Notes under the pieces: generated by a model | Database searches by the model: none | The model's input: the letters and a program-made list of their open reading frames with translations, nothing else | Told to the model about the DNA's origin: nothing | Position numbers and translations under genes: made by a program | Shown: piece by piece, positions 1 through 64,000 of the stretch | Position numbering within the stretch: the first letter of the stretch is position 1 | How the letters are laid out: each line of letters starts with the position of its first letter | DNA from: an uncultured Gammaproteobacteria bacterium | GTDB lineage: Bacteria; Patescibacteriota; Patescibacteriia; UBA11705; JABHMO01 | Direction: 5' to 3' | Assembly (NCBI GenBank): GCA_964590105.1 | Contig: CAZPYM010000001.1 | Coordinates: 431,782-495,781 of the forward strand | DNA: 64,000 nt

Positions 1-447
1 ATTCAGGCCGTTGGCATTTAACCCTCGGACAGCTGACTCTCTGCCCATGCCCACGCCGCGCACAAAAACATTTACGTCTTTTAGCCCGAACGGCTTGGCT
101 TTATTTACCGCTTCCCGAACAATCACGCTGGCCGCATATGGAGTAGCCTTTTTCGGTCCTTTGAATCCATTGGCTCCGGCGCTGGAAAAAGCGATTACAT
201 TGCCGGTCTGGTCAGTCAAAGAAACAATCGTATTATTATATGTTGCTTTGATATATGCATTGCCTATCGGCACTGAACGCTGTATTTTCTTTTTGCCTTT
301 TTTAGCTTTTAAGGTTTTCTTTGAGCCTTTTGCCTTTTTTTCAGTTTCAATCGGCGCGTCAGAAGACATCGGATCTTGACCGTTTACTTCAGCTGCTATA
401 TTTTTAGCGGATTCAGCTACTGGCATTGTTGTTTGATCTTCAACCAT
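1..447 (-). CDS. rpsK: 30S ribosomal protein S11 (partial; 3-prime end lies beyond the window start; N-terminal extension or an internal start near 369)
   Basis: Reverse-strand translation of 1-447 gives ...GNAYIKATYNNTIVSLTDQTGNVIAFSSAGANGFKGPKKATPYAASVIVREA...VRGVGMGRESAVRGLNANGLN, matching the S11 core (FNNTIV...GFKG...TPYAA...GPGRES). The frame runs off the window so it is absent from the ORF track. It sits in the expected position downstream of rpsM. Confidence 0.85.
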   Translation of the reverse strand, partial: MVEDQTTMPVAESAKNIAAEVNGQDPMSSDAPIETEKKAKGSKKTLKAKKGKKKIQRSVPIGNAYIKATYNNTIVSLTDQTGNVIAFSSAGANGFKGPKKATPYAASVIVREAVNKAKPFGLKDVNVFVRGVGMGRESAVRGLNANGLN

Positions 448-485
448 ATTTTATTGCAAATAAATTTTATTCAAATTATTAAAAA

Positions 486-875
486 TTATGTTTTTTGCGC
501 AGAGGTCTTTCTGCCGCTGCCCATAGTCCTGCGCACATTGCCGCGTCTTGTCCGGCAATTTGTTTTGGTTCTCTGTCCACGACACGGCAAACTTTTGGCA
601 TGTCGGCTGCCACGATAGCTTCGGATTTCTTTTAACCTTTTAATATTTGCTAAAATTTCCCTCCGGAGAGCGCCTTCTACGCGATTATCCCGCTCAACTT
701 CCAGACGCAGTATGTTTACTTGGTCTTCTGTTAAATCTTTTGTTCTGATGTTCGGATCAATCTTGGTCACCGCCATAATTTTTTCTGCTGTGGTGAGTCC
801 AATGCCAAAAATATATGTCAGGGCAATGACGATTCTTTTTTCATTTGGTAAATTGATTCCCGCTATTCTAGCCAT
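486..875 (-). CDS. rpsM: 30S ribosomal protein S13
   Basis: [26 protein letters not shown]... and the C-terminal [25 protein letters not shown] are S13 hallmarks. Confidence 0.9.
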
Positions 876-905
876 AGTTTTATATTCTTTTATCCTTGTA
901 TTCTT

Positions 906-1019
906 TTATCCTTGCCTTTGTTTGTGCTTTGGATTTTTGCAAATAACCCAAACTCTTCGCTTGCGGCGAATTGTTTTGCAGTCTTTGCAGATCTTTTTTA
1001 CAGAGGATCTTACTTTCAT
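906..1019 (-). CDS. rpmJ: 50S ribosomal protein L36 (37 aa; missed by the ORF track because of its size)
   Basis: Reverse translation gives [37 protein letters not shown], the canonical L36 zinc-ribbon sequence, between infA and rpsM as in the conserved operon. Confidence 0.85.
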
Positions 1020-1078
1020 ATTAATTAATAAAGGCAATAAAAAATTATATTCTGAAAACAATTTTTTTGTTTATATAT

Positions 1079-1294
1079 TTAGAAGCGATACACAATGCGT
1101 CCCTTGGTCAAATCGTATGGCGTCATTTCCACCTTTACGTCATCGCCAACCAAAACCCGGATTCTGTTCATGCGCATTTTCCCCGCCAAATGAGCCAGCA
1201 CTGTATGTCCGTTTTCCAGCCTGACGCGAAAAGCCGCTGCCGGTAAAAGTTCTTCAACTGTCCCTCGAATTTCAATGTTGTCTTTTTTACCCAT
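1079..1294 (-). CDS. infA: translation initiation factor IF-1
   Basis: [71 protein letters not shown] is the S1-like IF-1 fold; infA-rpmJ-rpsM-rpsK synteny. Confidence 0.9.
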
Positions 1295-1547
1295 GAAAAA
1301 GTAACTTAATTATAATGTTTTTTAAAAATATGTCAATACAAAAACAGTAAAATCAGCCTTGGCCTTGGCGCAATTTTTGATATTTATTTAATTTTAGCAA
1401 AATAATATCGATATCAACAAGTTTTTCAGGATCAACTTTTCAATTAATTTACTTAAATATACTACACAATATTTTTAATATTGTCAAACTACTTGTTAAC
1501 ATGTTCTGCGCTCTCACGTTCCACGCTACCCGTTCCAGCTCCACGCC

Positions 1548-3362
1548 CTACTTCCTTTTGAACATTTTTTCCAATTCACTGAACTTAAATTCTATGGCAC
1601 ATGGTCGGCCGTGTACACAGGTATAATGGTTGCTTAATTTTTCAAGATCAGCCACTAGCGCCTCCATTCCTTCAATCGATAATTCATCACCAAATTTAAT
1701 GGCGCTCTTACAAGCCATCATTTTAAAAATTTCTTCTACCGGTCCGCTTGGCAAATCATCCACTATCGCCATTTCAGTCAGTTCACCAAGTATCTGCAAA
1801 ATTATCTGCTTAATATCACTATTTACAAAAAACCGCGGTACGGCCGAAACAGCAAAACTATTGCCGCTGAAATTGGCAATTTCAAAACCCAGTCTTTCCA
1901 GCAGTTCCGCATTACTTTCAAATAAACTGATTTCTGTCGGCGCCAGTTCGATTTTTTGAGGCAAAAGCAATTTTTGGCTGGCCAATTTTCCGATCTGCCA
2001 TTCGCGGACAATCTTTTCATATTGGATTCTTTCTGAACTAGCATGTTGATCATATATTTTTATTGCTTCTTCTGTTTGCGCCACAATATAGGAATTCTGA
2101 ACCTGCCCTAAAATTTTGTATTCATCAACAAAAACTGGTTCATCGTTTTTAATCTCCGCAAAAACTTCTGGTCTCACTTCATCCGCCGTATGAACCATTC
2201 TCTGATTAAAATTATCAATTGCCTTTCGGAAATCCGTTGACATTATTTTGGGTTGAGAAAAATCCGAATTTGTATTTGGCCGATTAAATTTTTTGATTGG
2301 AATTTGTTCTTGTTTTTTTTCCAAAACATGCCCTATCGGCACAAACCCTTTAACTTCTTTGGCGCTAACCTGACGCTCGAGCTCATTTTCATCCAGAACA
2401 CCGGCGATAATTTGATAAATTGCCCGATAAATTATCTGCGGTTCTGAAAAACGCACTTCCATTTTTCGCGGATGCACATTGACATCAACGCTTATCGGAT
2501 CAATTATTAAATCAAAAATATAAACCGGATGTAAATCTCGCGCCAATAATGTGCCGAAAGCGGATTTAACTTGTTTGGAAATAATATACTCATTAACCGG
2601 CCTCTTATTAATAAACAAATACTGCAACTTGCGATTATTACGGCCGATAGCCGGCAAGCCAATATAACCTTTGACCTGGATCCCCTCGCGCTTCAAATCC
2701 ACCGGCAATAAATTGGCAGCAATATCATCGCCCAGGCAATCAGCAATCCGCGATGACAAGCCCGCCGCCGGAAACTGATAAACTGTTTTAGCGTTATGAA
2801 TCAACTTCCATGAGATTTCCGGATAAGCCAGACAATAATTCAAAAAAAGATCCACGATATGATTAAATTCAGTGACCGCGGTTTTTAAATATTTTTTTCT
2901 GGCCGGAATATTATAAAACAAATTTTTCACCTCCACGCTCGTGCCGTCCGCCGCGCCAATGTCTGCGACCGCCACTTGTCCGTTTTCCATTCTGAGGCTA
3001 GTACCGATGATTGATTCCTTGTTTTTCGTGACTAAACAAAATTCGCTGACTGCGGAAATACTGGACAGCGCTTCTCCGCGAAAACCCAGAGTTTTTATTT
3101 GATATAAATCTTCCGAAGAAGAAATTTTACTTGTTGAATGCTCGACCAGGCAGAGATTGGCGTCTTCCCGATCCATACCACAACCGTCGTCCGTCACTTT
3201 GATCAGATTTATTCCGCCGTTTTCCAATTCAACAATAATATTTTCCGCGCCGGCATCAAGCGCGTTTTCAACCAATTCTTTCATCACGGAAGCCGGCCGC
3301 TCCACCACTTCACCTGCCGCGATTTGATTGATTAATTCTTTTGGCAAAATTTTTATTGGCAT
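1548..3362 (-). CDS. mutL: DNA mismatch repair protein MutL
   Basis: N-terminal GHKL ATPase motifs (IAAGEVVERPASVMKELVENALDAGA, DDGCGM), MutL length and C-terminal dimerisation region. Confidence 0.9.
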   Translation of the reverse strand: MPIKILPKELINQIAAGEVVERPASVMKELVENALDAGAENIIVELENGGINLIKVTDDGCGMDREDANLCLVEHSTSKISSSEDLYQIKTLGFRGEALSSISAVSEFCLVTKNKESIIGTSLRMENGQVAVADIGAADGTSVEVKNLFYNIPARKKYLKTAVTEFNHIVDLFLNYCLAYPEISWKLIHNAKTVYQFPAAGLSSRIADCLGDDIAANLLPVDLKREGIQVKGYIGLPAIGRNNRKLQYLFINKRPVNEYIISKQVKSAFGTLLARDLHPVYIFDLIIDPISVDVNVHPRKMEVRFSEPQIIYRAIYQIIAGVLDENELERQVSAKEVKGFVPIGHVLEKKQEQIPIKKFNRPNTNSDFSQPKIMSTDFRKAIDNFNQRMVHTADEVRPEVFAEIKNDEPVFVDEYKILGQVQNSYIVAQTEEAIKIYDQHASSERIQYEKIVREWQIGKLASQKLLLPQKIELAPTEISLFESNAELLERLGFEIANFSGNSFAVSAVPRFFVNSDIKQIILQILGELTEMAIVDDLPSGPVEEIFKMMACKSAIKFGDELSIEGMEALVADLEKLSNHYTCVHGRPCAIEFKFSELEKMFKRK

Positions 3363-3372
3363 AAATATAGGT

Positions 3373-3427
3373 AGGGACAGTAGGGGCAGAATTATATTCT
3401 GCCCCTACTGTCCCTGCCCCTACTGTC
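3373..3427. repeat. perfect 20-bp inverted repeat (AGGGACAGTAGGGGCAGAAT / ATTCTGCCCCTACTGTCCCT, 3-nt loop) plus a third direct half-copy GCCCCTACTGTC, immediately 5-prime of the mutL start
   Basis: Read directly: 3373-3392 is the exact reverse complement of 3396-3415; the loop TAT and flanking bases spell TATAAT on the minus strand; 3416-3427 repeats 3401-3412. Confidence 0.8.
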
Positions 3428-3454
3428 ACTACCTTATCATATCTAAAAATTTTT

Positions 3455-3486
3455 GCAAAAAAAGGCGCCGTTACGTGTAACGACGC
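3455..3486 (-). terminator. rho-independent terminator downstream of the GC-rich 470-aa gene
   Basis: On the minus strand GCGTCGTTAC-ACG-GTAACGGCGC hairpin followed by CTTTTTTTGC (A-tract 3455-3463 on plus). Confidence 0.55.
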
Positions 3487-3538
3487 TCTTATTTATCGCC
3501 CCCCTAAGGGACTAATTTACTGTGCCTGTCTCACAGCC

Positions 3539-4951
3539 TCACAGCTTGATAATCCTGACTCCGAGGCCGGACAAACCTTCTTTCAACGAACTGAACAGCA
3601 TGGAAGCAAGCTCCCCGCCGGCCTGATTCGCCTTCGCGACTTCGTACACCGGCTTGTAGGCAGGATTCATGGCGGCCAGTTGCTCCAGCCTTTCAAAAAT
3701 CCGGTCAAAGACTGACGACAGGCGCTCCGTAAAGGCGTACTTGGCCGCCTCCTCGGCGAGAGCTGGACTCTCTTCCACCAGGGCAAGAATGCCTGCCGTG
3801 GAACAGTCGTCCGAAGTGAAGTATTCCTTCACCCGCGTCTCAATCGCCCGCGCTTCTTCGATCTTGGCGCGCTCCGCCTCGAACCGCGCCTGCAGATCAG
3901 TGAAGTACCCCCGATCGTCGCCCGCGCCGGCCAGCGCCGAAAGCTGTGCCCTCATCTGCGGCAACATTTCATCCTGCACCGCGAACGTGGCTACCGCCTT
4001 GCGGGGAAATGCCATGAGCGCATCCATGTCTCCGGTTGCCCAGGACGGCGGATTCACCGCCCGGAGCATTTCCATTTGCACCCGGACAATCTGCGCCTTG
4101 GTCTCATCCGAAAAGTCTGCGAGATCGCCCTCATAGTCGCCGCTCTCCATGGTCAGGTCCAGCTGATTCAGCGCAATGGCCTGGCGCAGAAAGCCAAGCA
4201 CCATGGCAAAGAAAAACTGATCCTGTTCCGCGCTCCGACCGATCGATTCGATTGTCTCCGCGAGCGAATGCAGGAGGCTGGGCATCCGATTGTTCACCAC
4301 CATTGCCAAACCGACGGCAGTGTCCGTATCCCGTGTTTCATTCATAAAATCGGCAATGAGATCAACAGCTTCCATCCTGATTTCGTCAGGACAGCAGCTG
4401 AAATCTCCATTTGCCTTGATCAACGCGTTGAAGCTTTCCTTGAAACCGGCTCGGCGTTCTACGAACGCCAAATACTTCAACGCTTCAGCGCTGCGCTCCG
4501 CGGACGGGCCGAGAGTACCGAGCGCCTTTTCCAAATCTGATCTGACCTGCGGCACAATACCGCTCAATTTCTCGAACACCGACTCCAGGATTACCTGTCC
4601 CAGGCACCTGTTGTGAATGAGCGGAACAACCATTGCGGCCACTCTTTGCTTGAGTTCTTCCGGCGCTGACACGAAATCGCCGTTCGCTTCACACAGATCC
4701 GCGAATTCGACGTACTGTTCCACGAACGCCGCAAGCTCGATCAGCCGATCGCGATTTTCTGCGCCGGCTTCAGCCGGTTTCCGCATTTCATCCAGCATAA
4801 ACGGCAGCAGGCCTTCGTCATGCTGACCCATCATTGCAGTGAAAATGCCTTCCCCATTGGCCAAATCATTTTGCAACTTTTCCATTTTCATTGCCAAGCA
4901 CTTTTTCAAGGCATGACAATCACGACACCTCGAATCTTCTTTCCTGATCAT
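3539..4951 (-). CDS. hypothetical protein, 470 aa, alpha-helical with internal repeats (ANGDF...PEEL / ANGDF...PDEI); GC-rich foreign-looking cassette between mutL and mutS
   Basis: Long ORF, about 57-60% GC against about 43% flanks; many spurious overlapping plus-strand ORFs, typical of GC-rich coding; perfect SD AAGGAGG 5 nt upstream of ATG (plus 4957-4963); no recognisable domain. Confidence 0.7.
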   Translation of the reverse strand: MIRKEDSRCRDCHALKKCLAMKMEKLQNDLANGEGIFTAMMGQHDEGLLPFMLDEMRKPAEAGAENRDRLIELAAFVEQYVEFADLCEANGDFVSAPEELKQRVAAMVVPLIHNRCLGQVILESVFEKLSGIVPQVRSDLEKALGTLGPSAERSAEALKYLAFVERRAGFKESFNALIKANGDFSCCPDEIRMEAVDLIADFMNETRDTDTAVGLAMVVNNRMPSLLHSLAETIESIGRSAEQDQFFFAMVLGFLRQAIALNQLDLTMESGDYEGDLADFSDETKAQIVRVQMEMLRAVNPPSWATGDMDALMAFPRKAVATFAVQDEMLPQMRAQLSALAGAGDDRGYFTDLQARFEAERAKIEEARAIETRVKEYFTSDDCSTAGILALVEESPALAEEAAKYAFTERLSSVFDRIFERLEQLAAMNPAYKPVYEVAKANQAGGELASMLFSSLKEGLSGLGVRIIKL

Positions 4952-5011
4952 GCGCGCCTCCTTGTTGTTGTTGCGCCAATCGACAAAACTGAAAAGAACA
5001 CTAGAAATAAG

Positions 5012-5040
5012 ATAGTATTATATTTTTAAATTTTTGTCAA
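5012..5040 (-). promoter_or_regulatory. candidate sigma70 promoter of the 470-aa gene (TTGACA-17-TACTAT on minus strand)
   Basis: Minus strand reads TTGACA (plus 5035-5040), a 17-nt spacer, then TACTAT (5012-5017), about 55 nt upstream of the SD/ATG. Confidence 0.45.
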
Positions 5041-5075
5041 GTCCAAACGTTTCAGTAATTATACGCAAAATTTAA

Positions 5076-7643
5076 TTACAACTCCACTAATTCATCCTTC
5101 AATTCCGCGATCTTCTGCAAAGCCTGGAGCGGCGTGAGTTCATCAACCTTCAAATTTGCCAATTCGCTCGAAACTTTCTTTTCTTTTGGCGTTGCTTGGA
5201 GCGCCAGACGGGTCTGCTCTGCTCTTTTTGTTAATTTAATTTCAGTCCGATTTTCAAGTCCGGCGAGGATTTCATTGGCGCGCGAAGTTAATTCCTCCGG
5301 CAGGCCGGCGATTTTTGCCACTTCAATTCCATAGCTCTCTGAAGTAGCGCCTTTAACAATTTTGTGAAGAAATACCACGCGCCCCTTGTCTTCGCTCACT
5401 GCCACGCAATAGTTTTCAGCCCGCTCAAGATTTTCCGCCACTGACGTCAATTCATGGTAATGAGTGGCAAATAAGGTTTTGGCGCGAAGATTATTGTGAA
5501 TATGCTCCATCATTGCCCAGGCAATGGAAACACCGTCGTAAGTGGAAGTGCCGCGTCCGGGCTCATCCAAAATTATAAGCGAATTTTTACTGGCATTATT
5601 TAAAATATTGGCCGCTTCCTGCATTTCCGCCATAAAAGTGGAAACGCCCTGCGTCAGATTGTCTGAAGCGCCGACCCGGGTAAAAATCCTGTCAACAACG
5701 CCGATTTCCGCGGCTTCAGCCGACACAAAACTACCGGTTTGCGCCATAAGAACGATCAACGCTGTCTGGCGCAAAAAACTTGATTTACCACTCATGTTCG
5801 GACCGGTCAGCAAAATAAATTCATTCTTGTCGTGATCCAAAACCAAATCATTTGGCACATATCTTTCTCTTTGAAATTTTTCTATCACCGGATGTCGACC
5901 GCTAGAAATTTTTATTTTTCCTGAATTATTCACAACAGGACGGCAAAAATTATTTTCACTTGCCAAGACCGCCAGGCCAAGAAAAATATCTAGGCGAGCA
6001 ATCAGATCAGTGGTTTTTTGCAAGGACGCAAAATACTTAACAATCTTTTCAACTGTTTCAAGAAAAATCTGGCGTTCAATATTACAAATTTTTTCTTCCG
6101 CGCCAAGTATTTTTTCTTCGTATTCTTTTAATTCAGGAGTAATGAATCGTTCGGCATTAACCAATGTTTGTTTGCGAATATAATCATCAGGCGCTTGATT
6201 CAGATTGGCATTGCTGATTTCAATATAATAGCCAAACACCCGATTAAACTTCACTTTCAAAGACGAAATACCGGTTCGCTCCACTTCCCTGGCCTGCATT
6301 TGCAAAAGCCAGTCTTTGCCGCCGCGGGAAATTTTCCGGAGTTCATCAAGCTCTTCATTATAATTATCCTTAATCATACCGCCCTCGACAATCAAGGCCG
6401 GTGGCTCCTCAACAAAAACTTCATCCAGCAATTGAACCAATTCTTCGTGATTGTCCAGTTCAGATTGAGTTTGAATCAACAGCGCTGATTTTTTTTGTTC
6501 AAGCAATCTTTTTATCTCAGGAACAATAGTTAAACTTTTTTTCAAACCCAAACAGTCGCGCGCGTTTCCGCGTCCACAGCCAAGCCGCGCCATGAGGCGC
6601 TCCAAATCAGCCATTAACTTTAGTTTTTCAATTAAACTTTTTATTAAAATTAAATCTTGTTTAATTTCTCCGACCGCTTCGAGCCGCTTTTCAATATACT
6701 CCGGATTTAATAACGGATAAAATAGCCAGCGCCTGAACATCCGGCCACCCATACTGGTCGTTGTTTTGTCAATTACGGACAATAAAGAACCCTGGAATTC
6801 ACCGGAAAAGTTCGCCCGGAATAATTCCAAATTTCTGATTGTCGCCTCGTCCAAAACCATTCGATCGGAAAAATTGTAGCGGCTAATCTTGGTAATATGC
6901 GCCAATTCTGATTTTTGATTGTCTTTTAAATATGCAAGTAACCGACCGGCGGCGCAGATTGCCTGTTCCATGTTTTCCAGTCCAAATGACTGCAGATTTT
7001 TCATTTTAAAATGCCGCGTCAGAATATTGTACGGTTTTTCAAAAACTGAAAGATCAAAAACATTAACATGACTTTGCTCCGCCACAAAATCGCGGCAACG
7101 GGTGTCATTGGCCAAACTTTTATTAATAATTACTTCAGTGGCTCTGATTCGGAACAATTCATTTTTTAAAACATTTAAATCACTGATTTCAGCCGCTAAA
7201 AACTCACCGGTTGTCAGATCAGCCACCGCCAGCCCCCAGATATTTTTTTCAAGCGTCAAGCTGGCAATATAATTATTTGAATTGTTTTGCAAAGTTGAAT
7301 TCACGAGCGTTGTACCTGGCGTAACAACCTGAGTTACTTCACGTTTCACAATTCCGGGCAATGAAGGATCGCTCACCTGGTCGCAGATCGCCACTCTTTT
7401 TCCGGCTTTTAATAATTTAGCCAGATAACTTTCGAGAGCATGATGCGGCACGCCGCACATGGGCGTTTCATTCGCCGCCCCCTTGTGTCTCGCTGTCAAG
7501 ACAATATCCAAAATACCTGAAGCCTGCCGGGCATCCTCTCCAAAAAGTTCGTAAAAATCGCCCAAACGAAAAAACAACAACTCATTAGGATGCTTTTCTT
7601 TTATTTCCCGATATTGTTTCAACATTGGAGTTAGTTCGCTCAT
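5076..7643 (-). CDS. mutS: DNA mismatch repair protein MutS
   Basis: MSELTPMLKQYREIKEKHPNELLFFRLGDFYELFGEDA mismatch-binding N-terminus; Walker A GPNMSGKSSFLRQ; DEPGRGTSTYDG; 855 aa. Confidence 0.92.
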   Translation of the reverse strand: MSELTPMLKQYREIKEKHPNELLFFRLGDFYELFGEDARQASGILDIVLTARHKGAANETPMCGVPHHALESYLAKLLKAGKRVAICDQVSDPSLPGIVKREVTQVVTPGTTLVNSTLQNNSNNYIASLTLEKNIWGLAVADLTTGEFLAAEISDLNVLKNELFRIRATEVIINKSLANDTRCRDFVAEQSHVNVFDLSVFEKPYNILTRHFKMKNLQSFGLENMEQAICAAGRLLAYLKDNQKSELAHITKISRYNFSDRMVLDEATIRNLELFRANFSGEFQGSLLSVIDKTTTSMGGRMFRRWLFYPLLNPEYIEKRLEAVGEIKQDLILIKSLIEKLKLMADLERLMARLGCGRGNARDCLGLKKSLTIVPEIKRLLEQKKSALLIQTQSELDNHEELVQLLDEVFVEEPPALIVEGGMIKDNYNEELDELRKISRGGKDWLLQMQAREVERTGISSLKVKFNRVFGYYIEISNANLNQAPDDYIRKQTLVNAERFITPELKEYEEKILGAEEKICNIERQIFLETVEKIVKYFASLQKTTDLIARLDIFLGLAVLASENNFCRPVVNNSGKIKISSGRHPVIEKFQRERYVPNDLVLDHDKNEFILLTGPNMSGKSSFLRQTALIVLMAQTGSFVSAEAAEIGVVDRIFTRVGASDNLTQGVSTFMAEMQEAANILNNASKNSLIILDEPGRGTSTYDGVSIAWAMMEHIHNNLRAKTLFATHYHELTSVAENLERAENYCVAVSEDKGRVVFLHKIVKGATSESYGIEVAKIAGLPEELTSRANEILAGLENRTEIKLTKRAEQTRLALQATPKEKKVSSELANLKVDELTPLQALQKIAELKDELVEL

Positions 7644-7889
7644 ATTTGAACACCTTATTGACCGCTGTTATCTTATCAAATAATTTTTTTTTCAGCAATA
7701 TTACTTTGCCAAGCTGACGGCGGAGACACAAGAACTTCCTAACTCCCATGATATGTATCATGAGAGCGCAAAAAATCATTCCAAAAAAAATACCCTCTGC
7801 CAAACTTTATAACAGACGGTAATTTTTCCCGCCATAAAATATTTCACGCTATTTTCGACAAGCTGACTTTAACCGCAAAACCATTTGGC

Positions 7890-8219
7890 CTACTTTTGAT
7901 CGCTAACATCTGCCTGTTCCTTTTTTAATTCTTCCGCCCACTGTTCTTCTTTTTCTCCCTGATTTTTTGGTTCAGCTTTTTTAGCATTTTCTATTTCTTC
8001 CTTTTTAACTTCAGCGCCGGACTCGCCAGCTTCATACAAATCTTTCGGTTCCAGCTTTTTTTCTAAATCTTTTTTCTGGCTATCCTCCATTTCAGCCATG
8101 GCTTCGCATTTATTGCAGTAATCAGGATATTTCAACGATTGCTTGACTCCGGCCAGCGCTGAAACTTTGGCAAACAAACCTTCAATTGGCGCTTTGCAGT
8201 ATTTACATTTTTTTGTCAT
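7890..8219 (-). CDS. hypothetical small protein with N-terminal CxxC...CxxC zinc ribbon and a K/E-rich tail
   Basis: MTKKCKYCKAPIEG...YCNKCEAM, four Cys in ribbon spacing, then a low-complexity charged tail. Confidence 0.5.
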   Translation of the reverse strand: MTKKCKYCKAPIEGLFAKVSALAGVKQSLKYPDYCNKCEAMAEMEDSQKKDLEKKLEPKDLYEAGESGAEVKKEEIENAKKAEPKNQGEKEEQWAEELKKEQADVSDQK

Positions 8220-8328
8220 AAAATTTATACTAATAATTATATAGGCGGATAATGCGAATATTATTACTCCTTTGTAACCATCTCATTGACTTCCATAATT
8301 TTTATTCTCTATCCTAACGAGCAATATG

Positions 8329-8583
8329 TTAATTTTCTTCAACTTGTTTATTGTGTCTTTGTAACTCTTTAATCCTGGCTTTTAAATTCTCTGCTTCTTG
8401 TTCAAGGTTTTGAAGTATAACTTTGCATGAACGAATTTTTTCCTTTAATTCCCTTTTTGGCTCCGGATCTTTTTTCTGGTCCAACGGCTCTTCAAGCTCT
8501 TTTAAATTTTCTCTTTTTTGTTTTATCACTTGTTCTATTATACTCAATTCCTCTTCCAATGCTCTAAGCTGACTTTCAATCAT
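8329..8583 (-). CDS. hypothetical coiled-coil protein (84 aa)
   Basis: Heptad-like E/K/L-rich sequence; no recognised family. Confidence 0.45.
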   Translation of the reverse strand: MIESQLRALEEELSIIEQVIKQKRENLKELEEPLDQKKDPEPKRELKEKIRSCKVILQNLEQEAENLKARIKELQRHNKQVEEN

Positions 8584-8647
8584 TTCAATTGAGTCGTGAC
8601 GTGGCGGTAATTAAAATCTCCGTATATTTTTATTTAAGATTAATAAT

Positions 8648-9298
8648 TTATTTAGCTTTTCCTTGCAAAAATTTATCTCTAAGTTTTATCACACAATCTC
8701 TTAATCCATAATTAGAAGTTAAAAACCTGGGATCAGATTCACCCTGCACAACTTTTATTATTACCGGTTTTAAATAATCCTGCACCTCTAATTCTCTTCC
8801 TTGAGAATCATATAATTTATTTTCATACAAATCTAAAGAGCTGAAAAGATCTTCAACTGTTTTAGAATGAGCGATATTATATTGTAATTTAGTTCTTTCT
8901 ATAATTAAGGATACTTCAGTAAAATTAGGTATATTATGTCCACTAAGATAAATATCTGTTATTAAAGCCGATATATCCACTAATTGACCTTTCTCATCTT
9001 TATTAAAAATTTTTCCAATTCTTATTGTGCCTTTATTATATTTTTTTACCTCTGGCGATAGATTTTGGATATTACCCATTTCCACAATAACACCTCTATT
9101 ATCATAATAAAAATTTACTCCGGCGCAACTAAACTTTCTACCATTAACATCTCGACAGCCAGCATTCCCTCCAACAGATTTTTGGCTTAATACTTGTCGC
9201 ATTCTTTTGCCAATAAATTCCAAATTGGCGGAGACTAACATGTCTCTATCATTTTCTAAAGCTTCTGACGAACTTAGGACTTCTCTATTTGCATTCAT
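8648..9298 (-). CDS. hypothetical protein (216 aa)
   Basis: ORF of host-like composition in tandem with the two small genes above; no motif recognised. Confidence 0.5.
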   Translation of the reverse strand: MNANREVLSSSEALENDRDMLVSANLEFIGKRMRQVLSQKSVGGNAGCRDVNGRKFSCAGVNFYYDNRGVIVEMGNIQNLSPEVKKYNKGTIRIGKIFNKDEKGQLVDISALITDIYLSGHNIPNFTEVSLIIERTKLQYNIAHSKTVEDLFSSLDLYENKLYDSQGRELEVQDYLKPVIIKVVQGESDPRFLTSNYGLRDCVIKLRDKFLQGKAK

Positions 9299-9333
9299 AT
9301 TGTTAGACTGCTAAATAAATTGTTTTATAAAAA

Positions 9334-11259
9334 TTATTCCAACACTGCCTTTATCCTCCGCACCCCAGCTGAACTGGATTCTTCTTTTTTGATTCTGAAT
9401 TTTCCAAGCTGGCCGGTTCTCAGCGCGTGCGGGCCGCCGCACATTTCGCAGGAAACGTTTCCAATCGTGTAAACTTTGGCCACGTGCCCGTATTTGTCTT
9501 CGAAAAGTCCGATCGCGCCTTTTTTCTTGGCATCTTCAATCGCCATCTCTTCACAACCAACTTCAATGTCACCGCCAATCCATTCATTAACCAAATCTTC
9601 AACCTGCTTGATTTGTTCCGAAGTCATTTTGTCGGGATGCGTAAAATCAAACCTCAACCTTTCCGGCGTGATATTACTTCCCTTTTGCAAAGCGTGCGGA
9701 CCCAATACTTTGTGCAAAGCCGCTTGAAGCAGATGAGTGGCTGTGTGCAATTTGCAAGTTTCTTCTGAAGCATCGGCCAGCCCGCCTTTGAATCTTTGCT
9801 CAGCACCGGCGCGAGAAAGGACCTGATGTTTTTCAAATTCAGCATCAAATTCTTCTTTTTTAATTATTGCCCCAATTTCTTTTGCCAGCTCTTCAGTCAT
9901 TTCAAATGGAAAACCATAAGTTGCAAATAAAACAAAAGCCTCCTTGCCGTCAATTTTTTTGTCTTTGGCCATTTTATTAAATTCCCGTAAACCTTTTTCC
10001 AAGGTCTCGGCAAACTTTTCTTCTTCCTTTACCAATTGATTTATAATTAGTTCTTTGTTTTTTTTCAATTCAGGATAAATATCCTGCATAACACTCACGA
10101 CCACTCCCGCGACTTTGTGAGTAAAGACACCCTCAATGCCTAGCTGTCTTCCGTAGCGCACCGCTCTTCTAATTAACCTACGCAAAACATACCCCTGATC
10201 AACATTTGACGGTTCGATCCCGTGTTCATCGCCCAAAATAAATGTGGCCGCCCGGACATGATCGACAATAACGCGAATCGCTTTTTTATTTTTTTCATAA
10301 TCATCAGCATCTTTTTTACCGTAAATGTCTGTGCCTTCAATTCCTTCTTGCCCCAGATATTTGTATTTTCTGAGCATATTCACCTCAGCCACGATCGGTT
10401 CAATATGCGGACAATAATAATTGTCAGGTAAGTCATTTAAAACTGAAATCGTTCTTTCCAATCCCATTCCAGTATCAACATTTCTCTGCTTTGCTTTTAC
10501 ATATTCATATTGTTCTTCACTACTTTTACCTTTTACCTTTTCACTTTTCCCGCCAAAGGCGGGTCCGCCCATGGCGGAAACTTTTAACTTTTTATTATAT
10601 TCCATAAACACATCATTCCAGATTTCAACATATTTGCCGCATGAACAGCTGGGCTGACAATCCGGCCCGCATGGTTCCTTGTCCGAAATATAAAACATTT
10701 CCGTGTCCGGTCCGCATGGTCCTGTTTTTCCGGCCGGCCCCCACCAGTTTTCTTTTTTATCGTATTTATAAATGCGTTCTTCCGGCATACCAAGCTTTTT
10801 CCAAACATTAAAACTATCCTCGTCAAAAGGAGCGTCATTGTCACCCGCAAAAACAGTGACTGCTAATTTTTCAATCGGCAGGCCCAAATATTTTTCAGAA
10901 GTCAAAAATTCAAAACTGCATTCAATCGCTTCTTTTTTCCAATAACCTGCCAGCCGTAGCCCATCAGGCGAAGGCTGGTCGCCAAGCGACCAATTACCGA
11001 GCATTTCAAAAAAAGTCAAATGCCATTGATCGCCGACTTCATCAATATCATTAGTGCGAATGCATTTTTGGAAATCAGTCAGCCTGGTGCCGGCCGCGTG
11101 TTTTTCGCCCATTAAATATGGAACCAGAGGATGCATTCCGGCTGTGGTAAATAAAACAGTCGGATCATTTTCCGGAATTAATGAAGCTGAAGGGATAATC
11201 GCGTGCCCTTTGTCTTTAAAAAAATTTAAATACATTTGGCGAAGTTCGTGCGCATTCAT
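9334..11259 (-). CDS. alaS: alanine--tRNA ligase, short form (catalytic + tRNA-binding + editing domain, lacking the C-terminal C-Ala/DHHA1 region)
   Basis: N-terminus FFKDKGH...PENDPTVLFTTAGM...FFEMLGNWSLGD; editing-domain HxxxH (HTATHLLQAALHKVLG) and CEMCGGPH zinc motif; 641 aa against about 870 typical. Confidence 0.85.
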   Translation of the reverse strand: MNAHELRQMYLNFFKDKGHAIIPSASLIPENDPTVLFTTAGMHPLVPYLMGEKHAAGTRLTDFQKCIRTNDIDEVGDQWHLTFFEMLGNWSLGDQPSPDGLRLAGYWKKEAIECSFEFLTSEKYLGLPIEKLAVTVFAGDNDAPFDEDSFNVWKKLGMPEERIYKYDKKENWWGPAGKTGPCGPDTEMFYISDKEPCGPDCQPSCSCGKYVEIWNDVFMEYNKKLKVSAMGGPAFGGKSEKVKGKSSEEQYEYVKAKQRNVDTGMGLERTISVLNDLPDNYYCPHIEPIVAEVNMLRKYKYLGQEGIEGTDIYGKKDADDYEKNKKAIRVIVDHVRAATFILGDEHGIEPSNVDQGYVLRRLIRRAVRYGRQLGIEGVFTHKVAGVVVSVMQDIYPELKKNKELIINQLVKEEEKFAETLEKGLREFNKMAKDKKIDGKEAFVLFATYGFPFEMTEELAKEIGAIIKKEEFDAEFEKHQVLSRAGAEQRFKGGLADASEETCKLHTATHLLQAALHKVLGPHALQKGSNITPERLRFDFTHPDKMTSEQIKQVEDLVNEWIGGDIEVGCEEMAIEDAKKKGAIGLFEDKYGHVAKVYTIGNVSCEMCGGPHALRTGQLGKFRIKKEESSSAGVRRIKAVLE

Positions 11260-11280
11260 AAATTTGGAGATTAGAGATTA

Positions 11281-11395
11281 GAGTTTGGGAATTAAAAGTT
11301 AAAAAGTGAAAGGTGAAAACCGAAATTCAGTTTACTCAATTAACTAGATTAACTTAATTAACTAGCTTAACTTGATTAACTTTACCACAAACCAC
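11281..11395. repeat. low-complexity word repeats (GAGATTAGAGATTAGAG; AAAAGTTAAAAAGTGAAAGGTGAAAACC; TTAACTAGATTAACTTAATTAACTAGCTTAACTTGATTAAC) upstream of alaS
   Basis: Read directly; the two halves are partially complementary. Confidence 0.55.
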
Positions 11396-11503
11396 GCCTA
11401 ACCATATATACTATTTTAGCTTAGAAATATACTTTTGACAAATGGGATTAATCACATTATTCGAACAACCACTTATTCAAATTTAGACAAAATCGAACAA
11501 CTA

Positions 11504-11532
11504 TTGACATTTACCGCACGGCATGCTATAAT
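11504..11532 (+). promoter_or_regulatory. consensus sigma70 promoter with extended -10 (TTGACA-17-TGcTATAAT)
   Basis: TTGACA 11504-11509; spacer 17 nt; TG 11524-11525; TATAAT 11527-11532; about 50 nt upstream of ATG 11582. Confidence 0.6.
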
Positions 11533-11581
11533 TAACTTTTGATCAATAATGTTCATTGCTCTATACAGTGGGAGGGAAATC

Positions 11582-12010
11582 ATGACGACTGATTCTGACA
11601 TGAAAGAGTACGAGGCCAGAAAGCAGAAGGCGCGACAAGCGGCCGAGGCGGAAGCTCGGCGAATCGCGGACGCGGAAACAGCCAAACTGGCCGGCGTCAG
11701 CCGGCACGTGCCGAAACAGGACTTCACCGACATGTGGCAAGAAGTGTACGACGTGGCCATTGCCAACATCATGGAATCATTCGAATTCGAAGAAGACATG
11801 CGCGACATTGACGCACAGATGCAGTACCCGTTCCCCGATGAAGCGCCGGATGCATTTGAACACGGATTCGACGCAGAAGGCAAGCTCGGCCTTCGCCGCC
11901 GGAATGTGTTCACCGACGCGGATTGCATGGACATGGCCATGTGTGAGGAGGAGCGCTGGAACGACGACTGGGTCATGACCGAAGAAGCATGGGGGCTGGA
12001 TCGCGATTGA
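11582..12010 (+). CDS. highly acidic hypothetical protein (142 aa; 37 D/E, net charge about -20, aromatic-rich), GC-rich cassette; DNA-mimic / anti-restriction candidate
   Basis: ATG 11582 preceded by GGAGGG 11571-11576 (5-nt spacing); GC about 58%; composition counted from the translation; own promoter and terminator. Confidence 0.7.
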   Translation: MTTDSDMKEYEARKQKARQAAEAEARRIADAETAKLAGVSRHVPKQDFTDMWQEVYDVAIANIMESFEFEEDMRDIDAQMQYPFPDEAPDAFEHGFDAEGKLGLRRRNVFTDADCMDMAMCEEERWNDDWVMTEEAWGLDRD

Positions 12011-12029
12011 TCTGGCCACCAGACAATAG

Positions 12030-12066
12030 CCCGCCTTTCGCGCAACGCGATTGGCGGGTTTTTTTA
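12030..12066 (+). terminator. rho-independent terminator
   Basis: CCCGCC-TT-TCGCG-CAA-CGCGA-TT-GGCGGG stem followed by TTTTTTTATTT. Confidence 0.7.
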
Positions 12067-12100
12067 TTTCACAAAATAATAATCGCTTCTTTTTCAAAAA

Positions 12101-13204
12101 TCACACAATCTCTCCCCCGCCCAGACATTCATCTCCCTGATAAAAAACACAGTATTGGCCGGGAGTGATTGCCCGCTCCGTTTTTTTCAGCTTAACAACA
12201 TATTTACTGGCCGCTGCTTTTTCCACAACACAAGCCAGATCTTTGGCGCGGTAGCGCACCCGACATTTGCATTTTAGCGGCAGTGAGGGAACTTGACCGG
12301 AAATCCAATTCACTTTTTTAACAACAAATTCTTTGTTTAAAATATCCTTCTCATCTTTGCTTACCCATAGCGTATTGTTTTTTTTATCCAGACGCACGAC
12401 ATACCACGGCCCGCCGGCCAGGCCAATCCCCTTGCGTTGACCAATTGTGTACAAGGGCAAACCATTGTGTTCGCCAATTATTTGCCTTGTAGACATTTCT
12501 AAAATATTTCCTTTTTCGAGTTTAATATATCTGGACAAAAATTCACCAATCTTATTATCCGCCACAAAACATATTTCCTGCGATTCTTTTTTTTCGGCGG
12601 TCGGCAATTTATATTTTTGAGCCAACTTTCTAACTTGTTCCTTGGTATAATTTCCAACCGGAAATAAAATATGCGCCAAATCTTTTTGTTTTATTTGATG
12701 CAAAAAATATGACTGATCTTTGTTTTTATCTTTTCCGCAGGACAATTTTATCTTTGCCCTTTGATCCTTGCCCTTTGATCCTCTTTGCTTTGCAAAGTGT
12801 CCCGTCGCCACAAAATCAATTCCCATTGGTTTTAATTTTTTCCACAGTTCACCAAATTTTATAAATTGATTGCATCGCACGCACGGATTCGGGGTACGGC
12901 CGCACTCGTATTCATTAACAAAATTGTCAACAATTTTTTTCTTGAACGGAAGCTTCATATCAATTACATAAAACGGGATGCCCAGCTTGCGACAAACTCG
13001 CCTGGCGTCTTCAGCAGATTCGAATGAACAGCAAATGTTTTCACGAACTTTGCCTTTCACTTTATCTGACCAAAATTTCATAAAAACGCCGACAACATCA
13101 TAACCTTGATCTAACAACAAGGCTGCGGCTACAGAAGAATCAACTCCACCGCTCATACCAACAGCGACTCGTTTATTTTTATTTTTTTTCATAATAACTA
13201 TCAA
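12101..13204 (-). CDS. mnmA: tRNA-specific 2-thiouridylase MnmA (start may be ATG at 13192)
   Basis: PP-loop SGGVDSS and the conserved MnmA C-terminal domain. Confidence 0.88.
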   Translation of the reverse strand: MIVIMKKNKNKRVAVGMSGGVDSSVAAALLLDQGYDVVGVFMKFWSDKVKGKVRENICCSFESAEDARRVCRKLGIPFYVIDMKLPFKKKIVDNFVNEYECGRTPNPCVRCNQFIKFGELWKKLKPMGIDFVATGHFAKQRGSKGKDQRAKIKLSCGKDKNKDQSYFLHQIKQKDLAHILFPVGNYTKEQVRKLAQKYKLPTAEKKESQEICFVADNKIGEFLSRYIKLEKGNILEMSTRQIIGEHNGLPLYTIGQRKGIGLAGGPWYVVRLDKKNNTLWVSKDEKDILNKEFVVKKVNWISGQVPSLPLKCKCRVRYRAKDLACVVEKAAASKYVVKLKKTERAITPGQYCVFYQGDECLGGGEIV

Positions 13205-13238
13205 AAAAGACGCTTTCCAGCGCCTTTTTTATATCATG

Positions 13239-13604
13239 TTAAGCTAATTTTTTCAAGGTCACCTTTACTTCCGGAACATAGGTATTATTATTTTCGTCCA
13301 CCACTTCCACTTTATTATTTTTCATCAATTCATTCCACATTATATCTGACAAAACCTGTCTTGTGTCACGAATATCTGTCCTGACGTCTTCCAAACTATT
13401 AAACTCTGAAGAATAATCTGCACGAATTATTTGTTCGATTTGTTTTTTCCTAGCGCGTAGCTTGGTCATTTCGTCCGCAATGTCCTGATATTCTTTCGTT
13501 CCCACAAAAGCCTCCTTGATAGTGGCGGTATATTCTTTTTGTTTCTTTTTTGCTTCCTGAATTTCATGATAAAGATCTTTGATTCGCTGTTGATTGTCAG
13601 ACAT
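13239..13604 (-). CDS. hypothetical coiled-coil protein (121 aa)
   Basis: Charged helical sequence; no family recognised. Confidence 0.45.
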   Translation of the reverse strand: MSDNQQRIKDLYHEIQEAKKKQKEYTATIKEAFVGTKEYQDIADEMTKLRARKKQIEQIIRADYSSEFNSLEDVRTDIRDTRQVLSDIMWNELMKNNKVEVVDENNNTYVPEVKVTLKKLA

Positions 13605-13777
13605 AAACTAATATTAATATTAAGTAAAGATAAACACAAAACTCATTATAACAAAACTGTTCAAAACAAACAATTGTGTATACAAAAACCGTTTTCAAAA
13701 CGGCCAATTTTCAACTTTTGTTATTTGTTATATTACGCAAATAAGAATCGTACGAATTACCAAGATTGCTGATCCTA

Positions 13778-13830
13778 ATTTGTTATTTGTAATTTGTTTG
13801 TGATTTGTTGTTTGTAATTTGTAATCTTTC
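13778..13830. repeat. degenerate heptamer tandem repeat, family TTTGTAA (TTTGTTA TTTGTAA TTTGTTT GTGATTT GTTGTTT GTAATTT GTAATC)
   Basis: Read directly; the same word family recurs at 18000-18170, 23400-23455 (reverse orientation) and 59841-59900. Confidence 0.7.
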
Positions 13831-15054
13831 ATTTTCGCCCGAAAGATACTGCTTTAACAAACGATAAACTTCTTCATAATTCATCCGGATCTTGGCGCCC
13901 ATAACCAGCGCAATTAATTCTTTATCATTATTTTTTGCCTGCGTTACCAAATTGTAGCCGGCTTCATCAGTCCAGCCGGTTTTGGAGCCAGTAATATACA
14001 AATCACGATTTAATAACTTTTCACTGGTATTTTGCACCCAATATACCAGCTCATTATTAAGCGGGCTAACCTTGTACCACCTGGTTGTGGTGGCTTTTAA
14101 TATTTCTAGATTATTAAACGCCTGCCTGGCAATCATCGCCATTTCCTCGGCCGTGGAAACATTGTGCTCATCCAGACCGGTCGGCTCGACAAAATAAGTA
14201 TTTGATAAACCCAGGTCAAGCGCTTTTTGATTCATCGATGCAATAAATTTATCCCGAGGCAAACCCGTCACGCGAGTCAGAGCTTCGGCGGCATTATTTT
14301 TTGACCCAACAAGCATGGCATAAAACAAATCTTTTACCAAAACCCGGTCGCCTTCCTTCACCCACAGCGTCGCGCCACCGACATAATCAGACTTTTGCAT
14401 GACAATTTCTTTGTCCCAGCCGGGATTATTCTCAAGGAAAACCAGAGCGGTCATTAATTTTGTCAAACTGGCGATTGAACGGACTTCATGCGAATTTTTT
14501 GTAAATAAAACATTGCCGGAAGATTTATCCATGACAATAGCGGATTCAGCCGTCAGCGACTCTGGATCATCTTCCAAAACCGCTATCTTGGCATAGGGGA
14601 AAATTGTTTTTGCGCGAGCAGTTTTATTTTCAAAATCAATTGTTGTCGGAAGCGCCCGCCATTTCCCTTGATGATTGTCATAAAAATATATTGACTTAGC
14701 CTCGACGTTTTCACTTTCAAAAGCCAGAGACAACAAAACCGGCTTAGCCAAAAAACCGGCTTTATTTGTTTTTATGTCATAAGAATAAAATCCGCTGACT
14801 GCCCTTTTCTTGTCCAGCAGAGAATCAACATTATCAGTATTGGCAATGCTTACTATTAAACTGTCTTTGTATTGACCGGAAAAAACAGGGATCCAAAGTT
14901 GTTTGTCAGCGCTTTTGACTGTAAATCCCCTTGCTAATGTTTGTTCATTAAAACTAACAACCACAAAATCAACAACCTTGGCATCAGCCGCCTGATAAAT
15001 CGCAAAAGTGAATACGATTATTGATATTAAAATTATCCACCTTTTTATATCCAT
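13783..15054 (-). CDS. D-alanyl-D-alanine carboxypeptidase (PBP5/DacB-like serine peptidase S11) with an N-terminal extra domain; C-terminal tail encoded by the heptamer repeat
   Basis: SxxK (SIASLTKLMT), SxN (VGSKNNAAE), N-terminal signal/TM; the last 12 codons overlap the TTTGTAA repeat, so the true stop is uncertain. Confidence 0.75.
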   Translation of the reverse strand: MDIKRWIILISIIVFTFAIYQAADAKVVDFVVVSFNEQTLARGFTVKSADKQLWIPVFSGQYKDSLIVSIANTDNVDSLLDKKRAVSGFYSYDIKTNKAGFLAKPVLLSLAFESENVEAKSIYFYDNHQGKWRALPTTIDFENKTARAKTIFPYAKIAVLEDDPESLTAESAIVMDKSSGNVLFTKNSHEVRSIASLTKLMTALVFLENNPGWDKEIVMQKSDYVGGATLWVKEGDRVLVKDLFYAMLVGSKNNAAEALTRVTGLPRDKFIASMNQKALDLGLSNTYFVEPTGLDEHNVSTAEEMAMIARQAFNNLEILKATTTRWYKVSPLNNELVYWVQNTSEKLLNRDLYITGSKTGWTDEAGYNLVTQAKNNDKELIALVMGAKIRMNYEEVYRLLKQYLSGENERLQITNNKSQTNYK

Positions 15055-15195
15055 ATTTTTCTCAAAACGCGTATCGCATAACGCATTGCGCGTAACGTAA
15101 AACGACTAACTCATCATTATAAACACAAATTTCAAACGCTTTATTAACAACGTTTGAAATTGCTCTGTGCCTTAAAATTCCTGCTTTATTTTAGT

Positions 15196-15669
15196 TTACA
15201 TTTTGATAATTCCGGCCGGCGTCACTTTGTAACAGCCTCCCAGATTAAACTCATTAACACCCTTTTCCAAATTAAAAAGAATCTCATAATCCGTCGGTTC
15301 CAGCCGGGTAAAACTATAATTACACCCTTTATCGGCACAGGCACCCGCATTGGCGCAACTTACGTCAAGAACTTTCGGATCATTTGTTTTTACCAAACCA
15401 GGCATTACTTTCACCAGCACTGAATTTTCTTTTTTGGAACACAGGCTGACAAAAGTCAGATCGCAATACGCCTGATCATAACCGCCAGTTTCATTTTTTA
15501 CCACTTCGAGCGCACTCCGGAGCGTCTGCATGTCGCTGATCCTTTTTGAATCTCTGATTTGTCGTTGCTTTGAATTTAACGAAATCACAAGCAAAGTCAA
15601 AATCAAACCTATGATTCCGACTACAATTAAAATTTCAACTAATGTAAAGCCTTTTAGTCTAGATTTCAT
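15196..15669 (-). CDS. type IV pilin-like protein (prepilin; start corrected to MKSRLKGFTLVE...)
   Basis: Class III signal KG/FTLVEILIVVGIIGL, prepilin peptidase site G-F, N-terminal hydrophobic helix; ATG at 15669. Confidence 0.75.
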   Translation of the reverse strand: MKSRLKGFTLVEILIVVGIIGLILTLLVISLNSKQRQIRDSKRISDMQTLRSALEVVKNETGGYDQAYCDLTFVSLCSKKENSVLVKVMPGLVKTNDPKVLDVSCANAGACADKGCNYSFTRLEPTDYEILFNLEKGVNEFNLGGCYKVTPAGIIKM

Positions 15670-15694
15670 ATAACTCCCATATTGAATTTTCCTA

Positions 15695-16165
15695 TTACTT
15701 CTTAACAATTCCCGTGTTAGACATACTATAACAACCGGCCTCTTTAAACATTCCGGCTCCAGTCTCCAGATAGAACTCAACAGCATAAGTACTCGCCGAT
15801 AGCATTCGCACTGCATATTCACAGCCAGCGACACAGTTACCCGCAACTATACAACTTCCGGCTGTTCCAATCGGGTCTTTAAGATTCTTAATTGTTGGCA
15901 AAAACCCTTCCAAAGCTCCACCAGTACACTGATATAACATTTTTCCCGCAAAACAAGTATTCTCTGGCTTGTACGAGCCACTTTCATTATTAACCAACTC
16001 AAACGCTGTTTTCAGCGCGTCCATATCGCTTAGCCGCTTGGTATCGCGTCCTTTTTCTCTGACATTGCCAAGCGAAACAACAGCCAGTGAAGATAAAAGC
16101 CCAATGATTGCAATCACAACCAAAAGCTCAATCAAAGTAAAACCTTTTTGCTTTTTCATAAACAT
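15695..16165 (-). CDS. type IV pilin-like protein (paralog 2)
   Basis: MKKQKGFTLIELLVVIAIIGLLSSLAVVSLGN...; Cys-rich C-terminal domain. Confidence 0.75.
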   Translation of the reverse strand: MFMKKQKGFTLIELLVVIAIIGLLSSLAVVSLGNVREKGRDTKRLSDMDALKTAFELVNNESGSYKPENTCFAGKMLYQCTGGALEGFLPTIKNLKDPIGTAGSCIVAGNCVAGCEYAVRMLSASTYAVEFYLETGAGMFKEAGCYSMSNTGIVKK

Positions 16166-16200
16166 TTAACAATTAATTTTTATTTTATCATTTCAATTTA

Positions 16201-16662
16201 TTATAGTTTTACGATTCCCTTTTCCGTCAAAGCATAACATCCCTTGTCTTTGAACTGCCCGGCGCCGTTCTCAAGATAGAAAATAATTCTATAGCTACTT
16301 TCCGTTAACGCTATCAGATTGTAATCACAGACACTGGTGCATCCGGTGGCGCAAACTGCAGTTCCCGCAGGATCAATTAAATTCTTAATTGTTGGCAAAC
16401 TCGCTTCCAAGTAACCGTTAACGCAGGAGTGTAGCGCTCCGGACACGCATCCAAGGCCGGTCTTGTATCCGCCATGATCATTATTCACCAGCTCCATGGC
16501 TGTTTTTACCGCGTCCATATCGCTCAAACGTTTTGTATCGCGGCCTTTTTCGCGAATATTTCCAAGAGAAACAACAGCGAGTGATGATAATAGACCAATA
16601 ATGGCAATCACCACCAATAACTCAATTAACGTAAAACCTTTTTTCCTCATAATTTTTTTCAA
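16201..16662 (-). CDS. type IV pilin-like protein (paralog 3; N-terminal about 55 aa nearly identical to paralog 2)
   Basis: MRKKGFTLIELLVVIAIIGLLSSLAVVSLGNIREKGRDTKRLSDMDAVKTA... Confidence 0.75.
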   Translation of the reverse strand: MKKIMRKKGFTLIELLVVIAIIGLLSSLAVVSLGNIREKGRDTKRLSDMDAVKTAMELVNNDHGGYKTGLGCVSGALHSCVNGYLEASLPTIKNLIDPAGTAVCATGCTSVCDYNLIALTESSYRIIFYLENGAGQFKDKGCYALTEKGIVKL

Positions 16663-16720
16663 TTAATTAAATTTTATATATATGACTTTGTTATTTGTGA
16701 CTTTCGCTGTTTTAATTATA

Positions 16721-17926
16721 TCACATATTATTAGAAATTTCATACATAGGCAGGACAATCGCGGTAATCATCACCGCCACTGCCACGCCGAGAACGATCA
16801 TAATGACCGGTTCGAGCAAAGACATCAGGTTGTCAATGGTATTATTTACTTCCCTAGTGTAAAATTCGCTTATTTTTTCCAATACCGCCTCCATCATTCC
16901 AGTTTCTTCGCCGGTTTCAAGCATTTGCGAGAGCATTTGCGGCACTAATTTGCTTTTGCTAAATTCTTCGCCCAGCGCGCCGCCGCCCTCAACGTTTTGT
17001 TTTGTCTTCAAAAGTAATTCCCGATATATTGAATTTCCAACCATATCAGAAGCAATGCCCAGACCCTCAACAATATCCACTCCACCTATGAGCAAAGTTC
17101 GGAAACTGCGCGCAAACCTGATTACGGCAATATAATTTAATAGTGGGCCAAAAATAGGTAAATTTAATTTTAAATTATCAACCGCCCTTTTTCCTTTTTT
17201 ACTCTTGGAAAAAAGGCGCAGACCACCAACAACCGCAATTATTACAAGTAACAAAAGCCACCAATCATGGATCAAAAATTCGCTGATCCCCTGAATAATC
17301 CTCGTGGCCAGCGGCAATTCCGCACCGGTCTGCGTCAGCATATCAGTTAATTTCGGAACGACAAAAATCATCATCAAAGCGCCGATCGCCACCAAACTGC
17401 AGACAATAAAAATCGGGTAAATCATGGCTCCTTTGATTTTGCTTTTCAAATCATAATCTTTTTCCATCTGATCAGCCAGATAAAGAAGTACTTCCTGCAG
17501 ACGGCCGGATACTTCGCCGGACTTGATAATATTGACAAAAAAACTATCAAAAATTTTCGGGTAGTGCGACAAGGCTTCTGAAAATCTTACTCCACCCTCA
17601 ACTTCCTGCACTACGCTGGCAGTTGTTTTTTTGAGCTTTTTATTTTTAGTTTGCGAAGCCAAATCTTTCAATGCTTCAACCACCGGCACTTCAGCAGAAA
17701 TCAATATTGAAAGCTGCCTGGAAAAAATAACCAAATCCTTTGGTTTTACGCGCCCGACCAGTAAATCAAAATTAAAAATATTACTTTTTTTTTCTTCCAA
17801 AAACAAAACTGAATATCCGCGCTCTTCCAAAAGATCCACGGCAATGCTTTCTGTTTCCGCCTCTACTGCGCCTTCTGACAGCGCCTGTTCATTGTATTTT
17901 TTCGCTCTATAGTTATATAAGGGCAT
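16721..17926 (-). CDS. pilC: type IV pilus assembly platform protein PilC (GspF family); start corrected to MPLYNYRAKKY
   Basis: Two GspF repeats (FSRQLSILISAEVP..., ...FARSFRTLLIGGV), three TM segments, adjacent to pilB. Confidence 0.85.
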   Translation of the reverse strand: MPLYNYRAKKYNEQALSEGAVEAETESIAVDLLEERGYSVLFLEEKKSNIFNFDLLVGRVKPKDLVIFSRQLSILISAEVPVVEALKDLASQTKNKKLKKTTASVVQEVEGGVRFSEALSHYPKIFDSFFVNIIKSGEVSGRLQEVLLYLADQMEKDYDLKSKIKGAMIYPIFIVCSLVAIGALMMIFVVPKLTDMLTQTGAELPLATRIIQGISEFLIHDWWLLLLVIIAVVGGLRLFSKSKKGKRAVDNLKLNLPIFGPLLNYIAVIRFARSFRTLLIGGVDIVEGLGIASDMVGNSIYRELLLKTKQNVEGGGALGEEFSKSKLVPQMLSQMLETGEETGMMEAVLEKISEFYTREVNNTIDNLMSLLEPVIMIVLGVAVAVMITAIVLPMYEISNNM

Positions 17927-17999
17927 AGTAGAGTAGTGAGTGGTGAGTGGTAAGTGGTGCTTGCCCTGTACCCGAACGAAGAGAGTGGTATAGGAAGTG

Positions 18000-18170
18000 G
18001 TGAATAAAACGAAAATCACAAATTCCGAACTACAAATCACAAACAATAAAGTATAAATAACAAATTACAATCAACTTTACTATCAATCAAGTTAGATTCT
18101 GACGCCTTTGGATTCATTTGAAATTTGTAATTTGTTTGTAATTTGGAATCTGTACTTTGTGATTTACAGT
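18000..18170. repeat. intergenic heptamer-word repeats in inverted orientation (ACAAATCACAAACAA...AACAAATTACAATCAA at 18020-18070, then TTTGTAATTTGTTTGTAATTTGG at 18121-18150), a potential long imperfect hairpin between pilB and pilC
   Basis: Read directly; 18121-18145 is the reverse complement of the ACAAATTACAAA words upstream. Confidence 0.65.
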
Positions 18171-18171
18171 T

Positions 18172-19932
18172 CTATTCCTGTTCCTCCACTTCCTTGCTGA
18201 CACGGAAGACTTCTTCCATAGTCGTAACACCAAGCAGTGCCTTGATAAGTCCATCCTGGATAAGGTTTATTCTCCCGAGCCTATCCAGTTCCTTTTCTAC
18301 TTCGACTTGAGCAAATCCATTGGCAATGATTATTCTCATTTTGTCGGAAATAGGCAGAGCCTCCGAAATTACCACGCGACCGCTATAGCCCGTGTTTTTA
18401 CAGACCGGACACCCTTTGCCCTTGTAACCGAACAATTCATTTTTTGTTAAATCAATCTCTGCCGGCAATTTATCCGCCGATATGTCCTTTAATTGCTGGC
18501 GAACTCGAACCGCCACATCTGCAGGCAACGGATATTGCTCTTTGCATTTTGAACAAATTCTGCGGCTCAATCTCTGGGCAATAATCAGATTGAGCGTTGA
18601 AGCCAGCAAAAACGGCTCCAATTTCATATCAATCAAACGCGGTATGGCTCCAAGAGAATCATTGGTATGCAAAGTGGAGAACAACAGATGACCGGTCAGT
18701 GCGGCGTGCACTGCCATTTCCGCAGTTTCATTATCGCGAATCTCTCCAACCATGATAATATCCGGATCTTGTCGCATAAGCGAACGCAAACCCGAGGCAA
18801 AAGTAAATTTTACTTCAGGCCGGACTTGCGCCTGATTGATGCCGGGAATATTGTATTCCACCGGATCCTCAAGCGTAGTGATATTCACCCCTTCCTTATT
18901 TAATTCGCTAAGAATTGAAAAAAGTGTGGTCGATTTACCGGAGCCCGTCGGACCAGTCACCAAAATCATGCCGTAGGTTTGTTCCAGCGCTTTTTTTACT
19001 ATTGCTCTGATTGAATCGCTGAATCCAAGCTGTTCCAAAGTCAAAGCCTTGTTTGACATGTCCAATATTCTGAGAGTAGCTTTTTCCTTGCCGGCCAAGG
19101 GCATAATCGATACTCGCAAATCATATCCTTGCTGACCGGTTTCATATTTAAAGCGACCATCTTGCGGCACTCTGGTTTCATCAATCTTCAAGTCTGATAA
19201 AACCTTTATTCTAGAAATAACAGAATCGTGGATATAGCCAGGCAGAGTAAGTACAGTATTTAATATGCCATCAATGCGGAAACGAACGCGGGAAATATTT
19301 TCGTACGGTTCAATATGAATATCAGAGGCTCGGCTCTCAATGCCATGTTTCACAATCATAGAAACGATTTGAGAAACCGGCGCGCTCTTGATTACCTCTT
19401 CAATATTTTCAGTTGAAACATCTTCAAGTTCTTTTTCTTTCCTTTCTTCTTCCACTTGGCTGACTGCCGTCGCCACGTCCGTGCCAAAAGCTCCATATTT
19501 TTTTAATGCTTCCTGCCAGGCATAAACTGAACATAAATAATATTCCACCGCAAAGTTCTTGTTTGCGGCCCAAAAATCAATTGCCTCTCTGGCATTGTAA
19601 TCTTCCGGCTTGGCAATGGCGATTTTTAATTTTTTGTCCTCCCTGGAAAAACAAATGGCAAAATGCTGCTCAGCCAATGTTAATGGCAGGACAGCCTGGG
19701 CATCTTCGGGAATATTTTGCTGTAAAAGAGAAATATATGGATAATTAAAAAATTCCGCCTCCGTTTGAGCCAGTCTTTCCGCATCGATAAATCCGCCTTT
19801 GACAGCCACTTCTCTTAATTCCTTATTAGCATTTGCGGCTAAAATATTTTCCAGCTCCCGCAATTGCGCCTCCCTGATCACGCCTTTTTGTAATAAAAAA
19901 TTCAGCAGTTTTTTTTGTATTTCTTTAATCAT
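18172..19932 (-). CDS. pilB: type IV pilus assembly ATPase PilB (GspE family)
   Basis: Walker A VTGPTGSGKSTT, Asp box, His box, tetracysteine CSKC...CPVC; 586 aa. Confidence 0.88.
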   Translation of the reverse strand: MIKEIQKKLLNFLLQKGVIREAQLRELENILAANANKELREVAVKGGFIDAERLAQTEAEFFNYPYISLLQQNIPEDAQAVLPLTLAEQHFAICFSREDKKLKIAIAKPEDYNAREAIDFWAANKNFAVEYYLCSVYAWQEALKKYGAFGTDVATAVSQVEEERKEKELEDVSTENIEEVIKSAPVSQIVSMIVKHGIESRASDIHIEPYENISRVRFRIDGILNTVLTLPGYIHDSVISRIKVLSDLKIDETRVPQDGRFKYETGQQGYDLRVSIMPLAGKEKATLRILDMSNKALTLEQLGFSDSIRAIVKKALEQTYGMILVTGPTGSGKSTTLFSILSELNKEGVNITTLEDPVEYNIPGINQAQVRPEVKFTFASGLRSLMRQDPDIIMVGEIRDNETAEMAVHAALTGHLLFSTLHTNDSLGAIPRLIDMKLEPFLLASTLNLIIAQRLSRRICSKCKEQYPLPADVAVRVRQQLKDISADKLPAEIDLTKNELFGYKGKGCPVCKNTGYSGRVVISEALPISDKMRIIIANGFAQVEVEKELDRLGRINLIQDGLIKALLGVTTMEEVFRVSKEVEEQE

Positions 19933-19962
19933 TCAGACGTTATTAATATCAAATTTTTAATT

Positions 19963-20364
19963 TTAATCTTCCTGAACCGGCGCTTCTGGGGCTAGTTCCT
20001 TTGCTTGATTTTGTTTTCCCGCGGCTAAAGTCGCGCTTTTTTCCGCTTCAAAAGGATTTTCTTTTGGGCCCACAATTTCTTCCGCTACGAGCGGCCAATC
20101 GCCATTCTTTTGCAAATCATTAAATTTTTTGTCTTCCTGCAAGTATCCCTTGATTACATTCAAGTCATCAATTGTCTTTGTTCCTTCCCCGGACAAAAAA
20201 TAATAATCAGAAGGGCTCGCAAGCAGACTCTGATATTGCGGTTGAAAATAAAAACGCTCGGCGCTCCAAATTCCCACCGCCAAAATTATTATGGCGGCTA
20301 TAACTATCGCCGCCACAGTCGCCTCTTTATTCTTCCGGCTCCGGCTCTTCATATTGTTCACCAA
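19963..20364 (-). CDS. hypothetical single-TM protein in the pilus locus
   Basis: N-terminal TM (AAIVIAAIIILAVGIW), low-complexity C-terminus; overlaps the upstream gene by 38 nt. Confidence 0.45.
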   Translation of the reverse strand: MVNNMKSRSRKNKEATVAAIVIAAIIILAVGIWSAERFYFQPQYQSLLASPSDYYFLSGEGTKTIDDLNVIKGYLQEDKKFNDLQKNGDWPLVAEEIVGPKENPFEAEKSATLAAGKQNQAKELAPEAPVQED

Positions 20365-21013
20365 AGTAATAAGTATTTAAAGTCAGACTATAAACATTGC
20401 TGTCTGGAGTATAAGCAATTGACTTGATATCCAGTAATCTTAAATTGTTTTCAATATCCGCCAAATAATTTTTAAATGTAAAATAATCTCCGCCCTTGAC
20501 ATTTAGCGTCAAGATTAGTTTATTCAACTGACGAGCGGCGACGCCTTCTTTTTCTTCAAGATTTTCGCCGGCGGCAATATCAAGTGAGCCAAGAAATAAA
20601 TTATTTTTTATGGCCAAGGCCTCCAATTGAACAAATATTCCCGGCAAATCTTTTTCTAAAGGTAATATATCAATAATTTTTTTCGAAGATTCGCCGATGT
20701 TATCAAAATCAATTTTTATTGACTTCGCTCTACCGAGTTCTTGTTCTTTTTCCGCGAGTACTGCTTGTTTTTGAACTATCCTACTTTTAATATCTTCAAT
20801 ATCAGTCCGATACAGCAAAAAACTAGCCGCCACAAAAACGCAAAGCGCTGCCGCTATGACCAATAATAACAATAGTTTATATATTTTAATAAAAGACTCG
20901 GCAAACGACACAAAGCCGCCTCTTTTTATTTTTTTATCGCTAATAATTTCCGACGAATGGCGGATTGTCTCTGGTTTTGGTTTGTTGTTTCGTGCTTCGG
21001 AAGAATTTAACAT
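20327..21013 (-). CDS. PilO-like pilus assembly protein
   Basis: Single TM, coiled coil, then a C-terminal domain with PilO-like topology; position between the pilN-like gene and pilB. Confidence 0.5.
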   Translation of the reverse strand: MLNSSEARNNKPKPETIRHSSEIISDKKIKRGGFVSFAESFIKIYKLLLLLVIAAALCVFVAASFLLYRTDIEDIKSRIVQKQAVLAEKEQELGRAKSIKIDFDNIGESSKKIIDILPLEKDLPGIFVQLEALAIKNNLFLGSLDIAAGENLEEKEGVAARQLNKLILTLNVKGGDYFTFKNYLADIENNLRLLDIKSIAYTPDSNVYSLTLNTYYFGEQYEEPEPEE

Positions 21014-21056
21014 AATAATTTATCAACGAATGCGGATAACACAGGGTGAAGGTTAT

Positions 21057-22175
21057 TTATTTTAGTAAAGCATTGTCCATCAGATGCAGGGTAATATTGA
21101 ATTCTATTGGAAAATAATTTGCCGGCAACTCTGGTTCGGTCATTTCGGTCTCAAAGGCAAACTCGTCTACTGTTTCTTCGGCAGACTGGCTGGCTGAACT
21201 GACTTCCACACTTTGGACAAAATCAGCCTTTTGAAAAATCTGCAGCTGCTCGGCCACGCTATGATAAGTCTTGGTTTTTGCGGTTAATAATATATCCCCA
21301 TTGCTCTCAGCAACAAAATTTGTGTAATAAACATCTTTGGCAATATTGTGTTCTAGCTCGTCAAATAAAGCGGTCCAATATATATGATTTTCCAAAAGCA
21401 CTTGCAATATTTTTGCCCTTTCATACAAATTGTCTGCCTGCAGCTGATCAGAACTGAATGAATTGATCTCCGCTTCAGTCTGCGATATTGACTGCATTAA
21501 ACCAGAATACTCACCAGCCAATTTTATTTTTTCAAATTTGATTACCAAAAACACCCCTGAAAATAACAACAAAAACATCAAAATAACTACCAGCAGCACA
21601 TTCAACCGTCGCCAAAACTGGGTGCGAACAATTCCCACATAATCTTCGGAAATTAAATTGATTTCTGCCGGCGGTTTTTTGAATCTAATCACAGCCAAGC
21701 CCCGTTGAAAAAGGCTGGCCAATGACTTCGAAGTTTTAACATCTTCTATTTCATCCGCTGTTTCACGAATTATTTTTTTACCGGTGCCATTCAACTTATC
21801 AATAATTTGCGGGATCTTCATGCGGAAAGTACTATCCGCTGGTGGCTGTTTGACTTCGATTATAGGCCTTGGCAATGGTGGAATTGGCGGCACCAGGGCT
21901 ATCGACGGAGTCGGAGGTGTTGGCAGAACCGACCTTAATTCAGGTTTTTTTTTAATTCGAAAAATTCCCCTTTTTTGCGGTTGGTCTTTTTGTTCTAGTC
22001 CGATTTTAATTGTCTGCTCAGATTTTGCCAGTCCTGATAAATCCTTTTTTCCTGCTAATTTCTCCGGCAAGTGCATTTCAAATTTCTTGGCCCCCATCGC
22101 CTCCTGCACTTTTTTCTTTTCCAATTCTTCTTTTTCTTTCAAATCATCAGGCAGCAAACTGATTCCATTTGACAT
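21057..22175 (-). CDS. PilN-like pilus assembly protein with a proline-rich N-terminal extension
   Basis: Central TM (LLVVILMFLLLFSGVFLVI) followed by a PilN-like periplasmic region; immediately downstream of pilM. Confidence 0.5.
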   Translation of the reverse strand: MSNGISLLPDDLKEKEELEKKKVQEAMGAKKFEMHLPEKLAGKKDLSGLAKSEQTIKIGLEQKDQPQKRGIFRIKKKPELRSVLPTPPTPSIALVPPIPPLPRPIIEVKQPPADSTFRMKIPQIIDKLNGTGKKIIRETADEIEDVKTSKSLASLFQRGLAVIRFKKPPAEINLISEDYVGIVRTQFWRRLNVLLVVILMFLLLFSGVFLVIKFEKIKLAGEYSGLMQSISQTEAEINSFSSDQLQADNLYERAKILQVLLENHIYWTALFDELEHNIAKDVYYTNFVAESNGDILLTAKTKTYHSVAEQLQIFQKADFVQSVEVSSASQSAEETVDEFAFETEMTEPELPANYFPIEFNITLHLMDNALLK

Positions 22176-22251
22176 ATTTAATTCAGTTTATAAGGTTCGT
22201 AAAATTCGTAAAGTTTATCAAGTTTGCGCCAAAGGCGGAAACTTTTAACTT

Positions 22252-23364
22252 CTACTCAATATCTCTCATGGCAAGCCCGATGGCAGTAGCCAGACGCGGT
22301 CCGATATTTTCCAGAACCGGTTGCATTTCTTCCGGATATATTACCCGCGACCAGGGATTGCCGATGAATGTTTTTATACCCAGATTGTCAGTAAAATATT
22401 TTGACATGTTAAACAACTTGGCGGTGCCACCTGATAAAACTATTCTTTCAATTTTTTTGCCTTTGTTGCCCGGCTGTTCTGTGTAAAAATTCATAGTGTA
22501 TTGGACCTCGTCCATGATTGCTCTCACCGGACGCTCGATAATTTCCGGCAAGGTCGCGCCATCCTGAAGCAACTCTGAATCGCCGGACAAATCCCGCTTA
22601 AATTGTTCTGCCTGACTTTCGGCAACATTTAATGTCTCGGCTATCTCTCTGGTAATTTCCAGCCCGCCAACACCCAGACTCCGACTTAAAAGAGGAATGG
22701 CGTTTTCTATTACAGATATATCAGTATTCACCGCGCCGATATCAACGAGAACAACTGTTGCTTTGTCTTTGCCGACAAGTGAACGCGCCAGGGCAAAAGA
22801 TTCGGTTTCTAAACTAATTAAATCCAGATTAGCTTTCTTGAAAATCTCAATGTATTTTTGAACCACTTCTTTTGAAGCGCCCGTAAGCAACACCTGTAAA
22901 TTTTTTATTTTATCCAACTTGGCTGTTTCTTTGTTGGTCAAAATATCATCTGAAGCTATAACTTTCCAATCCAGAATCATTTCTTCAAGCGGCAACGGCA
23001 AAACTTTTTTTGCCTCCCATTCAACTGCGGCAGTAATTTTTTTTGGCGAAGCCAGATCTTTTTTGCTAATTTCACTCAAAGAAATAATTGAACTAAAAAC
23101 CGCCGGCGCAGGTAAGGCTGTAACCGCTCTTTTGGTAATGACTTTGCTTTGTTGTGTAACTTTTTTGATTAATTCGGCAGTTTGTTCCGGTTGATCAATC
23201 AATTTTGCGCCCTCGCCTTTGAGCGATCGCTCCAAATAACCGTAAGTAACCAATTGCGCCCGGCCATTATTATTGGTCAATTCAACCAGCTTGATACTGC
23301 TGCCGCCAATGTCAATGCCAAGATAATTTGTGTCTGTTGAGCTGGTTTTTGAAAATAGTCCCAT
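22252..23364 (-). CDS. pilM: type IV pilus assembly protein PilM (actin-like ATPase)
   Basis: LGIDIGGSSIKLVEL..., actin-fold phosphate motifs (VDIGAVNTDISV, LSGGTAKL). Confidence 0.8.
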   Translation of the reverse strand: MGLFSKTSSTDTNYLGIDIGGSSIKLVELTNNNGRAQLVTYGYLERSLKGEGAKLIDQPEQTAELIKKVTQQSKVITKRAVTALPAPAVFSSIISLSEISKKDLASPKKITAAVEWEAKKVLPLPLEEMILDWKVIASDDILTNKETAKLDKIKNLQVLLTGASKEVVQKYIEIFKKANLDLISLETESFALARSLVGKDKATVVLVDIGAVNTDISVIENAIPLLSRSLGVGGLEITREIAETLNVAESQAEQFKRDLSGDSELLQDGATLPEIIERPVRAIMDEVQYTMNFYTEQPGNKGKKIERIVLSGGTAKLFNMSKYFTDNLGIKTFIGNPWSRVIYPEEMQPVLENIGPRLATAIGLAMRDIE

Positions 23365-23399
23365 ATAAGTTTATTAGTAAATAAATGATGAGTAGTGAA

Positions 23400-23455
23400 A
23401 AAATTACAAACCACAAACAACAAATCACAGGCAAATCACGAATTACAAACAAAAT
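23400..23455. repeat. heptamer-word repeat (AAATTACAAACCACAAACAACAAATCACAGGCAAATCACGAATTACAAACAAA) upstream of pilM
   Basis: Read directly; reverse-orientation copy of the TTTGTAA family. Confidence 0.65.
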
Positions 23456-23663
23456 GAAGATGTGAAATAAAATAAACGTTAGGAGACCTAAGAAGATAGA
23501 AAAGAAAAGACGGCTACCCCAATTTCTAATTTCAAATTTCTAGTTTCGCTTCTTCCTCCCTTACTCTTCTCACCCATTTCCATTCTTATTCGTTCATACT
23601 GATATTCCACAAAATTTATTATATCATTTTTCAACTAAAAAAGGAATTATTTATACACACCAA

Positions 23664-25253
23664 TTATTTTTTTATTTTTGGCAAGGCTTTCGCCAGATCA
23701 ACAAAGCCCAGCGGCGGGTTGGAAATAACCCTAGAGTCATAAATCACTCTTTCCGCTGACTCATTCAATCCTTGTTCAGAGTAATTGCGCTGAAACTTGA
23801 ATTCATGCGCTACCATTAGGCCCTGAACTTCAAGCGGCTTATCAATTTGCCCTTCTCCTTTCGTGCCGGTATTTATTGTCCCCTCCGCAAAATAACTGCC
23901 AACCACTTTTGTTACATTCGGATCAATGTAAATATTGCCACCGCCGCCATCGTCATTCTTTATAACAATCCAACCGATTGAAGCCAACTTTTTCAAGCTG
24001 TTTACAGACGTTAACTGGTAATATTGATTACCCTTAACATGCAGGTCGCCACGAACAATAATCGTACCGGCGCCGCTATAATTTGAATAACCATTATAAA
24101 TAACTTTCGCGGGTACGCTCAAATCATGATTTGAATAATACACATTTCCTTTTAAATAATTGTCATAAAATGTAGCCGCAGTAATCTTTTTTACTGGTCC
24201 GTATTGCTCTGCCAACATACCTTTTATGTCTAAAAGCCCCAATTCTGATTGATAAGCGCTTTCTTGTTTTGGCAGATTAAGGAGACCGACCTCGTCACTC
24301 ACCCAGTCGGCTGACCCGCACTGACCGGTCGCTTCACATTCTGAAGAAAAGTGAACTATACTGCCATTGCTTTGAACCATGTAAGTTGCGTTATAACTGT
24401 CCTCTGGCGTCACACCCTGGTACATTGAACCAACTCCCTTTTGCCCATAGACATCTCCGCCTATTGTTTCCAAGTACGGAGGATTAATTATTGCTTGTGA
24501 CTCTAATGGATGAAATCCCAACCAACCAAAGCCAGTCCCATTTCCATTACCATTCCAACCCCAACCAATTAGCATGTTATTTGAATAATCAATACCAACG
24601 CCGTATTTGTAACACTTGTCGCACTGATAACAGATATTCCCTACGCAATTACTACAGGCTTCGCAAATCTCCTGGCTACCAGAAAAATCTTCAGAAGCAA
24701 AACAAATTCCGCAACGCTCTCTGCTTTCATCTTTTAATAAAGCGCAGTTGCGGCAGGCGTATTTTTTGCCCGACAAATTAACTTCCGGCCCCAAAAGCTT
24801 CAGCCAGCCGTCGGCGCCAATTGAAGTCCAGGCCGCCCAGCCGTCAATAAGGCCATGGTCGGAAAGTCTGACTTGCGGAGCAAAGCCGTCAGGCGTGACT
24901 GCCAGATTAGGCAAACTCGGACCGGTACAGCTCTCGCCAAAACACAGCCAGCCGACATTTTCCGACCAGGCATAGCCGTTTAATTTACCCGTATTGGAAT
25001 CATAATCAACGCCATAATCAGTTTGAATACATTTATTGAGAATTTCTTCGTTATAGCAATTGAGCGACACCCAGCCGATATTTTCCGACCAGGCAAAACC
25101 GCTGACTTTGTGATTTTTGCTGGCGTTGACGGCGAAGTCTCCGGAGAGCAAAAAGGCAATAAAACAAAAAATCAATAAAGCAAAAAAGCAATAAAGCGAT
25201 TTATCTCTTAAATGAAATCGCGCCAAAAAATTTTTAACCGGTTGTTTTGCCAT
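23664..25253 (-). CDS. large Cys-rich secreted / membrane-anchored protein with GYAWSENxGW repeats (start corrected to MAKQPVKNF)
   Basis: N-terminal signal anchor (LYCFFALLIFCFIAFLL); repeated SGFAWSENIGWVSL / NGYAWSENVGWLCF; more than 30 Cys; pilus-locus neighbour. Confidence 0.6.
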   Translation of the reverse strand: MAKQPVKNFLARFHLRDKSLYCFFALLIFCFIAFLLSGDFAVNASKNHKVSGFAWSENIGWVSLNCYNEEILNKCIQTDYGVDYDSNTGKLNGYAWSENVGWLCFGESCTGPSLPNLAVTPDGFAPQVRLSDHGLIDGWAAWTSIGADGWLKLLGPEVNLSGKKYACRNCALLKDESRERCGICFASEDFSGSQEICEACSNCVGNICYQCDKCYKYGVGIDYSNNMLIGWGWNGNGNGTGFGWLGFHPLESQAIINPPYLETIGGDVYGQKGVGSMYQGVTPEDSYNATYMVQSNGSIVHFSSECEATGQCGSADWVSDEVGLLNLPKQESAYQSELGLLDIKGMLAEQYGPVKKITAATFYDNYLKGNVYYSNHDLSVPAKVIYNGYSNYSGAGTIIVRGDLHVKGNQYYQLTSVNSLKKLASIGWIVIKNDDGGGGNIYIDPNVTKVVGSYFAEGTINTGTKGEGQIDKPLEVQGLMVAHEFKFQRNYSEQGLNESAERVIYDSRVISNPPLGFVDLAKALPKIKK

Positions 25254-25333
25254 GTGTTTATTATACAACAAATTATCGCAAATAAAAAATCGCCCTGTCT
25301 TAACAGAACGATTGTCTTGCTTATAAAATCTCG

Positions 25334-25591
25334 CTACATCCAAACCCGAGGATCATTGTTCGGATCATCGTCGTCAGCTTCCTGCCAAACATCCAACCAT
25401 TTGCCGACAACAAACGAAGCGAGCCCTATGCCCAGCCCGACGACCGCCGCACAAAACGTTTGTACATCGCTCAAATTGATAATTTGAAACGTCGGCCCCA
25501 GCAATATGGCGCCGGCCACAATCAAACAGCCAAGCGTCATTCCCAAACGCGGCAAAAAATATTTCAGAGAATTCTTCATGGCCACCTCCAC
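25334..25591 (-). CDS. small hypothetical membrane protein (two TM)
   Basis: Two hydrophobic helices, acidic C-terminus (EADDDDPNNDP). Confidence 0.4.
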   Translation of the reverse strand: MEVAMKNSLKYFLPRLGMTLGCLIVAGAILLGPTFQIINLSDVQTFCAAVVGLGIGLASFVVGKWLDVWQEADDDDPNNDPRVWM

Positions 25592-25708
25592 GGTTTGAAT
25601 TTTGAATGAACCTAATAAACCGATTGTTAATGTTATAAAAATATAAGAGATTTGTCAAGACTGAAAATCCGAGATTGGCGCCGGATCTTTGAATAAAACT
25701 TCGCACCC

Positions 25709-25745
25709 TCAACCCTAGTTTCTAGTTTCCAGTTTCCAATTTCTA
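25709..25745. repeat. heptamer tandem repeat, family AGTTTCY (CCCTAGTTTCTAGTTTCCAGTTTCCAATTTCTATTTTCCAATTTC)
   Basis: Read directly; a nearly identical word string is at 56504-56545. Confidence 0.7.
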
Positions 25746-26147
25746 TTTTCCAATTTCATCAAGTGCTTTATTTACCAGCGCATCCGCTTCTGTGTTCTGC
25801 TCTCTATAAAGATGTTTATATACAATTTTTTTGAAATGATGCTGTAAATTGTAAATCTTCAAAAACTGCTGAGCCAATTCTTGGTTTTTCACTTTGTATT
25901 CTCCTTTCAACTGTTTCACAACAAGTTCGCTGTCCAAATTAAATTCCAATTCCGTACCACCCAACTCTTTTGCTTTTTCCAGCGCAAAAACCACGGCCTG
26001 ATACTCGGCCTGATTGTTGGTAGTCTCGCCAATGTATTTGCCTTCACCGTGCAAAACTTTACCTTTTTCATTTTTAATTACATACCCGATTGCAGCCGGG
26101 CCGGGATTGCCCCTCGCTCCCCCGTCGCAGTTTATTGTTAGTTTCAT
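25743..26147 (-). CDS. rnhA: ribonuclease HI
   Basis: MKLTINCDGGARGNPGPAAIGYVI...NNQAEYQAV...EL...NTEADALV, the RNase H DEDD carboxylates. Confidence 0.85.
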   Translation of the reverse strand: MKLTINCDGGARGNPGPAAIGYVIKNEKGKVLHGEGKYIGETTNNQAEYQAVVFALEKAKELGGTELEFNLDSELVVKQLKGEYKVKNQELAQQFLKIYNLQHHFKKIVYKHLYREQNTEADALVNKALDEIGK

Positions 26148-26163
26148 ATTGTGCTTATTACTT

Positions 26164-27900
26164 TTAGCTTTTACATTTTACCTTCAAATCCACAACTTTA
26201 AACTCAAATTCCCGATTCCCATTCCATTCATTAATACCAAGTTCGCACACTGCCTCTATTGTATCACCGACACGAAGCTTTTCCAACCACTCTTTTGCTT
26301 TTCCAAACCAAAGCATTTTGTAAAGCTGGGGACTTTCTTGTTTTACGCTAAGCCGCAAATGAGTTTGATCCTGGCCAATGGCATCCATGGCGGCAATTTT
26401 CAAATCCCTGATTACAAAAAGCGGTTTTGAATTGCCCTCGCCAAACGGAGCAAATTTTTCTAGCTGTCCCAAAAAATCAAAGTCAATTTGATTGATTTGG
26501 ATTTCAGCGTCAACATCGAGTACCGGCCGTAAATCAATTTCGCCAAGCTCTTTTTCCACGTGCTTGGTAAAATCATTTTCAAATTGCTCGCGAACCTCAA
26601 TCTCAGTCAATGTAAATCCGCAGGCACCGGCATGACCGCCATATCGAGCGAAAAAATTATTAACTGAATGCAACCCCTGAATAATATTAAATTCCGCGAT
26701 TGAACGGCCGGATCCTGTAACTTTTCCGTTGGAAAGCGTCATGGCGATTGCCGGACGATAAAACTCGTCACTAAGCCGCCCAGCAATCAGGCCAACAATT
26801 CCGGGTAACCAGGTCTCATCATATACAAAAATAATTTTTTTTGTTTCAATTGATTCAATCTGCAATTTAGCTTCTTCCAACGCCTTAATAATTACCTTCT
26901 GGCGCGCCTGATTATTCTCCTGCAATTCCAAAGCTATTCGCTCAGCTTCCAACGCATTTTCGGAAACTAATAATTCATAAGCAACGCTCGCGTGGTTCAT
27001 CCGACCAGCGGCATTTAGTCTCGGCGCGATTTGGAATCCGATTGTAAAAGAATTAATCCCCTTGGAACCAATTGATTCGAGCAACTTTTGCAATCCCACC
27101 CAGCGCGTTTGTTCCAACACTTTCAATCCCCACTTAACCAAAACTCTATTCTCGCCAATAATCGGTGCCACATCAGCCACCGTTCCTATCGCCACAATGT
27201 CCAGCAGCCATTTTTGAAATCCTTCAACCCCTCCATAAACGTGGAACGTGGAACGTGGAACGCGGCTGACATCAGTTAACAGTCCGCAAATTAACTTATA
27301 AGCAACTCCCGCGCCGACCAGCTCTTTGAACGGATAGCCGCTATTATCTACTTTGGGATCTAAAATTGCGTAAGCATCCGGCAATTCCAAAAGTGGCTCA
27401 TGGTGATCCGTAACGATGACATCAATCCCCATTGTGTTTAGGGTGGCGATTTCTTGCACATTAGTTATACCGCAATCAACTGTAATCAAAAGTTTTGTTC
27501 CCTGAACACGAAAGTTGTTCAGATTCTCCATGTTTAATCCATAACCATCGTCTTCCCGATGCGGGATGAAGACTTCCACTTCTGCGCCAAGCAATTTAAG
27601 GGTCCGGGACAAAATAGCTGCGCTAGTAACTCCATCAGCATCATAATCGCCGTGAATTAAAATTCTTTCCTTCTTTTCAATCGCCGACCAAATACGCTGG
27701 ACCGTCTTTTCCATGTCAGTAAACAAGAATGGATCATAGAGCTTTTCATATTCAGGATTAAAAAAATAATCAATTGCCGATTGACTTATCAAACCTCTGT
27801 TATATAATAGCTTTGCAATAATCGGATGATAGCCCGCAAGCTTAGTTTTAAACTCATCCGGTGGAGTATCTTTGATTTTCCAACTTTTTGACATATACAC
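26164..27900 (-). CDS. recJ: single-stranded-DNA-specific exonuclease RecJ
   Basis: DHH motifs (ILIHGDYDADGVTSAAIL, DHHE), DHHA1 region (GGHAGACGF), 578 aa. Confidence 0.88.
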   Translation of the reverse strand: MYMSKSWKIKDTPPDEFKTKLAGYHPIIAKLLYNRGLISQSAIDYFFNPEYEKLYDPFLFTDMEKTVQRIWSAIEKKERILIHGDYDADGVTSAAILSRTLKLLGAEVEVFIPHREDDGYGLNMENLNNFRVQGTKLLITVDCGITNVQEIATLNTMGIDVIVTDHHEPLLELPDAYAILDPKVDNSGYPFKELVGAGVAYKLICGLLTDVSRVPRSTFHVYGGVEGFQKWLLDIVAIGTVADVAPIIGENRVLVKWGLKVLEQTRWVGLQKLLESIGSKGINSFTIGFQIAPRLNAAGRMNHASVAYELLVSENALEAERIALELQENNQARQKVIIKALEEAKLQIESIETKKIIFVYDETWLPGIVGLIAGRLSDEFYRPAIAMTLSNGKVTGSGRSIAEFNIIQGLHSVNNFFARYGGHAGACGFTLTEIEVREQFENDFTKHVEKELGEIDLRPVLDVDAEIQINQIDFDFLGQLEKFAPFGEGNSKPLFVIRDLKIAAMDAIGQDQTHLRLSVKQESPQLYKMLWFGKAKEWLEKLRVGDTIEAVCELGINEWNGNREFEFKVVDLKVKCKS

Positions 27901-27908
27901 ATTTTACT

Positions 27909-28010
27909 ATGAACAAAAACAAATTACAAAAAATTGTCTGGATAATTATCGTGGTAATCATGATTTTTTCTATGGTTATGTGGACACTTGGCTCGCTGTT
28001 TTACTACTAA
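27909..28010 (+). CDS. possible 33-aa hydrophobic peptide ORF (MNKNKLQKIVWIIIVVIMIFSMVMWTLGSLFYY)
   Basis: ATG...TAA ORF read from sequence, single TM helix, immediately followed by the 28027-28051 hairpin; no SD, so this is speculative. Confidence 0.2.
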   Translation: MNKNKLQKIVWIIIVVIMIFSMVMWTLGSLFYY

Positions 28011-28026
28011 TAAGGCAAAAAAAAGG

Positions 28027-28060
28027 CCGCCCATGGCAGACGCCGGGCGGCTTTGTTGTT
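28027..28060 (-). terminator. rho-independent terminator of the metallophosphoesterase cassette
   Basis: GCCGCCC...GGGCGGC stem (28027-28051); on the minus strand it is followed by CTTTTTTTTTGCC (A-tract 28013-28024 on plus). Confidence 0.6.
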
Positions 28061-28800
28061 CAACTTCCTTCATACAGTCGCTTGGTAAGAATACCGTCGA
28101 GATTGAGCTTTTTCATTTCAGCAACCGTTTCATCAATCCTGTACGAAACGCGCCGATACTCTGCCAAGAGCTTGTGGCGGAAAAAATCCACCACCATGTA
28201 ACAGGCGCGCGGGTCATCGTCGCGCGGCTGGCCGACGCTACCCACATTGATGGCGAACTTCGACGGGAAACGAACCTCCAGCGGCGAATGTGACATACCA
28301 AGCTTTACTAATCCATGCTTGATGTGGTAGATTGCCGGCTGATGAGTATGGCCAAAGAACAAAACCGGCGTCGCAACAGCCGTCAACTGCTGGCGGGCGA
28401 TATGTTCGTTGCGAATATACTCCCAGCCGTCAGGATCTGTCCAGTTCGCGTGAACCATTGAAATTCCCAGGTTGGGAATATCCATGGCCATTTCCAGTCC
28501 CCGCAAAAAGGCCAGATCATCAGCCTTGAGCATTTTGGCATTCTGCGCCATTGCCAACAACGCCGGGTAATTATGATTGGCCATGTTGCAGCCATGCCCC
28601 ACGCCAAAATCATGATTTCCCATGAGCGTCAGATTGCAATGCTCCCTGGCCCAAGCAATGCATTCCCGCGGAAACGGACCATAACCGGTCACATCGCCGA
28701 GGCAGTAGATCACATCAACGCCCATTGTGGCAATGTCTTTCGCAACGGCTCGCAGAGCCGGCCAATTGCTGTGAATGTCCGACAATATCGCCGCTCTCAT
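28060..28800 (-). CDS. calcineurin-like metallophosphoesterase (GC-rich cassette)
   Basis: Motifs DIHSN (D-x-H), LGDVTGYGP (GDxxDRG-like), LMGNHD (GNHD/E), FFGHTHQ; GC about 55%; SD AGGAGGA 5 nt upstream of ATG. Confidence 0.75.
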   Translation of the reverse strand: MRAAILSDIHSNWPALRAVAKDIATMGVDVIYCLGDVTGYGPFPRECIAWAREHCNLTLMGNHDFGVGHGCNMANHNYPALLAMAQNAKMLKADDLAFLRGLEMAMDIPNLGISMVHANWTDPDGWEYIRNEHIARQQLTAVATPVLFFGHTHQPAIYHIKHGLVKLGMSHSPLEVRFPSKFAINVGSVGQPRDDDPRACYMVVDFFRHKLLAEYRRVSYRIDETVAEMKKLNLDGILTKRLYEGS

Positions 28801-28850
28801 TGTATCCTCCTATCGTTGTTTTGCTAAATATTACCAAACTAAAACATTAT

Positions 28851-28879
28851 ATGATAGCATGACAACCAAAGATTGTCAA
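28851..28879 (-). promoter_or_regulatory. sigma70 promoter with extended -10 (TTGACA-17-TGcTATCAT on minus strand)
   Basis: Reverse complement of plus 28874-28879 = TTGACA; reverse complement of 28851-28856 = TATCAT, preceded by TGc. Confidence 0.5.
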
Positions 28880-28940
28880 CGGCCAGCTATTTTTATCAAT
28901 TTTTTGTGTAAAATAAATCAAAAAACATCGCTAGGCTTGA

Positions 28941-28973
28941 CAAAAAACAAAGCAGCGCCTGATACGCTGCTTT
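28941..28973 (-). terminator. rho-independent terminator downstream of lepA
   Basis: Minus strand AAAGCAGCG-tatcagg-CGCTGCTTT followed by GTTTTTT. Confidence 0.6.
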
Positions 28974-28996
28974 ATAAAACAATTTAATCTCACATT

Positions 28997-30826
28997 TTAT
29001 CGCTTCATCACCGCAAGAAAAGCTTCCGGCGGAATATTCACTTTCCCTTTACCCAACGCCATCATTTTCTTTTTACCTTTTTTCTGCTTGGTGAGAAGTT
29101 TTTGGCGGCGACTATAATCACCGCCGTAAAGTTTGGCGGTCACATCTTTTCGCAAAGCTGAAATGCGTTCCGCGGCAATAATCTTGCCGCCAAGCGCCGC
29201 CTGCAATTTGATCACAAACTGCTGGCGAGGAATCGTGGCTTTCAGACCCTCAACAATTTTTTTTCCAACTTTAAATGCCGCGTCTCGATAAACAATCGTG
29301 CCAAAAGCTTCAATCGAATCTTCCGCAACTAAAATATCCAGCTTCAAAAGTTCAGCCGGCTTATAGTTGTCAATTTCATAATTCATTGAGCCGTAGCCGG
29401 AAGTTACGGTTTTTAATTTATCATAAAAATCAACAATCAACATGGCCAAAGGAATTTTGTAATGCAAAATCACTCTGGTTTCGTCAATAAATTCAGTATT
29501 TAAATATTCGCCGCGGCTCTCCTGCACCAAAGTCATAACATTGCCCATAAAATCTTTTGGCGCTACAATGTCAACCTTCATAATCGGCTCTTCCATATGA
29601 TCAATTTGCGACGGATCGGGAAATTCATTTGGATTTTTTATTAAATATTCCACATCAGACAAGATTTGTTCTGTTTTCACTCCCTTGGGAAATTTAGCGC
29701 CCGGCTTTAACACAACCTTGTAAGCCACGCTCGGAACAGTCACCACCAAGTCCAGATCAAATTCCCGCCTTAGCCGCTCCTGAAAAATTTCCAAGTGCAG
29801 CATTCCGAGAAATCCGCAGCGAAAGCCAAAACCAAGGACCGGAGAATTTTCCGGCTCGTAAGCCAGCGCGGCGTCATTTAATTTTAATTTGCCAATCGCT
29901 TCACGCAGTTCACTGTATTCGTTTCCTTCCTGACAAAATATGCCGGCGTAAACCATTGGCTTGACTTCTTTGTAGCCGGCCAAAGGCTGGGCTTTGCCTC
30001 GCTCTTTTAAAAGTGTAATCGTATCGCCGACCCGGCACTTTTCGATCTCCTTTAACCCGGTAACGACATAACCGATTTCACCGGCGCCTAATTTGTCTTT
30101 TGGAATTAAATTCGGTTTCAAAATTCCGCAATCCAGAACTTCGCCCAGAGCCTCTGTTCCGGCCATAAATATCTCATCGCTCTTTTTTATTTCCCCATCT
30201 ACAATACGGGCATAAGCAACCACGCCCTTGTATTCATCGTAATAAGAATCAAATATCAAGGCGCGGAAAGGCAAAGCCAGACTGCCTTTTGGTGCGGGAA
30301 CCTTTTCTATTACAGCCTGTAAAATTTCCAGTACTCCTTCACCGGTTTTAGCGCTGCACTTTAATATTTCCTCCGGCCTGCAACCGACAAGATTAATAAT
30401 CTCGTGCATTACCTTTTCAACATTGGCCGCCGGCAAATCAATTTTATTTATAACCGGAATAATTTCCAGTCCCTGCTCAATTGCCAAATATAAATTCGCC
30501 AGCGTCTGCGCCTGTACTCCCTGCGCCGCATCAACGAGAAGCACCGCGCCTTCGACCGCCGCGAGCGACCTGGAAACTTCATAATTAAAATCAACATGCC
30601 CAGGGGTATCAATTAGGTTCAGAATATAATCCTGGTAATTCATGCGGGCGGGCTGCAGTTTGATTGTAATTCCCCTTTCTCGCTCTAAATCCATTGTATC
30701 CAAAACCTGTTCTTTCATATTTCTCTTTTCTACAGTTCCGGTTAATTCCAAAAAACGGTCAGCCAGAGTACTTTTCCCGTGATCTATATGTGCTATTATA
30801 CAAAAATTTCTTATTTTATTCATCAT
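28997..30826 (-). CDS. lepA: elongation factor 4 (LepA); start corrected to MMNKIRNF
   Basis: FCIIAHIDHGKSTLADR G1 motif, DTPGHVDF, NKIDL; LepA-specific C-terminal domain. Confidence 0.88.
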   Translation of the reverse strand: MMNKIRNFCIIAHIDHGKSTLADRFLELTGTVEKRNMKEQVLDTMDLERERGITIKLQPARMNYQDYILNLIDTPGHVDFNYEVSRSLAAVEGAVLLVDAAQGVQAQTLANLYLAIEQGLEIIPVINKIDLPAANVEKVMHEIINLVGCRPEEILKCSAKTGEGVLEILQAVIEKVPAPKGSLALPFRALIFDSYYDEYKGVVAYARIVDGEIKKSDEIFMAGTEALGEVLDCGILKPNLIPKDKLGAGEIGYVVTGLKEIEKCRVGDTITLLKERGKAQPLAGYKEVKPMVYAGIFCQEGNEYSELREAIGKLKLNDAALAYEPENSPVLGFGFRCGFLGMLHLEIFQERLRREFDLDLVVTVPSVAYKVVLKPGAKFPKGVKTEQILSDVEYLIKNPNEFPDPSQIDHMEEPIMKVDIVAPKDFMGNVMTLVQESRGEYLNTEFIDETRVILHYKIPLAMLIVDFYDKLKTVTSGYGSMNYEIDNYKPAELLKLDILVAEDSIEAFGTIVYRDAAFKVGKKIVEGLKATIPRQQFVIKLQAALGGKIIAAERISALRKDVTAKLYGGDYSRRQKLLTKQKKGKKKMMALGKGKVNIPPEAFLAVMKR

Positions 30827-31036
30827 ATTATAATTTGAACTTGCCGCCTGCCCGCCGAAGCCTTGGCGAAGGCGGGTGATCAATGTGAACAATAATACAA
30901 AAATTACGAATATTATTCATAACAAAAACTTAAACAATTGTTGCGAGTGATTACATAATAGCCAAAAACCGCCAAAAAATCAATACACAAAAAAAGGACC
31001 CGCGCTGGGATCCTTTGCTCTATGTCATTTCTTTTT

Positions 31037-31216
31037 TCAACTTTTCTTGTTTTTCGGAGTCAACGATGTTGAAAGTGGCTGACCTGTTGGTTGCACATAA
31101 TCAGATAACTTAAAGGTTCCATTCTCCAACGTCTCTGCTATATCCGGCGGCAGAGCCTTTGCCTTGCTGCCTTCAAGCATGCACCATTTTCCGCCAACTT
31201 TTCTGATATGCGCCAT
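31037..31216 (-). CDS. hypothetical 59-aa protein (MAHIRKVGGKWCMLEG...), second gene of a two-gene cassette
   Basis: ATG 31216 with perfect SD GAGGAGGA 5 nt upstream, overlapping the stop of the upstream gene; not in the ORF track (under 60 aa). Confidence 0.4.
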   Translation of the reverse strand: MAHIRKVGGKWCMLEGSKAKALPPDIAETLENGTFKLSDYVQPTGQPLSTSLTPKNKKS

Positions 31217-31227
31217 TTGATCCTCCT

Positions 31228-31482
31228 CTATTCCTCCGCCAAAAGTTTCATCAACTCGTCCAAAGAATATCGGCGATCCTTACCGCTCTTTGCTTCTTCA
31301 TATCCCGCCGCCACTCTATCGCGAAAAGCAGGGTCGGTATTCAGTCTTTGTTCAAATCGTATTCTCACCAATTCTTCTTCCGTCAACTGCTCCGGCAGAC
31401 CGTCTTCTCCTTTTGGAAAACACTCGGCCATGGCGCAAAAGCCGCTTTTTTCGCCGCCTTTCTTGTTGTCTTTATCCGTCAT
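31228..31482 (-). CDS. putative addiction-module antitoxin-like protein (84 aa)
   Basis: C-terminal ...FRDRVAAGYEEAKSGKDRRYSLDELMKLLAEE resembles the 'putative addiction module component' antitoxin family C-terminal helix (my recollection, not searched); GC about 50%; SD GGAGGG. Confidence 0.45.
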   Translation of the reverse strand: MTDKDNKKGGEKSGFCAMAECFPKGEDGLPEQLTEEELVRIRFEQRLNTDPAFRDRVAAGYEEAKSGKDRRYSLDELMKLLAEE

Positions 31483-31574
31483 CTAGCCCTCCGTTGCCAT
31501 AACAGTCCAATTTAGTTTATCATAATGGCTTTAATTAATCAATAATCATAGATTTCATTATTTGCAATCATTTT

Positions 31575-33203
31575 TTAACCCGCTTCTCGAATTCCCTCTT
31601 CGACTTCCACGCTCTTAAATAATTTTTTCTTCAAGCCTGCTACAAAATTCAAAAGCTCTTCTGTCTGCAATAAATATCCGACCAGGACAAAAACTGCAAT
31701 TCCCACGATTGTAGCAATAAGCCCCTGCATGAAAACGCCCCAGAACTTTTGCATATCAACAGAAAGGCCGAGCCAAGTTTTGGTATACTGAACCGCAACT
31801 CCCATTAGCAATGAAGCAAAGGAAATTTTTGCCAGCGCGACGATGATGCCATTACGCCAGATATTCGGTATTCTCAGCTTCAGCCAGACCACAAGCAAAA
31901 CCAGATTAAAAATCGAACTTATAGAAAATCCGAGAGCCAAACCAAGCACGCCAATCTTTTGAATCAGCCACCAGCTCAAAAAAACATTTACCAAAAGGCA
32001 CAAAAAGGCGGCATAAAACGGAATTTTGGTATTGTGCCGGGCATAAAACGCTCTCGCCAACAAAGGAAGCAATGATTGCGCGAACAAGCTAAGACAAAAC
32101 AAACCAAGCGAATTGGCTGTCAAAACCGTATCATTCCAGTCAAATTTTCCAGAACCGAGAATAATGCGGACAATCTGCGCTCGCAGAATTATAAATAAAA
32201 TTGAACAAGGGATTACAAAAAATAAAATTTGTTTAAAAGTGCGCTGAAAAGATGAACAAAAATTTTGTTCATCTTTTCCCGCAAATGACTTTGACAGAGC
32301 CGGAAAAACAGCAATAGCGTAAGACACACCGAATATACCGATGGCAAAACTTTGTAAATTATTTGCTAGGTTAAATATCGCCAAACTTCCGGCGGCCAAA
32401 GTTGAGGCCAGAACAGTAATTATGATCAAATTAAACTGGCCGCTCGCCAAACCCAGGATTCTCGGCCCCATCATTTTAATTATTTTTACAAAATGTGAAT
32501 CCTTAAAATTTAATATAAGACGGTAACCAAACCCAAGCCGGAAAACCGTTGGAATTTGTATTAACAAATGCAGGCCGGCGCCGAGTATCACGCCAAAAGC
32601 CAAACCATAAATATTGTACCGATCCACCAAGAACAAGGCGCCAAAAATAATTCCCAAATTATACATCACCGGCGCCAGTGAAAAAATTAAAAATCGCCTG
32701 AATGATTGCAAGACGCCGCCAAAAACACCGCTAAGTCCGAGCAATATCGGACTAAAAAACATCAGACGAGTTAAATTGATAGTGAGCTGGAGCTTGTCGC
32801 CGCTAAAACCGGGCGTTATGAGCGGCACCAACCACGGACTTAACACTGCCAGGATCAAACATGCGCCGAACAAAAACAAAGCCAGAATATTTAAAATATT
32901 ATTTACAAGATTCCAGGCCAGCTCATTTGTTTTGTATAGCGGGCTTTCTTCATTTTTCAAAAGACCAATAAAAACAGGAATAAAACCCGCGGACAGCGCG
33001 CCGAGAACAATCAAATTGTAAACCAAATCAGGCACGCGAAAAGCCGCGTAGTAAATATCCAGCTCATTGCCGGCGCCAAATTGGCCGGCCAAAATGCGAT
33101 CTCGCACGATTCCCAAAATCCGAGAAAGCAAACCGGCCGCGGCGATCACCACGGCGGCTGAAGTTATGGAAGTGAATTTAGTTGCAAAAAGTTTTTTAAA
33201 CAT
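31575..33203 (-). CDS. murJ: lipid II flippase MurJ
   Basis: 14-TM MviN/MurJ sequence with conserved RILGIVRDRILAGQFGAG...DIYYAAFRVPD N-terminus. Confidence 0.85.
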   Translation of the reverse strand: MFKKLFATKFTSITSAAVVIAAAGLLSRILGIVRDRILAGQFGAGNELDIYYAAFRVPDLVYNLIVLGALSAGFIPVFIGLLKNEESPLYKTNELAWNLVNNILNILALFLFGACLILAVLSPWLVPLITPGFSGDKLQLTINLTRLMFFSPILLGLSGVFGGVLQSFRRFLIFSLAPVMYNLGIIFGALFLVDRYNIYGLAFGVILGAGLHLLIQIPTVFRLGFGYRLILNFKDSHFVKIIKMMGPRILGLASGQFNLIIITVLASTLAAGSLAIFNLANNLQSFAIGIFGVSYAIAVFPALSKSFAGKDEQNFCSSFQRTFKQILFFVIPCSILFIILRAQIVRIILGSGKFDWNDTVLTANSLGLFCLSLFAQSLLPLLARAFYARHNTKIPFYAAFLCLLVNVFLSWWLIQKIGVLGLALGFSISSIFNLVLLVVWLKLRIPNIWRNGIIVALAKISFASLLMGVAVQYTKTWLGLSVDMQKFWGVFMQGLIATIVGIAVFVLVGYLLQTEELLNFVAGLKKKLFKSVEVEEGIREAG

Positions 33204-33229
33204 GAGGTATTAATACTTGATGTACTGAT

Positions 33230-34354
33230 TTATCCAATCAACCGAGCAATCATCAACTCCTCATTTGTCGGAATAACTAAAACTCGCGGCCGATTCGGCA
33301 ATCCTCTGACAATTAGATCGCGCACGTCTTTATTGCGCTCGCCAATCCCTGCGGTAAATACGACAGCGTCAACATTATCAAGAACAACAGTATAAGCGCC
33401 AATATATTTTTGAATTCTATAAACAAACATTTGCAAAGCTAATCGCGAAAGATATTTTTGCTGATCGGTAAATTTCAATGGCGTTGTATATCCGGGGATT
33501 TTATAACCCGAGGCAATCATTATGTCACGCATATCTTTCAGACCTGAAACGCCTTTTAAACCAGATTCAAAGTTTAACAATTTTTCTATCTGACTATCGC
33601 TCATTCCTTCGCGCTTCAAATAAAAAATAATCGCCGGATCAATGTCTCCCGACCGCGTCGACATCATCACTCCTTCTAGCGGAGTAAAGCCCATTGACGT
33701 GTCAATTGATTTCCCTTGCTTTATTGCGGTAACTGAACAACCGCTGCCCAAATGGCAAGTAATCAAATTTGGCTTTTCCTTTCTCAACTGTTTTGCCGCC
33801 TGTAAACTGACATATTGATGAGAAATTCCATGAAAACCATAGCGTCGCAACTGATATTTTTTATAAATTTTATAAGGCAAAGGATACAAAAAAGCATAAT
33901 CTGGCATCGAAGCGTGAAAAGCAGTGTCAAAAACCGCGTAATTTTTTACAGTCGGCAATAGTTTCAGGCAAGCTTTAATGCCGGCAATATTATGCGGGTT
34001 ATGCAAAGGCGCCAACTTATTATATTTTTCCAGCTGCTTCAAAGTTTGAGCAGTTATCAATATCGGCTTAATAAATTTCTCCCCGCCATGAACAACGCGA
34101 TGGCCGACCTTATAAATTTTGTGAAGTTCAACCTGATTTCTCCGCAGAACGTCAATAACCGCACTAAAAGCCTGATCATGATCTGCTATATTTTGCGCGC
34201 GCTTCTCACTTGTTTTTCCAAAATTATAACTGACAAAAGATCCTTTTTGTCCGATTTTTTCAACCAGCCCCGCGGCAACTTCTTTTTGTTTCTCAGTGAA
34301 CAATTTGAATTTCAGGCTTGAACTACCGACATTAATAACCAAAATATATTTCAT
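33230..34354 (-). CDS. ackA: acetate kinase
   Basis: ILVINVGSSSLKFKLF, HRVVHGG, the C-terminal VIPTNEELMIA motif. Confidence 0.85.
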   Translation of the reverse strand: MKYILVINVGSSSLKFKLFTEKQKEVAAGLVEKIGQKGSFVSYNFGKTSEKRAQNIADHDQAFSAVIDVLRRNQVELHKIYKVGHRVVHGGEKFIKPILITAQTLKQLEKYNKLAPLHNPHNIAGIKACLKLLPTVKNYAVFDTAFHASMPDYAFLYPLPYKIYKKYQLRRYGFHGISHQYVSLQAAKQLRKEKPNLITCHLGSGCSVTAIKQGKSIDTSMGFTPLEGVMMSTRSGDIDPAIIFYLKREGMSDSQIEKLLNFESGLKGVSGLKDMRDIMIASGYKIPGYTTPLKFTDQQKYLSRLALQMFVYRIQKYIGAYTVVLDNVDAVVFTAGIGERNKDVRDLIVRGLPNRPRVLVIPTNEELMIARLIG

Positions 34355-34379
34355 ACATTTAAGAAAGCTTGTTGCTTAT

Positions 34380-34952
34380 TTATTCAACAATAATTATTCC
34401 TTCGGTCGGCCCGTCAATTCCCGCGGCATTGGCTTCGTCAGTATCTAGGTGAATCGCCTCTTCATAATTTTCCGCCACTCTCACTTCCACCTCATCAAAT
34501 ACTAATGCCCGCGGGCCTTCCACTGCGACTTTAACGTTTTGTCCGTTTGCCAGCCCGTAATTAGCCGCCTCCTGCGAAGACAAATGAATATGTCTTTTGG
34601 GTACTATCAAGCCCTCTTCCAAGTCCAATTCTCCTTTCGGACCAATAATTTTAACCGCGCCGGAACGAATCACTTTTCCTGACAAGCGCAAAGGAGCTTT
34701 GCAACCGAGAGCAAAAGTATCTGTTCTGGAAACTTCCGCCTGTGTATGACTGCGGCACGGTCCGATGATTCTGACGCCCTCTAACTTCCCCTTCGACCCG
34801 ACTAAAATCACTGTATCAGTACTGGCAAATTCTCCGCCTTGGGATAAATCCTTAACTTTGGCCAATTCATAGCTATCGCCAAAAAGCGTTTCCAAATCGT
34901 GCCTGGTAAAATGGATATGACGCGCTGAAATTTCAATTCTGATTTTTAACAT
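34380..34952 (-). CDS. phosphate acyltransferase of the PduL type (two PduL repeats)
   Basis: Duplicated RHIH(F/L) motifs (ARHIHFTRHD, KRHIHLSSQE), about 190 aa; adjacent to ackA. Confidence 0.65.
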   Translation of the reverse strand: MLKIRIEISARHIHFTRHDLETLFGDSYELAKVKDLSQGGEFASTDTVILVGSKGKLEGVRIIGPCRSHTQAEVSRTDTFALGCKAPLRLSGKVIRSGAVKIIGPKGELDLEEGLIVPKRHIHLSSQEAANYGLANGQNVKVAVEGPRALVFDEVEVRVAENYEEAIHLDTDEANAAGIDGPTEGIIIVE

Positions 34953-34962
34953 AATTTATAAA

Positions 34963-34989
34963 TTATTATTATTATTATTATTATTATTA
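34963..34989. repeat. (ATT)9 microsatellite
   Basis: Read directly. Confidence 0.9.
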
Positions 34990-35121
34990 AAACCAACTTT
35001 ACGCAACATTTAATTGCGTTTTATATTATCCATTTTTATTATTCAACTATATTTTAGCATATCTGCCTGACATTTGGAAGTTGATAAGTTTTATGTAAAA
35101 CAGCAATGAATCTTCTTTTAC

Positions 35122-35150
35122 TTGACATTACAATAAAATTTGCTTATATT
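35122..35150 (+). promoter_or_regulatory. sigma70 promoter (TTGACA-17-TATATT, TGc just upstream)
   Basis: TTGACA 35122-35127; TATATT 35145-35150. Confidence 0.5.
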
Positions 35151-35192
35151 TAAATGTCAAACAGTTTTGTCCAACAACGAGGAGGGGCATTA

Positions 35193-35843
35193 ATGGACAA
35201 AAACAGAGCTCCGCCAAAAAAACAGTTCTTTGCCAAAGTAAGGCAAAAAATTTCAGATGAACGTTGTATTGTAGCCATTGAAGTGGCCTACAATATTGCC
35301 AAAGAAGCGCACCGTCAGCAACAGCGCAAAGACGGAGAACGCTATTTTGACCACGTCAAAGCCGTTGCCTGGATTCTGCTCACAGAAACAGGAATTACTG
35401 ATCAATTACGGCTAACAATTCTGTTAACAGCAGCCCTGCTACATGACATTATTGAAGACACCTTTGTTGCCAAGCGCCGGCATCTTAAATTCATGTTTGA
35501 TCAGGTTTCTCCGGACATCACCGCAGTCGCCTGGGAAGTGACAAAAGTCAAGGTGAACGATCCGCAAAAAAAATGGCGAAAACTGCTGGCCAGCAATCGG
35601 GTACCGACCAAGCTGGTCAAAGCGGCCGATCGACTGCACAATCAACGAACTCTGCTTTACTGCAGTCGCCGTCAGATCAGAAAGAAAAACAAAGAAACCA
35701 GAAACACGATCCTGCCATGGCTACGCACCAATCTTGAGACGATAGATGAGCAAAGCCGTCAGCAAATACTCGCCCTGGTCGATAAAATTGAAAAGCAAAC
35801 CGCGGCTAACGAAGAATGGCTGAAAAGCCAGAGAAAAAAATAA
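35193..35843 (+). CDS. HD-domain (p)ppGpp hydrolase-like protein (small alarmone hydrolase, RelA/SpoT HD family)
   Basis: H...R..G.....H...VAWIL...............AALLHDIIEDT HD motif; ATG 35193 with SD GAGGAGGGG; GC about 47%. Confidence 0.7.
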   Translation: MDKNRAPPKKQFFAKVRQKISDERCIVAIEVAYNIAKEAHRQQQRKDGERYFDHVKAVAWILLTETGITDQLRLTILLTAALLHDIIEDTFVAKRRHLKFMFDQVSPDITAVAWEVTKVKVNDPQKKWRKLLASNRVPTKLVKAADRLHNQRTLLYCSRRQIRKKNKETRNTILPWLRTNLETIDEQSRQQILALVDKIEKQTAANEEWLKSQRKK

Positions 35844-35845
35844 AA

Positions 35846-35880
35846 CAGCATCCTTACATCAGGAGCTGTTTATTTTTTTA
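35846..35880 (+). terminator. intrinsic terminator (probably bidirectional, shared with the minus-strand pfkB gene)
   Basis: CAGCATCCT-tacatc-AGGAGCTG followed by TTTATTTTTTTAT. Confidence 0.5.
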
Positions 35881-35897
35881 TTGAAAGTATTAACAAT

Positions 35898-36875
35898 TTA
35901 CAATCTTATTTTCAGTAGTCCGTTCTGCGCGCCCACTCGATACAAAACATTGGCGCTGTTTCTGATTCCGAGACGCAGCGCTTTTTCAAAATCTTCCCAC
36001 TTCACAAGGCCGGCCAATAGTCCGGAAGAAAAAGCATCGCCCGCGCCCACCGTGTCAACTATTCTGTGGATCACACTGACAGCTGGAGCATAAAAATAAT
36101 TATTTAATTCATCAATCGCAACAGCCCCCCTGACTCCCTGCGTAATTACGACTTTTTGCGGGCCGTACGCTTTTATTTTTCGCAGTAAATACTTTGAATC
36201 ATTCAATCTGGTTTTGACTGTTCGAGGATTATCATTTTTCACAAGTTCAATAGCTTCATCTTTATTCAAAATTAAAAGTTCAATGTCTGGTAAAAAGCTG
36301 ATCAATTTATTAAATTCCTTGAGCTGCAACGAGCCCGGATTCCAGGCGATCTTCACATTCCTGCGCGTTTGCCGCACCAGTTTGTCAAATTCCAGCGCCC
36401 AGCTCCTATTAGTTAAAGCAGAAACATAAAACCATTTTGTGCGAAAGTTTCTTAAACCGGCAACTTCCAGAAAACTACTCGCTCCTTTGTAAGTAAAAAT
36501 AGTGTGCTCCTTGTCCCGGGCCGCTGTCATAACAATTGAAAACCCGGTTCTCTCTTCTCGGTCAACGCTGATGAGCCTGGTGCTGATTTGTTTACTTTTT
36601 AAATAAGAATACATTTCTCTGCCAACCTGATCGCGTCCGACATGAACCATGGGCGCGCTATCAAGTCCAAAATTTTTCAAACCAACCGCCGTGTTCAGCG
36701 CTCCGCCGCCATAATTGACAAACACCTCCTTAATGGGGACTTTGGCGCCGTATTCCACTGCCATTAATTTTTGGCGGGTAATGTCCTTGCTGTTTTTTAT
36801 CACGCTTATTTCGTCACTGTAAAACATTATGTCTTTTAGAGCGCTGCCCACGGTGACCACATCAAAAATTTTCAT
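35898..36875 (-). CDS. PfkB-family carbohydrate/nucleoside kinase (start corrected to MKIFDVVTVG)
   Basis: N-terminal GG motif region and C-terminal DTVGAGDAFSSGLLAG signature. Confidence 0.75.
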   Translation of the reverse strand: MKIFDVVTVGSALKDIMFYSDEISVIKNSKDITRQKLMAVEYGAKVPIKEVFVNYGGGALNTAVGLKNFGLDSAPMVHVGRDQVGREMYSYLKSKQISTRLISVDREERTGFSIVMTAARDKEHTIFTYKGASSFLEVAGLRNFRTKWFYVSALTNRSWALEFDKLVRQTRRNVKIAWNPGSLQLKEFNKLISFLPDIELLILNKDEAIELVKNDNPRTVKTRLNDSKYLLRKIKAYGPQKVVITQGVRGAVAIDELNNYFYAPAVSVIHRIVDTVGAGDAFSSGLLAGLVKWEDFEKALRLGIRNSANVLYRVGAQNGLLKIRL

Positions 36876-37114
36876 ACTTTTATTTTTATGTTTTTGTTTT
36901 CTTCCGCAATGAACGGACAGATGTTTTATTAATTTATTAGTTTCTTGATTTTTTATTTTTACAATCGCATCTTTTAATATTATAACACAAAATAAAAAAA
37001 AGGGCGAAGCGTCACCCTTTGTAAACACGGACTTAACGTTATCGTTCATCCACAGATGCGATCACCTGCCTAGGTTTTTCTTCTATAATGATGAACAGAT
37101 AGGTAACCGCGCGT

Positions 37115-37384
37115 TCACTGGCCATTGCTTTCCTTCCACAAAGGCGGTTGTGAATTCGCAACCGCTTCAATCTTTTCAATAAGCTCCGACAATTCCTCTG
37201 CGGTCGGCTCATCGAAAATAGAAATCGCCAGCGGACAGATGAAGCCATCGAAAACCCTAAGCTCAATCTGCCTAGGTTTTGCAAATTCACGACGACAGAA
37301 AACGATTAAGGCAATCAAAGTCCCATAAGCTATCAAAAGCGTCAGAATCATACCCGCAAAAAAATATGGGTCATGGAAGTTCAT
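37115..37384 (-). CDS. small hypothetical membrane protein (89 aa)
   Basis: One TM (FFAGMILTLLIAYGTLIALIVF), SD AAGGAGGG before ATG 37384. Confidence 0.4.
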   Translation of the reverse strand: MNFHDPYFFAGMILTLLIAYGTLIALIVFCRREFAKPRQIELRVFDGFICPLAISIFDEPTAEELSELIEKIEAVANSQPPLWKESNGQ

Positions 37385-37411
37385 TGTTTCCCTCCTTGTC
37401 AAAGGACAAAA

Positions 37412-37786
37412 CTACGCCAAACGTTTTATTTTATTTATTGTGATTAAAATCGCGCCGCGGCACGGTTCGCCCTGATTCTCTTTCAAGGCTCTCACCTTGT
37501 CAAACCATTTTCCTTTTGTAAAATAATCGGCTTTGCCGGAAAATTCATACCCCTCGCATTTAGTTTGCCAGTCGCTGTTCCAAACAGCCACGGCCGCCAA
37601 ATTATTTTTCAAAATATTTTCCGTTGTCTCCCGCATATAATTGTCCGTCGCCAAAATCCTGTTTACACCCACGACCTTGCAATAACCAACGGCAATCACA
37701 TGCGGCGAGCCGTCCTCATTTACAGTGGCCAAACCTAAAGCATTATTTTCAATCAGTTGCTTTTGTTTTGAATTGAGTTTGACCAT
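37412..37786 (-). CDS. pyridoxamine 5-prime-phosphate oxidase-like FMN-binding protein
   Basis: Size and GLATVNEDGSPHVIAVGY split-barrel-like motif; weak assignment. Confidence 0.5.
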   Translation of the reverse strand: MVKLNSKQKQLIENNALGLATVNEDGSPHVIAVGYCKVVGVNRILATDNYMRETTENILKNNLAAVAVWNSDWQTKCEGYEFSGKADYFTKGKWFDKVRALKENQGEPCRGAILITINKIKRLA

Positions 37787-37792
37787 ACCGAA

Positions 37793-39172
37793 TCACAATT
37801 TTTCCTCAAAATATTTTTCCAAATCTTTAATTTTAATTCTTTCCTGTTCCATTGAATCTCTATCTCGAACTGTGACAGAATCATCTTTCTCCACAGTATC
37901 AAAATCTACAGTAATACAATAAGGTGTTCCGATCTCATCCTGACGGCGGTATCGTTTCCCAACATTGCCATTGTCGTCAAATTCACAAACCCACTTGGTT
38001 TTCAAATTGTCAAATATTTCCTTGGCTATTTTGACAAGCTCGGGTTTATTTTTCAAAAGCGGGAACACCGCGATTTTTACCGGCGCTAATTCATTTTTTA
38101 ATTTAAGAACAACGCGTTCTTCCTCGCCGACTTTTTCCTCGGTATAAGCATCGCACAAAACCACAAACAAACTTCGACTCAACCCGGCGGAAGTTTCCAC
38201 CACCCACGGAATGAATTTTTCATTTGTTTTCGGGTCAGTGTAGCTGAGGTCACAACCGGAATGCTTGGAATGCTGGGTTAAATCATAATCAGAACGATTG
38301 TGAATACCTTCCACTTCTTTGAACCCGAATGGGAATTCATATTCAATATCCCAAGCTTCCTTGGCATAAAAAACTAAATTTTCATGTTCATGCCAGCGCA
38401 ATTTTTTTTCATTAATTCCCAAATTATGAACATAAAAATCCCAACGCTCCTTTTTCCAACGATTATATTCTTTCGTCGCCTCTTTCTCTTTGACAAAGTA
38501 TTGCATTTCCATCTGTTCAAATTCGCGCGTGCGGAAAATAAACTGGCGGGCGGTAATTTCATTACGAAAAGCTTTGCCAACTTGCGCAATGCCAAATGGA
38601 ACCTTCACCCGGCTGGAATCAAGCACATTTTTAAAATTAACATAAATGCCCTGGCAAGTCTCGCCGCGCAAATACGTCGGTTCCTTGTCCCAGTCGCCGG
38701 TAAAGTTACCAAGATTTGATTTGACCAGTAAATTAAAATTCCTGGCTTCGGTAAAATTTTTGGCTCCACAACTCGGGCATTTGACTTTGTCTTTATTTTT
38801 TTCAAATATTTTATTGATCTCGTCTTCCGACATTTTTTCGTCGGCAAAAACACCGACTTCTTCGAGCAAATGATCCACTCTGGAACGAGCATGGCATTTT
38901 TTACATTCAGCCAAAGGATCAGAAAACCCGCTGACATGCCCGCTCGCCTCCCAAACTTTTGGCGACATAAAAATCGCTGAATCTAGCCCGACAATGTTTT
39001 CATGATTCTGAACCATGTTTTTCCACCAAGCTTGCTCAATGTTTTTTTTCAATTCTACGCCATAAGGACCAAAATCATAAACAGCGGCAAACCCGCCGTA
39101 TATTTCACTTGACGGATAAACAAATCCCCGCCTTTTGCAAAGGCTTATAATTTTTTCCATTGAATCTTTCAT
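37793..39172 (-). CDS. glyQS: glycine--tRNA ligase (dimeric GlyQS type)
   Basis: Class II motifs, RGFVYPSSEIYGG N-terminus, C-terminal anticodon-binding domain; 459 aa. Confidence 0.85.
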   Translation of the reverse strand: MKDSMEKIISLCKRRGFVYPSSEIYGGFAAVYDFGPYGVELKKNIEQAWWKNMVQNHENIVGLDSAIFMSPKVWEASGHVSGFSDPLAECKKCHARSRVDHLLEEVGVFADEKMSEDEINKIFEKNKDKVKCPSCGAKNFTEARNFNLLVKSNLGNFTGDWDKEPTYLRGETCQGIYVNFKNVLDSSRVKVPFGIAQVGKAFRNEITARQFIFRTREFEQMEMQYFVKEKEATKEYNRWKKERWDFYVHNLGINEKKLRWHEHENLVFYAKEAWDIEYEFPFGFKEVEGIHNRSDYDLTQHSKHSGCDLSYTDPKTNEKFIPWVVETSAGLSRSLFVVLCDAYTEEKVGEEERVVLKLKNELAPVKIAVFPLLKNKPELVKIAKEIFDNLKTKWVCEFDDNGNVGKRYRRQDEIGTPYCITVDFDTVEKDDSVTVRDRDSMEQERIKIKDLEKYFEEKL

Positions 39173-39241
39173 ATTTACAGATTACAGATCAATACGGAAG
39201 TACGGATATTTAATCAGTATATCAGTACAATCAGTAATCAT

Positions 39242-39799
39242 TTACACAGACATTATTTCTTTTTCTTTTACCTCAGTCAAATTTTGCAAATCCTTATTCA
39301 AGCCAGTAACCTTTTCATCCAACTCTTTTACATAATCGTATTTATCATCTTCAGTAATATCGCTATTCTTAAAGGCCTCAGTGACCTCATCCTTGATTCT
39401 CTCTCTCACTGAACGCACTGCGACTTTGGCGGTTTCCAATTTTTCATTAATTGACTTAACCATATCTTTCCTGTTTTCTTCTGTCATCTGAGGTACGGTC
39501 ACCCTGACCAAAGTGCTTTCTGCGGAAACAGCCAAACCTAAATTAGCATATGAAATAGCTTTTTCAATTTCTTTGATCAAATTCTTGTCCCACGGCTCAA
39601 TAGTCATGGAACGAGCTTCCGGCACAGCAATACTGGCCAGCTGTTTGATTGGAGTTTTCACGCCATAAGAATCCACCAGTATATCCTCAACCATGCTCGG
39701 ATTTGCTCGGCCGGCGCGAACATTGGCCAGTTCTTTTTTAAAATGATCAATCGACTGAACAAAGTCCCCCTCATACTTTTGAATAAATTCATTACTCAT
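39242..39799 (-). CDS. frr: ribosome recycling factor
   Basis: Typical RRF sequence and length (185 aa), VRAGRANPSMVEDI motif. Confidence 0.88.
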   Translation of the reverse strand: MSNEFIQKYEGDFVQSIDHFKKELANVRAGRANPSMVEDILVDSYGVKTPIKQLASIAVPEARSMTIEPWDKNLIKEIEKAISYANLGLAVSAESTLVRVTVPQMTEENRKDMVKSINEKLETAKVAVRSVRERIKDEVTEAFKNSDITEDDKYDYVKELDEKVTGLNKDLQNLTEVKEKEIMSV

Positions 39800-39851
39800 A
39801 TATTTTTTTTATTTCTTAATTACCCAATTCCCCAATTACTTAATCTCAAAT

Positions 39852-40916
39852 TTATTCCGCAATTTCTTTCACACCAACAAAGATCTTTGCGGGTTCCTTT
39901 GGATGAACTATTATTTCGCTCGCCACTCTAGTGGTCGGCGTTTTCTTCACTACCCAATTTACACCTGCATCAAGCGTTTTGTAAACCGCGGAATTAGTAC
40001 TGTAATAAATATAATTCGCATTGGTCGGATCAATTGCCAAGGAATAAATAATCTCCGAAGCCGGCGGAGTCAAAAGCTTCACCTCAAGCCAGGTGTCGCC
40101 GCCGTCGAGACTGCGCAACAGACCATATTTATTGGCATAAATAATCATATTCTTGACAGTAACCGACAAATCAAAGTCATAATATGATTTTGACTCCTTG
40201 TAATCCTTCATTGCTTTATTCAGATCCTGCCAGGTTTCCCCTTTATCCATTGACTTAAATAAACCGGTACTTTCTACTCCCACATAAACATTTCGGCTGT
40301 CATGCGGGTCAACCATGATCTTAAAAATCCTTTTTTTCAATTGATTAACCATTCTCCAGCTAACCCCCATATTTTCACTCTTAAGAACTGACCCATCGGA
40401 CAACCCGCTATAGATAACATTCGGATCATACCAATCGATCGCCAAAGCCGTAACCAGTTTCTCCGCATTGTCAGTATAATAAATCTGAACCCAACTCCTA
40501 GCGCAATCCTCACTCTTGAAAATGCGGGTATCCACCGCCGCATAGAGCCGGCATTTATTTTTATTATCCACCGCCAGATCCCTAACCAACCCGGCCGGCA
40601 AGCGCTCTGACTTCATCCAGCCGAGACCACCATTATAGGAATAATACAAACCATCAGCTCGAGTTCCCACATAAATAGCGTCTGAATCGCTCGGATCAAA
40701 TTTCATAAAATACACATCCACTCCGCCTATCGTTCCCGGAGTCTCGCCCGGAGTCATCAGCTGTGAACGGTGTTTCCAGGTCTCAAATCGATCATCAGTA
40801 AAAAAGGCGCCACCCAATTTACTCGGCGCAGCCGCTTGTTTTTTTAGTGTAATGCAGCCAGTTGCGCTAAAGATTAAGATTAACACGACCGCCAGCAATA
40901 AAAATTTCCTCCACAT
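39852..40916 (-). CDS. lipoprotein with BNR/Ycf48-like beta-propeller repeats
   Basis: Lipobox LIFSATGC; repeated S.DGG.TW motifs (DGGDTW, KGETW, MGVSW). Confidence 0.6.
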   Translation of the reverse strand: MWRKFLLLAVVLILIFSATGCITLKKQAAAPSKLGGAFFTDDRFETWKHRSQLMTPGETPGTIGGVDVYFMKFDPSDSDAIYVGTRADGLYYSYNGGLGWMKSERLPAGLVRDLAVDNKNKCRLYAAVDTRIFKSEDCARSWVQIYYTDNAEKLVTALAIDWYDPNVIYSGLSDGSVLKSENMGVSWRMVNQLKKRIFKIMVDPHDSRNVYVGVESTGLFKSMDKGETWQDLNKAMKDYKESKSYYDFDLSVTVKNMIIYANKYGLLRSLDGGDTWLEVKLLTPPASEIIYSLAIDPTNANYIYYSTNSAVYKTLDAGVNWVVKKTPTTRVASEIIVHPKEPAKIFVGVKEIAE

Positions 40917-41036
40917 ATTATTTTTAAGTTAAAAGTTTCCGCCATTGGCGGATGCGCCTTTGGCACAAAAAGTGAAAAGCGATATTAGCGGTTTTTCGCA
41001 CCTACCACTTCTATCACTTCTTTCTCTTTTTATTTA

Positions 41037-42089
41037 TTAAATATCAATTATTAAATTTTCCAGAGCAAATCTGGCGTTGATGTTTTCTTTTATTAATTTC
41101 TTTGTTTCTTCTATCCGCTGAATGAATCCGACAATTTTTCCACAATCATATACATCGGATATTTTTTTTAATTCTTCGATTAAATACGGATTGACCACCA
41201 ATTCATTTTTATAATTAGCGATCAGCAACAAATCTCGGGATAGACCGCTCAGGTGATTAAGCTTTTCCATTAGCGCATCTGTCTGCTTGTTATTTTCCGC
41301 GAGTTTTTCCACAAACTTAAATTTCTTCACTATCCCGCTGTTAAAAATTTGTAGCATTTCAGTATTTTCCTGTTTGTAAGACTGAAACTTTTCAGGCTCA
41401 GCAAAAAACTTCATCGCCACTGTCGGTCGCCCCTCAGCCACGCTTGCCAATTCCAGAGCCAGTGAACGATTAGCTCCCCGGCCAAGCAAATACTGATAAA
41501 TCTCCTCATTGGTCACCGGTAAAAACTTTAACGACTGACAACGGGACAAAATAGTCGGCAAAAGCAATTCCTTGTTCGGCGTCATTAGTATAATGATTGT
41601 CCGCGGCGTTGGCTCTTCCAACGTTTTTAATAAACAATTGCTGGCCTCCTGATTGAGCAGCTGGGCCTCCGGAATCAAAACGATTTTGTATGAATTGAGA
41701 AACGCTCGCTTGCTGATTTTTTCCAGCAAATCCCGGATTTGAGCCACGCTGAGCGCATTTTTCTTTTTGCCTGTTTTTTCATTGATCTCCCGCTCAACAA
41801 CGTACAAATCAGCGTACACTTTTGATTTAAATTGTTTACATGAATTACACAGTCCGCAGGGAACAACTAATTTGTCTGCCTCAAAGCTTGATGCTTGTAA
41901 ATATTTTTTATAATTCTCGCAAAGTATGGTTTGAGCAAATGTTCTGGCAGTCAGAGTTTTTCCTGTTTTAGCCGGCCCGCAAAAAATATAAGCATGGGCA
42001 AAATTGTTACCTAGCACTCCTCTCTGCAAAAAACCTTTGATTTTTTTGTGTCCAATGATTGGCCAGTCAAAACTGAGCTCTGGTCTCAT
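41037..42089 (-). CDS. holB: DNA polymerase III subunit delta-prime
   Basis: AAA+ P-loop-like GPAKTGKT, Zn module CGLCNSC, sensor motifs. Confidence 0.8.
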   Translation of the reverse strand: MRPELSFDWPIIGHKKIKGFLQRGVLGNNFAHAYIFCGPAKTGKTLTARTFAQTILCENYKKYLQASSFEADKLVVPCGLCNSCKQFKSKVYADLYVVEREINEKTGKKKNALSVAQIRDLLEKISKRAFLNSYKIVLIPEAQLLNQEASNCLLKTLEEPTPRTIIILMTPNKELLLPTILSRCQSLKFLPVTNEEIYQYLLGRGANRSLALELASVAEGRPTVAMKFFAEPEKFQSYKQENTEMLQIFNSGIVKKFKFVEKLAENNKQTDALMEKLNHLSGLSRDLLLIANYKNELVVNPYLIEELKKISDVYDCGKIVGFIQRIEETKKLIKENINARFALENLIIDI

Positions 42090-42120
42090 AAATATATTTT
42101 AGCAAAAAATAAAACTATTG

Positions 42121-43218
42121 TCATTTTTCTCTAATAACTTGGAGCGTTTGCCGAGCGCATTTTTCCCAGGAAAAGTTTTGCGCGCGGTCAAATCCTCGTC
42201 TGCGCAGATCAGCCGCCACCTCTGGTTTTAACAAAACCTGTTCCATTTTCTCAACAATTTCGTGTTCATTTTCCGGATCAAACAAGAGCGCCGCTTCACC
42301 CGCCGCTTCCGGCAGGCTGGTGGCATTGGAACAAATAACCGGGCAACCCGAGGCCATGGCTTCCAGAACCGGGATGCCGAAGCCTTCGAACAAAGAAGGA
42401 AAAACAAAAAGGTCGGCACAGTTCAGCCAGATCGGCAAATCCTTGTCGTCAATCCAGCCGGGAAAAATTACTTCTGTTTGTAAATTATTTTCTATTATAT
42501 TTTTCTGAACCCGCTCAAAGCCAAACCCCCGCTTGCCAATTAAAACCAATTTGTGTTTATCTTCAGGATTTTTACTTTTAAACTTCCCAAAAGCATTCAC
42601 CAGCCGCGGAATATTTTTTTTCTCTTCCAGCCGGCCAATAAATAATATGTAAGGATTGCCAAGTGGCGAAGCGGGCGAATCCAGCTTGCGATAATTAACA
42701 GAATCAAAACCGTTCAGAACAACTCTGATCTTTTCAGATGGAATTTTATAATAATCGCGGATATCTTTTTTGGAATACTCAGAAACAGTAATAATCTGAT
42801 CAGCAAATCTTTTGATAAAACGAATGGTCAGCCGGTGATACAATTTATCAGCCCAGGGATAAAGCTCTGGAAAATGTTCAAACCCGATGTCGTGAACCGT
42901 TACGACAACTTTCGACGGATTAAAAAGCGGAATGGTGTGCGCCGGCACAAACAAAACATCGGGAATCTCCCGGCCAAATTTCATTTCCAAACTTAATCTA
43001 CTAAGTGTCCAGAATCGCGGCAAGGGCCATTTTAAAACACGCTCTTCAAAATTATCTGGACAAATTGCCAATGCGCCCTGCAATGGTTTGTCCGTAAACA
43101 AAAAATAGCGGTTATCCTTATCTATTTTTTTGAACTCTTCAATCAAATGATAAGAATACCACTCCACTCCGGTCTTCTTTGGTTTGTTGGCGCGGGATGC
43201 GTCTATTCCTATTAACAT
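42121..43218 (-). CDS. family 1 (GT4) glycosyltransferase
   Basis: EGFGIPVLEAMASGCPVI and the E-x7-E region. Confidence 0.75.
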   Translation of the reverse strand: MLIGIDASRANKPKKTGVEWYSYHLIEEFKKIDKDNRYFLFTDKPLQGALAICPDNFEERVLKWPLPRFWTLSRLSLEMKFGREIPDVLFVPAHTIPLFNPSKVVVTVHDIGFEHFPELYPWADKLYHRLTIRFIKRFADQIITVSEYSKKDIRDYYKIPSEKIRVVLNGFDSVNYRKLDSPASPLGNPYILFIGRLEEKKNIPRLVNAFGKFKSKNPEDKHKLVLIGKRGFGFERVQKNIIENNLQTEVIFPGWIDDKDLPIWLNCADLFVFPSLFEGFGIPVLEAMASGCPVICSNATSLPEAAGEAALLFDPENEHEIVEKMEQVLLKPEVAADLRRRGFDRAQNFSWEKCARQTLQVIREK

Positions 43219-43350
43219 AAATTCAAAGCACAAAACTCAAAGCTCAAAGAACAAAAAAAACTTAAAGTGTAAAATTCAAAATATAAAAACAACCTTGGAA
43301 TTTTAAATTTTTAATTTTAGATTTCCTTTGGACTTTAAATTTTGTACTTT
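43205..43350. repeat. intergenic imperfect palindrome built from A-rich heptamer words (CAAAGCACAAAACTCAAAGCTCAAAGAAC...TTAAAGTGTAAAATTCAAA // TTTGGACTTTAAATTTTGTACTTTGGGCTTT)
   Basis: Read directly: the second arm is approximately the reverse complement of the first. Confidence 0.6.
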
Positions 43351-43355
43351 GGGCT

Positions 43356-44363
43356 TTATTTAGTAGCTAATACAGACCGCTTGTACAATTCAAGATTATC
43401 AAGCGCAATGCCCGTTCCCTTGGCCACGCAAAGCAGAGCGTCATCAGCCACATAAACCGGCACGCCGACCGCGCGCGAAACCAATTGATCAATATCGCGG
43501 AGCAAACTGCTACCACCGGACATAATTATTCCTTTGTCAATAATATCAGCTGACAATTCCGGTGGTGTCTGATGTAAAACTTCTTTTACCGCGTCAATTA
43601 TTCCTTGCAAATCTCTTTGCAAAGCTTCCGTCACGTCATTGGCGCTGATGCTGATAGTTTTTGGTAAACCGGAAATCATGTCGCGGCCGCGAATGTCTAT
43701 CACTGCCGGCCCCTCTGAATACATAGCTGAACCGATTTCTATTTTAATATCTTCAGATGTTCTCTCGCCAATAGCCAGATTATATTTTCGCCGGATGTAT
43801 TCAGCGATTGAAGCGTCAAATTTATTTCCGCCGATCCGAACCGAGGCAGAAGCAACTATACCGCCGAGAGAAATAACCGCAATTTCAGACGTGCCGCCGC
43901 CGATATCAATAATCATATGTCCGGAAGCGCTGCCAATCGGAATATTGGCACCGATAGCCGCGGCAATCGGTTCTTTAATAATGTAAGCGGCTCTGGCGCC
44001 GGCCGCAATGGTCGCGTCAATCACTGATCTGCGCTCCACGGAAGTAATGCCGGCCGGTACGGCGACCATAACTTCCGGTCTGAACAACTTGATGCCGCCA
44101 ACTGCTTTATTAATAAAATAACGAAGCATTGCTTCGGTTGTTTTATAATCAGCGATCACGCCGTCTTTGAGCGGCCGGCTGGCGACAATTGTATCCGGCG
44201 TGCGGCCAATCATTTCTTTGGCTTCATCTCCCACAGCCATAATTTTTTTGTCAGTCATTGAAATGGCCACAACAGACGGCTCATTAATCACAATCCCTCT
44301 CTTCGGCAGATGAACCAGAGTATAAGTAGTGCCAAGATCAATTCCAATTTTCCGGATAAACAT
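43356..44363 (-). CDS. mreB: rod shape-determining protein MreB (start corrected to MFIRKIGIDLG)
   Basis: IGIDLGTTYTLV, actin-fold motifs, 336 aa. Confidence 0.88.
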   Translation of the reverse strand: MFIRKIGIDLGTTYTLVHLPKRGIVINEPSVVAISMTDKKIMAVGDEAKEMIGRTPDTIVASRPLKDGVIADYKTTEAMLRYFINKAVGGIKLFRPEVMVAVPAGITSVERRSVIDATIAAGARAAYIIKEPIAAAIGANIPIGSASGHMIIDIGGGTSEIAVISLGGIVASASVRIGGNKFDASIAEYIRRKYNLAIGERTSEDIKIEIGSAMYSEGPAVIDIRGRDMISGLPKTISISANDVTEALQRDLQGIIDAVKEVLHQTPPELSADIIDKGIIMSGGSSLLRDIDQLVSRAVGVPVYVADDALLCVAKGTGIALDNLELYKRSVLATK

Positions 44364-44369
44364 AATCAA

Positions 44370-44520
44370 GTTAAAAGTGTAAAGTTCAAAGTTAAAGGTA
44401 AATTCCAGCGCAAGTTTTCCTGCTACAACAATCACTGCCTGTTTTTACTTTCAACTTCTTATTTATACTCTTCCTTTTAATTTTTACCTTTTAACTTTTA
44501 ATTCTCCAATTTTCCAATCA
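44370..44520. repeat. intergenic imperfect palindrome of heptamer/octamer words (GTTAAAAGTGTAAAGTTCAAAGTTAAAGGTAAATT ... TTTTAATTTTTACCTTTTAACTTTTAATTCTCC)
   Basis: Read directly. Confidence 0.6.
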
Positions 44521-45045
44521 CTTAATTTCTGGTTTTTGTTTTTGATTTTTATATTCCAATAATCTATCTGCTTTTATTTTTGATTCTTGTTCAAGAAAAA
44601 ATTTATTTACGCCGGGAATCATTTTCAGCCATTCCACAATCACCCTGACCACTTTGTGCATTTTAACTTTTGCCGCGTGCAACAGTCCTTCAACTTCTCT
44701 GGCAGTTTCTTCGCCCTTTTGTTTGAACTCTGGCTTGCGATTGTCAGGCAGTTCTTTGTAAAGATCCGCCAGTCCTTCCGCCAGGATCGTTTCAATCTGA
44801 ATCAAATCCTCGCTTTTTGGCTGGCTCACTGCTGTCGGCTGGGCCGGAGCGGTTTGAGTCGGAGCCGCGGATACCGGCGCTTGTTCAGCCGCCTGTTCCG
44901 GAGTCGGTTTTTCTACTGATTGCTCCGGCGCAATTTCAACTTTAACCGGCGCTTGCTCAGCGGTTTCTGCAATTTGTTGTTCCGGAACTACTTCTTGTTT
45001 TAGAAATTCTGCCTCGGGCGTCGGCGAGGTATTTTGGATAGCCAT
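44518..45045 (-). CDS. hypothetical protein with a P/Q/A/E-rich low-complexity N-terminal half
   Basis: ORF only. Confidence 0.45.
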   Translation of the reverse strand: MAIQNTSPTPEAEFLKQEVVPEQQIAETAEQAPVKVEIAPEQSVEKPTPEQAAEQAPVSAAPTQTAPAQPTAVSQPKSEDLIQIETILAEGLADLYKELPDNRKPEFKQKGEETAREVEGLLHAAKVKMHKVVRVIVEWLKMIPGVNKFFLEQESKIKADRLLEYKNQKQKPEIK

Positions 45046-45280
45046 ATTAGTATACTTATTTTACTTGTTAAATCATAATAAATCAAGCGCAGTTATTCAC
45101 TGATAATTATACAATATTTTCAATAAATATACAAACATTTCAATTAGCCCAATTAAACCGAATTTTGTAGTTTAATATTGATAATTTCCGCTCCAAATAT
45201 TTTTTAAAAACGCCCCACCTCTTGTAACCTTTACTACTAGTATCCATATCGGCTAAATTTACAACAAAGACCAACTAGCA

Positions 45281-45309
45281 TTGACTTTTTTTAAAAAACA
45301 TGCTACAAT
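45281..45309 (+). promoter_or_regulatory. sigma70 promoter with extended -10 (TTGACT-17-TGcTACAAT)
   Basis: TTGACT 45281-45286; TG 45301-45302; TACAAT 45304-45309. Confidence 0.55.
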
Positions 45310-45343
45310 TATTTGTTCATAAACAATATAATGGAGAAAGAAA

Positions 45344-45622
45344 ATGATCGGAATCGACGGCCTTTTTCAAGTAGTAATTGCCTTTGTCCTCACAATTTTC
45401 ATTTTCGGAGTGCTCATCAACATGGCACTCTTGCCCTTCCCGAAGTCGTGGCAAAAGGCTGTCAACAAGGCCGGCAAGAACGCCATCGTGGCAATCTGGA
45501 CCGGCGCCTGGAGACTGGTATTCTGGATACTCACAGCTCCCTTCATCGGCATCTGGCGCGCCATCCGGAGGATGCGCAACCAACCGCCGCCGCCCCGCCC
45601 TCAAGGCAATCAGCGTCGATGA
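45344..45622 (+). CDS. small two-TM membrane protein with a basic proline-rich C-terminus (92 aa), GC-rich cassette
   Basis: Two hydrophobic helices; SD GGAGA; GC about 55%; the overlapping antisense ORFs are composition artifacts. Confidence 0.6.
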   Translation: MIGIDGLFQVVIAFVLTIFIFGVLINMALLPFPKSWQKAVNKAGKNAIVAIWTGAWRLVFWILTAPFIGIWRAIRRMRNQPPPPRPQGNQRR

Positions 45623-45643
45623 CGATGATCCCGCCAACACAAA

Positions 45644-45680
45644 ACACTGCCGTTCTCGCCTGGCAGTGTTTTTCTTTTTA
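45644..45680 (+). terminator. rho-independent terminator
   Basis: ACACTGCC-gttctcgcct-GGCAGTGT followed by TTTTCTTTTT. Confidence 0.65.
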
Positions 45681-46643
45681 AATTTTTTTCAATATCGATT
45701 TTATATCTCGAACACTTTCAACGCGTACCAATTGCGAACGCAAAGCGCCGGCGCCGGGAAACCCGCGGAAATACCAGCACAAATGTTTTCGCAGTTCGAT
45801 AATGCCGTGGCTATTTTTTGCTTTAAAGTTTAATTCAGCGTGCCGCAGTACAATTTTCTTTACTTTATTTAAATTCGGATAAGTATACTTTCCGCTCCGC
45901 AAATAATCTTTTGTCTGCTGAAATAGCCACGGCCGGCCATACACGCCGCGCGCCAGAGCTATTCCGTCAACACCGGTTTGGTCAAGCATTTTTTTCGCAT
46001 CTTCAGGATTATTCAATCCCCCATTGCCGATTACAAGGCCGTTAAACTTTTTCTTTGCTTGCTTTATCATTTCATAATCAACTTCACCGCCAAACGCCTG
46101 TTCGTAAGTTCGGCCATGCAGCATAAGAGTTGAAACAGATAAGTTTTTTATTTTATCAATAAAATCCAAAACTGTAATTTGTTTTTTACCCGTATCAATT
46201 GATACGCGCGTTTTAACGGAAACCGGCAATTTAGTTGCTTCGCAAACCGCCTGAACAAGTTCGTGACACAGATTCAAACTTCTAAGCAAAGTAATGCCTC
46301 CTTCATGCGCCACCACTTTTTTCGCCGGACAGCCGAAATTAATATCAATGCCGTCAAAGCCCGCCTGCTCAACTATTTCAACTGCCTTGGAAACCAATTC
46401 CGGCCGCTTACCAAAAAGCTGGAGCACAATCGGCTTGGCTTTGTTTTGCCGGGCAAGCATGGCTATAGTTTTCTTGGAATCATAATAAAGCGCGTCGATC
46501 GAAGTCATTTCCGTATAAACAACATCAGCTCCATTTTCCCGACAAAGCAAACAAAAAGAACTGTCCGTGATGCCGGCCATAGGCGCGAGCACTAGTATTG
46601 GATTTTTTATTGTTAACCAAAAATTTTTCATATTATAATACAA
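45678..46643 (-). CDS. dusB: tRNA-dihydrouridine synthase
   Basis: LAPMAGITD, TIM-barrel Dus motifs, catalytic Cys region. Confidence 0.8.
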   Translation of the reverse strand: MYYNMKNFWLTIKNPILVLAPMAGITDSSFCLLCRENGADVVYTEMTSIDALYYDSKKTIAMLARQNKAKPIVLQLFGKRPELVSKAVEIVEQAGFDGIDINFGCPAKKVVAHEGGITLLRSLNLCHELVQAVCEATKLPVSVKTRVSIDTGKKQITVLDFIDKIKNLSVSTLMLHGRTYEQAFGGEVDYEMIKQAKKKFNGLVIGNGGLNNPEDAKKMLDQTGVDGIALARGVYGRPWLFQQTKDYLRSGKYTYPNLNKVKKIVLRHAELNFKAKNSHGIIELRKHLCWYFRGFPGAGALRSQLVRVESVRDIKSILKKI

Positions 46644-46674
46644 TTAATTCATTTTAATAATATCTTTTAATTAT

Positions 46675-46702
46675 TGACAAATATTATTTTCTACATTATA
46701 AT
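46675..46702 (+). promoter_or_regulatory. sigma70 promoter (TTGACA-16-TATAAT)
   Basis: TTGACA 46675-46680; TATAAT 46697-46702. Confidence 0.55.
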
Positions 46703-46747
46703 CTAACGACTGCATTTATTTTTCACACCAGAAAAAGGAGGTGTGCC

Positions 46748-47131
46748 ATGAAAGAGCTCGGCCGCCATGTGTTGATTGAATTTTATGAATGCGCCACCGA
46801 GGCGCTGAACAACCTAGAATTCATTGAAGAACAAATGCTCGAAGCCGCCAGATTGACGGGCGCGACCATTGTCGGCAAAATCTTCCACCGATTCAGTCCA
46901 CACGGTGTTTCAGGCGCAGTGGTGATTGCTGAGTCGCACCTCACGATTCACACCTGGCCGGAATACGACTACGCGGCAGTTGATCTTTTCACCTGCGGAC
47001 CAACCGTTGATCCGTGGAAAGCTTTCACTCACCTGCAAACCGCAATCGGTTCCAAACGCACTTCTCAGACTGAGATCCGACGCGGGCTTTTTCCACAAAA
47101 CGTCAGCCACAAGCCCGGCGCTGACGGATGA
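46748..47131 (+). CDS. speH: S-adenosylmethionine decarboxylase proenzyme (small SpeH type), GC-rich cassette
   Basis: [11 protein letters not shown]..., self-processing site region ...[11 protein letters not shown]; perfect SD AAGGAGGTG; GC about 52%. Confidence 0.8.
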
Positions 47132-47156
47132 CTGGCGATAATTAATCGCCCAATTT

Positions 47157-47196
47157 TCAAAAAGCTGCATCTTCACAGAGCAGCTTTTTCTTTTAC
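47157..47196. terminator. bidirectional intrinsic terminator between speH (+) and cysS (-)
   Basis: AAAAAGCTGC-atcttcacagag-GCAGCTTTTT with A-tract and T-tract on both sides. Confidence 0.65.
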
Positions 47197-48575
47197 CTTT
47201 TTTTTCTTAGTTTACTGTTGTCGGCCATATCATCTATAATCCAGCCGGCTTCTTCTATCTGCCGGCGAAATTCATCCGCCTTTTCCCATTTTTTGTTTGC
47301 TCTGGCTTTGTTTCTCTCCTGCAAAAGCGCTTCAATCTCCGCGGGAATATCCACCTGCTCTTCGACCGCTTTTTCCAGGCCCAAACCCAATATTTTATCG
47401 AATTCAATGAGTGTGGCTCGTTTATCAAAATCTGAAATCGGCGCCTTGAAAACTTCCCAGGCCACGGCCACGGCCTGCGGCATAGACAAGTCATTATTCA
47501 CATATTCCACGAATCTCTTTAATAACCCCTGATCAACCTGACCGACTTGTTTTCCTAAATCAATAAATTTATTTTTCATTTTTTCCCAAATATGGCTGGC
47601 ATTTTCTATTGCCTCCCAACTAAAATTCAACTTGCTGCGATAATGAGATGACAAGCAGAAAAAACGGTAAACAACAGGATCAAAACCTTTTTGCTCAAAT
47701 GTTTCCAGCGTCACAAAATTGCCTTCTGATTTTGCCATTTTTTCTTCATCATTAACAATTAAAAATTCTCCATGCAGCCAGTAACGAACAAATTGTTTGC
47801 CGGTCGCCGCTTCGCTCTGCGCGATTTCATTTGTATGATGCACCGAAACATGATCAATGCCGCCGGCATGAATATCAATTGTTTCACCGCAATATTTCAT
47901 GCTCATGGCCGAACATTCTAGGTGCCAGCCGGGAAATCCAACGCCCCAGGGACTTTCCCACTCTTGTTGCCTTTTGCCGGGAGTAGCGGAAAATTTCCAA
48001 AGCGCAAAATCAGTTGGATTTTTTTTCTCAATATTTGTTTCCACGCGCGCGCCTTCTTCCTGGCCTTCGAGATTGAGTCTAGCCAGGTCTGCGTAACTGG
48101 GAAACTTTGACGTATCAAAATATATTCCGTCAGAAATTTTATATGTATATCCTTTTTTCTCCAATGTCTTTACTAATTCAATCTGTTCATTGATATGAGC
48201 AGTCGCCCGAGCCCAGATATCCGGTGCCAAGATATTTAATTCATCAAGATCATTCTTAAATGCTTCCGTATAAAATTCCGCGATTTCTCTGGCGGTTTTC
48301 ATTTCCAGACGAGCGCTCTTTTCAATTTTGTCTTCACCTTCATCGCTGTCACTGGTCAAATGTCCGACATCAGTTATGTTGATCACATGCTTAACCTTAA
48401 AATCATTGAACAACAATGCCCTTTTTAAGATATCTTCAAAAATATATGTCCGCAAATTTCCAATATGCGCAAAATCATAAACCGTTGGTCCGCAAGCATA
48501 AAAAGTCACCTCTGCCGGATTCAGAGGCTTGAATTCTTCAATTTCTCTTGAGAGCGTATTGAATAGTTTCAGCAT
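47193..48575 (-). CDS. cysS: cysteine--tRNA ligase
   Basis: HIGN (HIGH-like) and KMSKS motifs, Zn-binding Cys residues, 460 aa. Confidence 0.88.
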   Translation of the reverse strand: MLKLFNTLSREIEEFKPLNPAEVTFYACGPTVYDFAHIGNLRTYIFEDILKRALLFNDFKVKHVINITDVGHLTSDSDEGEDKIEKSARLEMKTAREIAEFYTEAFKNDLDELNILAPDIWARATAHINEQIELVKTLEKKGYTYKISDGIYFDTSKFPSYADLARLNLEGQEEGARVETNIEKKNPTDFALWKFSATPGKRQQEWESPWGVGFPGWHLECSAMSMKYCGETIDIHAGGIDHVSVHHTNEIAQSEAATGKQFVRYWLHGEFLIVNDEEKMAKSEGNFVTLETFEQKGFDPVVYRFFCLSSHYRSKLNFSWEAIENASHIWEKMKNKFIDLGKQVGQVDQGLLKRFVEYVNNDLSMPQAVAVAWEVFKAPISDFDKRATLIEFDKILGLGLEKAVEEQVDIPAEIEALLQERNKARANKKWEKADEFRRQIEEAGWIIDDMADNSKLRKKR

Positions 48576-48595
48576 AGCCTTTCCCTAAATGTAAA

Positions 48596-48660
48596 TTCAC
48601 CAATTCGCTAATTCACTAATTCGCCAATTCACACTTCAATCACACCTCACAACTTTAACT
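48596..48660. repeat. octamer-word tandem repeat (NNNAATTC: GTAAATTC ACCAATTC GCTAATTC ACTAATTC GCCAATTC ACACTTC...)
   Basis: Read directly; similar words at 39811-39850 and 44480-44520. Confidence 0.6.
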
Positions 48661-48667
48661 TATTTTC

Positions 48668-49819
48668 TCAATCCCCGCAAGTGCCTCCAAACCAACCCAG
48701 CGACACGAATATTTTCACTGTTCCACTCGCTTCACGCAGATTTTCAAGAGCTTTGCCGACCACAGTTCCCGCACTGACTGCTTTCATGCCATAGCCCGAC
48801 CGCGAAGAAGCTGTAATAAAATCGCCGGCTTCAATCGGCCCATTTTCATTGGTAACTTTTACCGGCACAATTCCGCTAAGGGCCACCGGCGCGCCGTTTA
48901 TTTCACTGGCATTGTTTAGTGTCATTGACGGCGCGGTTGAAACAACGCCCACCACTGTTTTATTTTTACTGGTTGCTTTTATTAAGTTCAGATTGTCATC
49001 AACAGCCACAATATCACCGCCGGCTACCGGATCTGACATAGTAATCGCTTCCGCCAAGTCGCCGCAACCATTACAGCCGCTACTCACGTTGAGCATACCA
49101 TTAATCTCAACATTGCCCTGAAAACTACCCGCCCAAGTATTTCCTTGCGCCTTGATGCCAATATCATTTAGCCCAAGCTCAACAGCGCTATTAAGAACTT
49201 TATAAGTCGGTGCGCTATAATTATACGCGCCGAGAGCAACCGGCTCAGTCTGCGTATCCGAATTTTTAAAAAAGTTTAACTGTGTTATGGATGCTGGTTT
49301 ATTATCCTTGTACAACTTGGCCTGCATGGCCATTTTATCCGCTCCAAGATTCATACCGGTTCCCTTACCATAGATATTCGCGCCCAGAAAAAGGCTATAA
49401 GCAAACATACCGGTACCGCTCAAATCAGAATTCAAAAAATATCCACCATATGAATTACTGCCACTTATAGAGGAATAATATCCAGAGTAACCACTTTTAT
49501 TAGCGGTAACATAGGCTCCCCGAGAAACAGTATTTATATTAACCTCTGAACCATTGCTATTATTTTTCGTACGAATAGCTCCCGAAGTACCAATCCCCAC
49601 TCCAAGTCCATATGAATTGCCTGGATCAATTCCGCGCAAACCGAGCGAACCGGTCTTGGACTGATTATTGGAACTCACATTGAGAGGCGCCTCGACATTT
49701 CCCGCGGGCGGAGTATTACTAGGCTCAGTCCAGGCAAAGGCCCGATTTATTACCAGGACGCAACCAAAAATAGCTATCAAAAATATAAAATTAACAACCA
49801 ATAACATTTTGCTCTTCAT
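48668..49819 (-). CDS. secreted Gly/Ser/Asn-rich hypothetical protein
   Basis: Signal peptide; low-complexity G/S/N/Y-rich central region; C-terminal ...SLGWFGGTCGD. Confidence 0.5.
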   Translation of the reverse strand: MKSKMLLVVNFIFLIAIFGCVLVINRAFAWTEPSNTPPAGNVEAPLNVSSNNQSKTGSLGLRGIDPGNSYGLGVGIGTSGAIRTKNNSNGSEVNINTVSRGAYVTANKSGYSGYYSSISGSNSYGGYFLNSDLSGTGMFAYSLFLGANIYGKGTGMNLGADKMAMQAKLYKDNKPASITQLNFFKNSDTQTEPVALGAYNYSAPTYKVLNSAVELGLNDIGIKAQGNTWAGSFQGNVEINGMLNVSSGCNGCGDLAEAITMSDPVAGGDIVAVDDNLNLIKATSKNKTVVGVVSTAPSMTLNNASEINGAPVALSGIVPVKVTNENGPIEAGDFITASSRSGYGMKAVSAGTVVGKALENLREASGTVKIFVSLGWFGGTCGD

Positions 49820-50041
49820 ATTTTTTTTATTAATTTATTTCAGTCAAATTGTACCACTATTTAACTATTATGCCAATTTGTGCTATAATTCTTGTAAGGA
49901 TTTAAAACAAAATTCTGAATTAATTGTTCAGATCGCATTGTAAATAATATTGCCTTCCACCTTCATCACTTCTAGCTCTTTATATTTTCCATTCGGCATC
50001 CGCCGGACAAGTCTTCGTCAATCTTCTTTAATCATCTTTAT

Positions 50042-50563
50042 ATGCAAAACTTTTTCACTTGGACTTTGGTCATCTTTTTAATCGTTCTAATCAGCGTTAT
50101 TAGTTTTCTAACCGGCATTTATATCGGCAAAAGCAAACTGTCCGAAAGCAAAATCGCGCAGGAAAAACAACTTTACGTTGAAAAAATCAGCGAAAAAATA
50201 AAATCTCTGCCGGGCATGAGCATCATGGAATCATTGCCTGACGATATTATTCACGGCCGGATTATTTCAATCTCCGGAAACAAACTGCAAATAGCCGCTG
50301 AACCAATGTCAATCAATGAGTTACTGCAAGAAAACCCAGTCGAATACCAGCTGCAAATTACAGATAAAACAAAAATTTATTACTTAAAAATCAAAGATAA
50401 TATTGAACTGCCAGCTGATCCGACAACAATGCCAAACTTAATAACCGAACAAGCATTATCTTTTGAAGACATCAAAGTCAATGAGCAAATCGCCGTAATC
50501 ATTGATCCCGCGCAAAAATCAAATCCGGTGATAGACGCCATAGAAATAAAAGTCAATAGATAA
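50042..50563 (+). CDS. hypothetical N-terminally anchored membrane protein
   Basis: N-terminal TM; no SD; plus-strand gene in a minus-strand block. Confidence 0.4.
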   Translation: MQNFFTWTLVIFLIVLISVISFLTGIYIGKSKLSESKIAQEKQLYVEKISEKIKSLPGMSIMESLPDDIIHGRIISISGNKLQIAAEPMSINELLQENPVEYQLQITDKTKIYYLKIKDNIELPADPTTMPNLITEQALSFEDIKVNEQIAVIIDPAQKSNPVIDAIEIKVNR

Positions 50564-50604
50564 AAAACAAAAACCGCCAGAGTTCAACTGGTGGTTTTTT
50601 ATTT
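50562..50604. terminator. bidirectional intrinsic terminator (CCGCCAG-agttcaa-CTGGTGG, A-tract before and T-tract after)
   Basis: Read directly; lies between convergent genes. Confidence 0.55.
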
Positions 50605-50610
50605 GGAAAA

Positions 50611-51714
50611 TTATTTTTCTTTTTCAAATTCTTCAAGCAATTTTTTCTGACGTCGGCTCAGTTTTTTCGGCACATCAATTTCAATTATTACATACAAGTC
50701 TCCCCTGCCCGCGGAATGAAGATATGGCACCCCCTTGCCCCGCAAACGAAATTTATTTCCCGGTTGAGTGCCGGCCGGGACTTTGAGTTCTATGGCGCCG
50801 TCAAGAGTTTCAACTTCTGTTTTACAACCAAGCGCCGCTTCGGCAAAGCTGATTTTTTTTGCCGTATAAACATCATTGCCGTGTCGTTCAAAATTCTTGT
50901 CCGACAACACGCGGATCTGAACATACAAATCTCCCGACTGACCGCCATATGGCGCCGCGTTTCCCTGCTCTCTCATTTTCAAACCTGAATCATTTTCTAT
51001 TCCGGCAGGAACCTGCAGGTCAATCACTTCTTTTTTCTTGGTAATTCCTTGACCATGACATTTGGTGCAAGGCGTTTGCGCTTTTTTACCTTCGCCTCCG
51101 CAATCAGGACAAGTGGTTGCCGTCTGAATTGCTCCAAGTATAGTTTGTTGTACTCGGCTCACCCGCCCCTGGCCGCCGCATTTCTGACAAGTGATAATTT
51201 TTGTTCCGGGTTCTGCCAAATTGCCGTGGCAGTGGTCGCATTTTACAGTTTTATAAAGCTCAACTTGCTTTTTTGTTCCAAAAACAGCTTCCTTGAAATC
51301 TATTTGCAGATCGATCTGAATGTCTTCACCAAAATTTTGAGATCGGCTCTGCCCCCGGCCACCGCCAAATCCGAATATGTCGCCGAAAATATCGCCTAGA
51401 TCAAGTCCGCCGAAATCAAAATTCGCGCTTCTACTGCCGCCGCCGCCACGAGCCTGCTTCATAAAATCATCCCAATTCATGCCGCCGCCAAATCCGCCCA
51501 TCTGGTCGAATGTTGAGCCGTACTGATCATACTTCTGGCGCTTTTCCACATTGCCAAGGACTTGATATGCTTCATTTATTTCTTTGAATTTTTTTTCATC
51601 TCCGGTTTGTTTATCAGGATGGTATTGGTGCGCCAGCTTACGAAAAGCGCGCTTGATCTCATCTTGATCAGCGCTTTTATCGACATTTAGAATTTTATAG
51701 TAATCTTTACCCAT
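50611..51714 (-). CDS. dnaJ: molecular chaperone DnaJ
   Basis: J domain HPD (YHPDKQ), G/F-rich linker, four CxxCxGxG zinc-finger repeats. Confidence 0.9.
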   Translation of the reverse strand: MGKDYYKILNVDKSADQDEIKRAFRKLAHQYHPDKQTGDEKKFKEINEAYQVLGNVEKRQKYDQYGSTFDQMGGFGGGMNWDDFMKQARGGGGSRSANFDFGGLDLGDIFGDIFGFGGGRGQSRSQNFGEDIQIDLQIDFKEAVFGTKKQVELYKTVKCDHCHGNLAEPGTKIITCQKCGGQGRVSRVQQTILGAIQTATTCPDCGGEGKKAQTPCTKCHGQGITKKKEVIDLQVPAGIENDSGLKMREQGNAAPYGGQSGDLYVQIRVLSDKNFERHGNDVYTAKKISFAEAALGCKTEVETLDGAIELKVPAGTQPGNKFRLRGKGVPYLHSAGRGDLYVIIEIDVPKKLSRRQKKLLEEFEKEK

Positions 51715-51734
51715 ATATAATCATGACACTGCAA

Positions 51735-52322
51735 TTATTTGACTAAACGGTAATAATAATCTCTCTCTTTATCAACTTTATCACTTTCAATTTCTACTTC
51801 CTCCACTTGTTTAAATCCAAAACTTTGTAAAAATTCCAATGACTTCCCGCGGAAAAATTTAAATATCTGCTCCAACTCAAGATCTTTTTTAACCGGCTCA
51901 AATATATTAGCATTTAGATAACCTTGCCCGATTCTAGCCTCACCGCCAGACTTTAATACTCTTTTAATTTCCTTAATAATTTTTTCGACCTGCTCTCTGT
52001 CTTCCAAAATACTAACCGGCCCGCCCATGGAAAGAATAAGATCAAAGGATTCATCCTCAAAAGGCATTTGAGTGGCGTCCGCCCGCACAAAGCCTTCAGT
52101 TTTCAATTTAGGTTCTTTAATATCAATAGCAATGATACTAATATCCTTTTCATCTTTATAACATTCAGCCAAACTGCTGTCGCCGGCACCGACGTCAAGA
52201 GTTTTCTTGTTTTTCAGAAATTTTTTTGACACTCCCAGATTGCGTTCAATTCGTTCCGCATATTCTTGATGCGACGATTTTTGTTCCGGTGCTTCAAACA
52301 TATTAAATATTTTTATTTTCAA
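51735..52322 (-). CDS. class I SAM-dependent methyltransferase
   Basis: Motif I LDVGAGDS. Confidence 0.55.
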   Translation of the reverse strand: MKIKIFNMFEAPEQKSSHQEYAERIERNLGVSKKFLKNKKTLDVGAGDSSLAECYKDEKDISIIAIDIKEPKLKTEGFVRADATQMPFEDESFDLILSMGGPVSILEDREQVEKIIKEIKRVLKSGGEARIGQGYLNANIFEPVKKDLELEQIFKFFRGKSLEFLQSFGFKQVEEVEIESDKVDKERDYYYRLVK

Positions 52323-52737
52323 AATTATTAAATTCCTTTAATTGTTTTTTTACTTCGCTATCAGTCATGAAAAAGGTTGCTTGTTCATCCGGATCAATCG
52401 GAACAGGTTTCGAGGCGGAAAAATTGAATTCCTCGGACTTGATACATTTAATTTTCTTTTGCCTGGCCAGATACCTGATTTCCTTGTCCGACGTAACCAG
52501 AACATACATGGAAGGATTATCGCACTTATCAATCAATCGGGCAATACCGTCATCAGCATCGCCTGTGAATATCACCTGAACAAAATTTGTGTTCAAGTCA
52601 TGCGGACACCGGCCATCAAAAATAATTATGGCTGTTTTTCTCCTTGTTCGGCAAAATTCATTCACCGCGTTAATCAGGCCTTCTTTTTCCGGAAAGTCAG
52701 TTTGATACAGCAAGTTGTAGCCATCTATTAAGTACAT
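52303..52737 (-). CDS. NYN/YacP-like PIN-fold domain protein (predicted RNase)
   Basis: YLIDGYNLL...IIIFDGR...VTSD conserved acidic residues typical of the YacP/NYN family. Confidence 0.55.
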   Translation of the reverse strand: MYLIDGYNLLYQTDFPEKEGLINAVNEFCRTRRKTAIIIFDGRCPHDLNTNFVQVIFTGDADDGIARLIDKCDNPSMYVLVTSDKEIRYLARQKKIKCIKSEEFNFSASKPVPIDPDEQATFFMTDSEVKKQLKEFNNFENKNI

Positions 52738-52810
52738 GTATAATAATTTTGCAAAATACTTATTATTATCGCAATATATTAGCTAAATTTAGACAAAACC
52801 ATCATTACTA

Positions 52811-52839
52811 TTGACTTTTTATGTAAAATATAATATAAT
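52811..52839 (+). promoter_or_regulatory. sigma70 promoter (TTGACT-17-TATAAT)
   Basis: TTGACT 52811-52816; TATAAT 52834-52839. Confidence 0.55.
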
Positions 52840-52910
52840 GTATTGATTTAATCTGTTCATTTCACTAACCGTCTCAGGCAGCTATGCCACAAATAGCAAA
52901 GGGAGAAAAC

Positions 52911-54035
52911 ATGGGAAAGAAAGCGTGGACATTCGCAATTCTGCTGGGGCTTGTAGCTTCTATTTCCGTACCATGGATTGTTATCAAGATCGTTGCCAAG
53001 ACGCAGAGCCCCGAGACGCACGAGCCGACGATGATGGAGAACGGCGACAACCCGGTAGAGTCCGGCCAGGACGAGCCCACAATGATGGAAAACAGCGACA
53101 ACCCGGTAGAGTCAAGCCAGGACGAACCCACGACTCTTCGCCTGCCGATGTACGTACAAACGACGGTCCAGGCGCGCCTCCTCACGATGGAGGAACTGGC
53201 CTTGGACTTTCCGGAAAACTATGACATTGAACAACGGGGTGACTATCACAGAATCGCCAAGAACTGCACGGCGACCGAACTGGCCACCAAGGCTGATTGC
53301 CTGCCGCTCACCGGCTGGTTCAAGAAGGCTTACTTGAAGTCTGACGGTTCCATTACCGTGGACTTCCAATGCAATCCAAACGACTCGCGAATGTGTACCG
53401 TGCTTTTGCGCGGACCTGTAAGCGATGGAACTGTCTACGGCTGTGGTCTTCCGGATGCGGCCCTCGAAGATATCCTCGTCATGGACTTACTTGGCGCCGG
53501 ATATAGCCTTCTGAAAGACGGGGCAGTCGAATACATCCGCTACGGCGGCAAAGACCTAACCGGCGGCCACCATTCATTCTTCATCAAGGACGGCCTGATC
53601 TATGGTAGGTACGGAACCGATGAAGAGCTCGTGCGCCGCGCTGACGGCTCGTTTGTCCGCGAAAGCGGCTCGTTCGCCGAGCAGATCAGGAAAGAGGCTC
53701 AGGCTAAGAAAGTGCTGGACTTTCTCGGCTCCGGATACTCCATGCGCTACGACGCCGTGTTCGAGTTTATCCAATACGACAAGCAGGACGTGGTGCCTCG
53801 CGGCTACCATTACTACATCCTCCGCGATGATCGGATCTACGGCATTCTCGGCGCGACCGAAGAGGAAGTTCTCGCCAACCGGCCGAAGATTCCGCCAGAA
53901 AAAAGGGATATGATCGGTCAATCATGTCTTTGTCCGGATCTCGGACTTGGGACATGGGTGGAACTCGGGTACAAAGAGCTGGTCTGCGTTCATCTGCCGG
54001 AAAGAGGTCCCATCTGCCATTCCAACTGCTTCTAG
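52911..54035 (+). CDS. secreted hypothetical repeat protein (GC-rich cassette; alternative upstream start 52884)
   Basis: Signal peptide MGKKAWTFAILLGLVASISVPWIV; tandem EPTMMENxDNPVESxQD repeats; duplicated about 55-aa module (LLGAGYSLLKDGAVEYIRYGGKD... / FLGSGYSMRYDAVFEFIQYDKQD...); SD GGGAGA before 52911; GC about 57%. Confidence 0.65.
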   Translation: MGKKAWTFAILLGLVASISVPWIVIKIVAKTQSPETHEPTMMENGDNPVESGQDEPTMMENSDNPVESSQDEPTTLRLPMYVQTTVQARLLTMEELALDFPENYDIEQRGDYHRIAKNCTATELATKADCLPLTGWFKKAYLKSDGSITVDFQCNPNDSRMCTVLLRGPVSDGTVYGCGLPDAALEDILVMDLLGAGYSLLKDGAVEYIRYGGKDLTGGHHSFFIKDGLIYGRYGTDEELVRRADGSFVRESGSFAEQIRKEAQAKKVLDFLGSGYSMRYDAVFEFIQYDKQDVVPRGYHYYILRDDRIYGILGATEEEVLANRPKIPPEKRDMIGQSCLCPDLGLGTWVELGYKELVCVHLPERGPICHSNCF

Positions 54036-54101
54036 CCAAACTCGCCCAGTCCCAACATCCGTTGGGCAAGCCCCGGGCAAATTCAACAAAATAATTGAAA
54101 G

Positions 54102-54135
54102 GAGTTCAAGCCTCACCGCTTGAGCTCTTTTTTAT
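54102..54135 (+). terminator. rho-independent terminator
   Basis: GAGTTCAAGC-ctcaccgc-TTGAGCTC followed by TTTTTTATT. Confidence 0.6.
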
Positions 54136-54137
54136 TA

Positions 54138-54151
54138 GCGTAGTTTCGCGT
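54138..54151 (+). repeat. 14-bp motif GCGTAGTTTCGCGT (copy 1; a GTTTCGCGT half-copy again at 54165-54173)
   Basis: Identical 14-mer at 57928-57941, the other end of the hrcA-grpE-dnaK operon. Confidence 0.8.
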
Positions 54152-54181
54152 TCTGTTTTACACGGTTTCGCGTATTCCTCT

Positions 54182-54463
54182 TTATTTTTCTTCCTTAAAT
54201 CCAATTTCCTTATTTAATTCCGGCGACTCTTCAATCACGCCATACTTTTCTTCATACTTTTTCAAATTGTCAGTCAAGGCGGCTACCATTTTTTTGTAGT
54301 GCCCCGGATTGGAAATCAGTTTGCCGACCACCTTACCGGACGGTGGCAAGACATTGGCAAACATCAGGATAAATTCTTCCTTTGTATGCTGTACCTGCAT
54401 CAGATTGGTGTATTCTCCGCCGGCAATGTTGTCGCTGATCTGAATTTTTTGTTGTTCTGTCAT
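54182..54463 (-). CDS. small conserved hypothetical protein at the distal end of the dnaK operon
   Basis: 93-aa ORF tightly linked to dnaK; no motif recognised. Confidence 0.5.
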   Translation of the reverse strand: MTEQQKIQISDNIAGGEYTNLMQVQHTKEEFILMFANVLPPSGKVVGKLISNPGHYKKMVAALTDNLKKYEEKYGVIEESPELNKEIGFKEEK

Positions 54464-54528
54464 ATATAATATTTCTCTATATTATTAATTCCGCGTAAAC
54501 CCGCGTTAAATCCGCTGAGTTCACGTCT

Positions 54529-56457
54529 TTATTTCTTTTCCTCAAAATCCGCATCCTGCGTTTTGTCGTCAGATCCTGAGCTTGCCGAAGCGTCACTATC
54601 CTTTCCGGTTCCCTTCTCGCTCTTCTCTCCCTGTTTCCCCTGTTCCGCCTGCGCCTTGTACATTGCCTCGCCCGCCTTCATCGCCACCTGATTAATTTCT
54701 TCCAGTTTTTTCTTGATCGCTTCAATATCTTCTCCGTCCTTAATCTTTTTAAGTTCTTCGACTTTTGTCGTTAAATCTTTTTTTATTTCCTCGGAAATTT
54801 TATCACCGGATTCCTTCATCATTTTTTCAGTTGTATAGCAAATACTCTCTGCCTGATTTTTGATTTCAATTGCTTCTTTCTTTTTCTTGTCTTCATCAGC
54901 ATGCTCCTCCGCGTCTTTTTTCATTTTTTCAATTTCTTCTTTGCTTAAACCGGACGACGCTGTTATTGTAATGGCCTGCTCTTTATTTGTCGCTTTGTCT
55001 TTAGCTTTTACATTCAGAATGCCATTGGCATCAATATCAAAGCTGACTTCAACTTGAGGCACGCCTCTCGGAGCCGGCGGAATTCCGTCGAGAATAAATC
55101 TACCAAGTGTTTTATTGCCCTCGGACATTTCACGTTCGCCTTGAAGCACATGAATCTCAACCGTATTCTGATTATCAGCGGCGGTTGAAAAGACCTGTGA
55201 TTTCGAAGCCGGAATTGTCGTATTTTTTTCAATAAGTTTTGTCATTACTCCTCCCAGAGTTTCGATCCCAACTGAGAGCGGTGTAACATCAAGCAAAAGC
55301 ACATCTTTAACATCTCCCTGCAAAACTCCAGCCTGAACAGCCGCGCCCATAGCCACCACTTCATCAGGATTAACGCCCACGTGAGGTTTTCGTTTGAAAA
55401 ACTCTTCCACTTTTTTTAAAACAAGCGGCATGCGGGTCATCCCGCCGACCATCAGAACTTCTTCCAGATCTTCAACTTTTAGACCGGCGTCTACTAAAGC
55501 TTTTTTGCACGGCTCCAAAGTTCGGTCAACCAGAGAGGCAACTAATTCCTCAAGTTTTGCCCTGCTGACTTTTTTTACCAAGTGAGTCGGATTCCCGCTG
55601 GCATCCTGCGCAATAAAAGGCTGGTTAATTTCCGTTTCTTGCGCCGTTGACAATTCAATCTTGGCTTTTTCCGCCGCTTCTTTCACTCGCTGCAAAGCCA
55701 TTTGATCTTTACTCAGGTCAACGCCGGTTTCAGATTTGAATTCTTTAATTATCCAGTCAATTATTACTTTATCAAAATCATCGCCGCCCAAATGAGTATC
55801 TCCATTGGTAGATTTCACCTCAACAGTGTCTTCGCCAACATCTAAAATTGAAATATCAAAAGTTCCGCCGCCAAGATCATAAACCGCGATTTGCTCGCCT
55901 TTTTTCTTGTCAAAACCATAGGCCAAAGCTGCTGCAGTGGGCTCATTTATAATACGGCGAACTTTCAATCCGGCAATTTCACCAGCATCTTTTGTTGCTT
56001 GTCTTTGCGCGTCATTAAAATACGCCGGCACGGTAATTACCGCTTCCTCTATTTTTTCACCCAATTTTTCTTCCGCATCCGATTTCATTTTTTGGAGTAG
56101 CATTGCTGAAATTTCCTGTGGTGTATATTCTTTGTCTGCCATTTTGACTTTTACGCCGTCACCCGACTGAACTAGTTCATAAGGAAGCGTTTCTTTGTCT
56201 TTTTGGACTTCATCATCTGAGAAGCGAAGCCCGATCATTCGTTTAATTGAAAAAACTGTATCTTTTGGATTGGTTACTGCTTGTCTTTTCGCAGAAAGCC
56301 CCACCAATCTTTCTCCTGTTTTGCCGATTGCAATTACGGAAGGCGTAGTTCTATTGCCTTCTTTATTTTCTAAAATTTTTGGCTTTCCGCCCTCAACAAT
56401 TGCCATGCAACTGTTAGTTGTGCCCAAATCGATTCCTAGAATTTTTGACATATTCAT
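54529..56457 (-). CDS. dnaK: molecular chaperone DnaK (Hsp70)
   Basis: [25 protein letters not shown]-type motifs, EEVD-less C-terminus, 642 aa. Confidence 0.93.
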
Positions 56458-56503
56458 TTTTAGAAACCGGGAACAGGAAATTGGAAATCAGGGTTTAGCG
56501 CTG

Positions 56504-56545
56504 TTACTTTCTACCCTAGTTTCCAGTTTCAAGTTTCCAATTTCG
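56504..56545. repeat. heptamer tandem repeat, family AGTTTCY (CCCTAGTTTCCAGTTTCAAGTTTCCAATTTCGTTTTA) between grpE and dnaK
   Basis: Near-copy of 25709-25745. Confidence 0.7.
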
Positions 56546-56547
56546 TT

Positions 56548-57144
56548 TTATTTATTATTGACTACTACCTTCGCCGCCTGAACACATTTTTTGTTCAGCA
56601 TATATCCAGGTCGAATTTCTTTTATAACTTGGCCATCTTTTTCTTGCTCTGAAGGACGCTCCATAGTTCTGCCGGAGACAGCCTGTGGCGTGCTTGCCGG
56701 AGCGGCTGAATTTTCCACCGTTCCACCGGAGGCAAATTGTGGAGCGCTTGCGGGAGCGGCTGAATCTTCCACCGCCTCGTGCAGACCAGGATCAAATTTT
56801 TCTCCGACAGTCTTGATGGTCTCAACTCCATTTTGCGCCAGGAAATCCTCCAGTTGCTTTTTGATGTAACCGAAACCGATTACCCATGGACTATCTTTTT
56901 CATTTTCCGGAATCTGACTAAACGCCGCTTTGAAATTATCCAAAACCGGCAATATTTCCATGATCAAATTCGCATTTGCGTATCGAACATAGTCTATTCT
57001 CTTTGCATCAAATTCTTTTACTAAATTCTGATAGTCAGCTTGTGCTCTTTTCCAGCCGTTTAGGTACTCTTCACATTTTTGCTTAAGATCTTCTTCCTTA
57101 CTTTTACCTTTAACCTTTGGTCTTTTAACTTCTTTTTCTGCCAT
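56548..57144 (-). CDS. grpE: nucleotide exchange factor GrpE (with an in-frame internal tandem duplication)
   Basis: GrpE coiled-coil and beta-domain motifs; C-terminal AAPASAPQFASGGTVENSAAPASTPQAVSG repeat. Confidence 0.85.
   Translation of the reverse strand: MAEKEVKRPKVKGKSKEEDLKQKCEEYLNGWKRAQADYQNLVKEFDAKRIDYVRYANANLIMEILPVLDNFKAAFSQIPENEKDSPWVIGFGYIKKQLEDFLAQNGVETIKTVGEKFDPGLHEAVEDSAAPASAPQFASGGTVENSAAPASTPQAVSGRTMERPSEQEKDGQVIKEIRPGYMLNKKCVQAAKVVVNNK
56684..56774. repeat. about 54-bp period tandem duplication inside grpE (TGTGGNGNGCTTGCSGGAGCGGCTGAATYTTCCACCG twice)
   Basis: Read directly, 56684-56720 against 56738-56774. Confidence 0.7.
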
Positions 57145-57149
57145 ATATT

Positions 57150-57842
57150 TTATGTTAATAATTTTACTGACTCTCGCACCAAGGCATAATTTTTTTGATA
57201 ATTCATGCGCATTGGACCGATAAGAGCAATTATTCCTTTATATTTTCCTAATTGGTATTTAAAAACTACTAAACTACAATCACAACCGAGCGGATTATTT
57301 GAACCGATCAGAACCTCCGCCTCTTGAATCGCCTTTTTATCAAGCTCAATAATTTTTGAATCCAGGCGATCAATTACCGAAGACAGGTTGACTACCAAGT
57401 CTGATCGCTGAAATTCCGGCTGGGAAAAAATATTTGACAGGCCGGTGTAATAATTGTCGCATTCTGCAAAGGTGACCATTACACCCTGCTTTGACAGTTC
57501 GGCAATTTTTTGGGCGAAATTTTTTATTTTAAGCCGATCTTCTGTTTGTTGTTTTTTTATTTCAAGTAATATTTTGTTTTCTAGCTCGGTTAATTGCTTT
57601 GTTTTATCCAAATAATTTTCAACATAAAACTGATAAGCTTTTTCTGTCGGAACCCGTCCGGCAGAAGTGTGCGGCTGGAAAACGTAACCTTCTTTTTCCA
57701 AAGCAACTAATTCATTTCTCACCGTTGCAGGGCTAAGCTTTTCTTTCATTTTGGCGACTAAAAAACTTGAGGCCAAAGGTTTTGCATCTTTTATAAATGC
57801 CTCAATAATTCGTTTTAATATTTTTCTTTGTCTTTCGTTCAT
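57150..57842 (-). CDS. hrcA: heat-inducible transcription repressor HrcA (ORF-track start 57860 would be TTG; ATG at 57842)
   Basis: N-terminal winged HTH (RQRKILKRIIEAFI...PATVRNELVALEKEG), HrcA C-terminal domain; CIRCE immediately upstream. Confidence 0.8.
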   Translation of the reverse strand: MNERQRKILKRIIEAFIKDAKPLASSFLVAKMKEKLSPATVRNELVALEKEGYVFQPHTSAGRVPTEKAYQFYVENYLDKTKQLTELENKILLEIKKQQTEDRLKIKNFAQKIAELSKQGVMVTFAECDNYYTGLSNIFSQPEFQRSDLVVNLSSVIDRLDSKIIELDKKAIQEAEVLIGSNNPLGCDCSLVVFKYQLGKYKGIIALIGPMRMNYQKNYALVRESVKLLT

Positions 57843-57864
57843 ACTAAACCATTCTAACAAACAA

Positions 57865-57891
57865 TTAGCACTCCTGTCAAGTGAGTGCTAA
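57865..57891. promoter_or_regulatory. CIRCE operator (TTAGCACTC-N9-GAGTGCTAA), perfect consensus, with TTGACA -35 inside the spacer and TAGAAT -10 just downstream on the minus strand
   Basis: TTAGCACTC 57865-57873, spacer CTGTCAAGT, GAGTGCTAA 57883-57891; minus strand reads TTGACA (57875-57880) then TAGAAT (57851-57856). Confidence 0.9.
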
Positions 57892-57927
57892 TTTGTTACT
57901 TTTTTCGCTTTTGCGTTGTAAGGGTTC

Positions 57928-57941
57928 GCGTAGTTTCGCGT
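57928..57941 (+). repeat. 14-bp motif GCGTAGTTTCGCGT (copy 2, preceded by GGGTTCGCG)
   Basis: Identical to 54138-54151. Confidence 0.8.
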
Positions 57942-59798
57942 CTACTTCACTACCCCATCTTTCAATTTCCCCTTGCTGTCATAAATAAGTTTCGTCGTCA
58001 CCGTTCCTAAATCTTTTCGTATCAGCTTGCCAGTGGCTTTGTCTGCTCCGGAAATAGTTAAATCAGTCAGGAGAGCAGGATATGTCCCCTTTTGTCCAGC
58101 CGTCGGAATAATGCCTACCTCAAAAGCAAATCCAATATTTTCCGGATTAACCGGAACCTTGGAAATCTGCCAGGTTAATGTTTTGGTTGCATCGTCATAT
58201 TTAATCGGGTCGCCGACCGGCACATTGGTTTTTTCATTCCAGCTGACATTGAAGGGCAGGGTGGCGGAAACCGTAACGTTCTCAACATCATTAATATCAT
58301 TAATCATTTTGGCAAAAATCCAATATTTGGTTTCCTTGCCAACTCGCGGTGGAATTGAGCCGCGACCGAGCTGATCGCCGGTTTTCGCGTAATACATTGG
58401 ATAGGCTTGGACTGATAAATTGCTATTCAATTGAAATCCCAAAGTTGGCGCAAAGAATCCCGCCTCTTGCCCTTCGGCTTTAAACCCATACGACAAGGCG
58501 CTGTTCAAAGTTCTCGACTGACTGCCGGCCACATATTCCCTGGTGCCAATACTTAACTTGATCTCACCTGATTCGCCGGGTTGGATCAAGGCCAGCCGCG
58601 GAATCTCTTGAAAATCCCAGGCAATCATTTGCTCTTCAAATCGACCATTATCCATCTGAATATTTTTCAAATCCCAATAATCATCTGATAAATCAAGCTT
58701 AAATGAGACGTTCTCAATAGTATGGCCGCCCTTATTAAAATATGAAATCATTGCCTCAACTGACTGGCCGGGAGTAATTGTCCCATCGCCCGAGGCGCTA
58801 AATTTGACTTCAAATTTTGGATCGAAAATTTCAATTGAATAAACTTTTTGCGCCTGCAACAATTCCTGGCCGTTCGGGCTTTTCCAGATTAATTCGAAAG
58901 TTAAATCAGCTGACTCCCGGTCTGTTTCAGCTGCCAAGCCAAAGGCCAGACTGTATTTTTCTTCGTGATCCAAATCAATTTGCCAAGTGTAATCATCTTG
59001 CTGAAGCGGTTTGCCGGCAAATGAGGTTCGCAAAGATAATTGTTGATAATCGGTGGAAGCATTATTATTGGCTATCTCGCCGGTAATCTCAATCTTCTGA
59101 TTTTTTATCATTTGAGCCGGCGTATCAGTCGTGAGAACCAGGAAACTACTACCAATGTTGTAACGGAAAAATTTTGTTTTGCTGAATTGTCCCCACAGCC
59201 GTTCGCCCTTTTTGTCGGTTTTGTAAAAGCTGGCATTAACCACCAAATTATAATCCTCTCCAATACTGCCAAATGTTCTGACTTTTATTAAGATCTTGCC
59301 ATTAGCCCCTGGCCCCAGATCGCCAAGATGAAGAGTGTTGTGATTAAAATCATAACCGGCGGCGGAAACATCCAACAATTCAAAATAGCCTTCGTATTTA
59401 AAGCTCAAATTTACTTCTTGAAGAGGAAATTTATTTTCATTGGAATAATCAACCTGAAAAACTGTTTCCTGTCCGCTGATCAAAGCCTCCCTCGGACCAG
59501 ATACTTCCAGCTGGAAATTATCAGAAAAATAATGAAATCCGCCCCAGAGCCAAAATATATTCAAGCCAATCAAAACCAAAACTCCGGCCGCGATTAACAG
59601 ATCCATTACCAAATGTTTTTTATTGAATTTATATCTTACATTCCACCGCTGTTTTAATCTTTTGTGCGGATATGTAATTATATTGACAATCACATTCTTT
59701 TTGCCCGCTTTGTCCGCCGCTTTGATAATGTCTTCCTCAATTTTTTCCAAATCATCGCCATTGGAATCGACTTCGAATGTTTTAATTTTCTTTCCCAT
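57942..59798 (-). CDS. large hypothetical membrane-anchored protein with an extracellular beta-rich domain
   Basis: N-terminal cytoplasmic segment, TM (LLIAAGVLVLIGLNIFWLWGGF), long extracellular region; no family recognised. Confidence 0.5.
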   Translation of the reverse strand: MGKKIKTFEVDSNGDDLEKIEEDIIKAADKAGKKNVIVNIITYPHKRLKQRWNVRYKFNKKHLVMDLLIAAGVLVLIGLNIFWLWGGFHYFSDNFQLEVSGPREALISGQETVFQVDYSNENKFPLQEVNLSFKYEGYFELLDVSAAGYDFNHNTLHLGDLGPGANGKILIKVRTFGSIGEDYNLVVNASFYKTDKKGERLWGQFSKTKFFRYNIGSSFLVLTTDTPAQMIKNQKIEITGEIANNNASTDYQQLSLRTSFAGKPLQQDDYTWQIDLDHEEKYSLAFGLAAETDRESADLTFELIWKSPNGQELLQAQKVYSIEIFDPKFEVKFSASGDGTITPGQSVEAMISYFNKGGHTIENVSFKLDLSDDYWDLKNIQMDNGRFEEQMIAWDFQEIPRLALIQPGESGEIKLSIGTREYVAGSQSRTLNSALSYGFKAEGQEAGFFAPTLGFQLNSNLSVQAYPMYYAKTGDQLGRGSIPPRVGKETKYWIFAKMINDINDVENVTVSATLPFNVSWNEKTNVPVGDPIKYDDATKTLTWQISKVPVNPENIGFAFEVGIIPTAGQKGTYPALLTDLTISGADKATGKLIRKDLGTVTTKLIYDSKGKLKDGVVK

Positions 59799-59840
59799 AT
59801 TTTATTTTATTATTCTTCATCTGACACGCGCCATGAAATA

Positions 59841-59900
59841 TTTATTGTTATTTGTTATTTGTTTGTAATTTGTTATTTGTCATTTGTAATTTTCATGTTT
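59841..59900. repeat. heptamer tandem repeat, family TTTGTAA (TTGTTATTTGTTATTTGTTTGTAATTTGTTATTTGTCATTTGTAATTTT)
   Basis: Read directly. Confidence 0.7.
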
Positions 59901-60170
59901 TATCTTCCTTATAATTATCATTCCTGCAATATACAAAAAAATCGGTTTGATGAATAAAATTAAAAGTCCAAGTCCGTCGCTGCCAACCTTGACTAAGCCG
60001 GAACGATCGGCACTATAAATCGGATTGGCCATTATTCGGTGAACAATCAAGTTAAGCCAAACAAAAACGACCAAGCTTAAAACGATCATTAAACTCAATT
60101 CAGTTTTTTGAGTAAAATAATATTTTAGCAAAGTGGATAAGTAAAGTTTGTATTTTTGAATTCTCGTCAT
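59880..60170 (-). CDS. small hypothetical membrane protein (96 aa)
   Basis: Two or three hydrophobic segments; the start overlaps the repeat. Confidence 0.35.
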   Translation of the reverse strand: MTRIQKYKLYLSTLLKYYFTQKTELSLMIVLSLVVFVWLNLIVHRIMANPIYSADRSGLVKVGSDGLGLLILFIKPIFLYIAGMIIIRKIKHENYK

Positions 60171-60196
60171 AATAATAATTTAGTACTAATTCTTCC

Positions 60197-60907
60197 TTAC
60201 AAATATAGAATATCAATAGAATGTCTGACATTAATTATACAATGGCCGCCAACCTCTTTGCCAATTAGATCTTTGATTATTTCATCTTTGTTCTCCGCGT
60301 AAAACTTTTTATTTTCTGTTCCCTGAAAAAAGAACCTCAAAATTTCATACATTTCCGCTGCGTTTTGAGTTTTTATTTGAGCAGAGAAAGGATGCTTCTC
60401 GTGTTTTATTTTATTTGAACTAAAATAATCATACCTATCTGGACAGCTTGAAAATTGTGACAAATTGGTATTAAAATCAAAAAATTGATTATCAAACTTG
60501 TTTTTCGAATTTACATCAATAACCATGACAATCCCATTTTTTGATAATAACCTTTTCATCTTAGCGAAAAAATTATCCCAGGATTGATATGGTATTTCCC
60601 ACAACACATAAGCAACTAAGATGACATCAAAAAACATGTCGGTCCGGAATTCAAAAAAACTTTGTTTGCTAAAAGTGACTTTTGGATTAGCTTCAACATC
60701 TTTATTTAATCTAAATTCCTTATCTATAGCCACGATCTGATTAAAAAATTTTATAATTGGTTGCAATATCTCTCCGGTACCACAACCGATATCTAAAAGA
60801 TTATTATATTTTTTTCGATCCAAAACCTTAATCAAATTTCTCTTAATAACCTCTTTCTCGTTTGAATAAAAAATGTATTTTTGAATTAAAGTCGTATAGT
60901 CCTTCAT
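60197..60907 (-). CDS. class I SAM-dependent methyltransferase
   Basis: Motif I LLDIGCGTGEI. Confidence 0.6.
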   Translation of the reverse strand: MKDYTTLIQKYIFYSNEKEVIKRNLIKVLDRKKYNNLLDIGCGTGEILQPIIKFFNQIVAIDKEFRLNKDVEANPKVTFSKQSFFEFRTDMFFDVILVAYVLWEIPYQSWDNFFAKMKRLLSKNGIVMVIDVNSKNKFDNQFFDFNTNLSQFSSCPDRYDYFSSNKIKHEKHPFSAQIKTQNAAEMYEILRFFFQGTENKKFYAENKDEIIKDLIGKEVGGHCIINVRHSIDILYL

Positions 60908-60962
60908 AGCGTCTTGCCTTAAATTTTAAAATTTGATTTTCATTATTCCTCTCGCGCCCGCC

Positions 60963-62996
60963 TTAAAACCCCGCCAGCGTAAAAACATCGGCAGTGGTGG
61001 CGATAATTTCAACTTTTCCATCGCCGTCTGTGTCTGAAGTTACAACTTTGACACCGGCCCGCAAATTTTTGTCAAAAGCGAAAAAATCAGGACCATCCGC
61101 CTTACCGTTTTTATCAAAAGACTTAACGTGCGGTCCGCCGCCATTGCCCGGCCCCGTGATAATTTCATCCACGCCGTCGCCGTCAATATCGCCGGCCGCC
61201 ACATTTACCCCGCCACGAAATTTCGGATCATAGGCGAAAAATCCCGGATTAATACAACGTCCGTCAGGCGCGAAAACGCGCACATGAGGGCCCCCGCCAA
61301 AACCAGCGCCGGTTACTATTTCATACCAACCGTCGCCATCCAAATCAGCAATGGTAACATTCACGCCGCCGCGAAATTCCGGGCCATAGGCAAAAAATCC
61401 CGGATTAATCAGTTTGCCACTGCTGTTAAAAATTCTGACTTGCGGTCCGCCACCTTTTTCCGTGCCGGTAATTATTTCCATTGTGCCGTTATTATCCAGA
61501 TCACCGACAGTAATATTAATACCACTATCGTACTTTTCTGTATATGGAAAAAAGCTGGTTATTAATTCGCCTTTTGAATTATAAATTTTTACTTGATTAA
61601 TGTCCGCCACTAGAATTTCTTTTTGCCCATCATTATTTATGTCTTTCTCAATTATCTGACTTCCGCCTTTGTAATTTTCATTGTAGGCAAAAAATCCGGT
61701 TCTAGCCACATGGCCGAACTCGTTGTAAACTTTGGCAAACGAGCCATTGACATAAGTGGCATTATAAATATTTTCAATCGGCCGAAGCAGGACAAGGCCG
61801 TCATTGGCCGCCAAATCCACATAATCGACAAAAGAGCCGTCATTGGTCAGCGCGTCCTGCGTACCATGCAATTTTTCATATTCGCCGCCAAGATCAAGTC
61901 CATATTCTTTGTTCGTGGAATTAACCAGAATCAAGCCGTTTTTAAAATCCCGGCGCCACAAGCCCTCGGCATATGTTTTGGAATTATTAAGAACATTTGT
62001 TGCTTGCCCGGCCGGCTCGCCAAGATATGCTTCATACTCGTCATACCACCATATTTCCCGATGGCTCTGATCGCCATTATCAAAGCTGTAATAACCGTTA
62101 TCAAGAAGCGCGCTCGCCAGACCAAAACGCATTTTTTTGTAATCCTGACTATTTCCTGAGTTATTTACGTTGGCATTAAGAATGCTGAGCGATGGATGCG
62201 CGCCATTACTATTTACAAATGAATATTTTTTCAGAGTTTCAGCCCAACCCTTGGCTGGAAAATGTTCATACAACACTCCATTTAAATATTTGTAATAATA
62301 GTCGCCGCCATTACCCATTATCAAAGCGTCTTCACCCAAGAGCATGCGGGTATTGCCAAGCAAGACTTCCATGCCTTCGCGCCACTTATTATTAATTTCA
62401 CCGATTGGTTCTGCCACGCCGTTCTGATCAAGGTCAATATTATAAGATTCCATAAAGGAAAGATCATCCCAGACATTATCATAAAATACTCCATCCCAAT
62501 AACCGCTGGCCATTAATTCATTTTTCACAAACAACGGCAAAACATCCTGCCAGCGCTTACCGTTTTTAATGGGCGCGTTTGAAGTCACATTAAGCATCGG
62601 ATTTGGCGCCCACCAAGCGACTTTCTTCCCGCCTGAATCTTTTAGCCACCAGCTCTCATCAATCTGCTGATATAATTTTTGTCGGAGCGTCCCTGCGAGC
62701 GTACCCGAGTCTCCCCGGATTTCTTCAGACGCAATGTAAGCCAAAAGTTTTACATCAGGATTTAATTTTTTAATTAATTTCAAACTTTCCGGCGAATAGG
62801 TCTGCACTTCCATGGCAATGATAAGCACATCCCATTTGGCTAATTCTTTTGCTTCTTCCGTTGTAATATCCCAGCGGAAAAATAGATTCGCCAGCTTTGG
62901 ATATTGATTGTGATTCAAATCAGCTCCCGTGGTGATAAACAAGGGAGTTATAATTAAAAATAAAATAATTGTTGTGTATAAAAACTTTTTACGCAT
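60963..62996 (-). CDS. secreted protein with an N-terminal glycoside-hydrolase-like (TIM-barrel-like) domain and C-terminal FG-GAP/VCBS repeats
   Basis: Signal peptide; five or more repeats of D(L/I)D(N/G)(N/D)G..EI(I/V)TG.G.GGGP(Q/H)V(R/K).F. Confidence 0.6.
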   Translation of the reverse strand: MRKKFLYTTIILFLIITPLFITTGADLNHNQYPKLANLFFRWDITTEEAKELAKWDVLIIAMEVQTYSPESLKLIKKLNPDVKLLAYIASEEIRGDSGTLAGTLRQKLYQQIDESWWLKDSGGKKVAWWAPNPMLNVTSNAPIKNGKRWQDVLPLFVKNELMASGYWDGVFYDNVWDDLSFMESYNIDLDQNGVAEPIGEINNKWREGMEVLLGNTRMLLGEDALIMGNGGDYYYKYLNGVLYEHFPAKGWAETLKKYSFVNSNGAHPSLSILNANVNNSGNSQDYKKMRFGLASALLDNGYYSFDNGDQSHREIWWYDEYEAYLGEPAGQATNVLNNSKTYAEGLWRRDFKNGLILVNSTNKEYGLDLGGEYEKLHGTQDALTNDGSFVDYVDLAANDGLVLLRPIENIYNATYVNGSFAKVYNEFGHVARTGFFAYNENYKGGSQIIEKDINNDGQKEILVADINQVKIYNSKGELITSFFPYTEKYDSGINITVGDLDNNGTMEIITGTEKGGGPQVRIFNSSGKLINPGFFAYGPEFRGGVNVTIADLDGDGWYEIVTGAGFGGGPHVRVFAPDGRCINPGFFAYDPKFRGGVNVAAGDIDGDGVDEIITGPGNGGGPHVKSFDKNGKADGPDFFAFDKNLRAGVKVVTSDTDGDGKVEIIATTADVFTLAGF

Positions 62997-63000
62997 TCAA

Positions 63001-63060
63001 CGTTTATTAAGCTCAAAGTTACAAGCTCAAAGTTCAAAGTAAATTTAAAATTTCAAATAT
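63001..63060. repeat. A-rich heptamer words (GCTCAAAGTTACAAGCTCAAAGTTCAAAGTAAATTTAAAA), left arm of inverted repeats flanking the four-helix-bundle gene
   Basis: The reverse complement of 63505-63565 gives CCAAGTCCAAAGCTCAAAGTTCAAAAATCAAAGTAAACTTCAAG..., sharing the GCTCAAAGTTCAAA and CAAAGTAAA words. Confidence 0.6.
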
Positions 63061-63070
63061 AAAACTTCAA

Positions 63071-63493
63071 CTAATCACAAGGAGAATCCTCCCTACTGAC
63101 GTCTTCGTGCTTGTCAACTGCTGTTTTAATTCTTGTTCCTTCCCTATCATGCACTATTGAAGCGAAAATTTTCGTTAATTCAAATGCTTCTTGAGCTGAA
63201 GCCATTCTCTCTGTTTCCAAAATGCTATCTTCAGGAACGCATAGCAATCGCAACCACAATCTGCTTTCCTTAGCTTCTTTCCGACAAAGCTTTAACCTAT
63301 GTAATTCGTCTTTCTTGCTTATTGCTTCGCAAGCTTCTATATAATTGGCGGCTACTGAACCAGATGATCTAATCACCTGTTTGCCATCTTCAATGTTTGA
63401 GGTAGTTTTAGGTATCTGGCAAACATGCGCTCTAACCCTTTTGGCAAAATTAAAAGTTCTTTCTTCTAGATCATACTTTTTGTCTTGAAGCAT
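63071..63493 (-). CDS. four-helix-bundle protein of the family usually encoded inside 23S rRNA intervening sequences
   Basis: DLEERTFNFAKRV...SSGSVAANYIEA...SKKDELHRLKLCRKEAKESRLWLRL resembles the recalled family consensus (DLxxR.F.FA..V......P..........QL.RSATSIGANIAEG...S.KDF...L.IA.GE..ET..WL). Confidence 0.65.
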   Translation of the reverse strand: MLQDKKYDLEERTFNFAKRVRAHVCQIPKTTSNIEDGKQVIRSSGSVAANYIEACEAISKKDELHRLKLCRKEAKESRLWLRLLCVPEDSILETERMASAQEAFELTKIFASIVHDREGTRIKTAVDKHEDVSREDSPCD

Positions 63494-63499
63494 ATGCCA

Positions 63500-63565
63500 G
63501 TATTTAAATTTTTAACTTTAGACTTGAAGTTTACTTTGATTTTTGAACTTTGAGCTTTGGACTTG
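63500..63565. repeat. T-rich heptamer words (TTTAAATTTTTAACTTTAGACTTGAAGTTTACTTTGATTTTTGAACTTTGAGCTTTGGACTTGG), right arm of the inverted repeats
   Basis: Approximately the reverse complement of 63001-63060. Confidence 0.6.
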
Positions 63566-63566
63566 G

Positions 63567-64000
63567 TTAACCGAGCTTCACTCCGCCTTTATCCAAAACG
63601 CCTTCATAACAGCGCATCAACCGTTGATAATATTCGCTTGAACAATTTTTGTGTTCAACCGCCTGCCGCGCGTTTCTGCCCAATTGTTCGAGGCTATCAG
63701 TTTCATTGAAATGTTGGCTAATTTTTGCCCGCAAATCCTTTAGATTACCGGCCTCAAAATGCCAGCCGTTTACTCCGTCGGCAATCATTTCGTTCAGCCC
63801 ACCCAAATTGGCGGCCAGCACCGGTTTACCAAGCGCCATTGCTTCGATGGCCAGCATCGGATAATTTTCATACCATTCCGACGGCATGACTACAAATCTG
63901 GCATTCTTTATACAAGCAAAAAGTTCCTGGTCATATTTTGCACCCAAATATTCAACATTTTTTATTTGCTTTCTGGCAATAAAATTTTCAATCAGCTTTT
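63567..64000 (-). CDS. family 1 glycosyltransferase, C-terminal part (gene continues beyond the window end)
   Basis: EWYENYPMLAIEAMALGKPVLAANLGGLNEMI is a GT4 C-terminal motif; the reading frame stays open to position 64000. Confidence 0.6.
   Translation of the reverse strand, partial: KLIENFIARKQIKNVEYLGAKYDQELFACIKNARFVVMPSEWYENYPMLAIEAMALGKPVLAANLGGLNEMIADGVNGWHFEAGNLKDLRAKISQHFNETDSLEQLGRNARQAVEHKNCSSEYYQRLMRCYEGVLDKGGVKLG

Follow-up and report, generated by a model that had tools for sequence, protein, structure and literature searches.

Shine-Dalgarno-led single-gene units at operon boundaries of a Parcubacteria-type genome: a probable second class of old accessory genes

The window analysed in this study is a stretch of 64,000 nucleotides from a Patescibacteria metagenome-assembled genome of the Parcubacteria type (CPR), and gene order at its LepA-, DusB-, and AlaS-anchored loci is strongly kept in more than 100 Patescibacteria genomes. 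A first-pass annotation had described eight compositionally distinct gene cassettes (here c1 to c8) between conserved housekeeping genes, and GC islands are indeed present where it placed them, at operon boundaries. Compared with the 27 core genes that encode 300 aa or more (GC3 0.418, sd 0.022; GC 0.422, sd 0.019), c1, c2, c3, c6, c7, and c8 are strong GC3 outliers (0.58-0.70), with z-scores of 3-5 for GC3 and 5.6-8.3 for total GC, and a synonymous-codon log-likelihood under the core model of z -1.9 to -6.6. In contrast, c4 (0.51 and 0.45 for its two ORFs) and c5 (0.47) are only marginal, so that six of the eight cassettes can be regarded as compositionally distinct. The shift extends to codon positions 1 and 2 and to amino-acid composition, with Ala and Arg increased and Lys, Ile, and Asn decreased. 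Ribosomal-protein genes have core-like GC3, so the usual codon bias of highly expressed genes does not account for the excess. None of the islands is explained by a tRNA or an Rfam RNA.

The c1 unit (3457-5040, minus strand) consists of a promoter (TTGACA-17-TACTAT, 5040-5012), an AGGAGG Shine-Dalgarno (SD) sequence at 4962-4957 (pairing -11.2 kcal/mol), an ORF of 470 aa (3539-4951, GC3 0.67), and a terminator stem (3486-3465) followed by a T-run. Its product is an acidic, all-alpha protein with an N-terminal Cys cluster, and comparison of its structure model (pLDDT 82) with known folds gave nothing informative. A word-based search detected no homologue of c1, and a syntenic orthologue of 37% identity lies between mutS and mutL in a relative (P0242, L177), with homologous promoter, SD, and terminator. 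The c2 unit (11479-12066, plus strand) starts with an A/T-rich tract, AAATTTAGACAAAA (11479-11492), followed by a promoter matching at 12/12 positions (TTGACA-17-TATAAT with TGn, 11504-11532), a GGGAGGG SD (-10.7), an ORF of 142 aa (11582-12010, pI 4.3, GC3 0.70), and a terminator at about 12028-12066. A weak homologue (32% over 66 aa, pairwise E 8e-7) is located at the mnmA/alaS junction of L169 (9387-9746), where it is also SD-led and GC-rich (GC3 0.60 vs 0.33 in the core). The c3 unit (28017-28879, minus strand) carries a promoter (TTGACA-17-TATCAT with TGn, 28879-28851), an AGGAGG SD (28811-28806), an ORF of 246 aa (28060-28800, GC3 0.61) encoding a metallophosphoesterase (Pfam Metallophos_2, 1.3e-16), and a terminator at about 28054-28017. 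Its closest homologues all reside in the lepA-recJ gap of relatives (L174, 64%; L175 and L176, 44%; L010, 37%; L006, 30%); non-CPR homologues are only 36-41% identical. The L174, L175, and L010 genes have a consensus promoter and, at the annotated ATG, an unambiguous SD (-9.8 to -11.8), and the L006 gene has no SD at a credible start. The c4 unit (30986-31495, minus strand) contains a small ORF of 84 aa (31228-31482) and another of 59 aa (31037-31216), both led by an SD (-10.0 and -11.8, respectively), and has no good promoter of its own. Neither ORF has a match in Pfam, NCBIfam, PADLOC, or PHROG, and no homologue is present in the relatives' loci compared.

The c5 unit (35122-35882, plus strand) has a promoter (TTGACA-17-TATATT, 35122-35150), the SD GAGGAGGGG, an ORF of 216 aa (35193-35843), and a terminator at about 35845-35882. 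The encoded protein contains an HD_4/RelA-SpoT hydrolase-type domain (Pfam HD_4, 1e-10; TIGR00691 N-terminal region, 1.7e-18). Orthologues occupy the pfkB/pduL junction in L003 (74%), L175 (59%), L005, L015, L132, and L004, most of them with a near-consensus promoter and with SD pairing between -5.9 and -12.6 (L175 and L005 strong, L003 and L004 weak). The c6 unit (45253-45680, plus strand) is composed of a near-palindrome, CTAAATTTAC (45253-45262), a promoter (TTGACT-17-TACAAT with TGn, 45281-45309), a weak GGAG SD, an ORF of 92 aa (45344-45622, GC3 0.70), and a terminator (45641-45680). Its product, with two hydrophobic segments and a basic Pro/Arg tail, belongs to a small-membrane-protein family encoded antisense in the dusB-g44518 gap of nearly all close relatives, with GC3 ranging from 0.37 to 0.87; SD and consensus promoter are conserved in this family, and several members have CTAAATTTAG-like motifs upstream of -35. 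The c7 unit (46674-47196, plus strand) has a promoter (TTGACA-17-TATAAT, 46674-46702), the SD AGGAGGTG at 46736, an ORF of 127 aa (46748-47131, GC3 0.58), and a terminator at about 47159-47196. It encodes a pyruvoyl-type S-adenosylmethionine decarboxylase (Pfam AdoMet_dc, 3e-41; TIGR03330 equivalog, 148.7 bits, cutoff 75.65), orthologues of which, with GC3 equal to that of the core, lie at the cysS/dusB junction of L084, L087, and L088 (58-59%) and of L085 and L089 (33-34%); in L083 this site is empty (96 bp). The c8 unit (52783-54136, plus strand) starts with the palindrome CTAAATTTAG within AAATTTAGACAAAA (52783-52798), the latter shared with c2 at equal distance from -35, and continues with a promoter matching at 11/12 positions (TTGACT-17-TATAAT, 52811-52839), a GGGAG SD (-8.6), an ORF of 374 aa (52911-54035, GC3 0.68), and a terminator at about 54100-54136. 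The c8 protein has an N-terminal hydrophobic segment, ten Cys, and a 17-aa tandem repeat (51 nt in the DNA); its single-sequence structure model is unusable (pLDDT 37), and searches of family libraries, phage genomes, and viral contigs gave no match. A partial homologue adjoins the NYN gene in L087 (35% over 178 aa, the match being cut by the contig end).

All eight units thus have their own SD and terminator and seven have their own near-consensus sigma-70 promoter, as expected of the self-contained, expression-ready units described at first pass. The SD result is stronger than had been claimed. For every one of the nine cassette ORFs, pairing with the anti-SD is predicted (-6.4 to -13.1 kcal/mol), whereas none of 48 core genes has an SD (mean -0.25, best -4.8 kcal/mol), and the SD is likewise absent from infA, rpsM, rpsK, rpsD, rpoA, rplQ, rplM, and rpsI of the same genome. 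Leaders of core and ribosomal-protein genes are instead AU-rich with U at -1. The terminator reported for seven cassettes is also found in the eighth, c4 (31016-30993), and the TGn/CATGCTA context assigned to four occurs in three (c2, c3, and c6). Eight sites between positions 1 and 60000 match at least 11 of the 12 promoter positions, five of them being cassette promoters, and the native infA and hrcA promoters are as good as these. Among 152 called genes of the window genome and five related genomes, with pairing of -8 kcal/mol or stronger taken as SD-led, 27 are SD-led and 119 lack an SD. The SD-led genes have U at -1 in 5/27 cases and those lacking an SD in 97/119 (Fisher p = 1e-9), and the GC3 offset from the core is +0.169 and -0.006, respectively (Mann-Whitney p = 3e-10). 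Across the clade, an SD of -8 or stronger is present in 5% of core genes and 28% of junction fillers, or 54% of GC-rich and 13% of AT-rich fillers. SD and consensus promoter are kept in cassette orthologues, including those of native GC. The anti-SD motif has been reported missing in about half of Parcubacteria (PMC9297842). We found no account of an SD-bearing junction gene class for CPR in the literature; the split between SD-carrying and SD-less genes appears to be undescribed.

When about 100 related loci are compared, the operon-boundary junctions turn out to be empty in some and occupied by different genes in others, with gaps from 6 bp to 4.9 kb. Gaps longer than 400 bp are found at dusB/g44518 in 94% of genomes, lepA/recJ in 62%, murJ/lepA in 51%, cysS/dusB in 48%, and pfkB/pduL in 33%, whereas the intra-operon junctions ackA/pduL, frr/g39852, g44518/mreB, grpE/hrcA, and cysS/g48668 are filled in no genome. 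GC content scatters five times more among fillers than among core genes (sd 0.076 vs 0.014), and filler GC follows core GC with a regression slope of 0.59; low-GC genomes hold GC-rich fillers and high-GC genomes hold AT-rich ones. For seven of the eight cassettes (all but c4), other species carry a homologue at the corresponding junction, and for c1 the promoter, SD, and terminator are homologous as well. This is largely what the first-pass annotation had named as evidence against acquired cassettes, and most cassettes are long established in their slots, not newly arrived mobile cargo. Available contigs of the same species are all 100% identical, and no presence/absence polymorphism was seen among them.

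No single functional system unites the eight genes. Their products are commonplace or of no recognised family: small-molecule enzymes (a metallophosphoesterase, a RelA/SpoT-type HD hydrolase, and the AdoMet decarboxylase, which had not been recognised at first pass), envelope or exported proteins, among them small membrane proteins and one rich in Cys, and orphans, one of them all-alpha. Nothing supports the proposed acidic DNA mimic or toxin-antitoxin pair. The other idea raised at first pass, a distributed accessory regulon, may apply, and the cassettes do share an expression architecture absent from the core.

We estimate at about 0.6 the probability that the cassettes are old accessory genes in operon-boundary slots, a second clade-wide gene class that is ultimately foreign or exchanged and similar to minimal mobile elements (MMEs). 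Each unit would be transcribed alone from its near-consensus sigma-70 promoter, often with an extended -10 (TGn) and with a tract rich in A/T upstream, and translated via canonical SD/anti-SD pairing, while the core genome would initiate without SD. Because each unit ends at its own intrinsic terminator, neighbouring operons would be neither needed nor disturbed. Slot contents would have been gained, lost, and replaced over evolutionary time, many occupants being old, and SD-using, GC-richer donors would lie at the root of the class. Spread and replacement may have proceeded by uptake of DNA that then recombined homologously with the conserved flanking regions, with no dedicated mobility genes, and the SD may have been kept because GC-rich 5' ends are unable to use the native AU-rich initiation mode. 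Against exchange and a foreign origin count the uniformity of the same-species contigs and the lack of a donor among the homologues, those nearest to c3 being CPR genes of its own slot.

The most serious alternative, possible although clearly less probable, is a native, vertically inherited, fast-evolving junction class with a separately controlled, SD-based translational programme, in which the high GC3 arose on site, either because recombination-prone junctions undergo GC-biased gene conversion or under selection acting, for instance, on how stable or structured the strongly expressed monocistronic mRNAs are. Such a class would fit the similar GC3 offsets in sister genomes, +0.25 here (0.67 vs 0.42) and +0.24 in L177 (0.84 vs 0.60) for c1, and +0.19 here (0.61 vs 0.42) and +0.15 in L174 (0.75 vs 0.60) for c3. 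Some c6 orthologues, moreover, reach GC3 of 0.73-0.87, above the core maximum of 0.70 among 101 sampled loci. Neither simple acquisition followed by amelioration nor exchange within the sampled clade predicts these two observations. The regulatory DNA of c1 is also better conserved than its protein (non-coding parts align with L177 at 72-77%, the terminator with compensatory changes), and the retention of SD, promoter, and upstream motif across c6 orthologues, the tract common to c2 and c8, and the core-like GC3 of ribosomal-protein genes point the same way. However, in high-GC relatives fillers are AT-richer than the core (33% below -0.15, none above +0.15), whereas universal GC-biased conversion would predict the reverse, and in several genomes the orthologues of c5, c6, and c7 have GC3 at the native level. 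The shift in codon positions 1 and 2 and in amino acids fits a long stay in a GC-richer genome, and in L169 seven GC-rich, SD-led genes form a 9.5 kb block with the look of a classical acquired island.

Recent insertion of phage-moron-like or mobile cassettes as a genome-specific anti-defence or host-manipulation toolkit, the model of the first-pass annotation, is very unlikely, even though the promoters, SDs, terminators, and deviant composition suit it, no gene is disrupted at any site, and c1 and c4 lack homologues in the searches given above. Against it stand the same-junction homologues of seven cassettes, the housekeeping-type metabolism of the identifiable cargo, and the lack of prophage context. 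IMG/VR holds no close relatives of six proteins (c1, c2, c3, c4a, c7, and c8), c1 and c8 have no phage-genome matches, PADLOC gave none for any cassette, and PHROG matches are to generic enzyme families only. As the annotation had noted, no integrase, transposase, or flanking att-like repeat was found at the cassettes. Phage and defence signals were likewise absent. That chimeric assembly or binning put GC-rich foreign fragments into a CPR contig is barely credible. Public contigs of the clone do often end within cassettes, at 3646 and 4347 (c1), 46935-46940 (c7), and 53152 (c8); but the junctions are not chimeras, since ENA, JGI, and Logan assemblies made independently show them identically, promoters and terminators fit every ORF exactly, and orthologous cassettes occupy the same sites in MAGs of other species.

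Bacteroidota reportedly initiate translation largely without SD, and resemble the present genome in that core and ribosomal-protein genes have A/U-rich leaders without SD and few genes have a strong one. Here, however, the SD minority is a stand-alone, junction-located, variable, and GC3-rich class, and the native context is U at -1 rather than an A-rich pattern. Integration hotspots and genomic islets resemble the cassettes in that accessory genes are packed in few intergenic sites flanked by core genes, but the cassettes are of single-gene scale in a tiny reduced genome, show no mobile-element hallmarks, and share an expression architecture. Like phage morons, the cassettes are single genes with their own promoter and terminator and a composition unlike their neighbours, but morons lie between prophage genes, whereas the cassettes lie between housekeeping operons, lack phage relatives, and are syntenic across species. 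The MMEs of Neisseria (Saunders & Snyder 2002; Snyder et al. 2007), going by the definition quoted in PMC3082526, are closest, lacking integrase, transposase, and repeats and often having deviant GC, and the present host presumably can take up DNA, as the window contains type IV pilus genes (pilB/C/M and pilin). The MME definition refers to strains within a single naturally transformable species, with documented exchange by homologous recombination, whereas cassette variation is seen between species only, many occupants are ancient, and exchange is deduced; the SD/no-SD split and systematic GC3 excess are absent from MMEs.

Two further SD-led junction ORFs, both on the minus strand, had been missed at first pass. 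The unit at 25288-25658 has a promoter (TTGACA-17-TAACAT, 25658-25630), the SD GGAGGTGG (-10.6), an ORF of 81 aa with two hydrophobic segments (25334-25579, GC3 0.57), and a terminator (25313-25288). The other (37115-37396), between g37412 and pfkB, has an AGGAGG SD (37396-37391, -11.7) and an ORF of 89 aa with one hydrophobic segment (37115-37384, GC3 0.48) that has no match in PADLOC. At the rnhA junction where the former ORF lies, L175 carries an SD-led gene of 84 aa (13030-13284) in a similar SD context.

Eight stand-alone gene units (c1 to c8, hereafter cassettes) lie at operon junctions in the window, among ~50 conserved housekeeping (core) genes, which, in a greedy ORF map, form tightly packed operons and with few exceptions run on the minus strand. 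The core genes include mutL, mutS, alaS, mnmA, a type IV pilus cluster, rnhA, recJ, lepA, murJ, ackA, pduL, pfkB, glyS, frr, mreB, dusB, cysS, dnaJ, and the hrcA-grpE-dnaK operon. Loci anchored on LepA from GTDB species representatives all belong to Patescibacteria / Parcubacteria-group MAGs, the best LepA relative being 'Ca. Kuenenbacteria' bin.190 (82% LepA identity). Window proteins recur unchanged on contigs of several independent public assemblies, where the context is the same and nucleotide identity is 100%; therefore, this is natural MAG sequence, and a chimera is excluded.

The strongest contrast between cassettes and core is in their translation signals. As the first-pass annotation had proposed, every cassette begins at a strong Shine-Dalgarno (SD) sequence: in all nine cassette ORFs (c4 has two, c4a and c4b) the predicted anti-SD pairing is -6.4 to -13.1 kcal/mol, whereas 48 core genes average -0.25 kcal/mol, with none beyond -4.8 kcal/mol. 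Even the ribosomal-protein genes, rpoA, and infA, which lie elsewhere in the genome on a different contig, are without SD. Core leaders are 78% A+T and have U at position -1 in about 82-83% of genes, as compared to 0/9 cassette ORFs. AU-rich, SD-less leaders with this prevalence of U(-1) were seen across the core starts of the window, and also in the related loci L167, L171, L172, and L175. A window scan found only two SD-led ORFs outside the core genes in addition to the eight units, at 25334-25579 and 37115-37384, both missed in the first pass. SD energy has a bimodal distribution over 152 genes called in the window genome and in five related ones: 27 are SD-led and 119 lack an SD. U at -1 occurs in 5/27 of the former vs 97/119 of the latter (p = 1e-9), and the GC3 offset from core is +0.169 vs -0.006 (p = 3e-10). 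Across 102 loci, an SD of -8 or stronger precedes 5% of core genes, 28% of the genes occupying junctions (fillers), and 54% of GC-rich fillers. In relatives, the canonical SD and a near-consensus promoter are retained by most orthologous cassettes, native-GC ones included. Literature searches turned up no account of SD-led genes as a class in CPR, nor, for SD usage in CPR, of U(-1) as a native initiation context. Of Parcubacteria 16S genes, about half are reported to lack the anti-SD motif (PMC9297842); neither the window nor any of 177 loci contains a 16S rRNA gene.

In composition, the units are less uniform. The GC islands that had been noticed from the sequence were recovered at their positions by a window composition scan. 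GC3 of core genes of at least 300 aa is 0.418 ± 0.022, whereas it is 0.58-0.70 in c1, c2, c3, c6, c7, and c8 (z of 3 to 5), where first-position GC and amino-acid composition are GC-shifted too. Synonymous-codon log-likelihood marks c1, c2, c6, c7, and c8 as outliers (z -2.3 to -6.6), with c3 borderline (z -1.9). Thus, the earlier view of the units as compositionally foreign stands for these six, but not for c4 and c5, which are marginal and do not reach the composition expected of horizontal acquisition. High-expression codon bias can be excluded as the cause of the GC3 excess by the core-like GC3 (0.34-0.47) of ribosomal-protein genes in the same genome, and structured RNA as an explanation of the GC islands by a window without any Rfam family or tRNA. 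The AT-rich accessory genes at 8329-9298 and 59880-60907, without SD and with GC3 0.19-0.36, are a second kind of non-core gene whose compositional deviation is opposite to that of the cassettes.

Comparison with more than 100 related loci showed conserved gene order, together with variability at the cassette-bearing junctions everywhere: a gap there may be as short as 6 bp or as long as 4.9 kb, and is either empty or filled by other genes, while junctions inside operons were never filled in the relatives' loci. Homologues of most cassettes occupy the same slots in relatives: c1 in L177 (37% identity), c2 in L169 (weak), c3 in L174 (64%), L175/L176 (44%), L010, and L006, c5 in L003 (74%), L175, L005, L015, L132, and L004, c6 in nearly all close relatives, c7 in L084, L087, and L088 (58-59%), L085, and L089, and c8 in L087 (35%, partial match). 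The promoter, SD, and terminator of c1, along with the hairpin preceding mutL, align with those of L177 at 72-77% identity with compensatory changes, and thus the whole c1 unit is orthologous, although its protein has diverged (37%) far beyond MutL (65%) or MutS (77%). Given these same-slot homologues and the orthologous c1 unit, the cassettes are long-term residents rather than recent insertions, and the test that the first-pass annotation had set for its insertion model goes largely against it, since the same genes sit at the same positions in syntenic relatives for most of them. In the closest GTDB relative, L169, a 9.5-kb GC-rich island after alaS (12073-21489) occupies the place of mutS-c1-mutL; its seven genes, all SD-led, encode a 470-aa orphan, a 571-aa protein, VWA, OmpA-like, a 291-aa protein, TelA, and an NMT1-like protein. 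The 470-aa orphan, despite having the same length as c1, is unrelated to it. In L025 (7288-9540) and L029 (1065-3359), the lepA match is in two pieces ~400 bp apart, which could be an insertion or intein-like element inside lepA.

Three cassette products were assigned by family matches. The c7 product (46748-47131, plus strand) is, as judged by sequence, a bona fide pyruvoyl-dependent S-adenosylmethionine decarboxylase, with a full-length TIGR03330 match (148.7 bits; cutoff 75.65), a Pfam match at 3e-41, and the self-cleavage ESH motif. The metallophosphoesterase and (p)ppGpp hydrolase named in the first pass were both recovered as predictions: c3 (28060-28800, minus strand) matches calcineurin-like phosphoesterases, and c5 (35193-35843, plus strand) is a RelA/SpoT-type HD hydrolase and putative small alarmone hydrolase of 216 aa with an HD_4 match (1e-10), the HD motif (in LLHDIIEDT), no synthetase domain, and a TIGR00691 match confined to its first 143 positions. 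On the other hand, the adjacent small ORFs c4a and c4b (31228-31482 and 31037-31216, minus strand), previously described as a toxin-antitoxin-like pair, have no match in Pfam, NCBIfam, PADLOC, or PHROG, and hence no toxin or antitoxin domain recognisable there. Small membrane proteins are encoded by c6 (45344-45622, plus strand) and the two extra SD-led ORFs. The c1 product (3539-4951, minus strand) belongs to an orphan family that is all-alpha and conserves a Cys cluster, and its structure model gave no informative fold match; the c8 product (52911-54035, plus strand) is rich in Cys and combines an N-terminal anchor with a tandem repeat, and its single-sequence structure model (pLDDT 37) is unusable for function.

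The observation of the cassettes is real and sharper than first reported, but its reading as mobile anti-defence cargo is not supported. Viral contigs in IMG/VR contain no close relative of six cassette proteins, and tblastn against phage genomes gave no match for c1 or c8, and a phage origin was rejected on these searches; PHROG matches go no further than generic families (phosphoesterase, HD, and AdoMetDC). A defence role was likewise rejected on the empty PADLOC result for ten proteins, a search of defence-system models only. Nothing connects the cassettes with phages or with defence. The units resemble phage morons in their autonomous promoter and terminator; however, a moron sits inside a prophage between phage genes, whereas the cassettes are flanked by mutL/mutS, alaS/mnmA, recJ/lepA, and similar housekeeping genes. 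An integron gene cassette is a promoterless ORF followed by attC, arrayed beside intI/attI. In contrast, these units have their own consensus promoters, their 3' hairpins are T-tailed terminators, and they occur one by one across 50 kb. Among described concepts, the nearest is the minimal mobile element (MME) of Neisseria, as defined in PMC3082526. Like MMEs, the same junctions are empty or differently filled in more than 100 related loci, and, consistent with the first-pass annotation, the cassette proteins are without integrase or transposase domains and the flanks carry no att-like repeats. Only short AT-rich chance repeats were found there, and a 21-nt pair flanking c1, considered as an integration scar, is low-complexity sequence. 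MMEs vary among strains of one species and are incorporated by homologous recombination after DNA uptake. Here, type IV pilus genes are present in the window, but same-species contigs are all 100% identical, with neither strain polymorphism nor presence/absence of cassettes among them. Two features exceed the MME concept: the persistent GC3 excess, and a canonical SD where the genome otherwise lacks SD. In several assemblies, public contigs of this clone break off inside c1, c7, and c8 far above chance (3646, 4347, 46935-46940, and 53152), which may be due to GC-dependent coverage dips or to k-mers common to other alleles in the samples.

Filler GC varies 5x as much as core GC and regresses on it with a slope of 0.59; low-GC genomes hold GC-rich fillers and high-GC genomes hold AT-rich ones, a pattern that fits a gene pool partly decoupled from each host. 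The high-GC relatives, whose fillers are AT-richer than core, also speak against universal GC-biased gene conversion. Two facts do not agree with simple import followed by amelioration: the GC3 offsets of c1 (+0.25 here vs +0.24) and c3 (+0.19 vs +0.15) are much the same in the higher-GC sister genome, and some c6 orthologues (GC3 0.73-0.87) exceed the core of any sampled relative. The excess could reflect alleles replaced repeatedly from GC-rich sources outside the sampling, or enrichment in place. A tentative reading, to which we give a probability of roughly one in four, is that two initiation regimes operate in one small genome. The whole core, ribosomal proteins included, would use an SD-independent, AU-rich U(-1) mode, and the classical SD mode would be limited to strongly promoted, stand-alone, junction-located, fast-evolving genes, which would retain a GC3 excess of ~+0.17, and up to +0.5, even in syntenic orthologues. 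The SD class would then be a separately controllable programme, for example via the availability of free anti-SD, and its GC excess would have arisen in place instead of being imported.

A large part of bacterial diversity belongs to the CPR, whose gene expression and gene acquisition are barely known. If the split extends genome-wide, SD, non-U at -1, and GC3 excess would together be a simple sequence marker separating accessory or foreign from native genes in these genomes. The split would also be evidence that ribosomes use SD for some genes in a lineage whose core ignores it, with a bearing on the anti-SD loss that has been reported for many Parcubacteria. It would further define chromosomal slots in which genes turn over without the machinery of mobile elements. 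That the GC3 excess persists in syntenic orthologues offers a test case for in-place GC enrichment against repeated replacement.

Near-consensus promoters do precede seven of the eight units (10-12 of 12 consensus positions), as had been claimed, but TGn occurs in three rather than four, and the native infA and hrcA promoters are equally good. Intrinsic terminators were found in 8/8 units; c4, previously thought to lack one, has it as well as the other seven. An exact 14-mer, AAATTTAGACAAAA, is common to c2 (ORF 11582-12010, plus strand; 14-mer at 11479-11492) and c8 (52785-52798), 25-26 nt upstream of the -35 element, and contains or resembles the palindrome CTAAATTTAG, which is also found upstream of the c6 promoters in the window (45253-45262), L093, L095, and L099, twice and 21 nt apart in the latter two. 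This motif is an UP element or else a site for a regulator. Counted over the window, CTAAATTTAG is not enriched (2 sites vs 4.1 expected) and was rejected as a window-wide operator, its position upstream of cassette promoters being its only notable feature. Upstream of the c2 promoter, on the side of the alaS start, a 9-bp unit (TTAACTNNA) is repeated in tandem about six times (11324-11377). The mutL start codon is preceded, at ~10 nt, by a long perfect hairpin (3369-3434), and the hairpin in turn by a conserved promoter-like TTGCAA-N16-TAAGGT. At the same place in L177 (~2770-2830) the hairpin differs in sequence, with compensatory changes, which points to a stem-loop conserved in the 5' UTR of mutL mRNA. 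Finally, the hrcA promoter, TTGACA-18-TAGAAT with TGn (57845-57880), ends 8 nt before the ATG, and the hrcA-grpE-dnaK mRNA is therefore probably leaderless.

What the first reader, a model, noticed from the sequence alone, without database searches (positions are those of the whole stretch)
3373..3427. Perfect 20-bp palindrome with a TATAAT loop abutting the mutL start codon
AGGGACAGTAGGGGCAGAAT-TAT-ATTCTGCCCCTACTGTCCCT (3373-3415) plus a third half-copy lies within 10 nt of the mutL ATG and replaces any SD. The loop with its flanks spells TATAAT on the coding (minus) strand. It could be a repressor operator overlapping the mutL promoter, an attenuator that sequesters the translation start, or the scar or attachment site of the upstream insertion.
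Basis: seen in the sequence. Interest (0 to 1): 0.5.

Follow-up and report, generated by a model that had tools for sequence, protein, structure and literature searches.

The report
Perfect palindrome in mutL leader
A real, perfectly self-complementary 43-base DNA stretch sits in the transcribed leader of the mismatch-repair gene mutL of an uncultured Patescibacteria (CPR) bacterium. Related copies occur in the same mutS-mutL gap of two distant relatives, so it is most likely an ordinary mRNA stem-loop rather than an operator, a Shine-Dalgarno replacement or an insertion scar.

Summary
Perfect 20-bp arms lie at 3373-3392 and 3396-3415 with a 3-nt loop. A third copy (3414-3428/9) is a 15-nt tandem duplication. 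The element ends 10 nt before the mutL ATG and is the most stable local fold in the 64 kb.

Comparison with 11 related Falkowbacteria/Kuenenbacteria-like loci changes the interpretation:
- **Position:** the palindrome lies downstream of a conserved promoter (TTGCAA-16-TGnTAAGGT), inside the mutL leader.
- **Shine-Dalgarno (SD):** nothing is replaced. Only about 6 of 56 genes in this genome have an SD-like motif.
- **"Upstream insertion":** ORF X is an old syntenic gene, found in the same slot in four relatives.
- **Loop TATAAT:** it is not conserved.
- **Family:** sequence-related perfect palindromes occur in the mutL leader of L092 and 12 nt after the mutS stop in L095. Every difference is mirrored in both arms: 5 double changes, a mirrored 2-nt indel and no G-U pair.
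- **Copy number:** no other copy was found in 64 kb of this genome or in 84 kb of relatives.

Best reading (about 0.4): a transcribed stem-loop acting on MMR (mismatch repair) mRNAs through stability, processing or translation. Its perfection is probably kept by template switching during replication. The function is untested and interest is modest.

The parts
3396..3415 (-). 5' arm of the stem in the mutL-sense transcript (AGGGACAGTAGGGGCAGAAT)
   Evidence: 20/20 Watson-Crick with 3373-3392.
3393..3395 (-). 3-nt loop (AUA in the mutL-sense RNA)
   Evidence: The loop sequence is not conserved in L092 or L095.
3373..3392 (-). 3' arm of the stem. It ends 10 nt before the mutL ATG.
3414..3429 (-). 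Third copy (GTGACAGTAGGGGCAG). It is a 15-nt tandem duplication of the 5' arm with one mismatch. The predicted transcription start (about 3424) falls inside it.
   Evidence: It is absent from L092. The TSS is inferred from the -10 position only.
3369..3372 (-). ACCU just 3' of the stem. It pairs with the AGGU/GUAGG of the promoter-proximal copy. The palindrome without the duplication would have 24-bp arms.
   Evidence: I2, 21 nt at 95%. (outer 5-bp helix in the MFE).
3431..3439 (-). Extended -10 element TGaTAAGGT of the conserved mutL promoter. Its last 4 bases are part of the outer palindrome.
   Evidence: The motif TGnTAAnGT is conserved in L092, L009, L089, L093, L095, L096, L217, L218 and L219. 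Consensus match only, no TSS data.
3453..3458 (-). -35 element TTGCAA of the mutL promoter, fused to the T-run of the upstream terminator
3465..3486 (-). Canonical intrinsic terminator of ORF X (9-bp GC-rich stem plus T7)
1548..3362 (-). mutL (604 aa)
   Evidence: MutL_C 1.8e-36, DNA_mis_repair 1.4e-33..
3539..4951 (-). ORF X, 470 aa. An all-helical, clade-restricted protein of unknown function with its own promoter (5012-5040) and an SD.
5076..7643 (-). mutS (855 aa)
   Evidence: MutS domains I-V.

Best explanation
The palindrome is a low-copy cis element tied to the mutS-mutL gap of one clade of Patescibacteria. It is transcribed, and in the RNA it forms a very stable stem-loop at the end of a mismatch-repair message.

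**In this window**
- Transcription from the conserved promoter (TTGCAA-16-TGaTAAGGT) should start at about 3424.
- The mutL mRNA would then begin with one unpaired base, a 5-bp outer helix and the 20-bp perfect stem.
- Four to ten A/U-rich bases and the AUG follow.

**Likely action**
- In a genome that starts translation almost without SD sequences, such a stem most likely sets the fate of the mutL message.
- It could protect the 5' end, offer a 20-bp duplex for RNase III-type processing, and/or limit ribosome access next to the start codon, keeping MutL output fixed and probably low.
- In L095 a related copy sits 12 nt after the mutS stop. There the same kind of structure would cap the 3' end of the mutS message.

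**How the perfection is kept**
The strict Watson-Crick perfection and the mirrored indel are best explained by template switching during DNA replication. This copies one arm onto the other.

**Shown versus inferred**
- Shown: the structure, its position relative to the conserved promoter and the start codon, the homologous copies, the mirrored changes, and the absence of other copies.
- Inferred: the transcription start, the RNA-level action and its direction.
For: - **Structure:** the fold is real and extreme. RNA z = -7.8, and it is the best 60-nt fold in the window by 14 kcal/mol.
- **Location:** it lies between a promoter conserved in 10 of 11 related loci and the mutL ATG.
- **Family in L092:** a 21/22-bp perfect palindrome directly after the same -10 and 12 nt before the ATG.
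- **Family in L095:** a 28-bp perfect palindrome 12 nt after the mutS stop.
- **Shared core:** GGGACRGTAGGGRCAGAAY, 16/19 identical between the window and L095.
- **Covariation:** on the three-way alignment, 21 pairs are 100% paired. Five pairs changed on both sides, none on one side only, and the 2-nt indel is mirrored.
- **Other leader hairpins:** L009 and L218 carry unrelated strong GC-rich hairpins ending 9-14 nt before the mutL ATG.
- **Not a terminator:** true terminators in these loci are canonical, with a stem followed directly by a T-run. The three palindromes are not followed by one in L092 or L095.
- **SD-poor genome:** structure near the start is therefore the main lever on initiation.
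- **Known roles of end hairpins:** 5' and 3' stem-loops and REP sequences are established mRNA stabilisers, and RNase III acts on long duplexes (review PMC7509114).
- **Template switching:** it is documented to create perfect stems and multibase compensatory changes in one step (PMC8794818; PMC7202029).
Against: - No transcript data exist. The TSS is only a consensus inference.
- In L092 the DNA palindrome begins 1 nt after the -10, so its outer 5-6 bp would not be transcribed. In the window the outer symmetry runs into the -10. Symmetry beyond the transcript points to a DNA-level cause.
- There is no G-U pair in 59 cells. This is unusual for a purely RNA-selected helix.
- Most relatives lack a strong hairpin in the mutL leader: L093, L095, L096, L217 and L219 have z -1.3 to +0.1, and L089 looks leaderless. 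The element is therefore dispensable.
- L096, whose MutL is 81% identical to that of L095, lacks the palindrome. The distribution is patchy, as for a mobile or short-lived element.
- The direction of any effect (stabilising or inhibitory) cannot be told from sequence.
Confidence: 0.4

Rival explanations
1. A functionless DNA palindrome. An inverted duplication of the first bases of the mutL leader (GTAGNGACAGAAT, still present as a single arm in L009) was made by template switching. The same process keeps it perfect, and it is tolerated because the leader is a permissive, hypervariable spacer.
For: - The arms are strictly Watson-Crick, with no G-U and a mirrored indel.
- The symmetry extends upstream of the predicted TSS into the -10.
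- The leader ranges from 0 to about 150 nt and holds unrelated repeats in different relatives.
- Most relatives lack the element, including L096, the close sister of L095.
- The mechanism is documented (PMC8794818, PMC7202029).
Against: - The core sequence is 80-84% identical between genomes whose MutL proteins are only 61-64% identical and whose other intergenic bases are unalignable.
- Perfect 20-28-bp palindromes are deletion-prone, yet this one persisted or spread.
- All three members lie within 13 nt of a mismatch-repair gene end.
Confidence: 0.2
2. A recombination or insertion landmark of the variable mutS-mutL slot. Gene modules that end in a terminator plus an outward promoter are exchanged next to the palindrome. 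The palindrome is therefore found on either side of the cargo.
For: - The gap holds three unrelated cargo sets, or none, in related genomes, with a constant terminator-TTGCAA junction at the mutL side.
- The palindrome is on the mutL side of the cargo in the window and L092, and on the mutS side in L095.
- The distribution is patchy despite high core identity.
- Precedent for control of mutL by an element inserted at its 5' end: SpyCI islands of Streptococcus pyogenes (PMC3430984, PMC4689407).
Against: - No integrase, transposase or Y1 transposase is present in the window or in the cargo.
- No direct repeats or target duplications flank the palindrome.
- X diverges like a vertically inherited gene (37%, 26% and 24% identity).
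- In the window the palindrome is separated from the cargo by the conserved promoter.
- The similarity between the X and mutL promoters (3435-3455 versus 5016-5036, 81%) is low-complexity A/T.
Confidence: 0.12
3. An operator. A dimeric repressor binds the inverted repeat, which overlaps the -10/+1 region, and shuts off mutL transcription.
For: - The position from the -10 to about +45 is where repressors often act.
- Symmetric half-sites would also evolve in parallel.
- The apex CAGAAT-N3-ATTCTG is identical in the window and L092.
Against: - The mirrored 2-nt indel moves the outer half-sites 4 bp apart.
- The symmetry is perfect over 20-28 bp, far beyond a protein footprint half-site.
- The L095 copy is not at a promoter.
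- No second site exists in 64 kb.
- The only recognisable regulator in the window is HrcA.
Confidence: 0.08
4. A promoter-proximal attenuator or terminator. Most transcripts stop at the hairpin, so little mutL mRNA is made.
For: - The scan lists it as terminator-like (20-bp stem followed by CTATATTT).
- The stem forms within the first 60 nt of the transcript.
Against: - The T-rich tail is weak and is absent in L092 (GATAATGATATT) and L095 (AAACGCG...).
- Real terminators in the same loci have uninterrupted T6-8 directly after the stem.
- No alternative antiterminator pairing involves the start region. The only alternative (copy 1 with the 3' arm) is 7 kcal/mol weaker and needs untranscribed bases.
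Confidence: 0.07
5. One copy of a dispersed REP- or MITE-like repeat of this genome.
For: - It is a GC-rich palindrome in an AT-rich genome.
- GTAG motifs occur in the arms.
- Related copies lie at two different positions in different genomes.
- Other relatives carry other GC-rich palindromic repeats in the same leader (L218, L097).
Against: - A covariance-model search with filters off finds no other member in the 64-kb window or in 84 kb of relatives.
- The 16-mer with 3 mismatches gives only the local copies.
- No RAYT/Y1 transposase is present in the window.
- All three known members are in the mutS-mutL gap.
Confidence: 0.05

Closest known systems
5'-terminal stem-loops that stabilise bacterial mRNAs (the ompA, recA and vacA type reviewed in PMC7509114)
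   Same: A strong hairpin at or within a few bases of the predicted 5' end of the message, upstream of the start codon and with no dependence on a specific loop sequence.
   Different: The stem is much longer and perfect (20-28 bp against typically 8-15 bp with mismatches). The TSS is not mapped. The symmetry extends into the promoter DNA. A related copy lies at a 3' end in another genome.
REP/BIME elements of enterobacteria and pseudomonads
   Same: GC-rich extragenic palindromes between genes of one cluster. They act as RNA stem-loops that protect upstream messages, and they evolve as families.
   Different: REPs are imperfect, occur as hundreds of dispersed copies and are linked to RAYT transposases. 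Here there is one copy per 64 kb, it is perfect, it is bound to one locus, and no RAYT was seen.
RNase III processing hairpins in leaders (the rnc autoregulatory site rncO; see PMC7509114)
   Same: A duplex of about two helical turns in a 5' leader, long enough to be an RNase III substrate.
   Different: Known sites have internal loops and sequence antideterminants. Whether this organism has RNase III, and whether it cuts here, is unknown.
SpyCI phage-like islands at the 5' end of mutL in Streptococcus pyogenes (PMC3430984, PMC4689407)
   Same: Foreign or variable DNA between mutS and mutL, with an outward promoter feeding mutL. The expression of mutL depends on what lies in the gap.
   Different: SpyCI is a 13-17-kb integrase-bearing island with att repeats that excises. 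Here the cargo is one to three genes without a recombinase, X is syntenic in four lineages, and no att-type direct repeats were found.
Quasipalindrome or template-switch products (PMC8794818, PMC7202029)
   Same: A perfect inverted repeat with a very short spacer. Multibase and indel differences between relatives are mirrored in both arms, and there are no G-U intermediates.
   Different: Those papers describe a mutational mechanism, not a function. It explains how the perfection is kept, not why the element stays in this locus.

Membership tests
REP/BIME (RAYT-associated repetitive extragenic palindromes) | Many dispersed intergenic copies per genome | tested here: not met
   One locus in 64 kb and none elsewhere in 84 kb of relatives. 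The rest of the genome is not available.
REP/BIME (RAYT-associated repetitive extragenic palindromes) | Imperfect palindrome preceded by a conserved GTAG, with a cognate Y1 (RAYT) transposase in the genome | tested here: inconclusive
   GTAG occurs inside the arms, but the palindrome is perfect. No Y1_Tnp hit among 56 ORFs of the window. The whole genome was not searched.
Intrinsic (Rho-independent) terminator / attenuator | GC-rich stem followed directly by a U-tract | tested here: not met
   The window tail is ACCUAUAUUU (5 T in 8). L092 and L095 have no U-tract. Canonical terminators nearby have T6-8.
Intrinsic (Rho-independent) terminator / attenuator | Mutually exclusive antiterminator or anti-sequestor pairing | tested here: not met
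   The only alternative pairing uses the duplicated arm, is weaker (-38.3 versus -45.7 kcal/mol), and needs bases upstream of the predicted TSS.
Palindromic repressor operator | Half-sites at fixed spacing recognised by a dimeric regulator, usually with further sites or a nearby regulator gene | tested here: not met
   The mirrored 2-nt indel changes the spacing. There are no other sites. No candidate regulator is adjacent.
Integron attC / cassette recombination site | Imperfect palindrome with R''-L''/L'-R' boxes and extrahelical bases, next to an IntI integrase and an attI site | tested here: not met
   The stem is perfect without bulges and has no GTTRRRY core. No integrase is present in the window.
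Integrative island attachment site at mutL (SpyCI type) | Direct att repeats flanking an integrase-bearing island that interrupts mutS-mutL transcription | tested here: not met
   There is no integrase. X is syntenic in four relatives. The only flanking direct repeat is an A/T-rich promoter-like 21-mer.
5'-UTR stabiliser stem-loop | Hairpin within about 0-4 nt of the mRNA 5' end | not testable with these tools
   With the TSS inferred at about 3424, one base is unpaired. No transcript ends are available.
RNase III substrate | About 20 bp or more of uninterrupted duplex RNA, with RNase III present | tested here: inconclusive
   Duplex length is met: 20, 21-22 and 28 bp. No rnc gene lies within the window, and the rest of the genome was not seen.
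Rfam families | Match at the gathering score | tested here: not met
   No hit in the window or in five related loci.

The most novel reading that the evidence does not exclude
The palindrome could be part of a built-in control of mutation rate in these reduced genomes. One version is a structure- and length-variable switch: the 15-nt arm duplication and the 9-nt GTAGGGRCA sub-repeats would change by slippage or template switching. Because MMR status may itself affect the rate of such changes, this could feed back on mutL expression. The other version is that the palindrome is the landmark next to which promoter-carrying gene modules are swapped into the mutS-mutL gap, a recombinase-poor analogue of SpyCI control of mutL.
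Probability: 0.08. Interest if true: 0.7.

Novelty: new member of a known kind. Interest (0 to 1): 0.32.

Why it matters
Taken as a plain leader hairpin, it mainly corrects the annotation of this locus. It gives the promoter position, shows SD-independent initiation, and shows that X is a resident gene rather than an insertion.

It also gives a clean natural example of a long stem whose arms change only in mirrored fashion, indels included. That fits the template-switch view of how perfect hairpins are made and kept.

The wider point concerns one clade of Patescibacteria. There the short gap between mutS and mutL is a turnover hotspot for cargo genes, leaders and palindromes. If mutL output depends on what sits in that gap, it would bear on how these small genomes set their mutation rate. 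That link is not shown here.

Tried and rejected
- **Metagenome scan with the exact 16-mer.** Inspection shows unrelated GC-rich coding matches and one minisatellite, L188. It says nothing on dispersal.
- **IMG/VR scans.** The 16-mer gave 7 chance-like single hits. The degenerate 19-mer of the family gave none.
- **Rfam.** Nothing in the window or in relatives.
- **Regulon search.** I used the shared apex CAGAAT-N3-ATTCTG and GTAGGGRCAG. The apex gave 8 matches against 4.25 expected by chance, and GTAGGGRCAG matched only within the palindrome locus.
- **Conserved leader hairpin as a general feature of mutL in the clade.** Rejected, because five leaders fold no better than shuffles and one gene looks leaderless.
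- **The loop TATAAT as a promoter.** Rejected, because there is no -35, no TG, and no conservation.
- **Two-sequence MAFFT alignment.** It placed the gaps asymmetrically and was unusable. The three-sequence alignment A5 was symmetric.
- **afdb50 fold library.** Not available.

Full report
**1. The observation**

The + strand reads AGGGACAGTAGGGGCAGAAT (3373-3392), TAT, ATTCTGCCCCTACTGTCCCT (3396-3415). This is a perfect 20-bp inverted repeat with a 3-nt spacer.
- The unit CTGCCCCTACTGTCC at 3399-3413 is repeated in tandem at 3414-3428 with one mismatch.
- With its flank (CTACCT, 3429-3434) this outer copy is 95% complementary over 21 nt to 3369-3389.
- Without the 15-nt duplication, the element would therefore be a 24-bp-arm palindrome: AGGTAGGGACAGTAGGGGCAGAAT / ATA / complement.
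- The 16-mer occurs three times against 0.15 expected.
- The 60-nt window holding the element folds at -43.9 kcal/mol. The window mean is -10.1 (sd 4.8) and the runner-up is -29.9.

All genes here are on the minus strand: mutS 5076-7643, a 470-aa ORF "X" 3539-4951, and mutL 1548-3362. IF-1 and ribosomal protein S13 follow. The palindrome ends 10 nt before the mutL ATG.

**2. The organism and its translation signals**

The nearest MutL proteins (60-65% identity) come from MAGs labelled Candidatus Kuenenbacteria, Falkowbacteria, Parcubacteria or Patescibacteria. The gene content is typical of such genomes.

Only about 6 of 56 long ORFs have an SD-like motif within 20 nt of their start. Most are preceded by plain A/U-rich sequence. 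None of the eleven related mutL genes has an SD. The palindrome therefore does not "replace" an SD.

**3. Where the element sits in the transcription unit**

I fetched the mutL region of ten relatives: L009, L089, L092, L093, L095, L096, L097, L217, L218 and L219.
- All but L097 share the same promoter-like block fused to the T-run of the preceding terminator: TTGCAA, 16-17 nt, TGnTAAnGT.
- In the window this block is at 3458-3431 on the minus strand.
- The palindrome lies downstream of it. The predicted start, 7 nt after the -10, is at about 3424. This is inference, because no transcript data exist.
- The resulting RNA would have one free 5' base, a 5-bp outer helix (GUAGG/CCUAU), the 20-bp stem, then AUUU and the AUG (-45 kcal/mol).
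- The AUG itself is not paired.
- The TATAAT in the loop has no -35 and no TG, and it is not conserved.

**4. A family, not a singleton**

L092 (MutL 64% identical) has GAGACGGTGTAGTGACAGAAT-TAA-ATTCTGTCACTACACCGTCTC. It starts 1 nt after the same -10 and ends 12 nt before the ATG.

L095 (MutL 61% identical) has a 28-bp-arm perfect palindrome, ATTGGGACGGGACGGTAGGGACAGAACA|C|.... It sits 12 nt after the mutS stop and upstream of the cargo genes and their promoter.

The shared core is GGGACRGTAGGGRCAGAAY. The window and L095 are 16/19 identical in it, while the surrounding intergenic DNA is unalignable.

On the three-way alignment A5:
- All 21 pairs are Watson-Crick in all sequences.
- 5 pairs changed on both sides and none on one side only.
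- A 2-nt insertion in L092 is mirrored in both arms.
- Shuffled and slid controls do not reach these values. With three sequences this is indicative rather than statistical.

L009 keeps only one arm (GTAGGGACAGAAT) right after the -10. It carries a different 17-bp palindrome 9 nt before the ATG.

**5. Copy number**

A covariance model of the family (R1) was run with filters off.
- It finds only the known copy in the 64-kb window.
- It finds only the L092 and L095 copies in 84 kb of relatives.
- It finds nothing in 897 kb around mutL genes of other phyla.

No transposase, integrase or Y1 transposase is encoded in the window. All three known members thus lie in the mutS-mutL gap.

The public metagenome scan was uninformative. 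The remainder of the genome could not be read.

**6. The "upstream insertion"**

X has homologues in the same mutS-X-mutL position in L092 (37% identity), L218 (26%), L219 (24%) and L217 (a fragment).
- The family has five real representatives among 1.84 billion clusters.
- It has no Pfam domain.
- It has an invariant N-terminal C-x2-C-x5-C motif.
- Its model is an all-alpha solenoid (pLDDT 82) with only generic structural neighbours.

X is GC-rich and carries a perfect SD, but it is an old resident, not a recent insert.

Other relatives hold two unrelated cargo sets or nothing in the gap. The slot is variable, yet the palindrome in the window is separated from the cargo by the conserved promoter.

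**7. What it most likely does**

The palindromes are not intrinsic terminators. Genuine terminators in these loci have a T6-8 run directly after the stem, whereas L092 and L095 have none after the palindrome.

They are not good operators either:
- The mirrored indel shifts the half-sites.
- The symmetry is perfect over 20-28 bp.
- The L095 copy is not at a promoter.
- No other site or regulator is seen.

What the three copies share is a very stable stem-loop within 13 nt of the end of a mismatch-repair coding region: at the 5' end of mutL twice and at the 3' end of mutS once. Stem-loops at mRNA ends and REP sequences are known stabilisers, and long duplexes are RNase III substrates (PMC7509114). 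In an SD-poor organism, a -40 kcal/mol helix 4-10 nt from the AUG should also weigh on initiation.

I therefore favour an RNA-level cis role (about 0.4) and cannot tell its direction.

**8. Why it is perfect**

Three features point to a DNA-level copying process rather than stepwise RNA-level compensation:
- the lack of any G-U pair;
- the mirrored indel;
- the extension of the symmetry upstream of the predicted start and into the -10.

Template switching during replication creates and repairs such stems in one event (PMC8794818; PMC7202029). This explains maintenance, and it leaves open that the element is merely tolerated (rival, 0.2).

**9. Limits**

- Strong leader hairpins are present in only 4 of 11 relatives: the window, L092, L009 and L218.
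- L096, with MutL 81% identical to that of L095, lacks the palindrome.
- The element is therefore dispensable and patchy. This keeps a mobile or boundary-marker reading alive (0.12) and caps the interest.
- Nothing here touches expression directly.

**10. Verdict**

The element is a new, locus-bound family of perfect palindromes that most likely works as an mRNA stem-loop, which is an ordinary kind of element in an unusual lineage and locus.

Noticed in passing
window 3539-4951 (minus): ORF X is a tiny clade-restricted protein family with five representatives in 1.84 billion clusters. It is always encoded between mutS and mutL. It is all-helical, has an invariant N-terminal C-x2-C-x5-C motif, is GC-rich (0.56 against 0.41 for mutL), and has a perfect SD in an SD-poor genome. 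A possible mismatch-repair-associated factor of unknown function.
   Followed up: partly
window, whole; e.g. 28060-28800 and 46748-47131: The genome is almost SD-less: about 6 of 56 ORF starts have an SD-like motif. The few genes with strong SDs are X, a metallophosphoesterase and an AdoMet decarboxylase. X and the metallophosphoesterase region (GC about 0.48) are GC-richer than the window average; the decarboxylase region is not. X and the metallophosphoesterase may therefore be acquired genes.
   Followed up: partly
L089, L093/L094, L095/L096, L097, L009 (mutS-mutL gap): The gap between mutS and mutL is a variable slot in this clade. It holds the X family, two other unrelated no-Pfam gene sets, a roughly 47-aa ORF, or nothing. 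A terminator fused to the conserved mutL promoter is always found at the mutL side.
   Followed up: partly
L089 3985-4003: The -10 element TGtTAAGGT lies only 6 nt before the mutL ATG, so this relative's mutL mRNA is probably leaderless.
   Followed up: no
L096 790-1320: A stretch of about 470 nt is GC-rich and has stops in all frames. It has its own TTGACA-17-TATACT promoter and a canonical terminator. It lies just after mutS, where the sister locus L095 has the palindrome. It has no Rfam hit and no match in any other locus held, so it may be an unknown non-coding RNA.
   Followed up: partly
window 32246-32278: A perfect 16-bp-arm AT-rich palindrome (GAAAAGATGAACAAAA/TTTTGTTCATCTTTTC, 1-nt centre) lies inside the MurJ coding sequence.
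   Followed up: no
window 53020-53131, inside ORF 52884-54035 (+): A 51-nt tandem repeat (2.2 copies) lies in a GC-rich (0.57) plus-strand ORF without a Pfam match, in a window where nearly all genes are on the minus strand.
   Followed up: no
L009 2955-3026; L219 3195-3240: An imperfect 27-nt inverted repeat built of TACGAAT-like units abuts the mutS ATG in L009. Similar TACGAAT repeats fill the mutL leader of L219.
   Followed up: no
L218 2840-2990; L096 1288-1314; L097 2821-2835: GC-rich hairpins of the type GTCCCGCC-N3-GGCGGGAC recur in leaders and terminators of several relatives. The L218 leader also holds tandem repeats of about 21 nt (CGCGTAACGAAGGACG).
   Followed up: no
L188 2830-2990 (metagenome contig Ga0099364_10050939): A (GACAGTAGGG)n-type minisatellite contains the 16-mer by chance. 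It is unrelated to the finding.
   Followed up: yes

What the first reader, a model, noticed from the sequence alone, without database searches (positions are those of the whole stretch)
3455..5040. Unknown 470-aa GC-rich protein inserted between mutL and mutS
mutS and mutL are co-oriented with only this gene between them. The insert is about 57-60% GC, has a perfect SD (AAGGAGG), a TTGACA-type promoter and a hairpin plus T-tract terminator. It encodes a 470-aa, probably all-alpha protein with internal repeats (ANGDFVSAPEELKQRV / ANGDFSCCPDEIRMEAV) and an N-terminal Cys cluster (CRDCHALKKC). I do not recognise it. Its position inside a mismatch-repair pair and its foreign composition make it the top candidate for a novel function, for example a modulator of repair, an anti-defence protein or a selfish element riding on the mutS-mutL operon.
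Basis: partly seen in the sequence, partly recalled or inferred. Interest (0 to 1): 0.72.

Follow-up and report, generated by a model that had tools for sequence, protein, structure and literature searches.

The report
Clade-specific orphan gene between mutS and mutL
The GC-rich gene between mutS and mutL is a real, separately transcribed gene for an uncharacterised helical-repeat protein; a small group of ultra-small (CPR) bacteria has inherited it in this same position rather than acquiring it recently, and its function and odd base composition remain unexplained.

Summary
A 470-aa ORF (3539-4951, minus strand) lies between mutS and mutL with its own promoter, Shine-Dalgarno site and terminator. 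Its GC3 is 0.67, against about 0.41 for its neighbours.

The "foreign insert" reading does not hold. An exhaustive search of 1.8 billion proteins found four divergent full-length homologues (about 23-38% identity). All are encoded directly after mutS and, where the contig reaches that far, before mutL. Promoter and leader motif are conserved, and the grouping of the homologues matches the MutS tree.

A close relative (84% identity) shows equal synonymous divergence in this gene and in mutL (dS 0.315 vs 0.316). The gene's dN/dS is 0.30, so it is co-inherited, under purifying selection and fast-evolving. Other members of the clade carry different genes in the same slot.

With a five-sequence alignment AlphaFold2 gives pLDDT 82. 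The model is an acidic all-helical repeat protein, and the sequences share an invariant N-terminal C-x2-C-x5-C motif. Nothing matches in Pfam, NCBIfam, PHROGs, PADLOC, PDB, phages or plasmids.

High GC3 persists in three lineages (0.83 vs 0.29 in one), with excess mRNA structure. Neither is explained. A link to mismatch repair is unproven.

The parts
3539..4951 (-). Coding sequence of the 470-aa protein 'X'. It has an N-terminal C-x2-C-x5-C motif (C9, C12, C18, plus invariant H44), two ~85-aa 'GDF' helical repeats (res ~64-138 and ~155-236), and a conserved C-terminal module (res ~345-441, FFTSD..LALVEESP..AE..AK.AF).
4957..4963 (-). Shine-Dalgarno sequence AAGGAGG, five bases upstream of the ATG
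   Evidence: also conserved in L082 and L084
5012..5040 (-). Promoter of X: TTGACA, 17-base spacer, TACTAT
   Evidence: aligned with TTGACA-17-TAnAAT in six other loci
4991..5000 (-). Conserved leader motif TGTTCTTTTC, about 12 nt downstream of the -10 box. TGTTCnTT is conserved in all five X lineages and in the mini-X gene of L089, and TTCGTT occupies the same position in L092. It occurs only once in the window.
   Evidence: no conserved RNA structure around it
3457..3486 (-). Intrinsic terminator of X: a 9-bp hairpin followed by a T-tract. The same element precedes the mutL promoter in relatives, including the X-less locus L002.
3431..3458 (-). mutL's own promoter, TTGCAA-16-(TG)nTAAGGT. It resembles the X promoter: the 21-nt stretches 3435-3455 and 5016-5036 are 81% identical.
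3373..3415 (-). 20-bp hairpin in the mutL 5' leader, plus a third copy of ACAGTAGGGGCAG at 3414-3426. L082 and L002 have hairpins of different sequence at this place, and the close relative L094 has unrelated sequence.
5076..7643 (-). mutS (855 aa), upstream neighbour
1548..3362 (-). mutL (604 aa). It carries the endonuclease motif DQHASSERIQYE, that is DQHA-x2-E-x4-E. Downstream neighbour.

Best explanation
X is a lineage-specific accessory gene of a small clade of CPR/Patescibacteria named Kuenenbacteria or Falkowbacteria in public records. It has been inherited vertically in the slot between mutS and mutL. It is not a recent foreign insertion.

Shown:
- It is a separate transcription unit with its own sigma-70-type promoter, conserved leader motif, strong ribosome-binding site and terminator. 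mutL then starts from its own promoter.
- The product is a soluble, acidic protein (pI 4.7) predicted to be all helices.
- It contains two tandem GDF repeats and a conserved C-terminal module.
- The extreme N-terminus carries an invariant C-x2-C-x5-C (+His44) motif.
- It is under purifying selection but changes about 13 times faster than MutL at the protein level, and it is absent from several related lineages.

Inferred:
- The cysteine motif binds a metal (Zn or an Fe-S cluster).
- The protein acts as a protein-binding scaffold or adaptor, not as an enzyme or a DNA binder.
- Its partner is unknown. I do not consider its position between mutS and mutL enough to assign it to mismatch repair.
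For: Same slot in every lineage where it is found:
- L082: mutS'-X-mutL-infA-rpsM.
- L083 and L087, Ca. Falkowbacteria MBI5077630.1: mutS-X-mutL.
- L084: mutS'-X.
- L085, L088 and a 236-kb JGI contig: mutS-X-217aa-mutL.
- L094, a close relative: X-mutL.

Vertical descent:
- X identities (38% window-L082, 42% L083-L084, 23-26% for the rest) give the same grouping as MutS (78-82% in the two close pairs, 63-73% in the rest).
- Promoter, spacing and leader motif are conserved.
- Window vs L094: dS is 0.315 in X and 0.316 in mutL. dN is 0.095 vs 0.007, and dN/dS is 0.30 vs 0.02.

No sign of mobility:
- There is no tRNA in the window.
- There is no match in viral contigs, PHROGs, PADLOC, BFVD folds (103), phage records (110) or plasmid records (111).

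Protein:
- AlphaFold2 with the five-sequence alignment gives pLDDT 81.8, pTM 0.65 and 22 helices.
- The best fold matches are ARM/HEAT/importin-type and designed helical repeats.
- The internal repeat is supported at E 4.8e-7.
- S7, C9, C12, L15, C18 and H44 are invariant.
- pI is 4.5-6.0 across the family, with negative GRAVY.

Dispensable, and the slot is variable:
- L002, L091, L092 and a JGI contig lack X.
- L089 and L090 carry other genes plus two short relatives.
Against: - Function rests on fold class and a sequence motif only. No partner, metal or activity is shown.
- I could not inspect the model coordinates, so neither a solenoid shape nor a clustered Cys/His site is verified.
- Persistent high GC3 in a vertically inherited gene is not predicted by this explanation. 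GC3 is 0.67 vs 0.41 here, 0.84 vs 0.59 in L082 and 0.83 vs 0.29 in L085. It needs an extra cause.
- X-bearing lineages are interleaved with X-less ones on the MutS tree. Vertical descent therefore needs at least three losses, and several tree nodes are weak (12-66% bootstrap).
- Agreement of the two groupings with five taxa has about a 1-in-15 chance expectation.
Confidence: 0.6

Rival explanations
1. X is a clade-specific accessory factor or regulator of mismatch repair. For example, it could be a metal-binding adaptor that links MutS to the MutL endonuclease or to the replisome in these MutH-less bacteria.
For: - X always sits between mutS and mutL, across lineages whose MutS proteins are only about 65% identical.
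- MutL here is the endonuclease type, with motif DQHA-x2-E-x4-E, and such proteins need activating partners (established knowledge of MutL endonucleases).
- The C-x2-C-x5-C spacing equals the last three cysteines of the Fe-S loop of EndoIII/MutY repair enzymes (from memory, so a lead only).
Against: - X has its own promoter and terminator, and mutL has its own promoter.
- X is missing in at least four related lineages that keep mutS and mutL.
- The same slot holds lipoproteins, a 47-aa membrane micro-ORF and a candidate RNA in other lineages. The whole alaS...mutS-mutL-infA-rpsM region is syntenic anyway, so position alone says little.
- X evolves 13 times faster than MutL at non-synonymous sites. 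That is unusual for a partner of a conserved machine.
- It is acidic, so it is unlikely to bind DNA.
Confidence: 0.18
2. X is a conflict or host-interaction protein: a rapidly evolving helical-repeat effector or immunity factor of an episymbiotic bacterium. On this reading its position next to the repair genes is incidental.
For: - Fast protein evolution with dN/dS 0.30.
- Patchy distribution and turnover of the slot.
- Helical-repeat architecture, typical of protein-binding effectors.
- Tandem short paralogues in some lineages.
Against: - No signal peptide or transmembrane segment.
- No match to defence or phage libraries.
- dN/dS below 1 over the only measurable segment. Nothing shows positive selection.
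Confidence: 0.15
3. X is a recently acquired foreign, selfish or anti-defence cassette inserted into the mutS-mutL operon.
For: - GC3 is 0.25 above the neighbours, with a sharp boundary.
- The nearest reference genome, L002, lacks X.
- The cassette is bracketed by two similar promoter sequences.
- Other GC-rich single-gene islands exist in the window.
Against: - dS equals that of mutL in a close relative that also carries X.
- Orthologues occupy the same slot in five deep lineages, with conserved promoter and leader.
- Two lineages have X without any GC excess.
- There are no mobility genes, and no homologues in phages, plasmids or viral contigs.
- Only five protein clusters exist among 1.8 billion representatives, all in this clade. 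No donor pool is visible.
Confidence: 0.04
4. The X transcript has a second role as a structured RNA, or its nucleic-acid structure is itself under selection. On this reading that selection maintains the GC-rich synonymous sites.
For: - X is more structured than synonymous shuffles that preserve protein, codon usage and dinucleotides: z -2.1 (window), -3.9 (L082), -6.6 (L085), with 0 of 40 shuffles as stable. Controls give -0.5 to -1.0 (first version).
- A 430-nt segment of L085 X folds with z -6.8.
- In L092 the homologous promoter and leader drive a ~400-nt non-coding GC-rich segment that folds with z -9.05.
Against: - For the window gene itself the signal is weak: z -2.1, and -1.7 for a 430-nt segment against -1.6 for a mutL control.
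- The structure is diffuse and not conserved between lineages.
- X in L087 has no GC excess and no signal.
- The L092 segment has no detectable similarity to X.
Confidence: 0.1

Closest known systems
ARM/HEAT-type alpha-solenoid repeat proteins (importins, beta-catenin, designed helical repeat proteins)
   Same: - All-helical architecture of about 22 helices with tandem internal repeats.
- Soluble and acidic, as expected for a protein-binding scaffold.
   Different: - No sequence-profile match to any ARM, HEAT, TPR or Sel1 model.
- X carries an N-terminal cysteine motif that these families lack.
Fe-S cluster cysteine spacing of EndoIII/MutY (C-x6-C-x2-C-x5-C) and WhiB-like proteins (C-xn-C-x2-C-x5-C)
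   Same: The invariant C-x2-C-x5-C spacing. Some members have a fourth cysteine, C-x2-C-x2-C-x5-C, in P0003 and in orf217.
   Different: - No homology to either family.
- The motif lies in the first 18 residues, with no invariant upstream cysteine. The fourth ligand would have to be His44 or a variable residue.
- The comparison is from memory of the motifs. Metal binding was not tested.
mutS-mutL operons of Bacillus-type (MutH-less) bacteria
   Same: mutS and mutL are adjacent and co-oriented, and MutL carries the endonuclease motif.
   Different: Here the two genes are separate transcription units, divided by a slot of 0.4-2.3 kb. The content of the slot differs between related lineages.
Variable accessory-gene slots between conserved core genes (hotspots of gene turnover)
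   Same: The flanks are syntenic across the clade (alaS...mutS and mutL-infA-rpsM-rpsK-rpsD-rpoA). The slot holds X, short X relatives, lipoproteins, a micro-ORF, a candidate RNA or almost nothing.
   Different: One occupant, X, persists with its promoter across deep divergences and shows vertical co-inheritance. No integrase or repeat signature of an integration hotspot was found.

Membership tests
ARM/HEAT/TPR alpha-solenoid repeat families | Sequence-profile match to a curated repeat model | tested here: not met
   No Pfam family at E <= 1 for X. The relatives give only sub-threshold noise.
ARM/HEAT/TPR alpha-solenoid repeat families | Tandem helical repeat units stacked into a superhelix | tested here: inconclusive
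Mobile, selfish or phage-derived cassette | Adjacent integrase, transposase or recombinase, a tRNA target, or target-site duplication | tested here: not met
   The neighbours are mutS and mutL, and the window has no tRNA. The only flanking direct repeat is the pair of similar promoters.
Mobile, selfish or phage-derived cassette | Homologues on phages, plasmids or viral contigs | tested here: not met
   no match
Mobile, selfish or phage-derived cassette | Divergence history different from the flanking core genes | tested here: not met
   dS is 0.315 in X and 0.316 in mutL against L094. The grouping of X by identity matches the MutS tree.
Known mismatch-repair and associated proteins (MutH, MutS2, Vsr, UvrD, RecJ, beta-clamp) | Sequence homology to the family | tested here: not met
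   No match in Pfam, NCBIfam or PDB sequence searches.
Anti-phage defence or anti-defence proteins | Match to PADLOC or PHROG models, or to a viral fold | tested here: not met
   only noise (best E 0.012-0.07)
Zinc-binding anti-sigma factors (ZAS, H-x3-C-x2-C) | The H-x3-C-x2-C motif in an anti-sigma domain | tested here: not met
   The motif in X is C-x2-C-x5-C, with no preceding H-x3. No zf-HC2 Pfam match.
Fe-S cluster proteins with C-x2-C-x5-C spacing (EndoIII/MutY loop, WhiB-like) | Four conserved cluster ligands and homology to the family | tested here: not met
   Three invariant cysteines plus H44. A fourth cysteine occurs only in some members. No homology.
Fe-S cluster proteins with C-x2-C-x5-C spacing (EndoIII/MutY loop, WhiB-like) | Bound metal cofactor | not testable with these tools
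   Needs purified protein (UV-visible spectrum, EPR, ICP-MS).
The X family defined here (P0001-P0005, P0007, P0008, L094 fragment) | Length of about 470-495 aa, N-terminal S-x-C-x2-C-x2-L-x2-C, two GDF repeats, a C-terminal LAL(V/M)xES..AE..AK.AF module, encoded directly after mutS | tested here: met

The most novel reading that the evidence does not exclude
X, and the short Cys-motif relatives in the same slot, would be a previously unknown metal-binding helical-repeat partner of the MutS-MutL machinery in a CPR clade. Its coding sequence would be held GC-rich and unusually structured by selection at the nucleic-acid level, in three lineages including one whose genome has GC3 of 0.29. In one relative, L092, only a highly structured non-coding RNA remains behind the same promoter. 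On that reading the slot encodes a dual protein/RNA regulatory element tied to DNA repair.
Probability: 0.08. Interest if true: 0.75.

Novelty: new variant of a known kind. Interest (0 to 1): 0.4.

Why it matters
If the best explanation holds, this is one more lineage-specific orphan gene of CPR bacteria. It is useful mainly as a defined family: an alignment, a confident model, a diagnostic DNA pattern and a fixed genomic address, for a group where most genes have no annotation.

Two things go beyond the ordinary.

First, a gene that is demonstrably co-inherited with its neighbours keeps third-codon-position G+C far above the genome (0.83 vs 0.29 in one lineage). That breaks the usual rule that deviant composition means recent transfer. 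It offers a small test case for separating biased gene conversion from selection on mRNA structure.

Second, the mutS-mutL gap in this clade is a variable slot behind a conserved promoter. If X or its short relatives do touch mismatch repair, that would be a new accessory component in organisms whose repair systems are unstudied.

Tried and rejected
Searches that found nothing:
- Word-indexed protein search with X alone and with the family alignment returned only X itself and P0005.
The two-sequence alignment found nothing in viral or JGI metagenome contigs.
- Pfam, PHROGs, PADLOC, NCBIfam and PDB sequence searches of X, its relatives and the short paralogues gave nothing above noise.
- tblastn found no remnant of X in the X-less loci and no paralogue elsewhere in the window.
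- Literature searches on CPR mismatch repair, on GC-rich genes in Patescibacteria, and on Kuenenbacteria/Falkowbacteria found nothing relevant.

Structure:
- The single-sequence AlphaFold2 model was useless (pLDDT 43).
- The afdb50 fold library was unavailable.

Ideas tested and dropped:
- That the other two GC-rich orphan islands of the window are related to X. They are not.
- That the leader contains a conserved RNA hairpin. No pairs were predicted.
- That a specific conserved hairpin explains the mRNA-structure signal. The local structures differ between lineages.
- That the structure signal is an artefact of GC-rich genes. Controls from GC-rich genomes gave z between -1.4 and +0.1. The Metallophos gene's apparent signal vanished with the dinucleotide-preserving shuffle.
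- That high GC3 reflects codon preference of highly expressed genes. infA, rpsM and dnaK are not GC3-rich to that degree.

Technical failures:
- L085 vs L088 and L083 vs L087 turned out to be the same strains, so they gave no population information.
- One script failed an assertion and was corrected. One timed out.
Full report
**1. What is in the sequence**

Window 3539..4951 (minus strand) is a 470-codon ORF. It is the only long ORF between mutS (5076..7643) and mutL (1548..3362), and all three share the same strand. MutS and MutL are full length by Pfam. MutL carries DQHASSERIQYE, the DQHA-x2-E-x4-E endonuclease motif of MutH-less systems (the meaning of the motif is from established knowledge).

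Upstream of the ORF lie TTGACA-17-TACTAT (5040-5012) and AAGGAGG five bases before the ATG. Downstream lies a 9-bp hairpin plus T7 (3486-3465). mutL then has its own promoter (about 3458-3431) and a 20-bp perfect hairpin in its leader (3415-3373).

The coding sequence is 55.8% G+C, with GC1/GC2/GC3 of 0.61/0.40/0.67. mutL has GC3 of 0.40 and mutS 0.43, and the median over 57 ORFs of the window is 0.415. The excess starts and ends with the coding sequence and holds along its whole length.

**2. It is a real gene with a small family**

The word-indexed search found only the protein itself. The exhaustive phmmer search of 1.84 billion representatives found four genuine full-length relatives and one repetitive false positive:
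- P0002: 480 aa, 38% identity, E 2.5e-83.
- P0003: 491 aa, 26%.
- P0004: 485 aa, 24%.
- P0005: 477 aa, E 2.7e-10.

P0007, a cluster mate of P0003, is 'hypothetical protein HZB94_04595, Candidatus Falkowbacteria bacterium'.

The alignment has these invariant residues: S7, C9, C12, L15, C18 and H44 near the N-terminus, the two F of the 'GDF' motifs, and a C-terminal module around LAL(V/M)xES..AE..AK.AF. The two GDF segments are true repeats (hhalign 92.5%, E 4.8e-7).

No member matches any model in Pfam, NCBIfam, PHROGs or PADLOC, or any PDB sequence.

**3. Where the relatives are encoded**

Every relative lies directly downstream of mutS and, where the contig is long enough, upstream of mutL-infA-rpsM. 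This holds for L082, L083/L087, L084 and L085/L086/L088, and for a 236-kb JGI contig whose wider order is alaS...mutS-X-217aa-mutL-infA-rpsM-rpsK-rpsD-rpoA. The MutS proteins of these lineages are only 65-82% identical.

The X promoter, its spacing and a downstream motif TGTTCnTT are conserved in all five lineages. The motif occurs once in the window, and no conserved RNA hairpin surrounds it.

X identities group (window, L082) and (L083/L087, L084), with L085 apart. MutS gives the same grouping.

**4. A close relative settles co-inheritance**

I wrote a degenerate DNA pattern for the C-terminal motif. It hit only X genes among the 92 loci in hand. In the JGI metagenome collection it retrieved the 1.2-kb contig L094. 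L094 carries the last 135 codons of an X gene 84% identical to the window's, the intergenic region and the start of mutL.

| Nei-Gojobori estimate | X | mutL |
|---|---|---|
| dS | 0.315 | 0.316 |
| dN | 0.095 | 0.007 |
| dN/dS | 0.30 | 0.02 |

The two genes therefore share one divergence history. X is under purifying selection but accepts amino-acid changes about 13 times faster.

The X segment has GC3 of 0.73-0.74 in both genomes, and mutL has 0.43-0.45 in both.

**5. The slot is variable**

| Locus | MutL identity to the window | Content between mutS and mutL |
|---|---|---|
| L002, Ca. Kuenenbacteria bin.190, nearest species representative | 65-66% | 404-bp gap with a 46-aa membrane micro-ORF |
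| L089/L090, Falkowbacteria | 61% | Homologous micro-ORF (76% identity, E 2e-18), a lipoprotein and two short Cys-motif proteins |
| L091 | 61% | A lipoprotein and a 131-aa gene on the opposite strand |
| JGI contig (MutL P0028) | 58% | About 1 kb with no called gene |
| L092 | 57% | 562 bp: a promoter and leader homologous to X's, then a ~400-nt G+C-rich non-coding segment and a terminator |

The L092 segment folds with z = -9.05 and has no Rfam match.

On a MutS tree the X-bearing lineages are interleaved with X-less ones. X is thus either ancestral with at least three losses, or it was gained at least three times at one spot. The conserved promoter and leader, the matching groupings and the equal dS favour ancestry with losses.

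About 55 MutL clusters belong to this clade, against five X clusters. X is therefore probably a minority trait, unless divergent forms escaped the single-sequence search.

**6. Short relatives**

L085 has a 217-aa gene right after X, and L089 has genes of 203 and 147 aa.
- All three start with the same C-x2-C-x5-7-C motif, and their first ~60 residues are homologous to each other (E 3e-9 and 1e-7).
- The 217-aa protein also matches the C-terminal module of X: hhalign E 3.7e-5, and it is the only non-X hit of the X profile among 19,065 ORFs, E 0.007.
- The N-terminal motifs align in register, but without statistical support.
- The 203-aa gene has the X-type promoter and leader motif.

I regard these as probable truncated paralogues. 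This is an inference.

**7. The protein**

With the five-sequence alignment AlphaFold2 gives mean pLDDT 81.8 and pTM 0.65, with 22 helices and no strands. The first ~50 residues are the least confident.

The proteins are acidic (pI 4.5-6.0) and hydrophilic, with no hydrophobic segment. That argues against DNA binding or membrane location.

The invariant Cys triad plus His44 suggests a metal site. Its spacing equals part of the Fe-S motifs of EndoIII/MutY and WhiB. That comparison is from memory and is only a lead.

**8. The unexplained composition**

| Locus | GC3 of X | GC3 of flanking genes |
|---|---|---|
| Window | 0.67 | 0.40-0.43 |
| L082 | 0.84 | 0.57-0.60 |
| L085 | 0.83 | 0.29 |
| L083/L087 | 0.51 | 0.49-0.54 |
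| L084 | 0.47 | 0.51 |

At four-fold sites in L085, G+C is 0.84 in X and 0.25 in mutL. In L085 the 217-aa gene next to X has GC3 of 0.62. The slot genes of L089 are also above their flanks (0.39-0.51 vs 0.27-0.29).

Given sections 3 and 4, recent transfer is not the cause.

In the three GC-rich versions, the arrangement of synonymous codons gives more local RNA structure than shuffles that keep the protein, the codons and the dinucleotides:
- Window: z -2.1.
- L082: z -3.9.
- L085: z -6.6.
- None of 40 shuffles reached the native value in any of the three.
- Controls gave -0.5 to -1.0 (first version).

A 430-nt piece of L085 X has z -6.8 against ordinary dinucleotide shuffles. The window's piece is at control level. 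The signal is diffuse and not conserved in position.

Selection on mRNA structure and GC-biased gene conversion in a recombination-prone slot are both possible. Neither is shown.

**9. Verdict**

The finding is a genuine, unannotated and very narrowly distributed protein family with a fixed address between mutS and mutL.
- Its idea of a repair modulator remains an untested possibility, weakened by the separate transcription unit, the several X-less relatives, the other occupants of the slot and the fast evolution.
- The most likely description is a dispensable, vertically inherited, metal-binding helical-repeat adaptor of unknown partner.
- The persistent GC3 excess with extra mRNA structure is the one truly odd feature, and it is what keeps the interest above routine.

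Noticed in passing
window 11549-12010 (+) and 52884-54035 (+): Two more single-gene G+C-rich islands (GC3 0.69 and 0.67), both on the strand opposite to almost all other genes, with no Pfam match. The 383-aa product has an N-terminal hydrophobic helix and a tandem repeat EPTMMENxDNPVESxQD. Neither is related to X.
   Followed up: partly
window 28060-28800 (-) and 46748-47131 (+): Two further GC3 outliers that do have known families: a Metallophos_2 phosphoesterase (GC3 0.61) and an S-adenosylmethionine decarboxylase (GC3 0.58). Accessory-looking genes in this genome tend to be G+C-richer than the core, the reverse of the usual pattern.
   Followed up: partly
window 3373-3428: The mutL leader holds a 20-bp perfect hairpin built from ACAGTAGGGGCAG, with a third direct copy next to it. 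L082 and L002 have long hairpins of unrelated sequence at the same place. In the close relative L094 the stretch is replaced by a longer, repeat-rich sequence (GTGGAAT/GTGGAAC/GTGGGAC). This is a hypervariable structured leader of mutL.
   Followed up: partly
L092 4474-4960: In a relative without X, the mutS-mutL slot has the X-type promoter and leader followed by a ~400-nt G+C-rich segment with no credible ORF and a terminator. It folds with MFE -182 kcal/mol and z -9.05. It has no Rfam match even at E <= 1 and no similarity to the other loci. It is a candidate new structured RNA.
   Followed up: partly
L002 6479-6619; L090 2724-2867: A 46/47-aa membrane micro-ORF directly after mutS is conserved between a Kuenenbacteria and a Falkowbacteria genome (76% identity overall, 92% over the C-terminal KRWRIRRAAARGENMYS part). 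It is absent from the X-bearing loci.
   Followed up: partly
L085 2978-3631; L089 3748-4359 and 4485-4928: Short (147-217 aa) proteins with the same N-terminal C-x2-C-x5-7-C motif as X are encoded in the same slot, in tandem with X or with each other. They are probably truncated paralogues. Their GC3 is also above the flanks.
   Followed up: yes
L094 (rc) ~643-830, corresponding to window ~3362-3150: In the close relative the mutL start is GTG instead of ATG, and a 32-nt stretch (window ~3277-3246) is missing, which shifts the frame. This is either a mutL pseudogene or an assembly error in a low-coverage 1.2-kb contig.
   Followed up: no
window 7890-9298 (-): The stretch between alaS and mutS holds three small orphan genes. 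One is a 109-aa protein with C-x2-C...C-x2-C (zinc-ribbon-like). One is an 84-aa coiled-coil protein. One is a very A+T-rich 216-aa ORF (GC3 0.19). Relatives carry different genes here (an ECF sigma factor plus 505- and 111-aa genes, or a NYN-domain gene), so this is a second variable slot.
   Followed up: no
window 3435-3459 and 5016-5040: The promoters of mutL and of X are near-copies, with 17 of 21 bases identical in the core. They bracket the 1581-bp X cassette as a direct repeat. Recombination between them would delete exactly X and leave an L002-like site, which is a possible route for the repeated losses.
   Followed up: no
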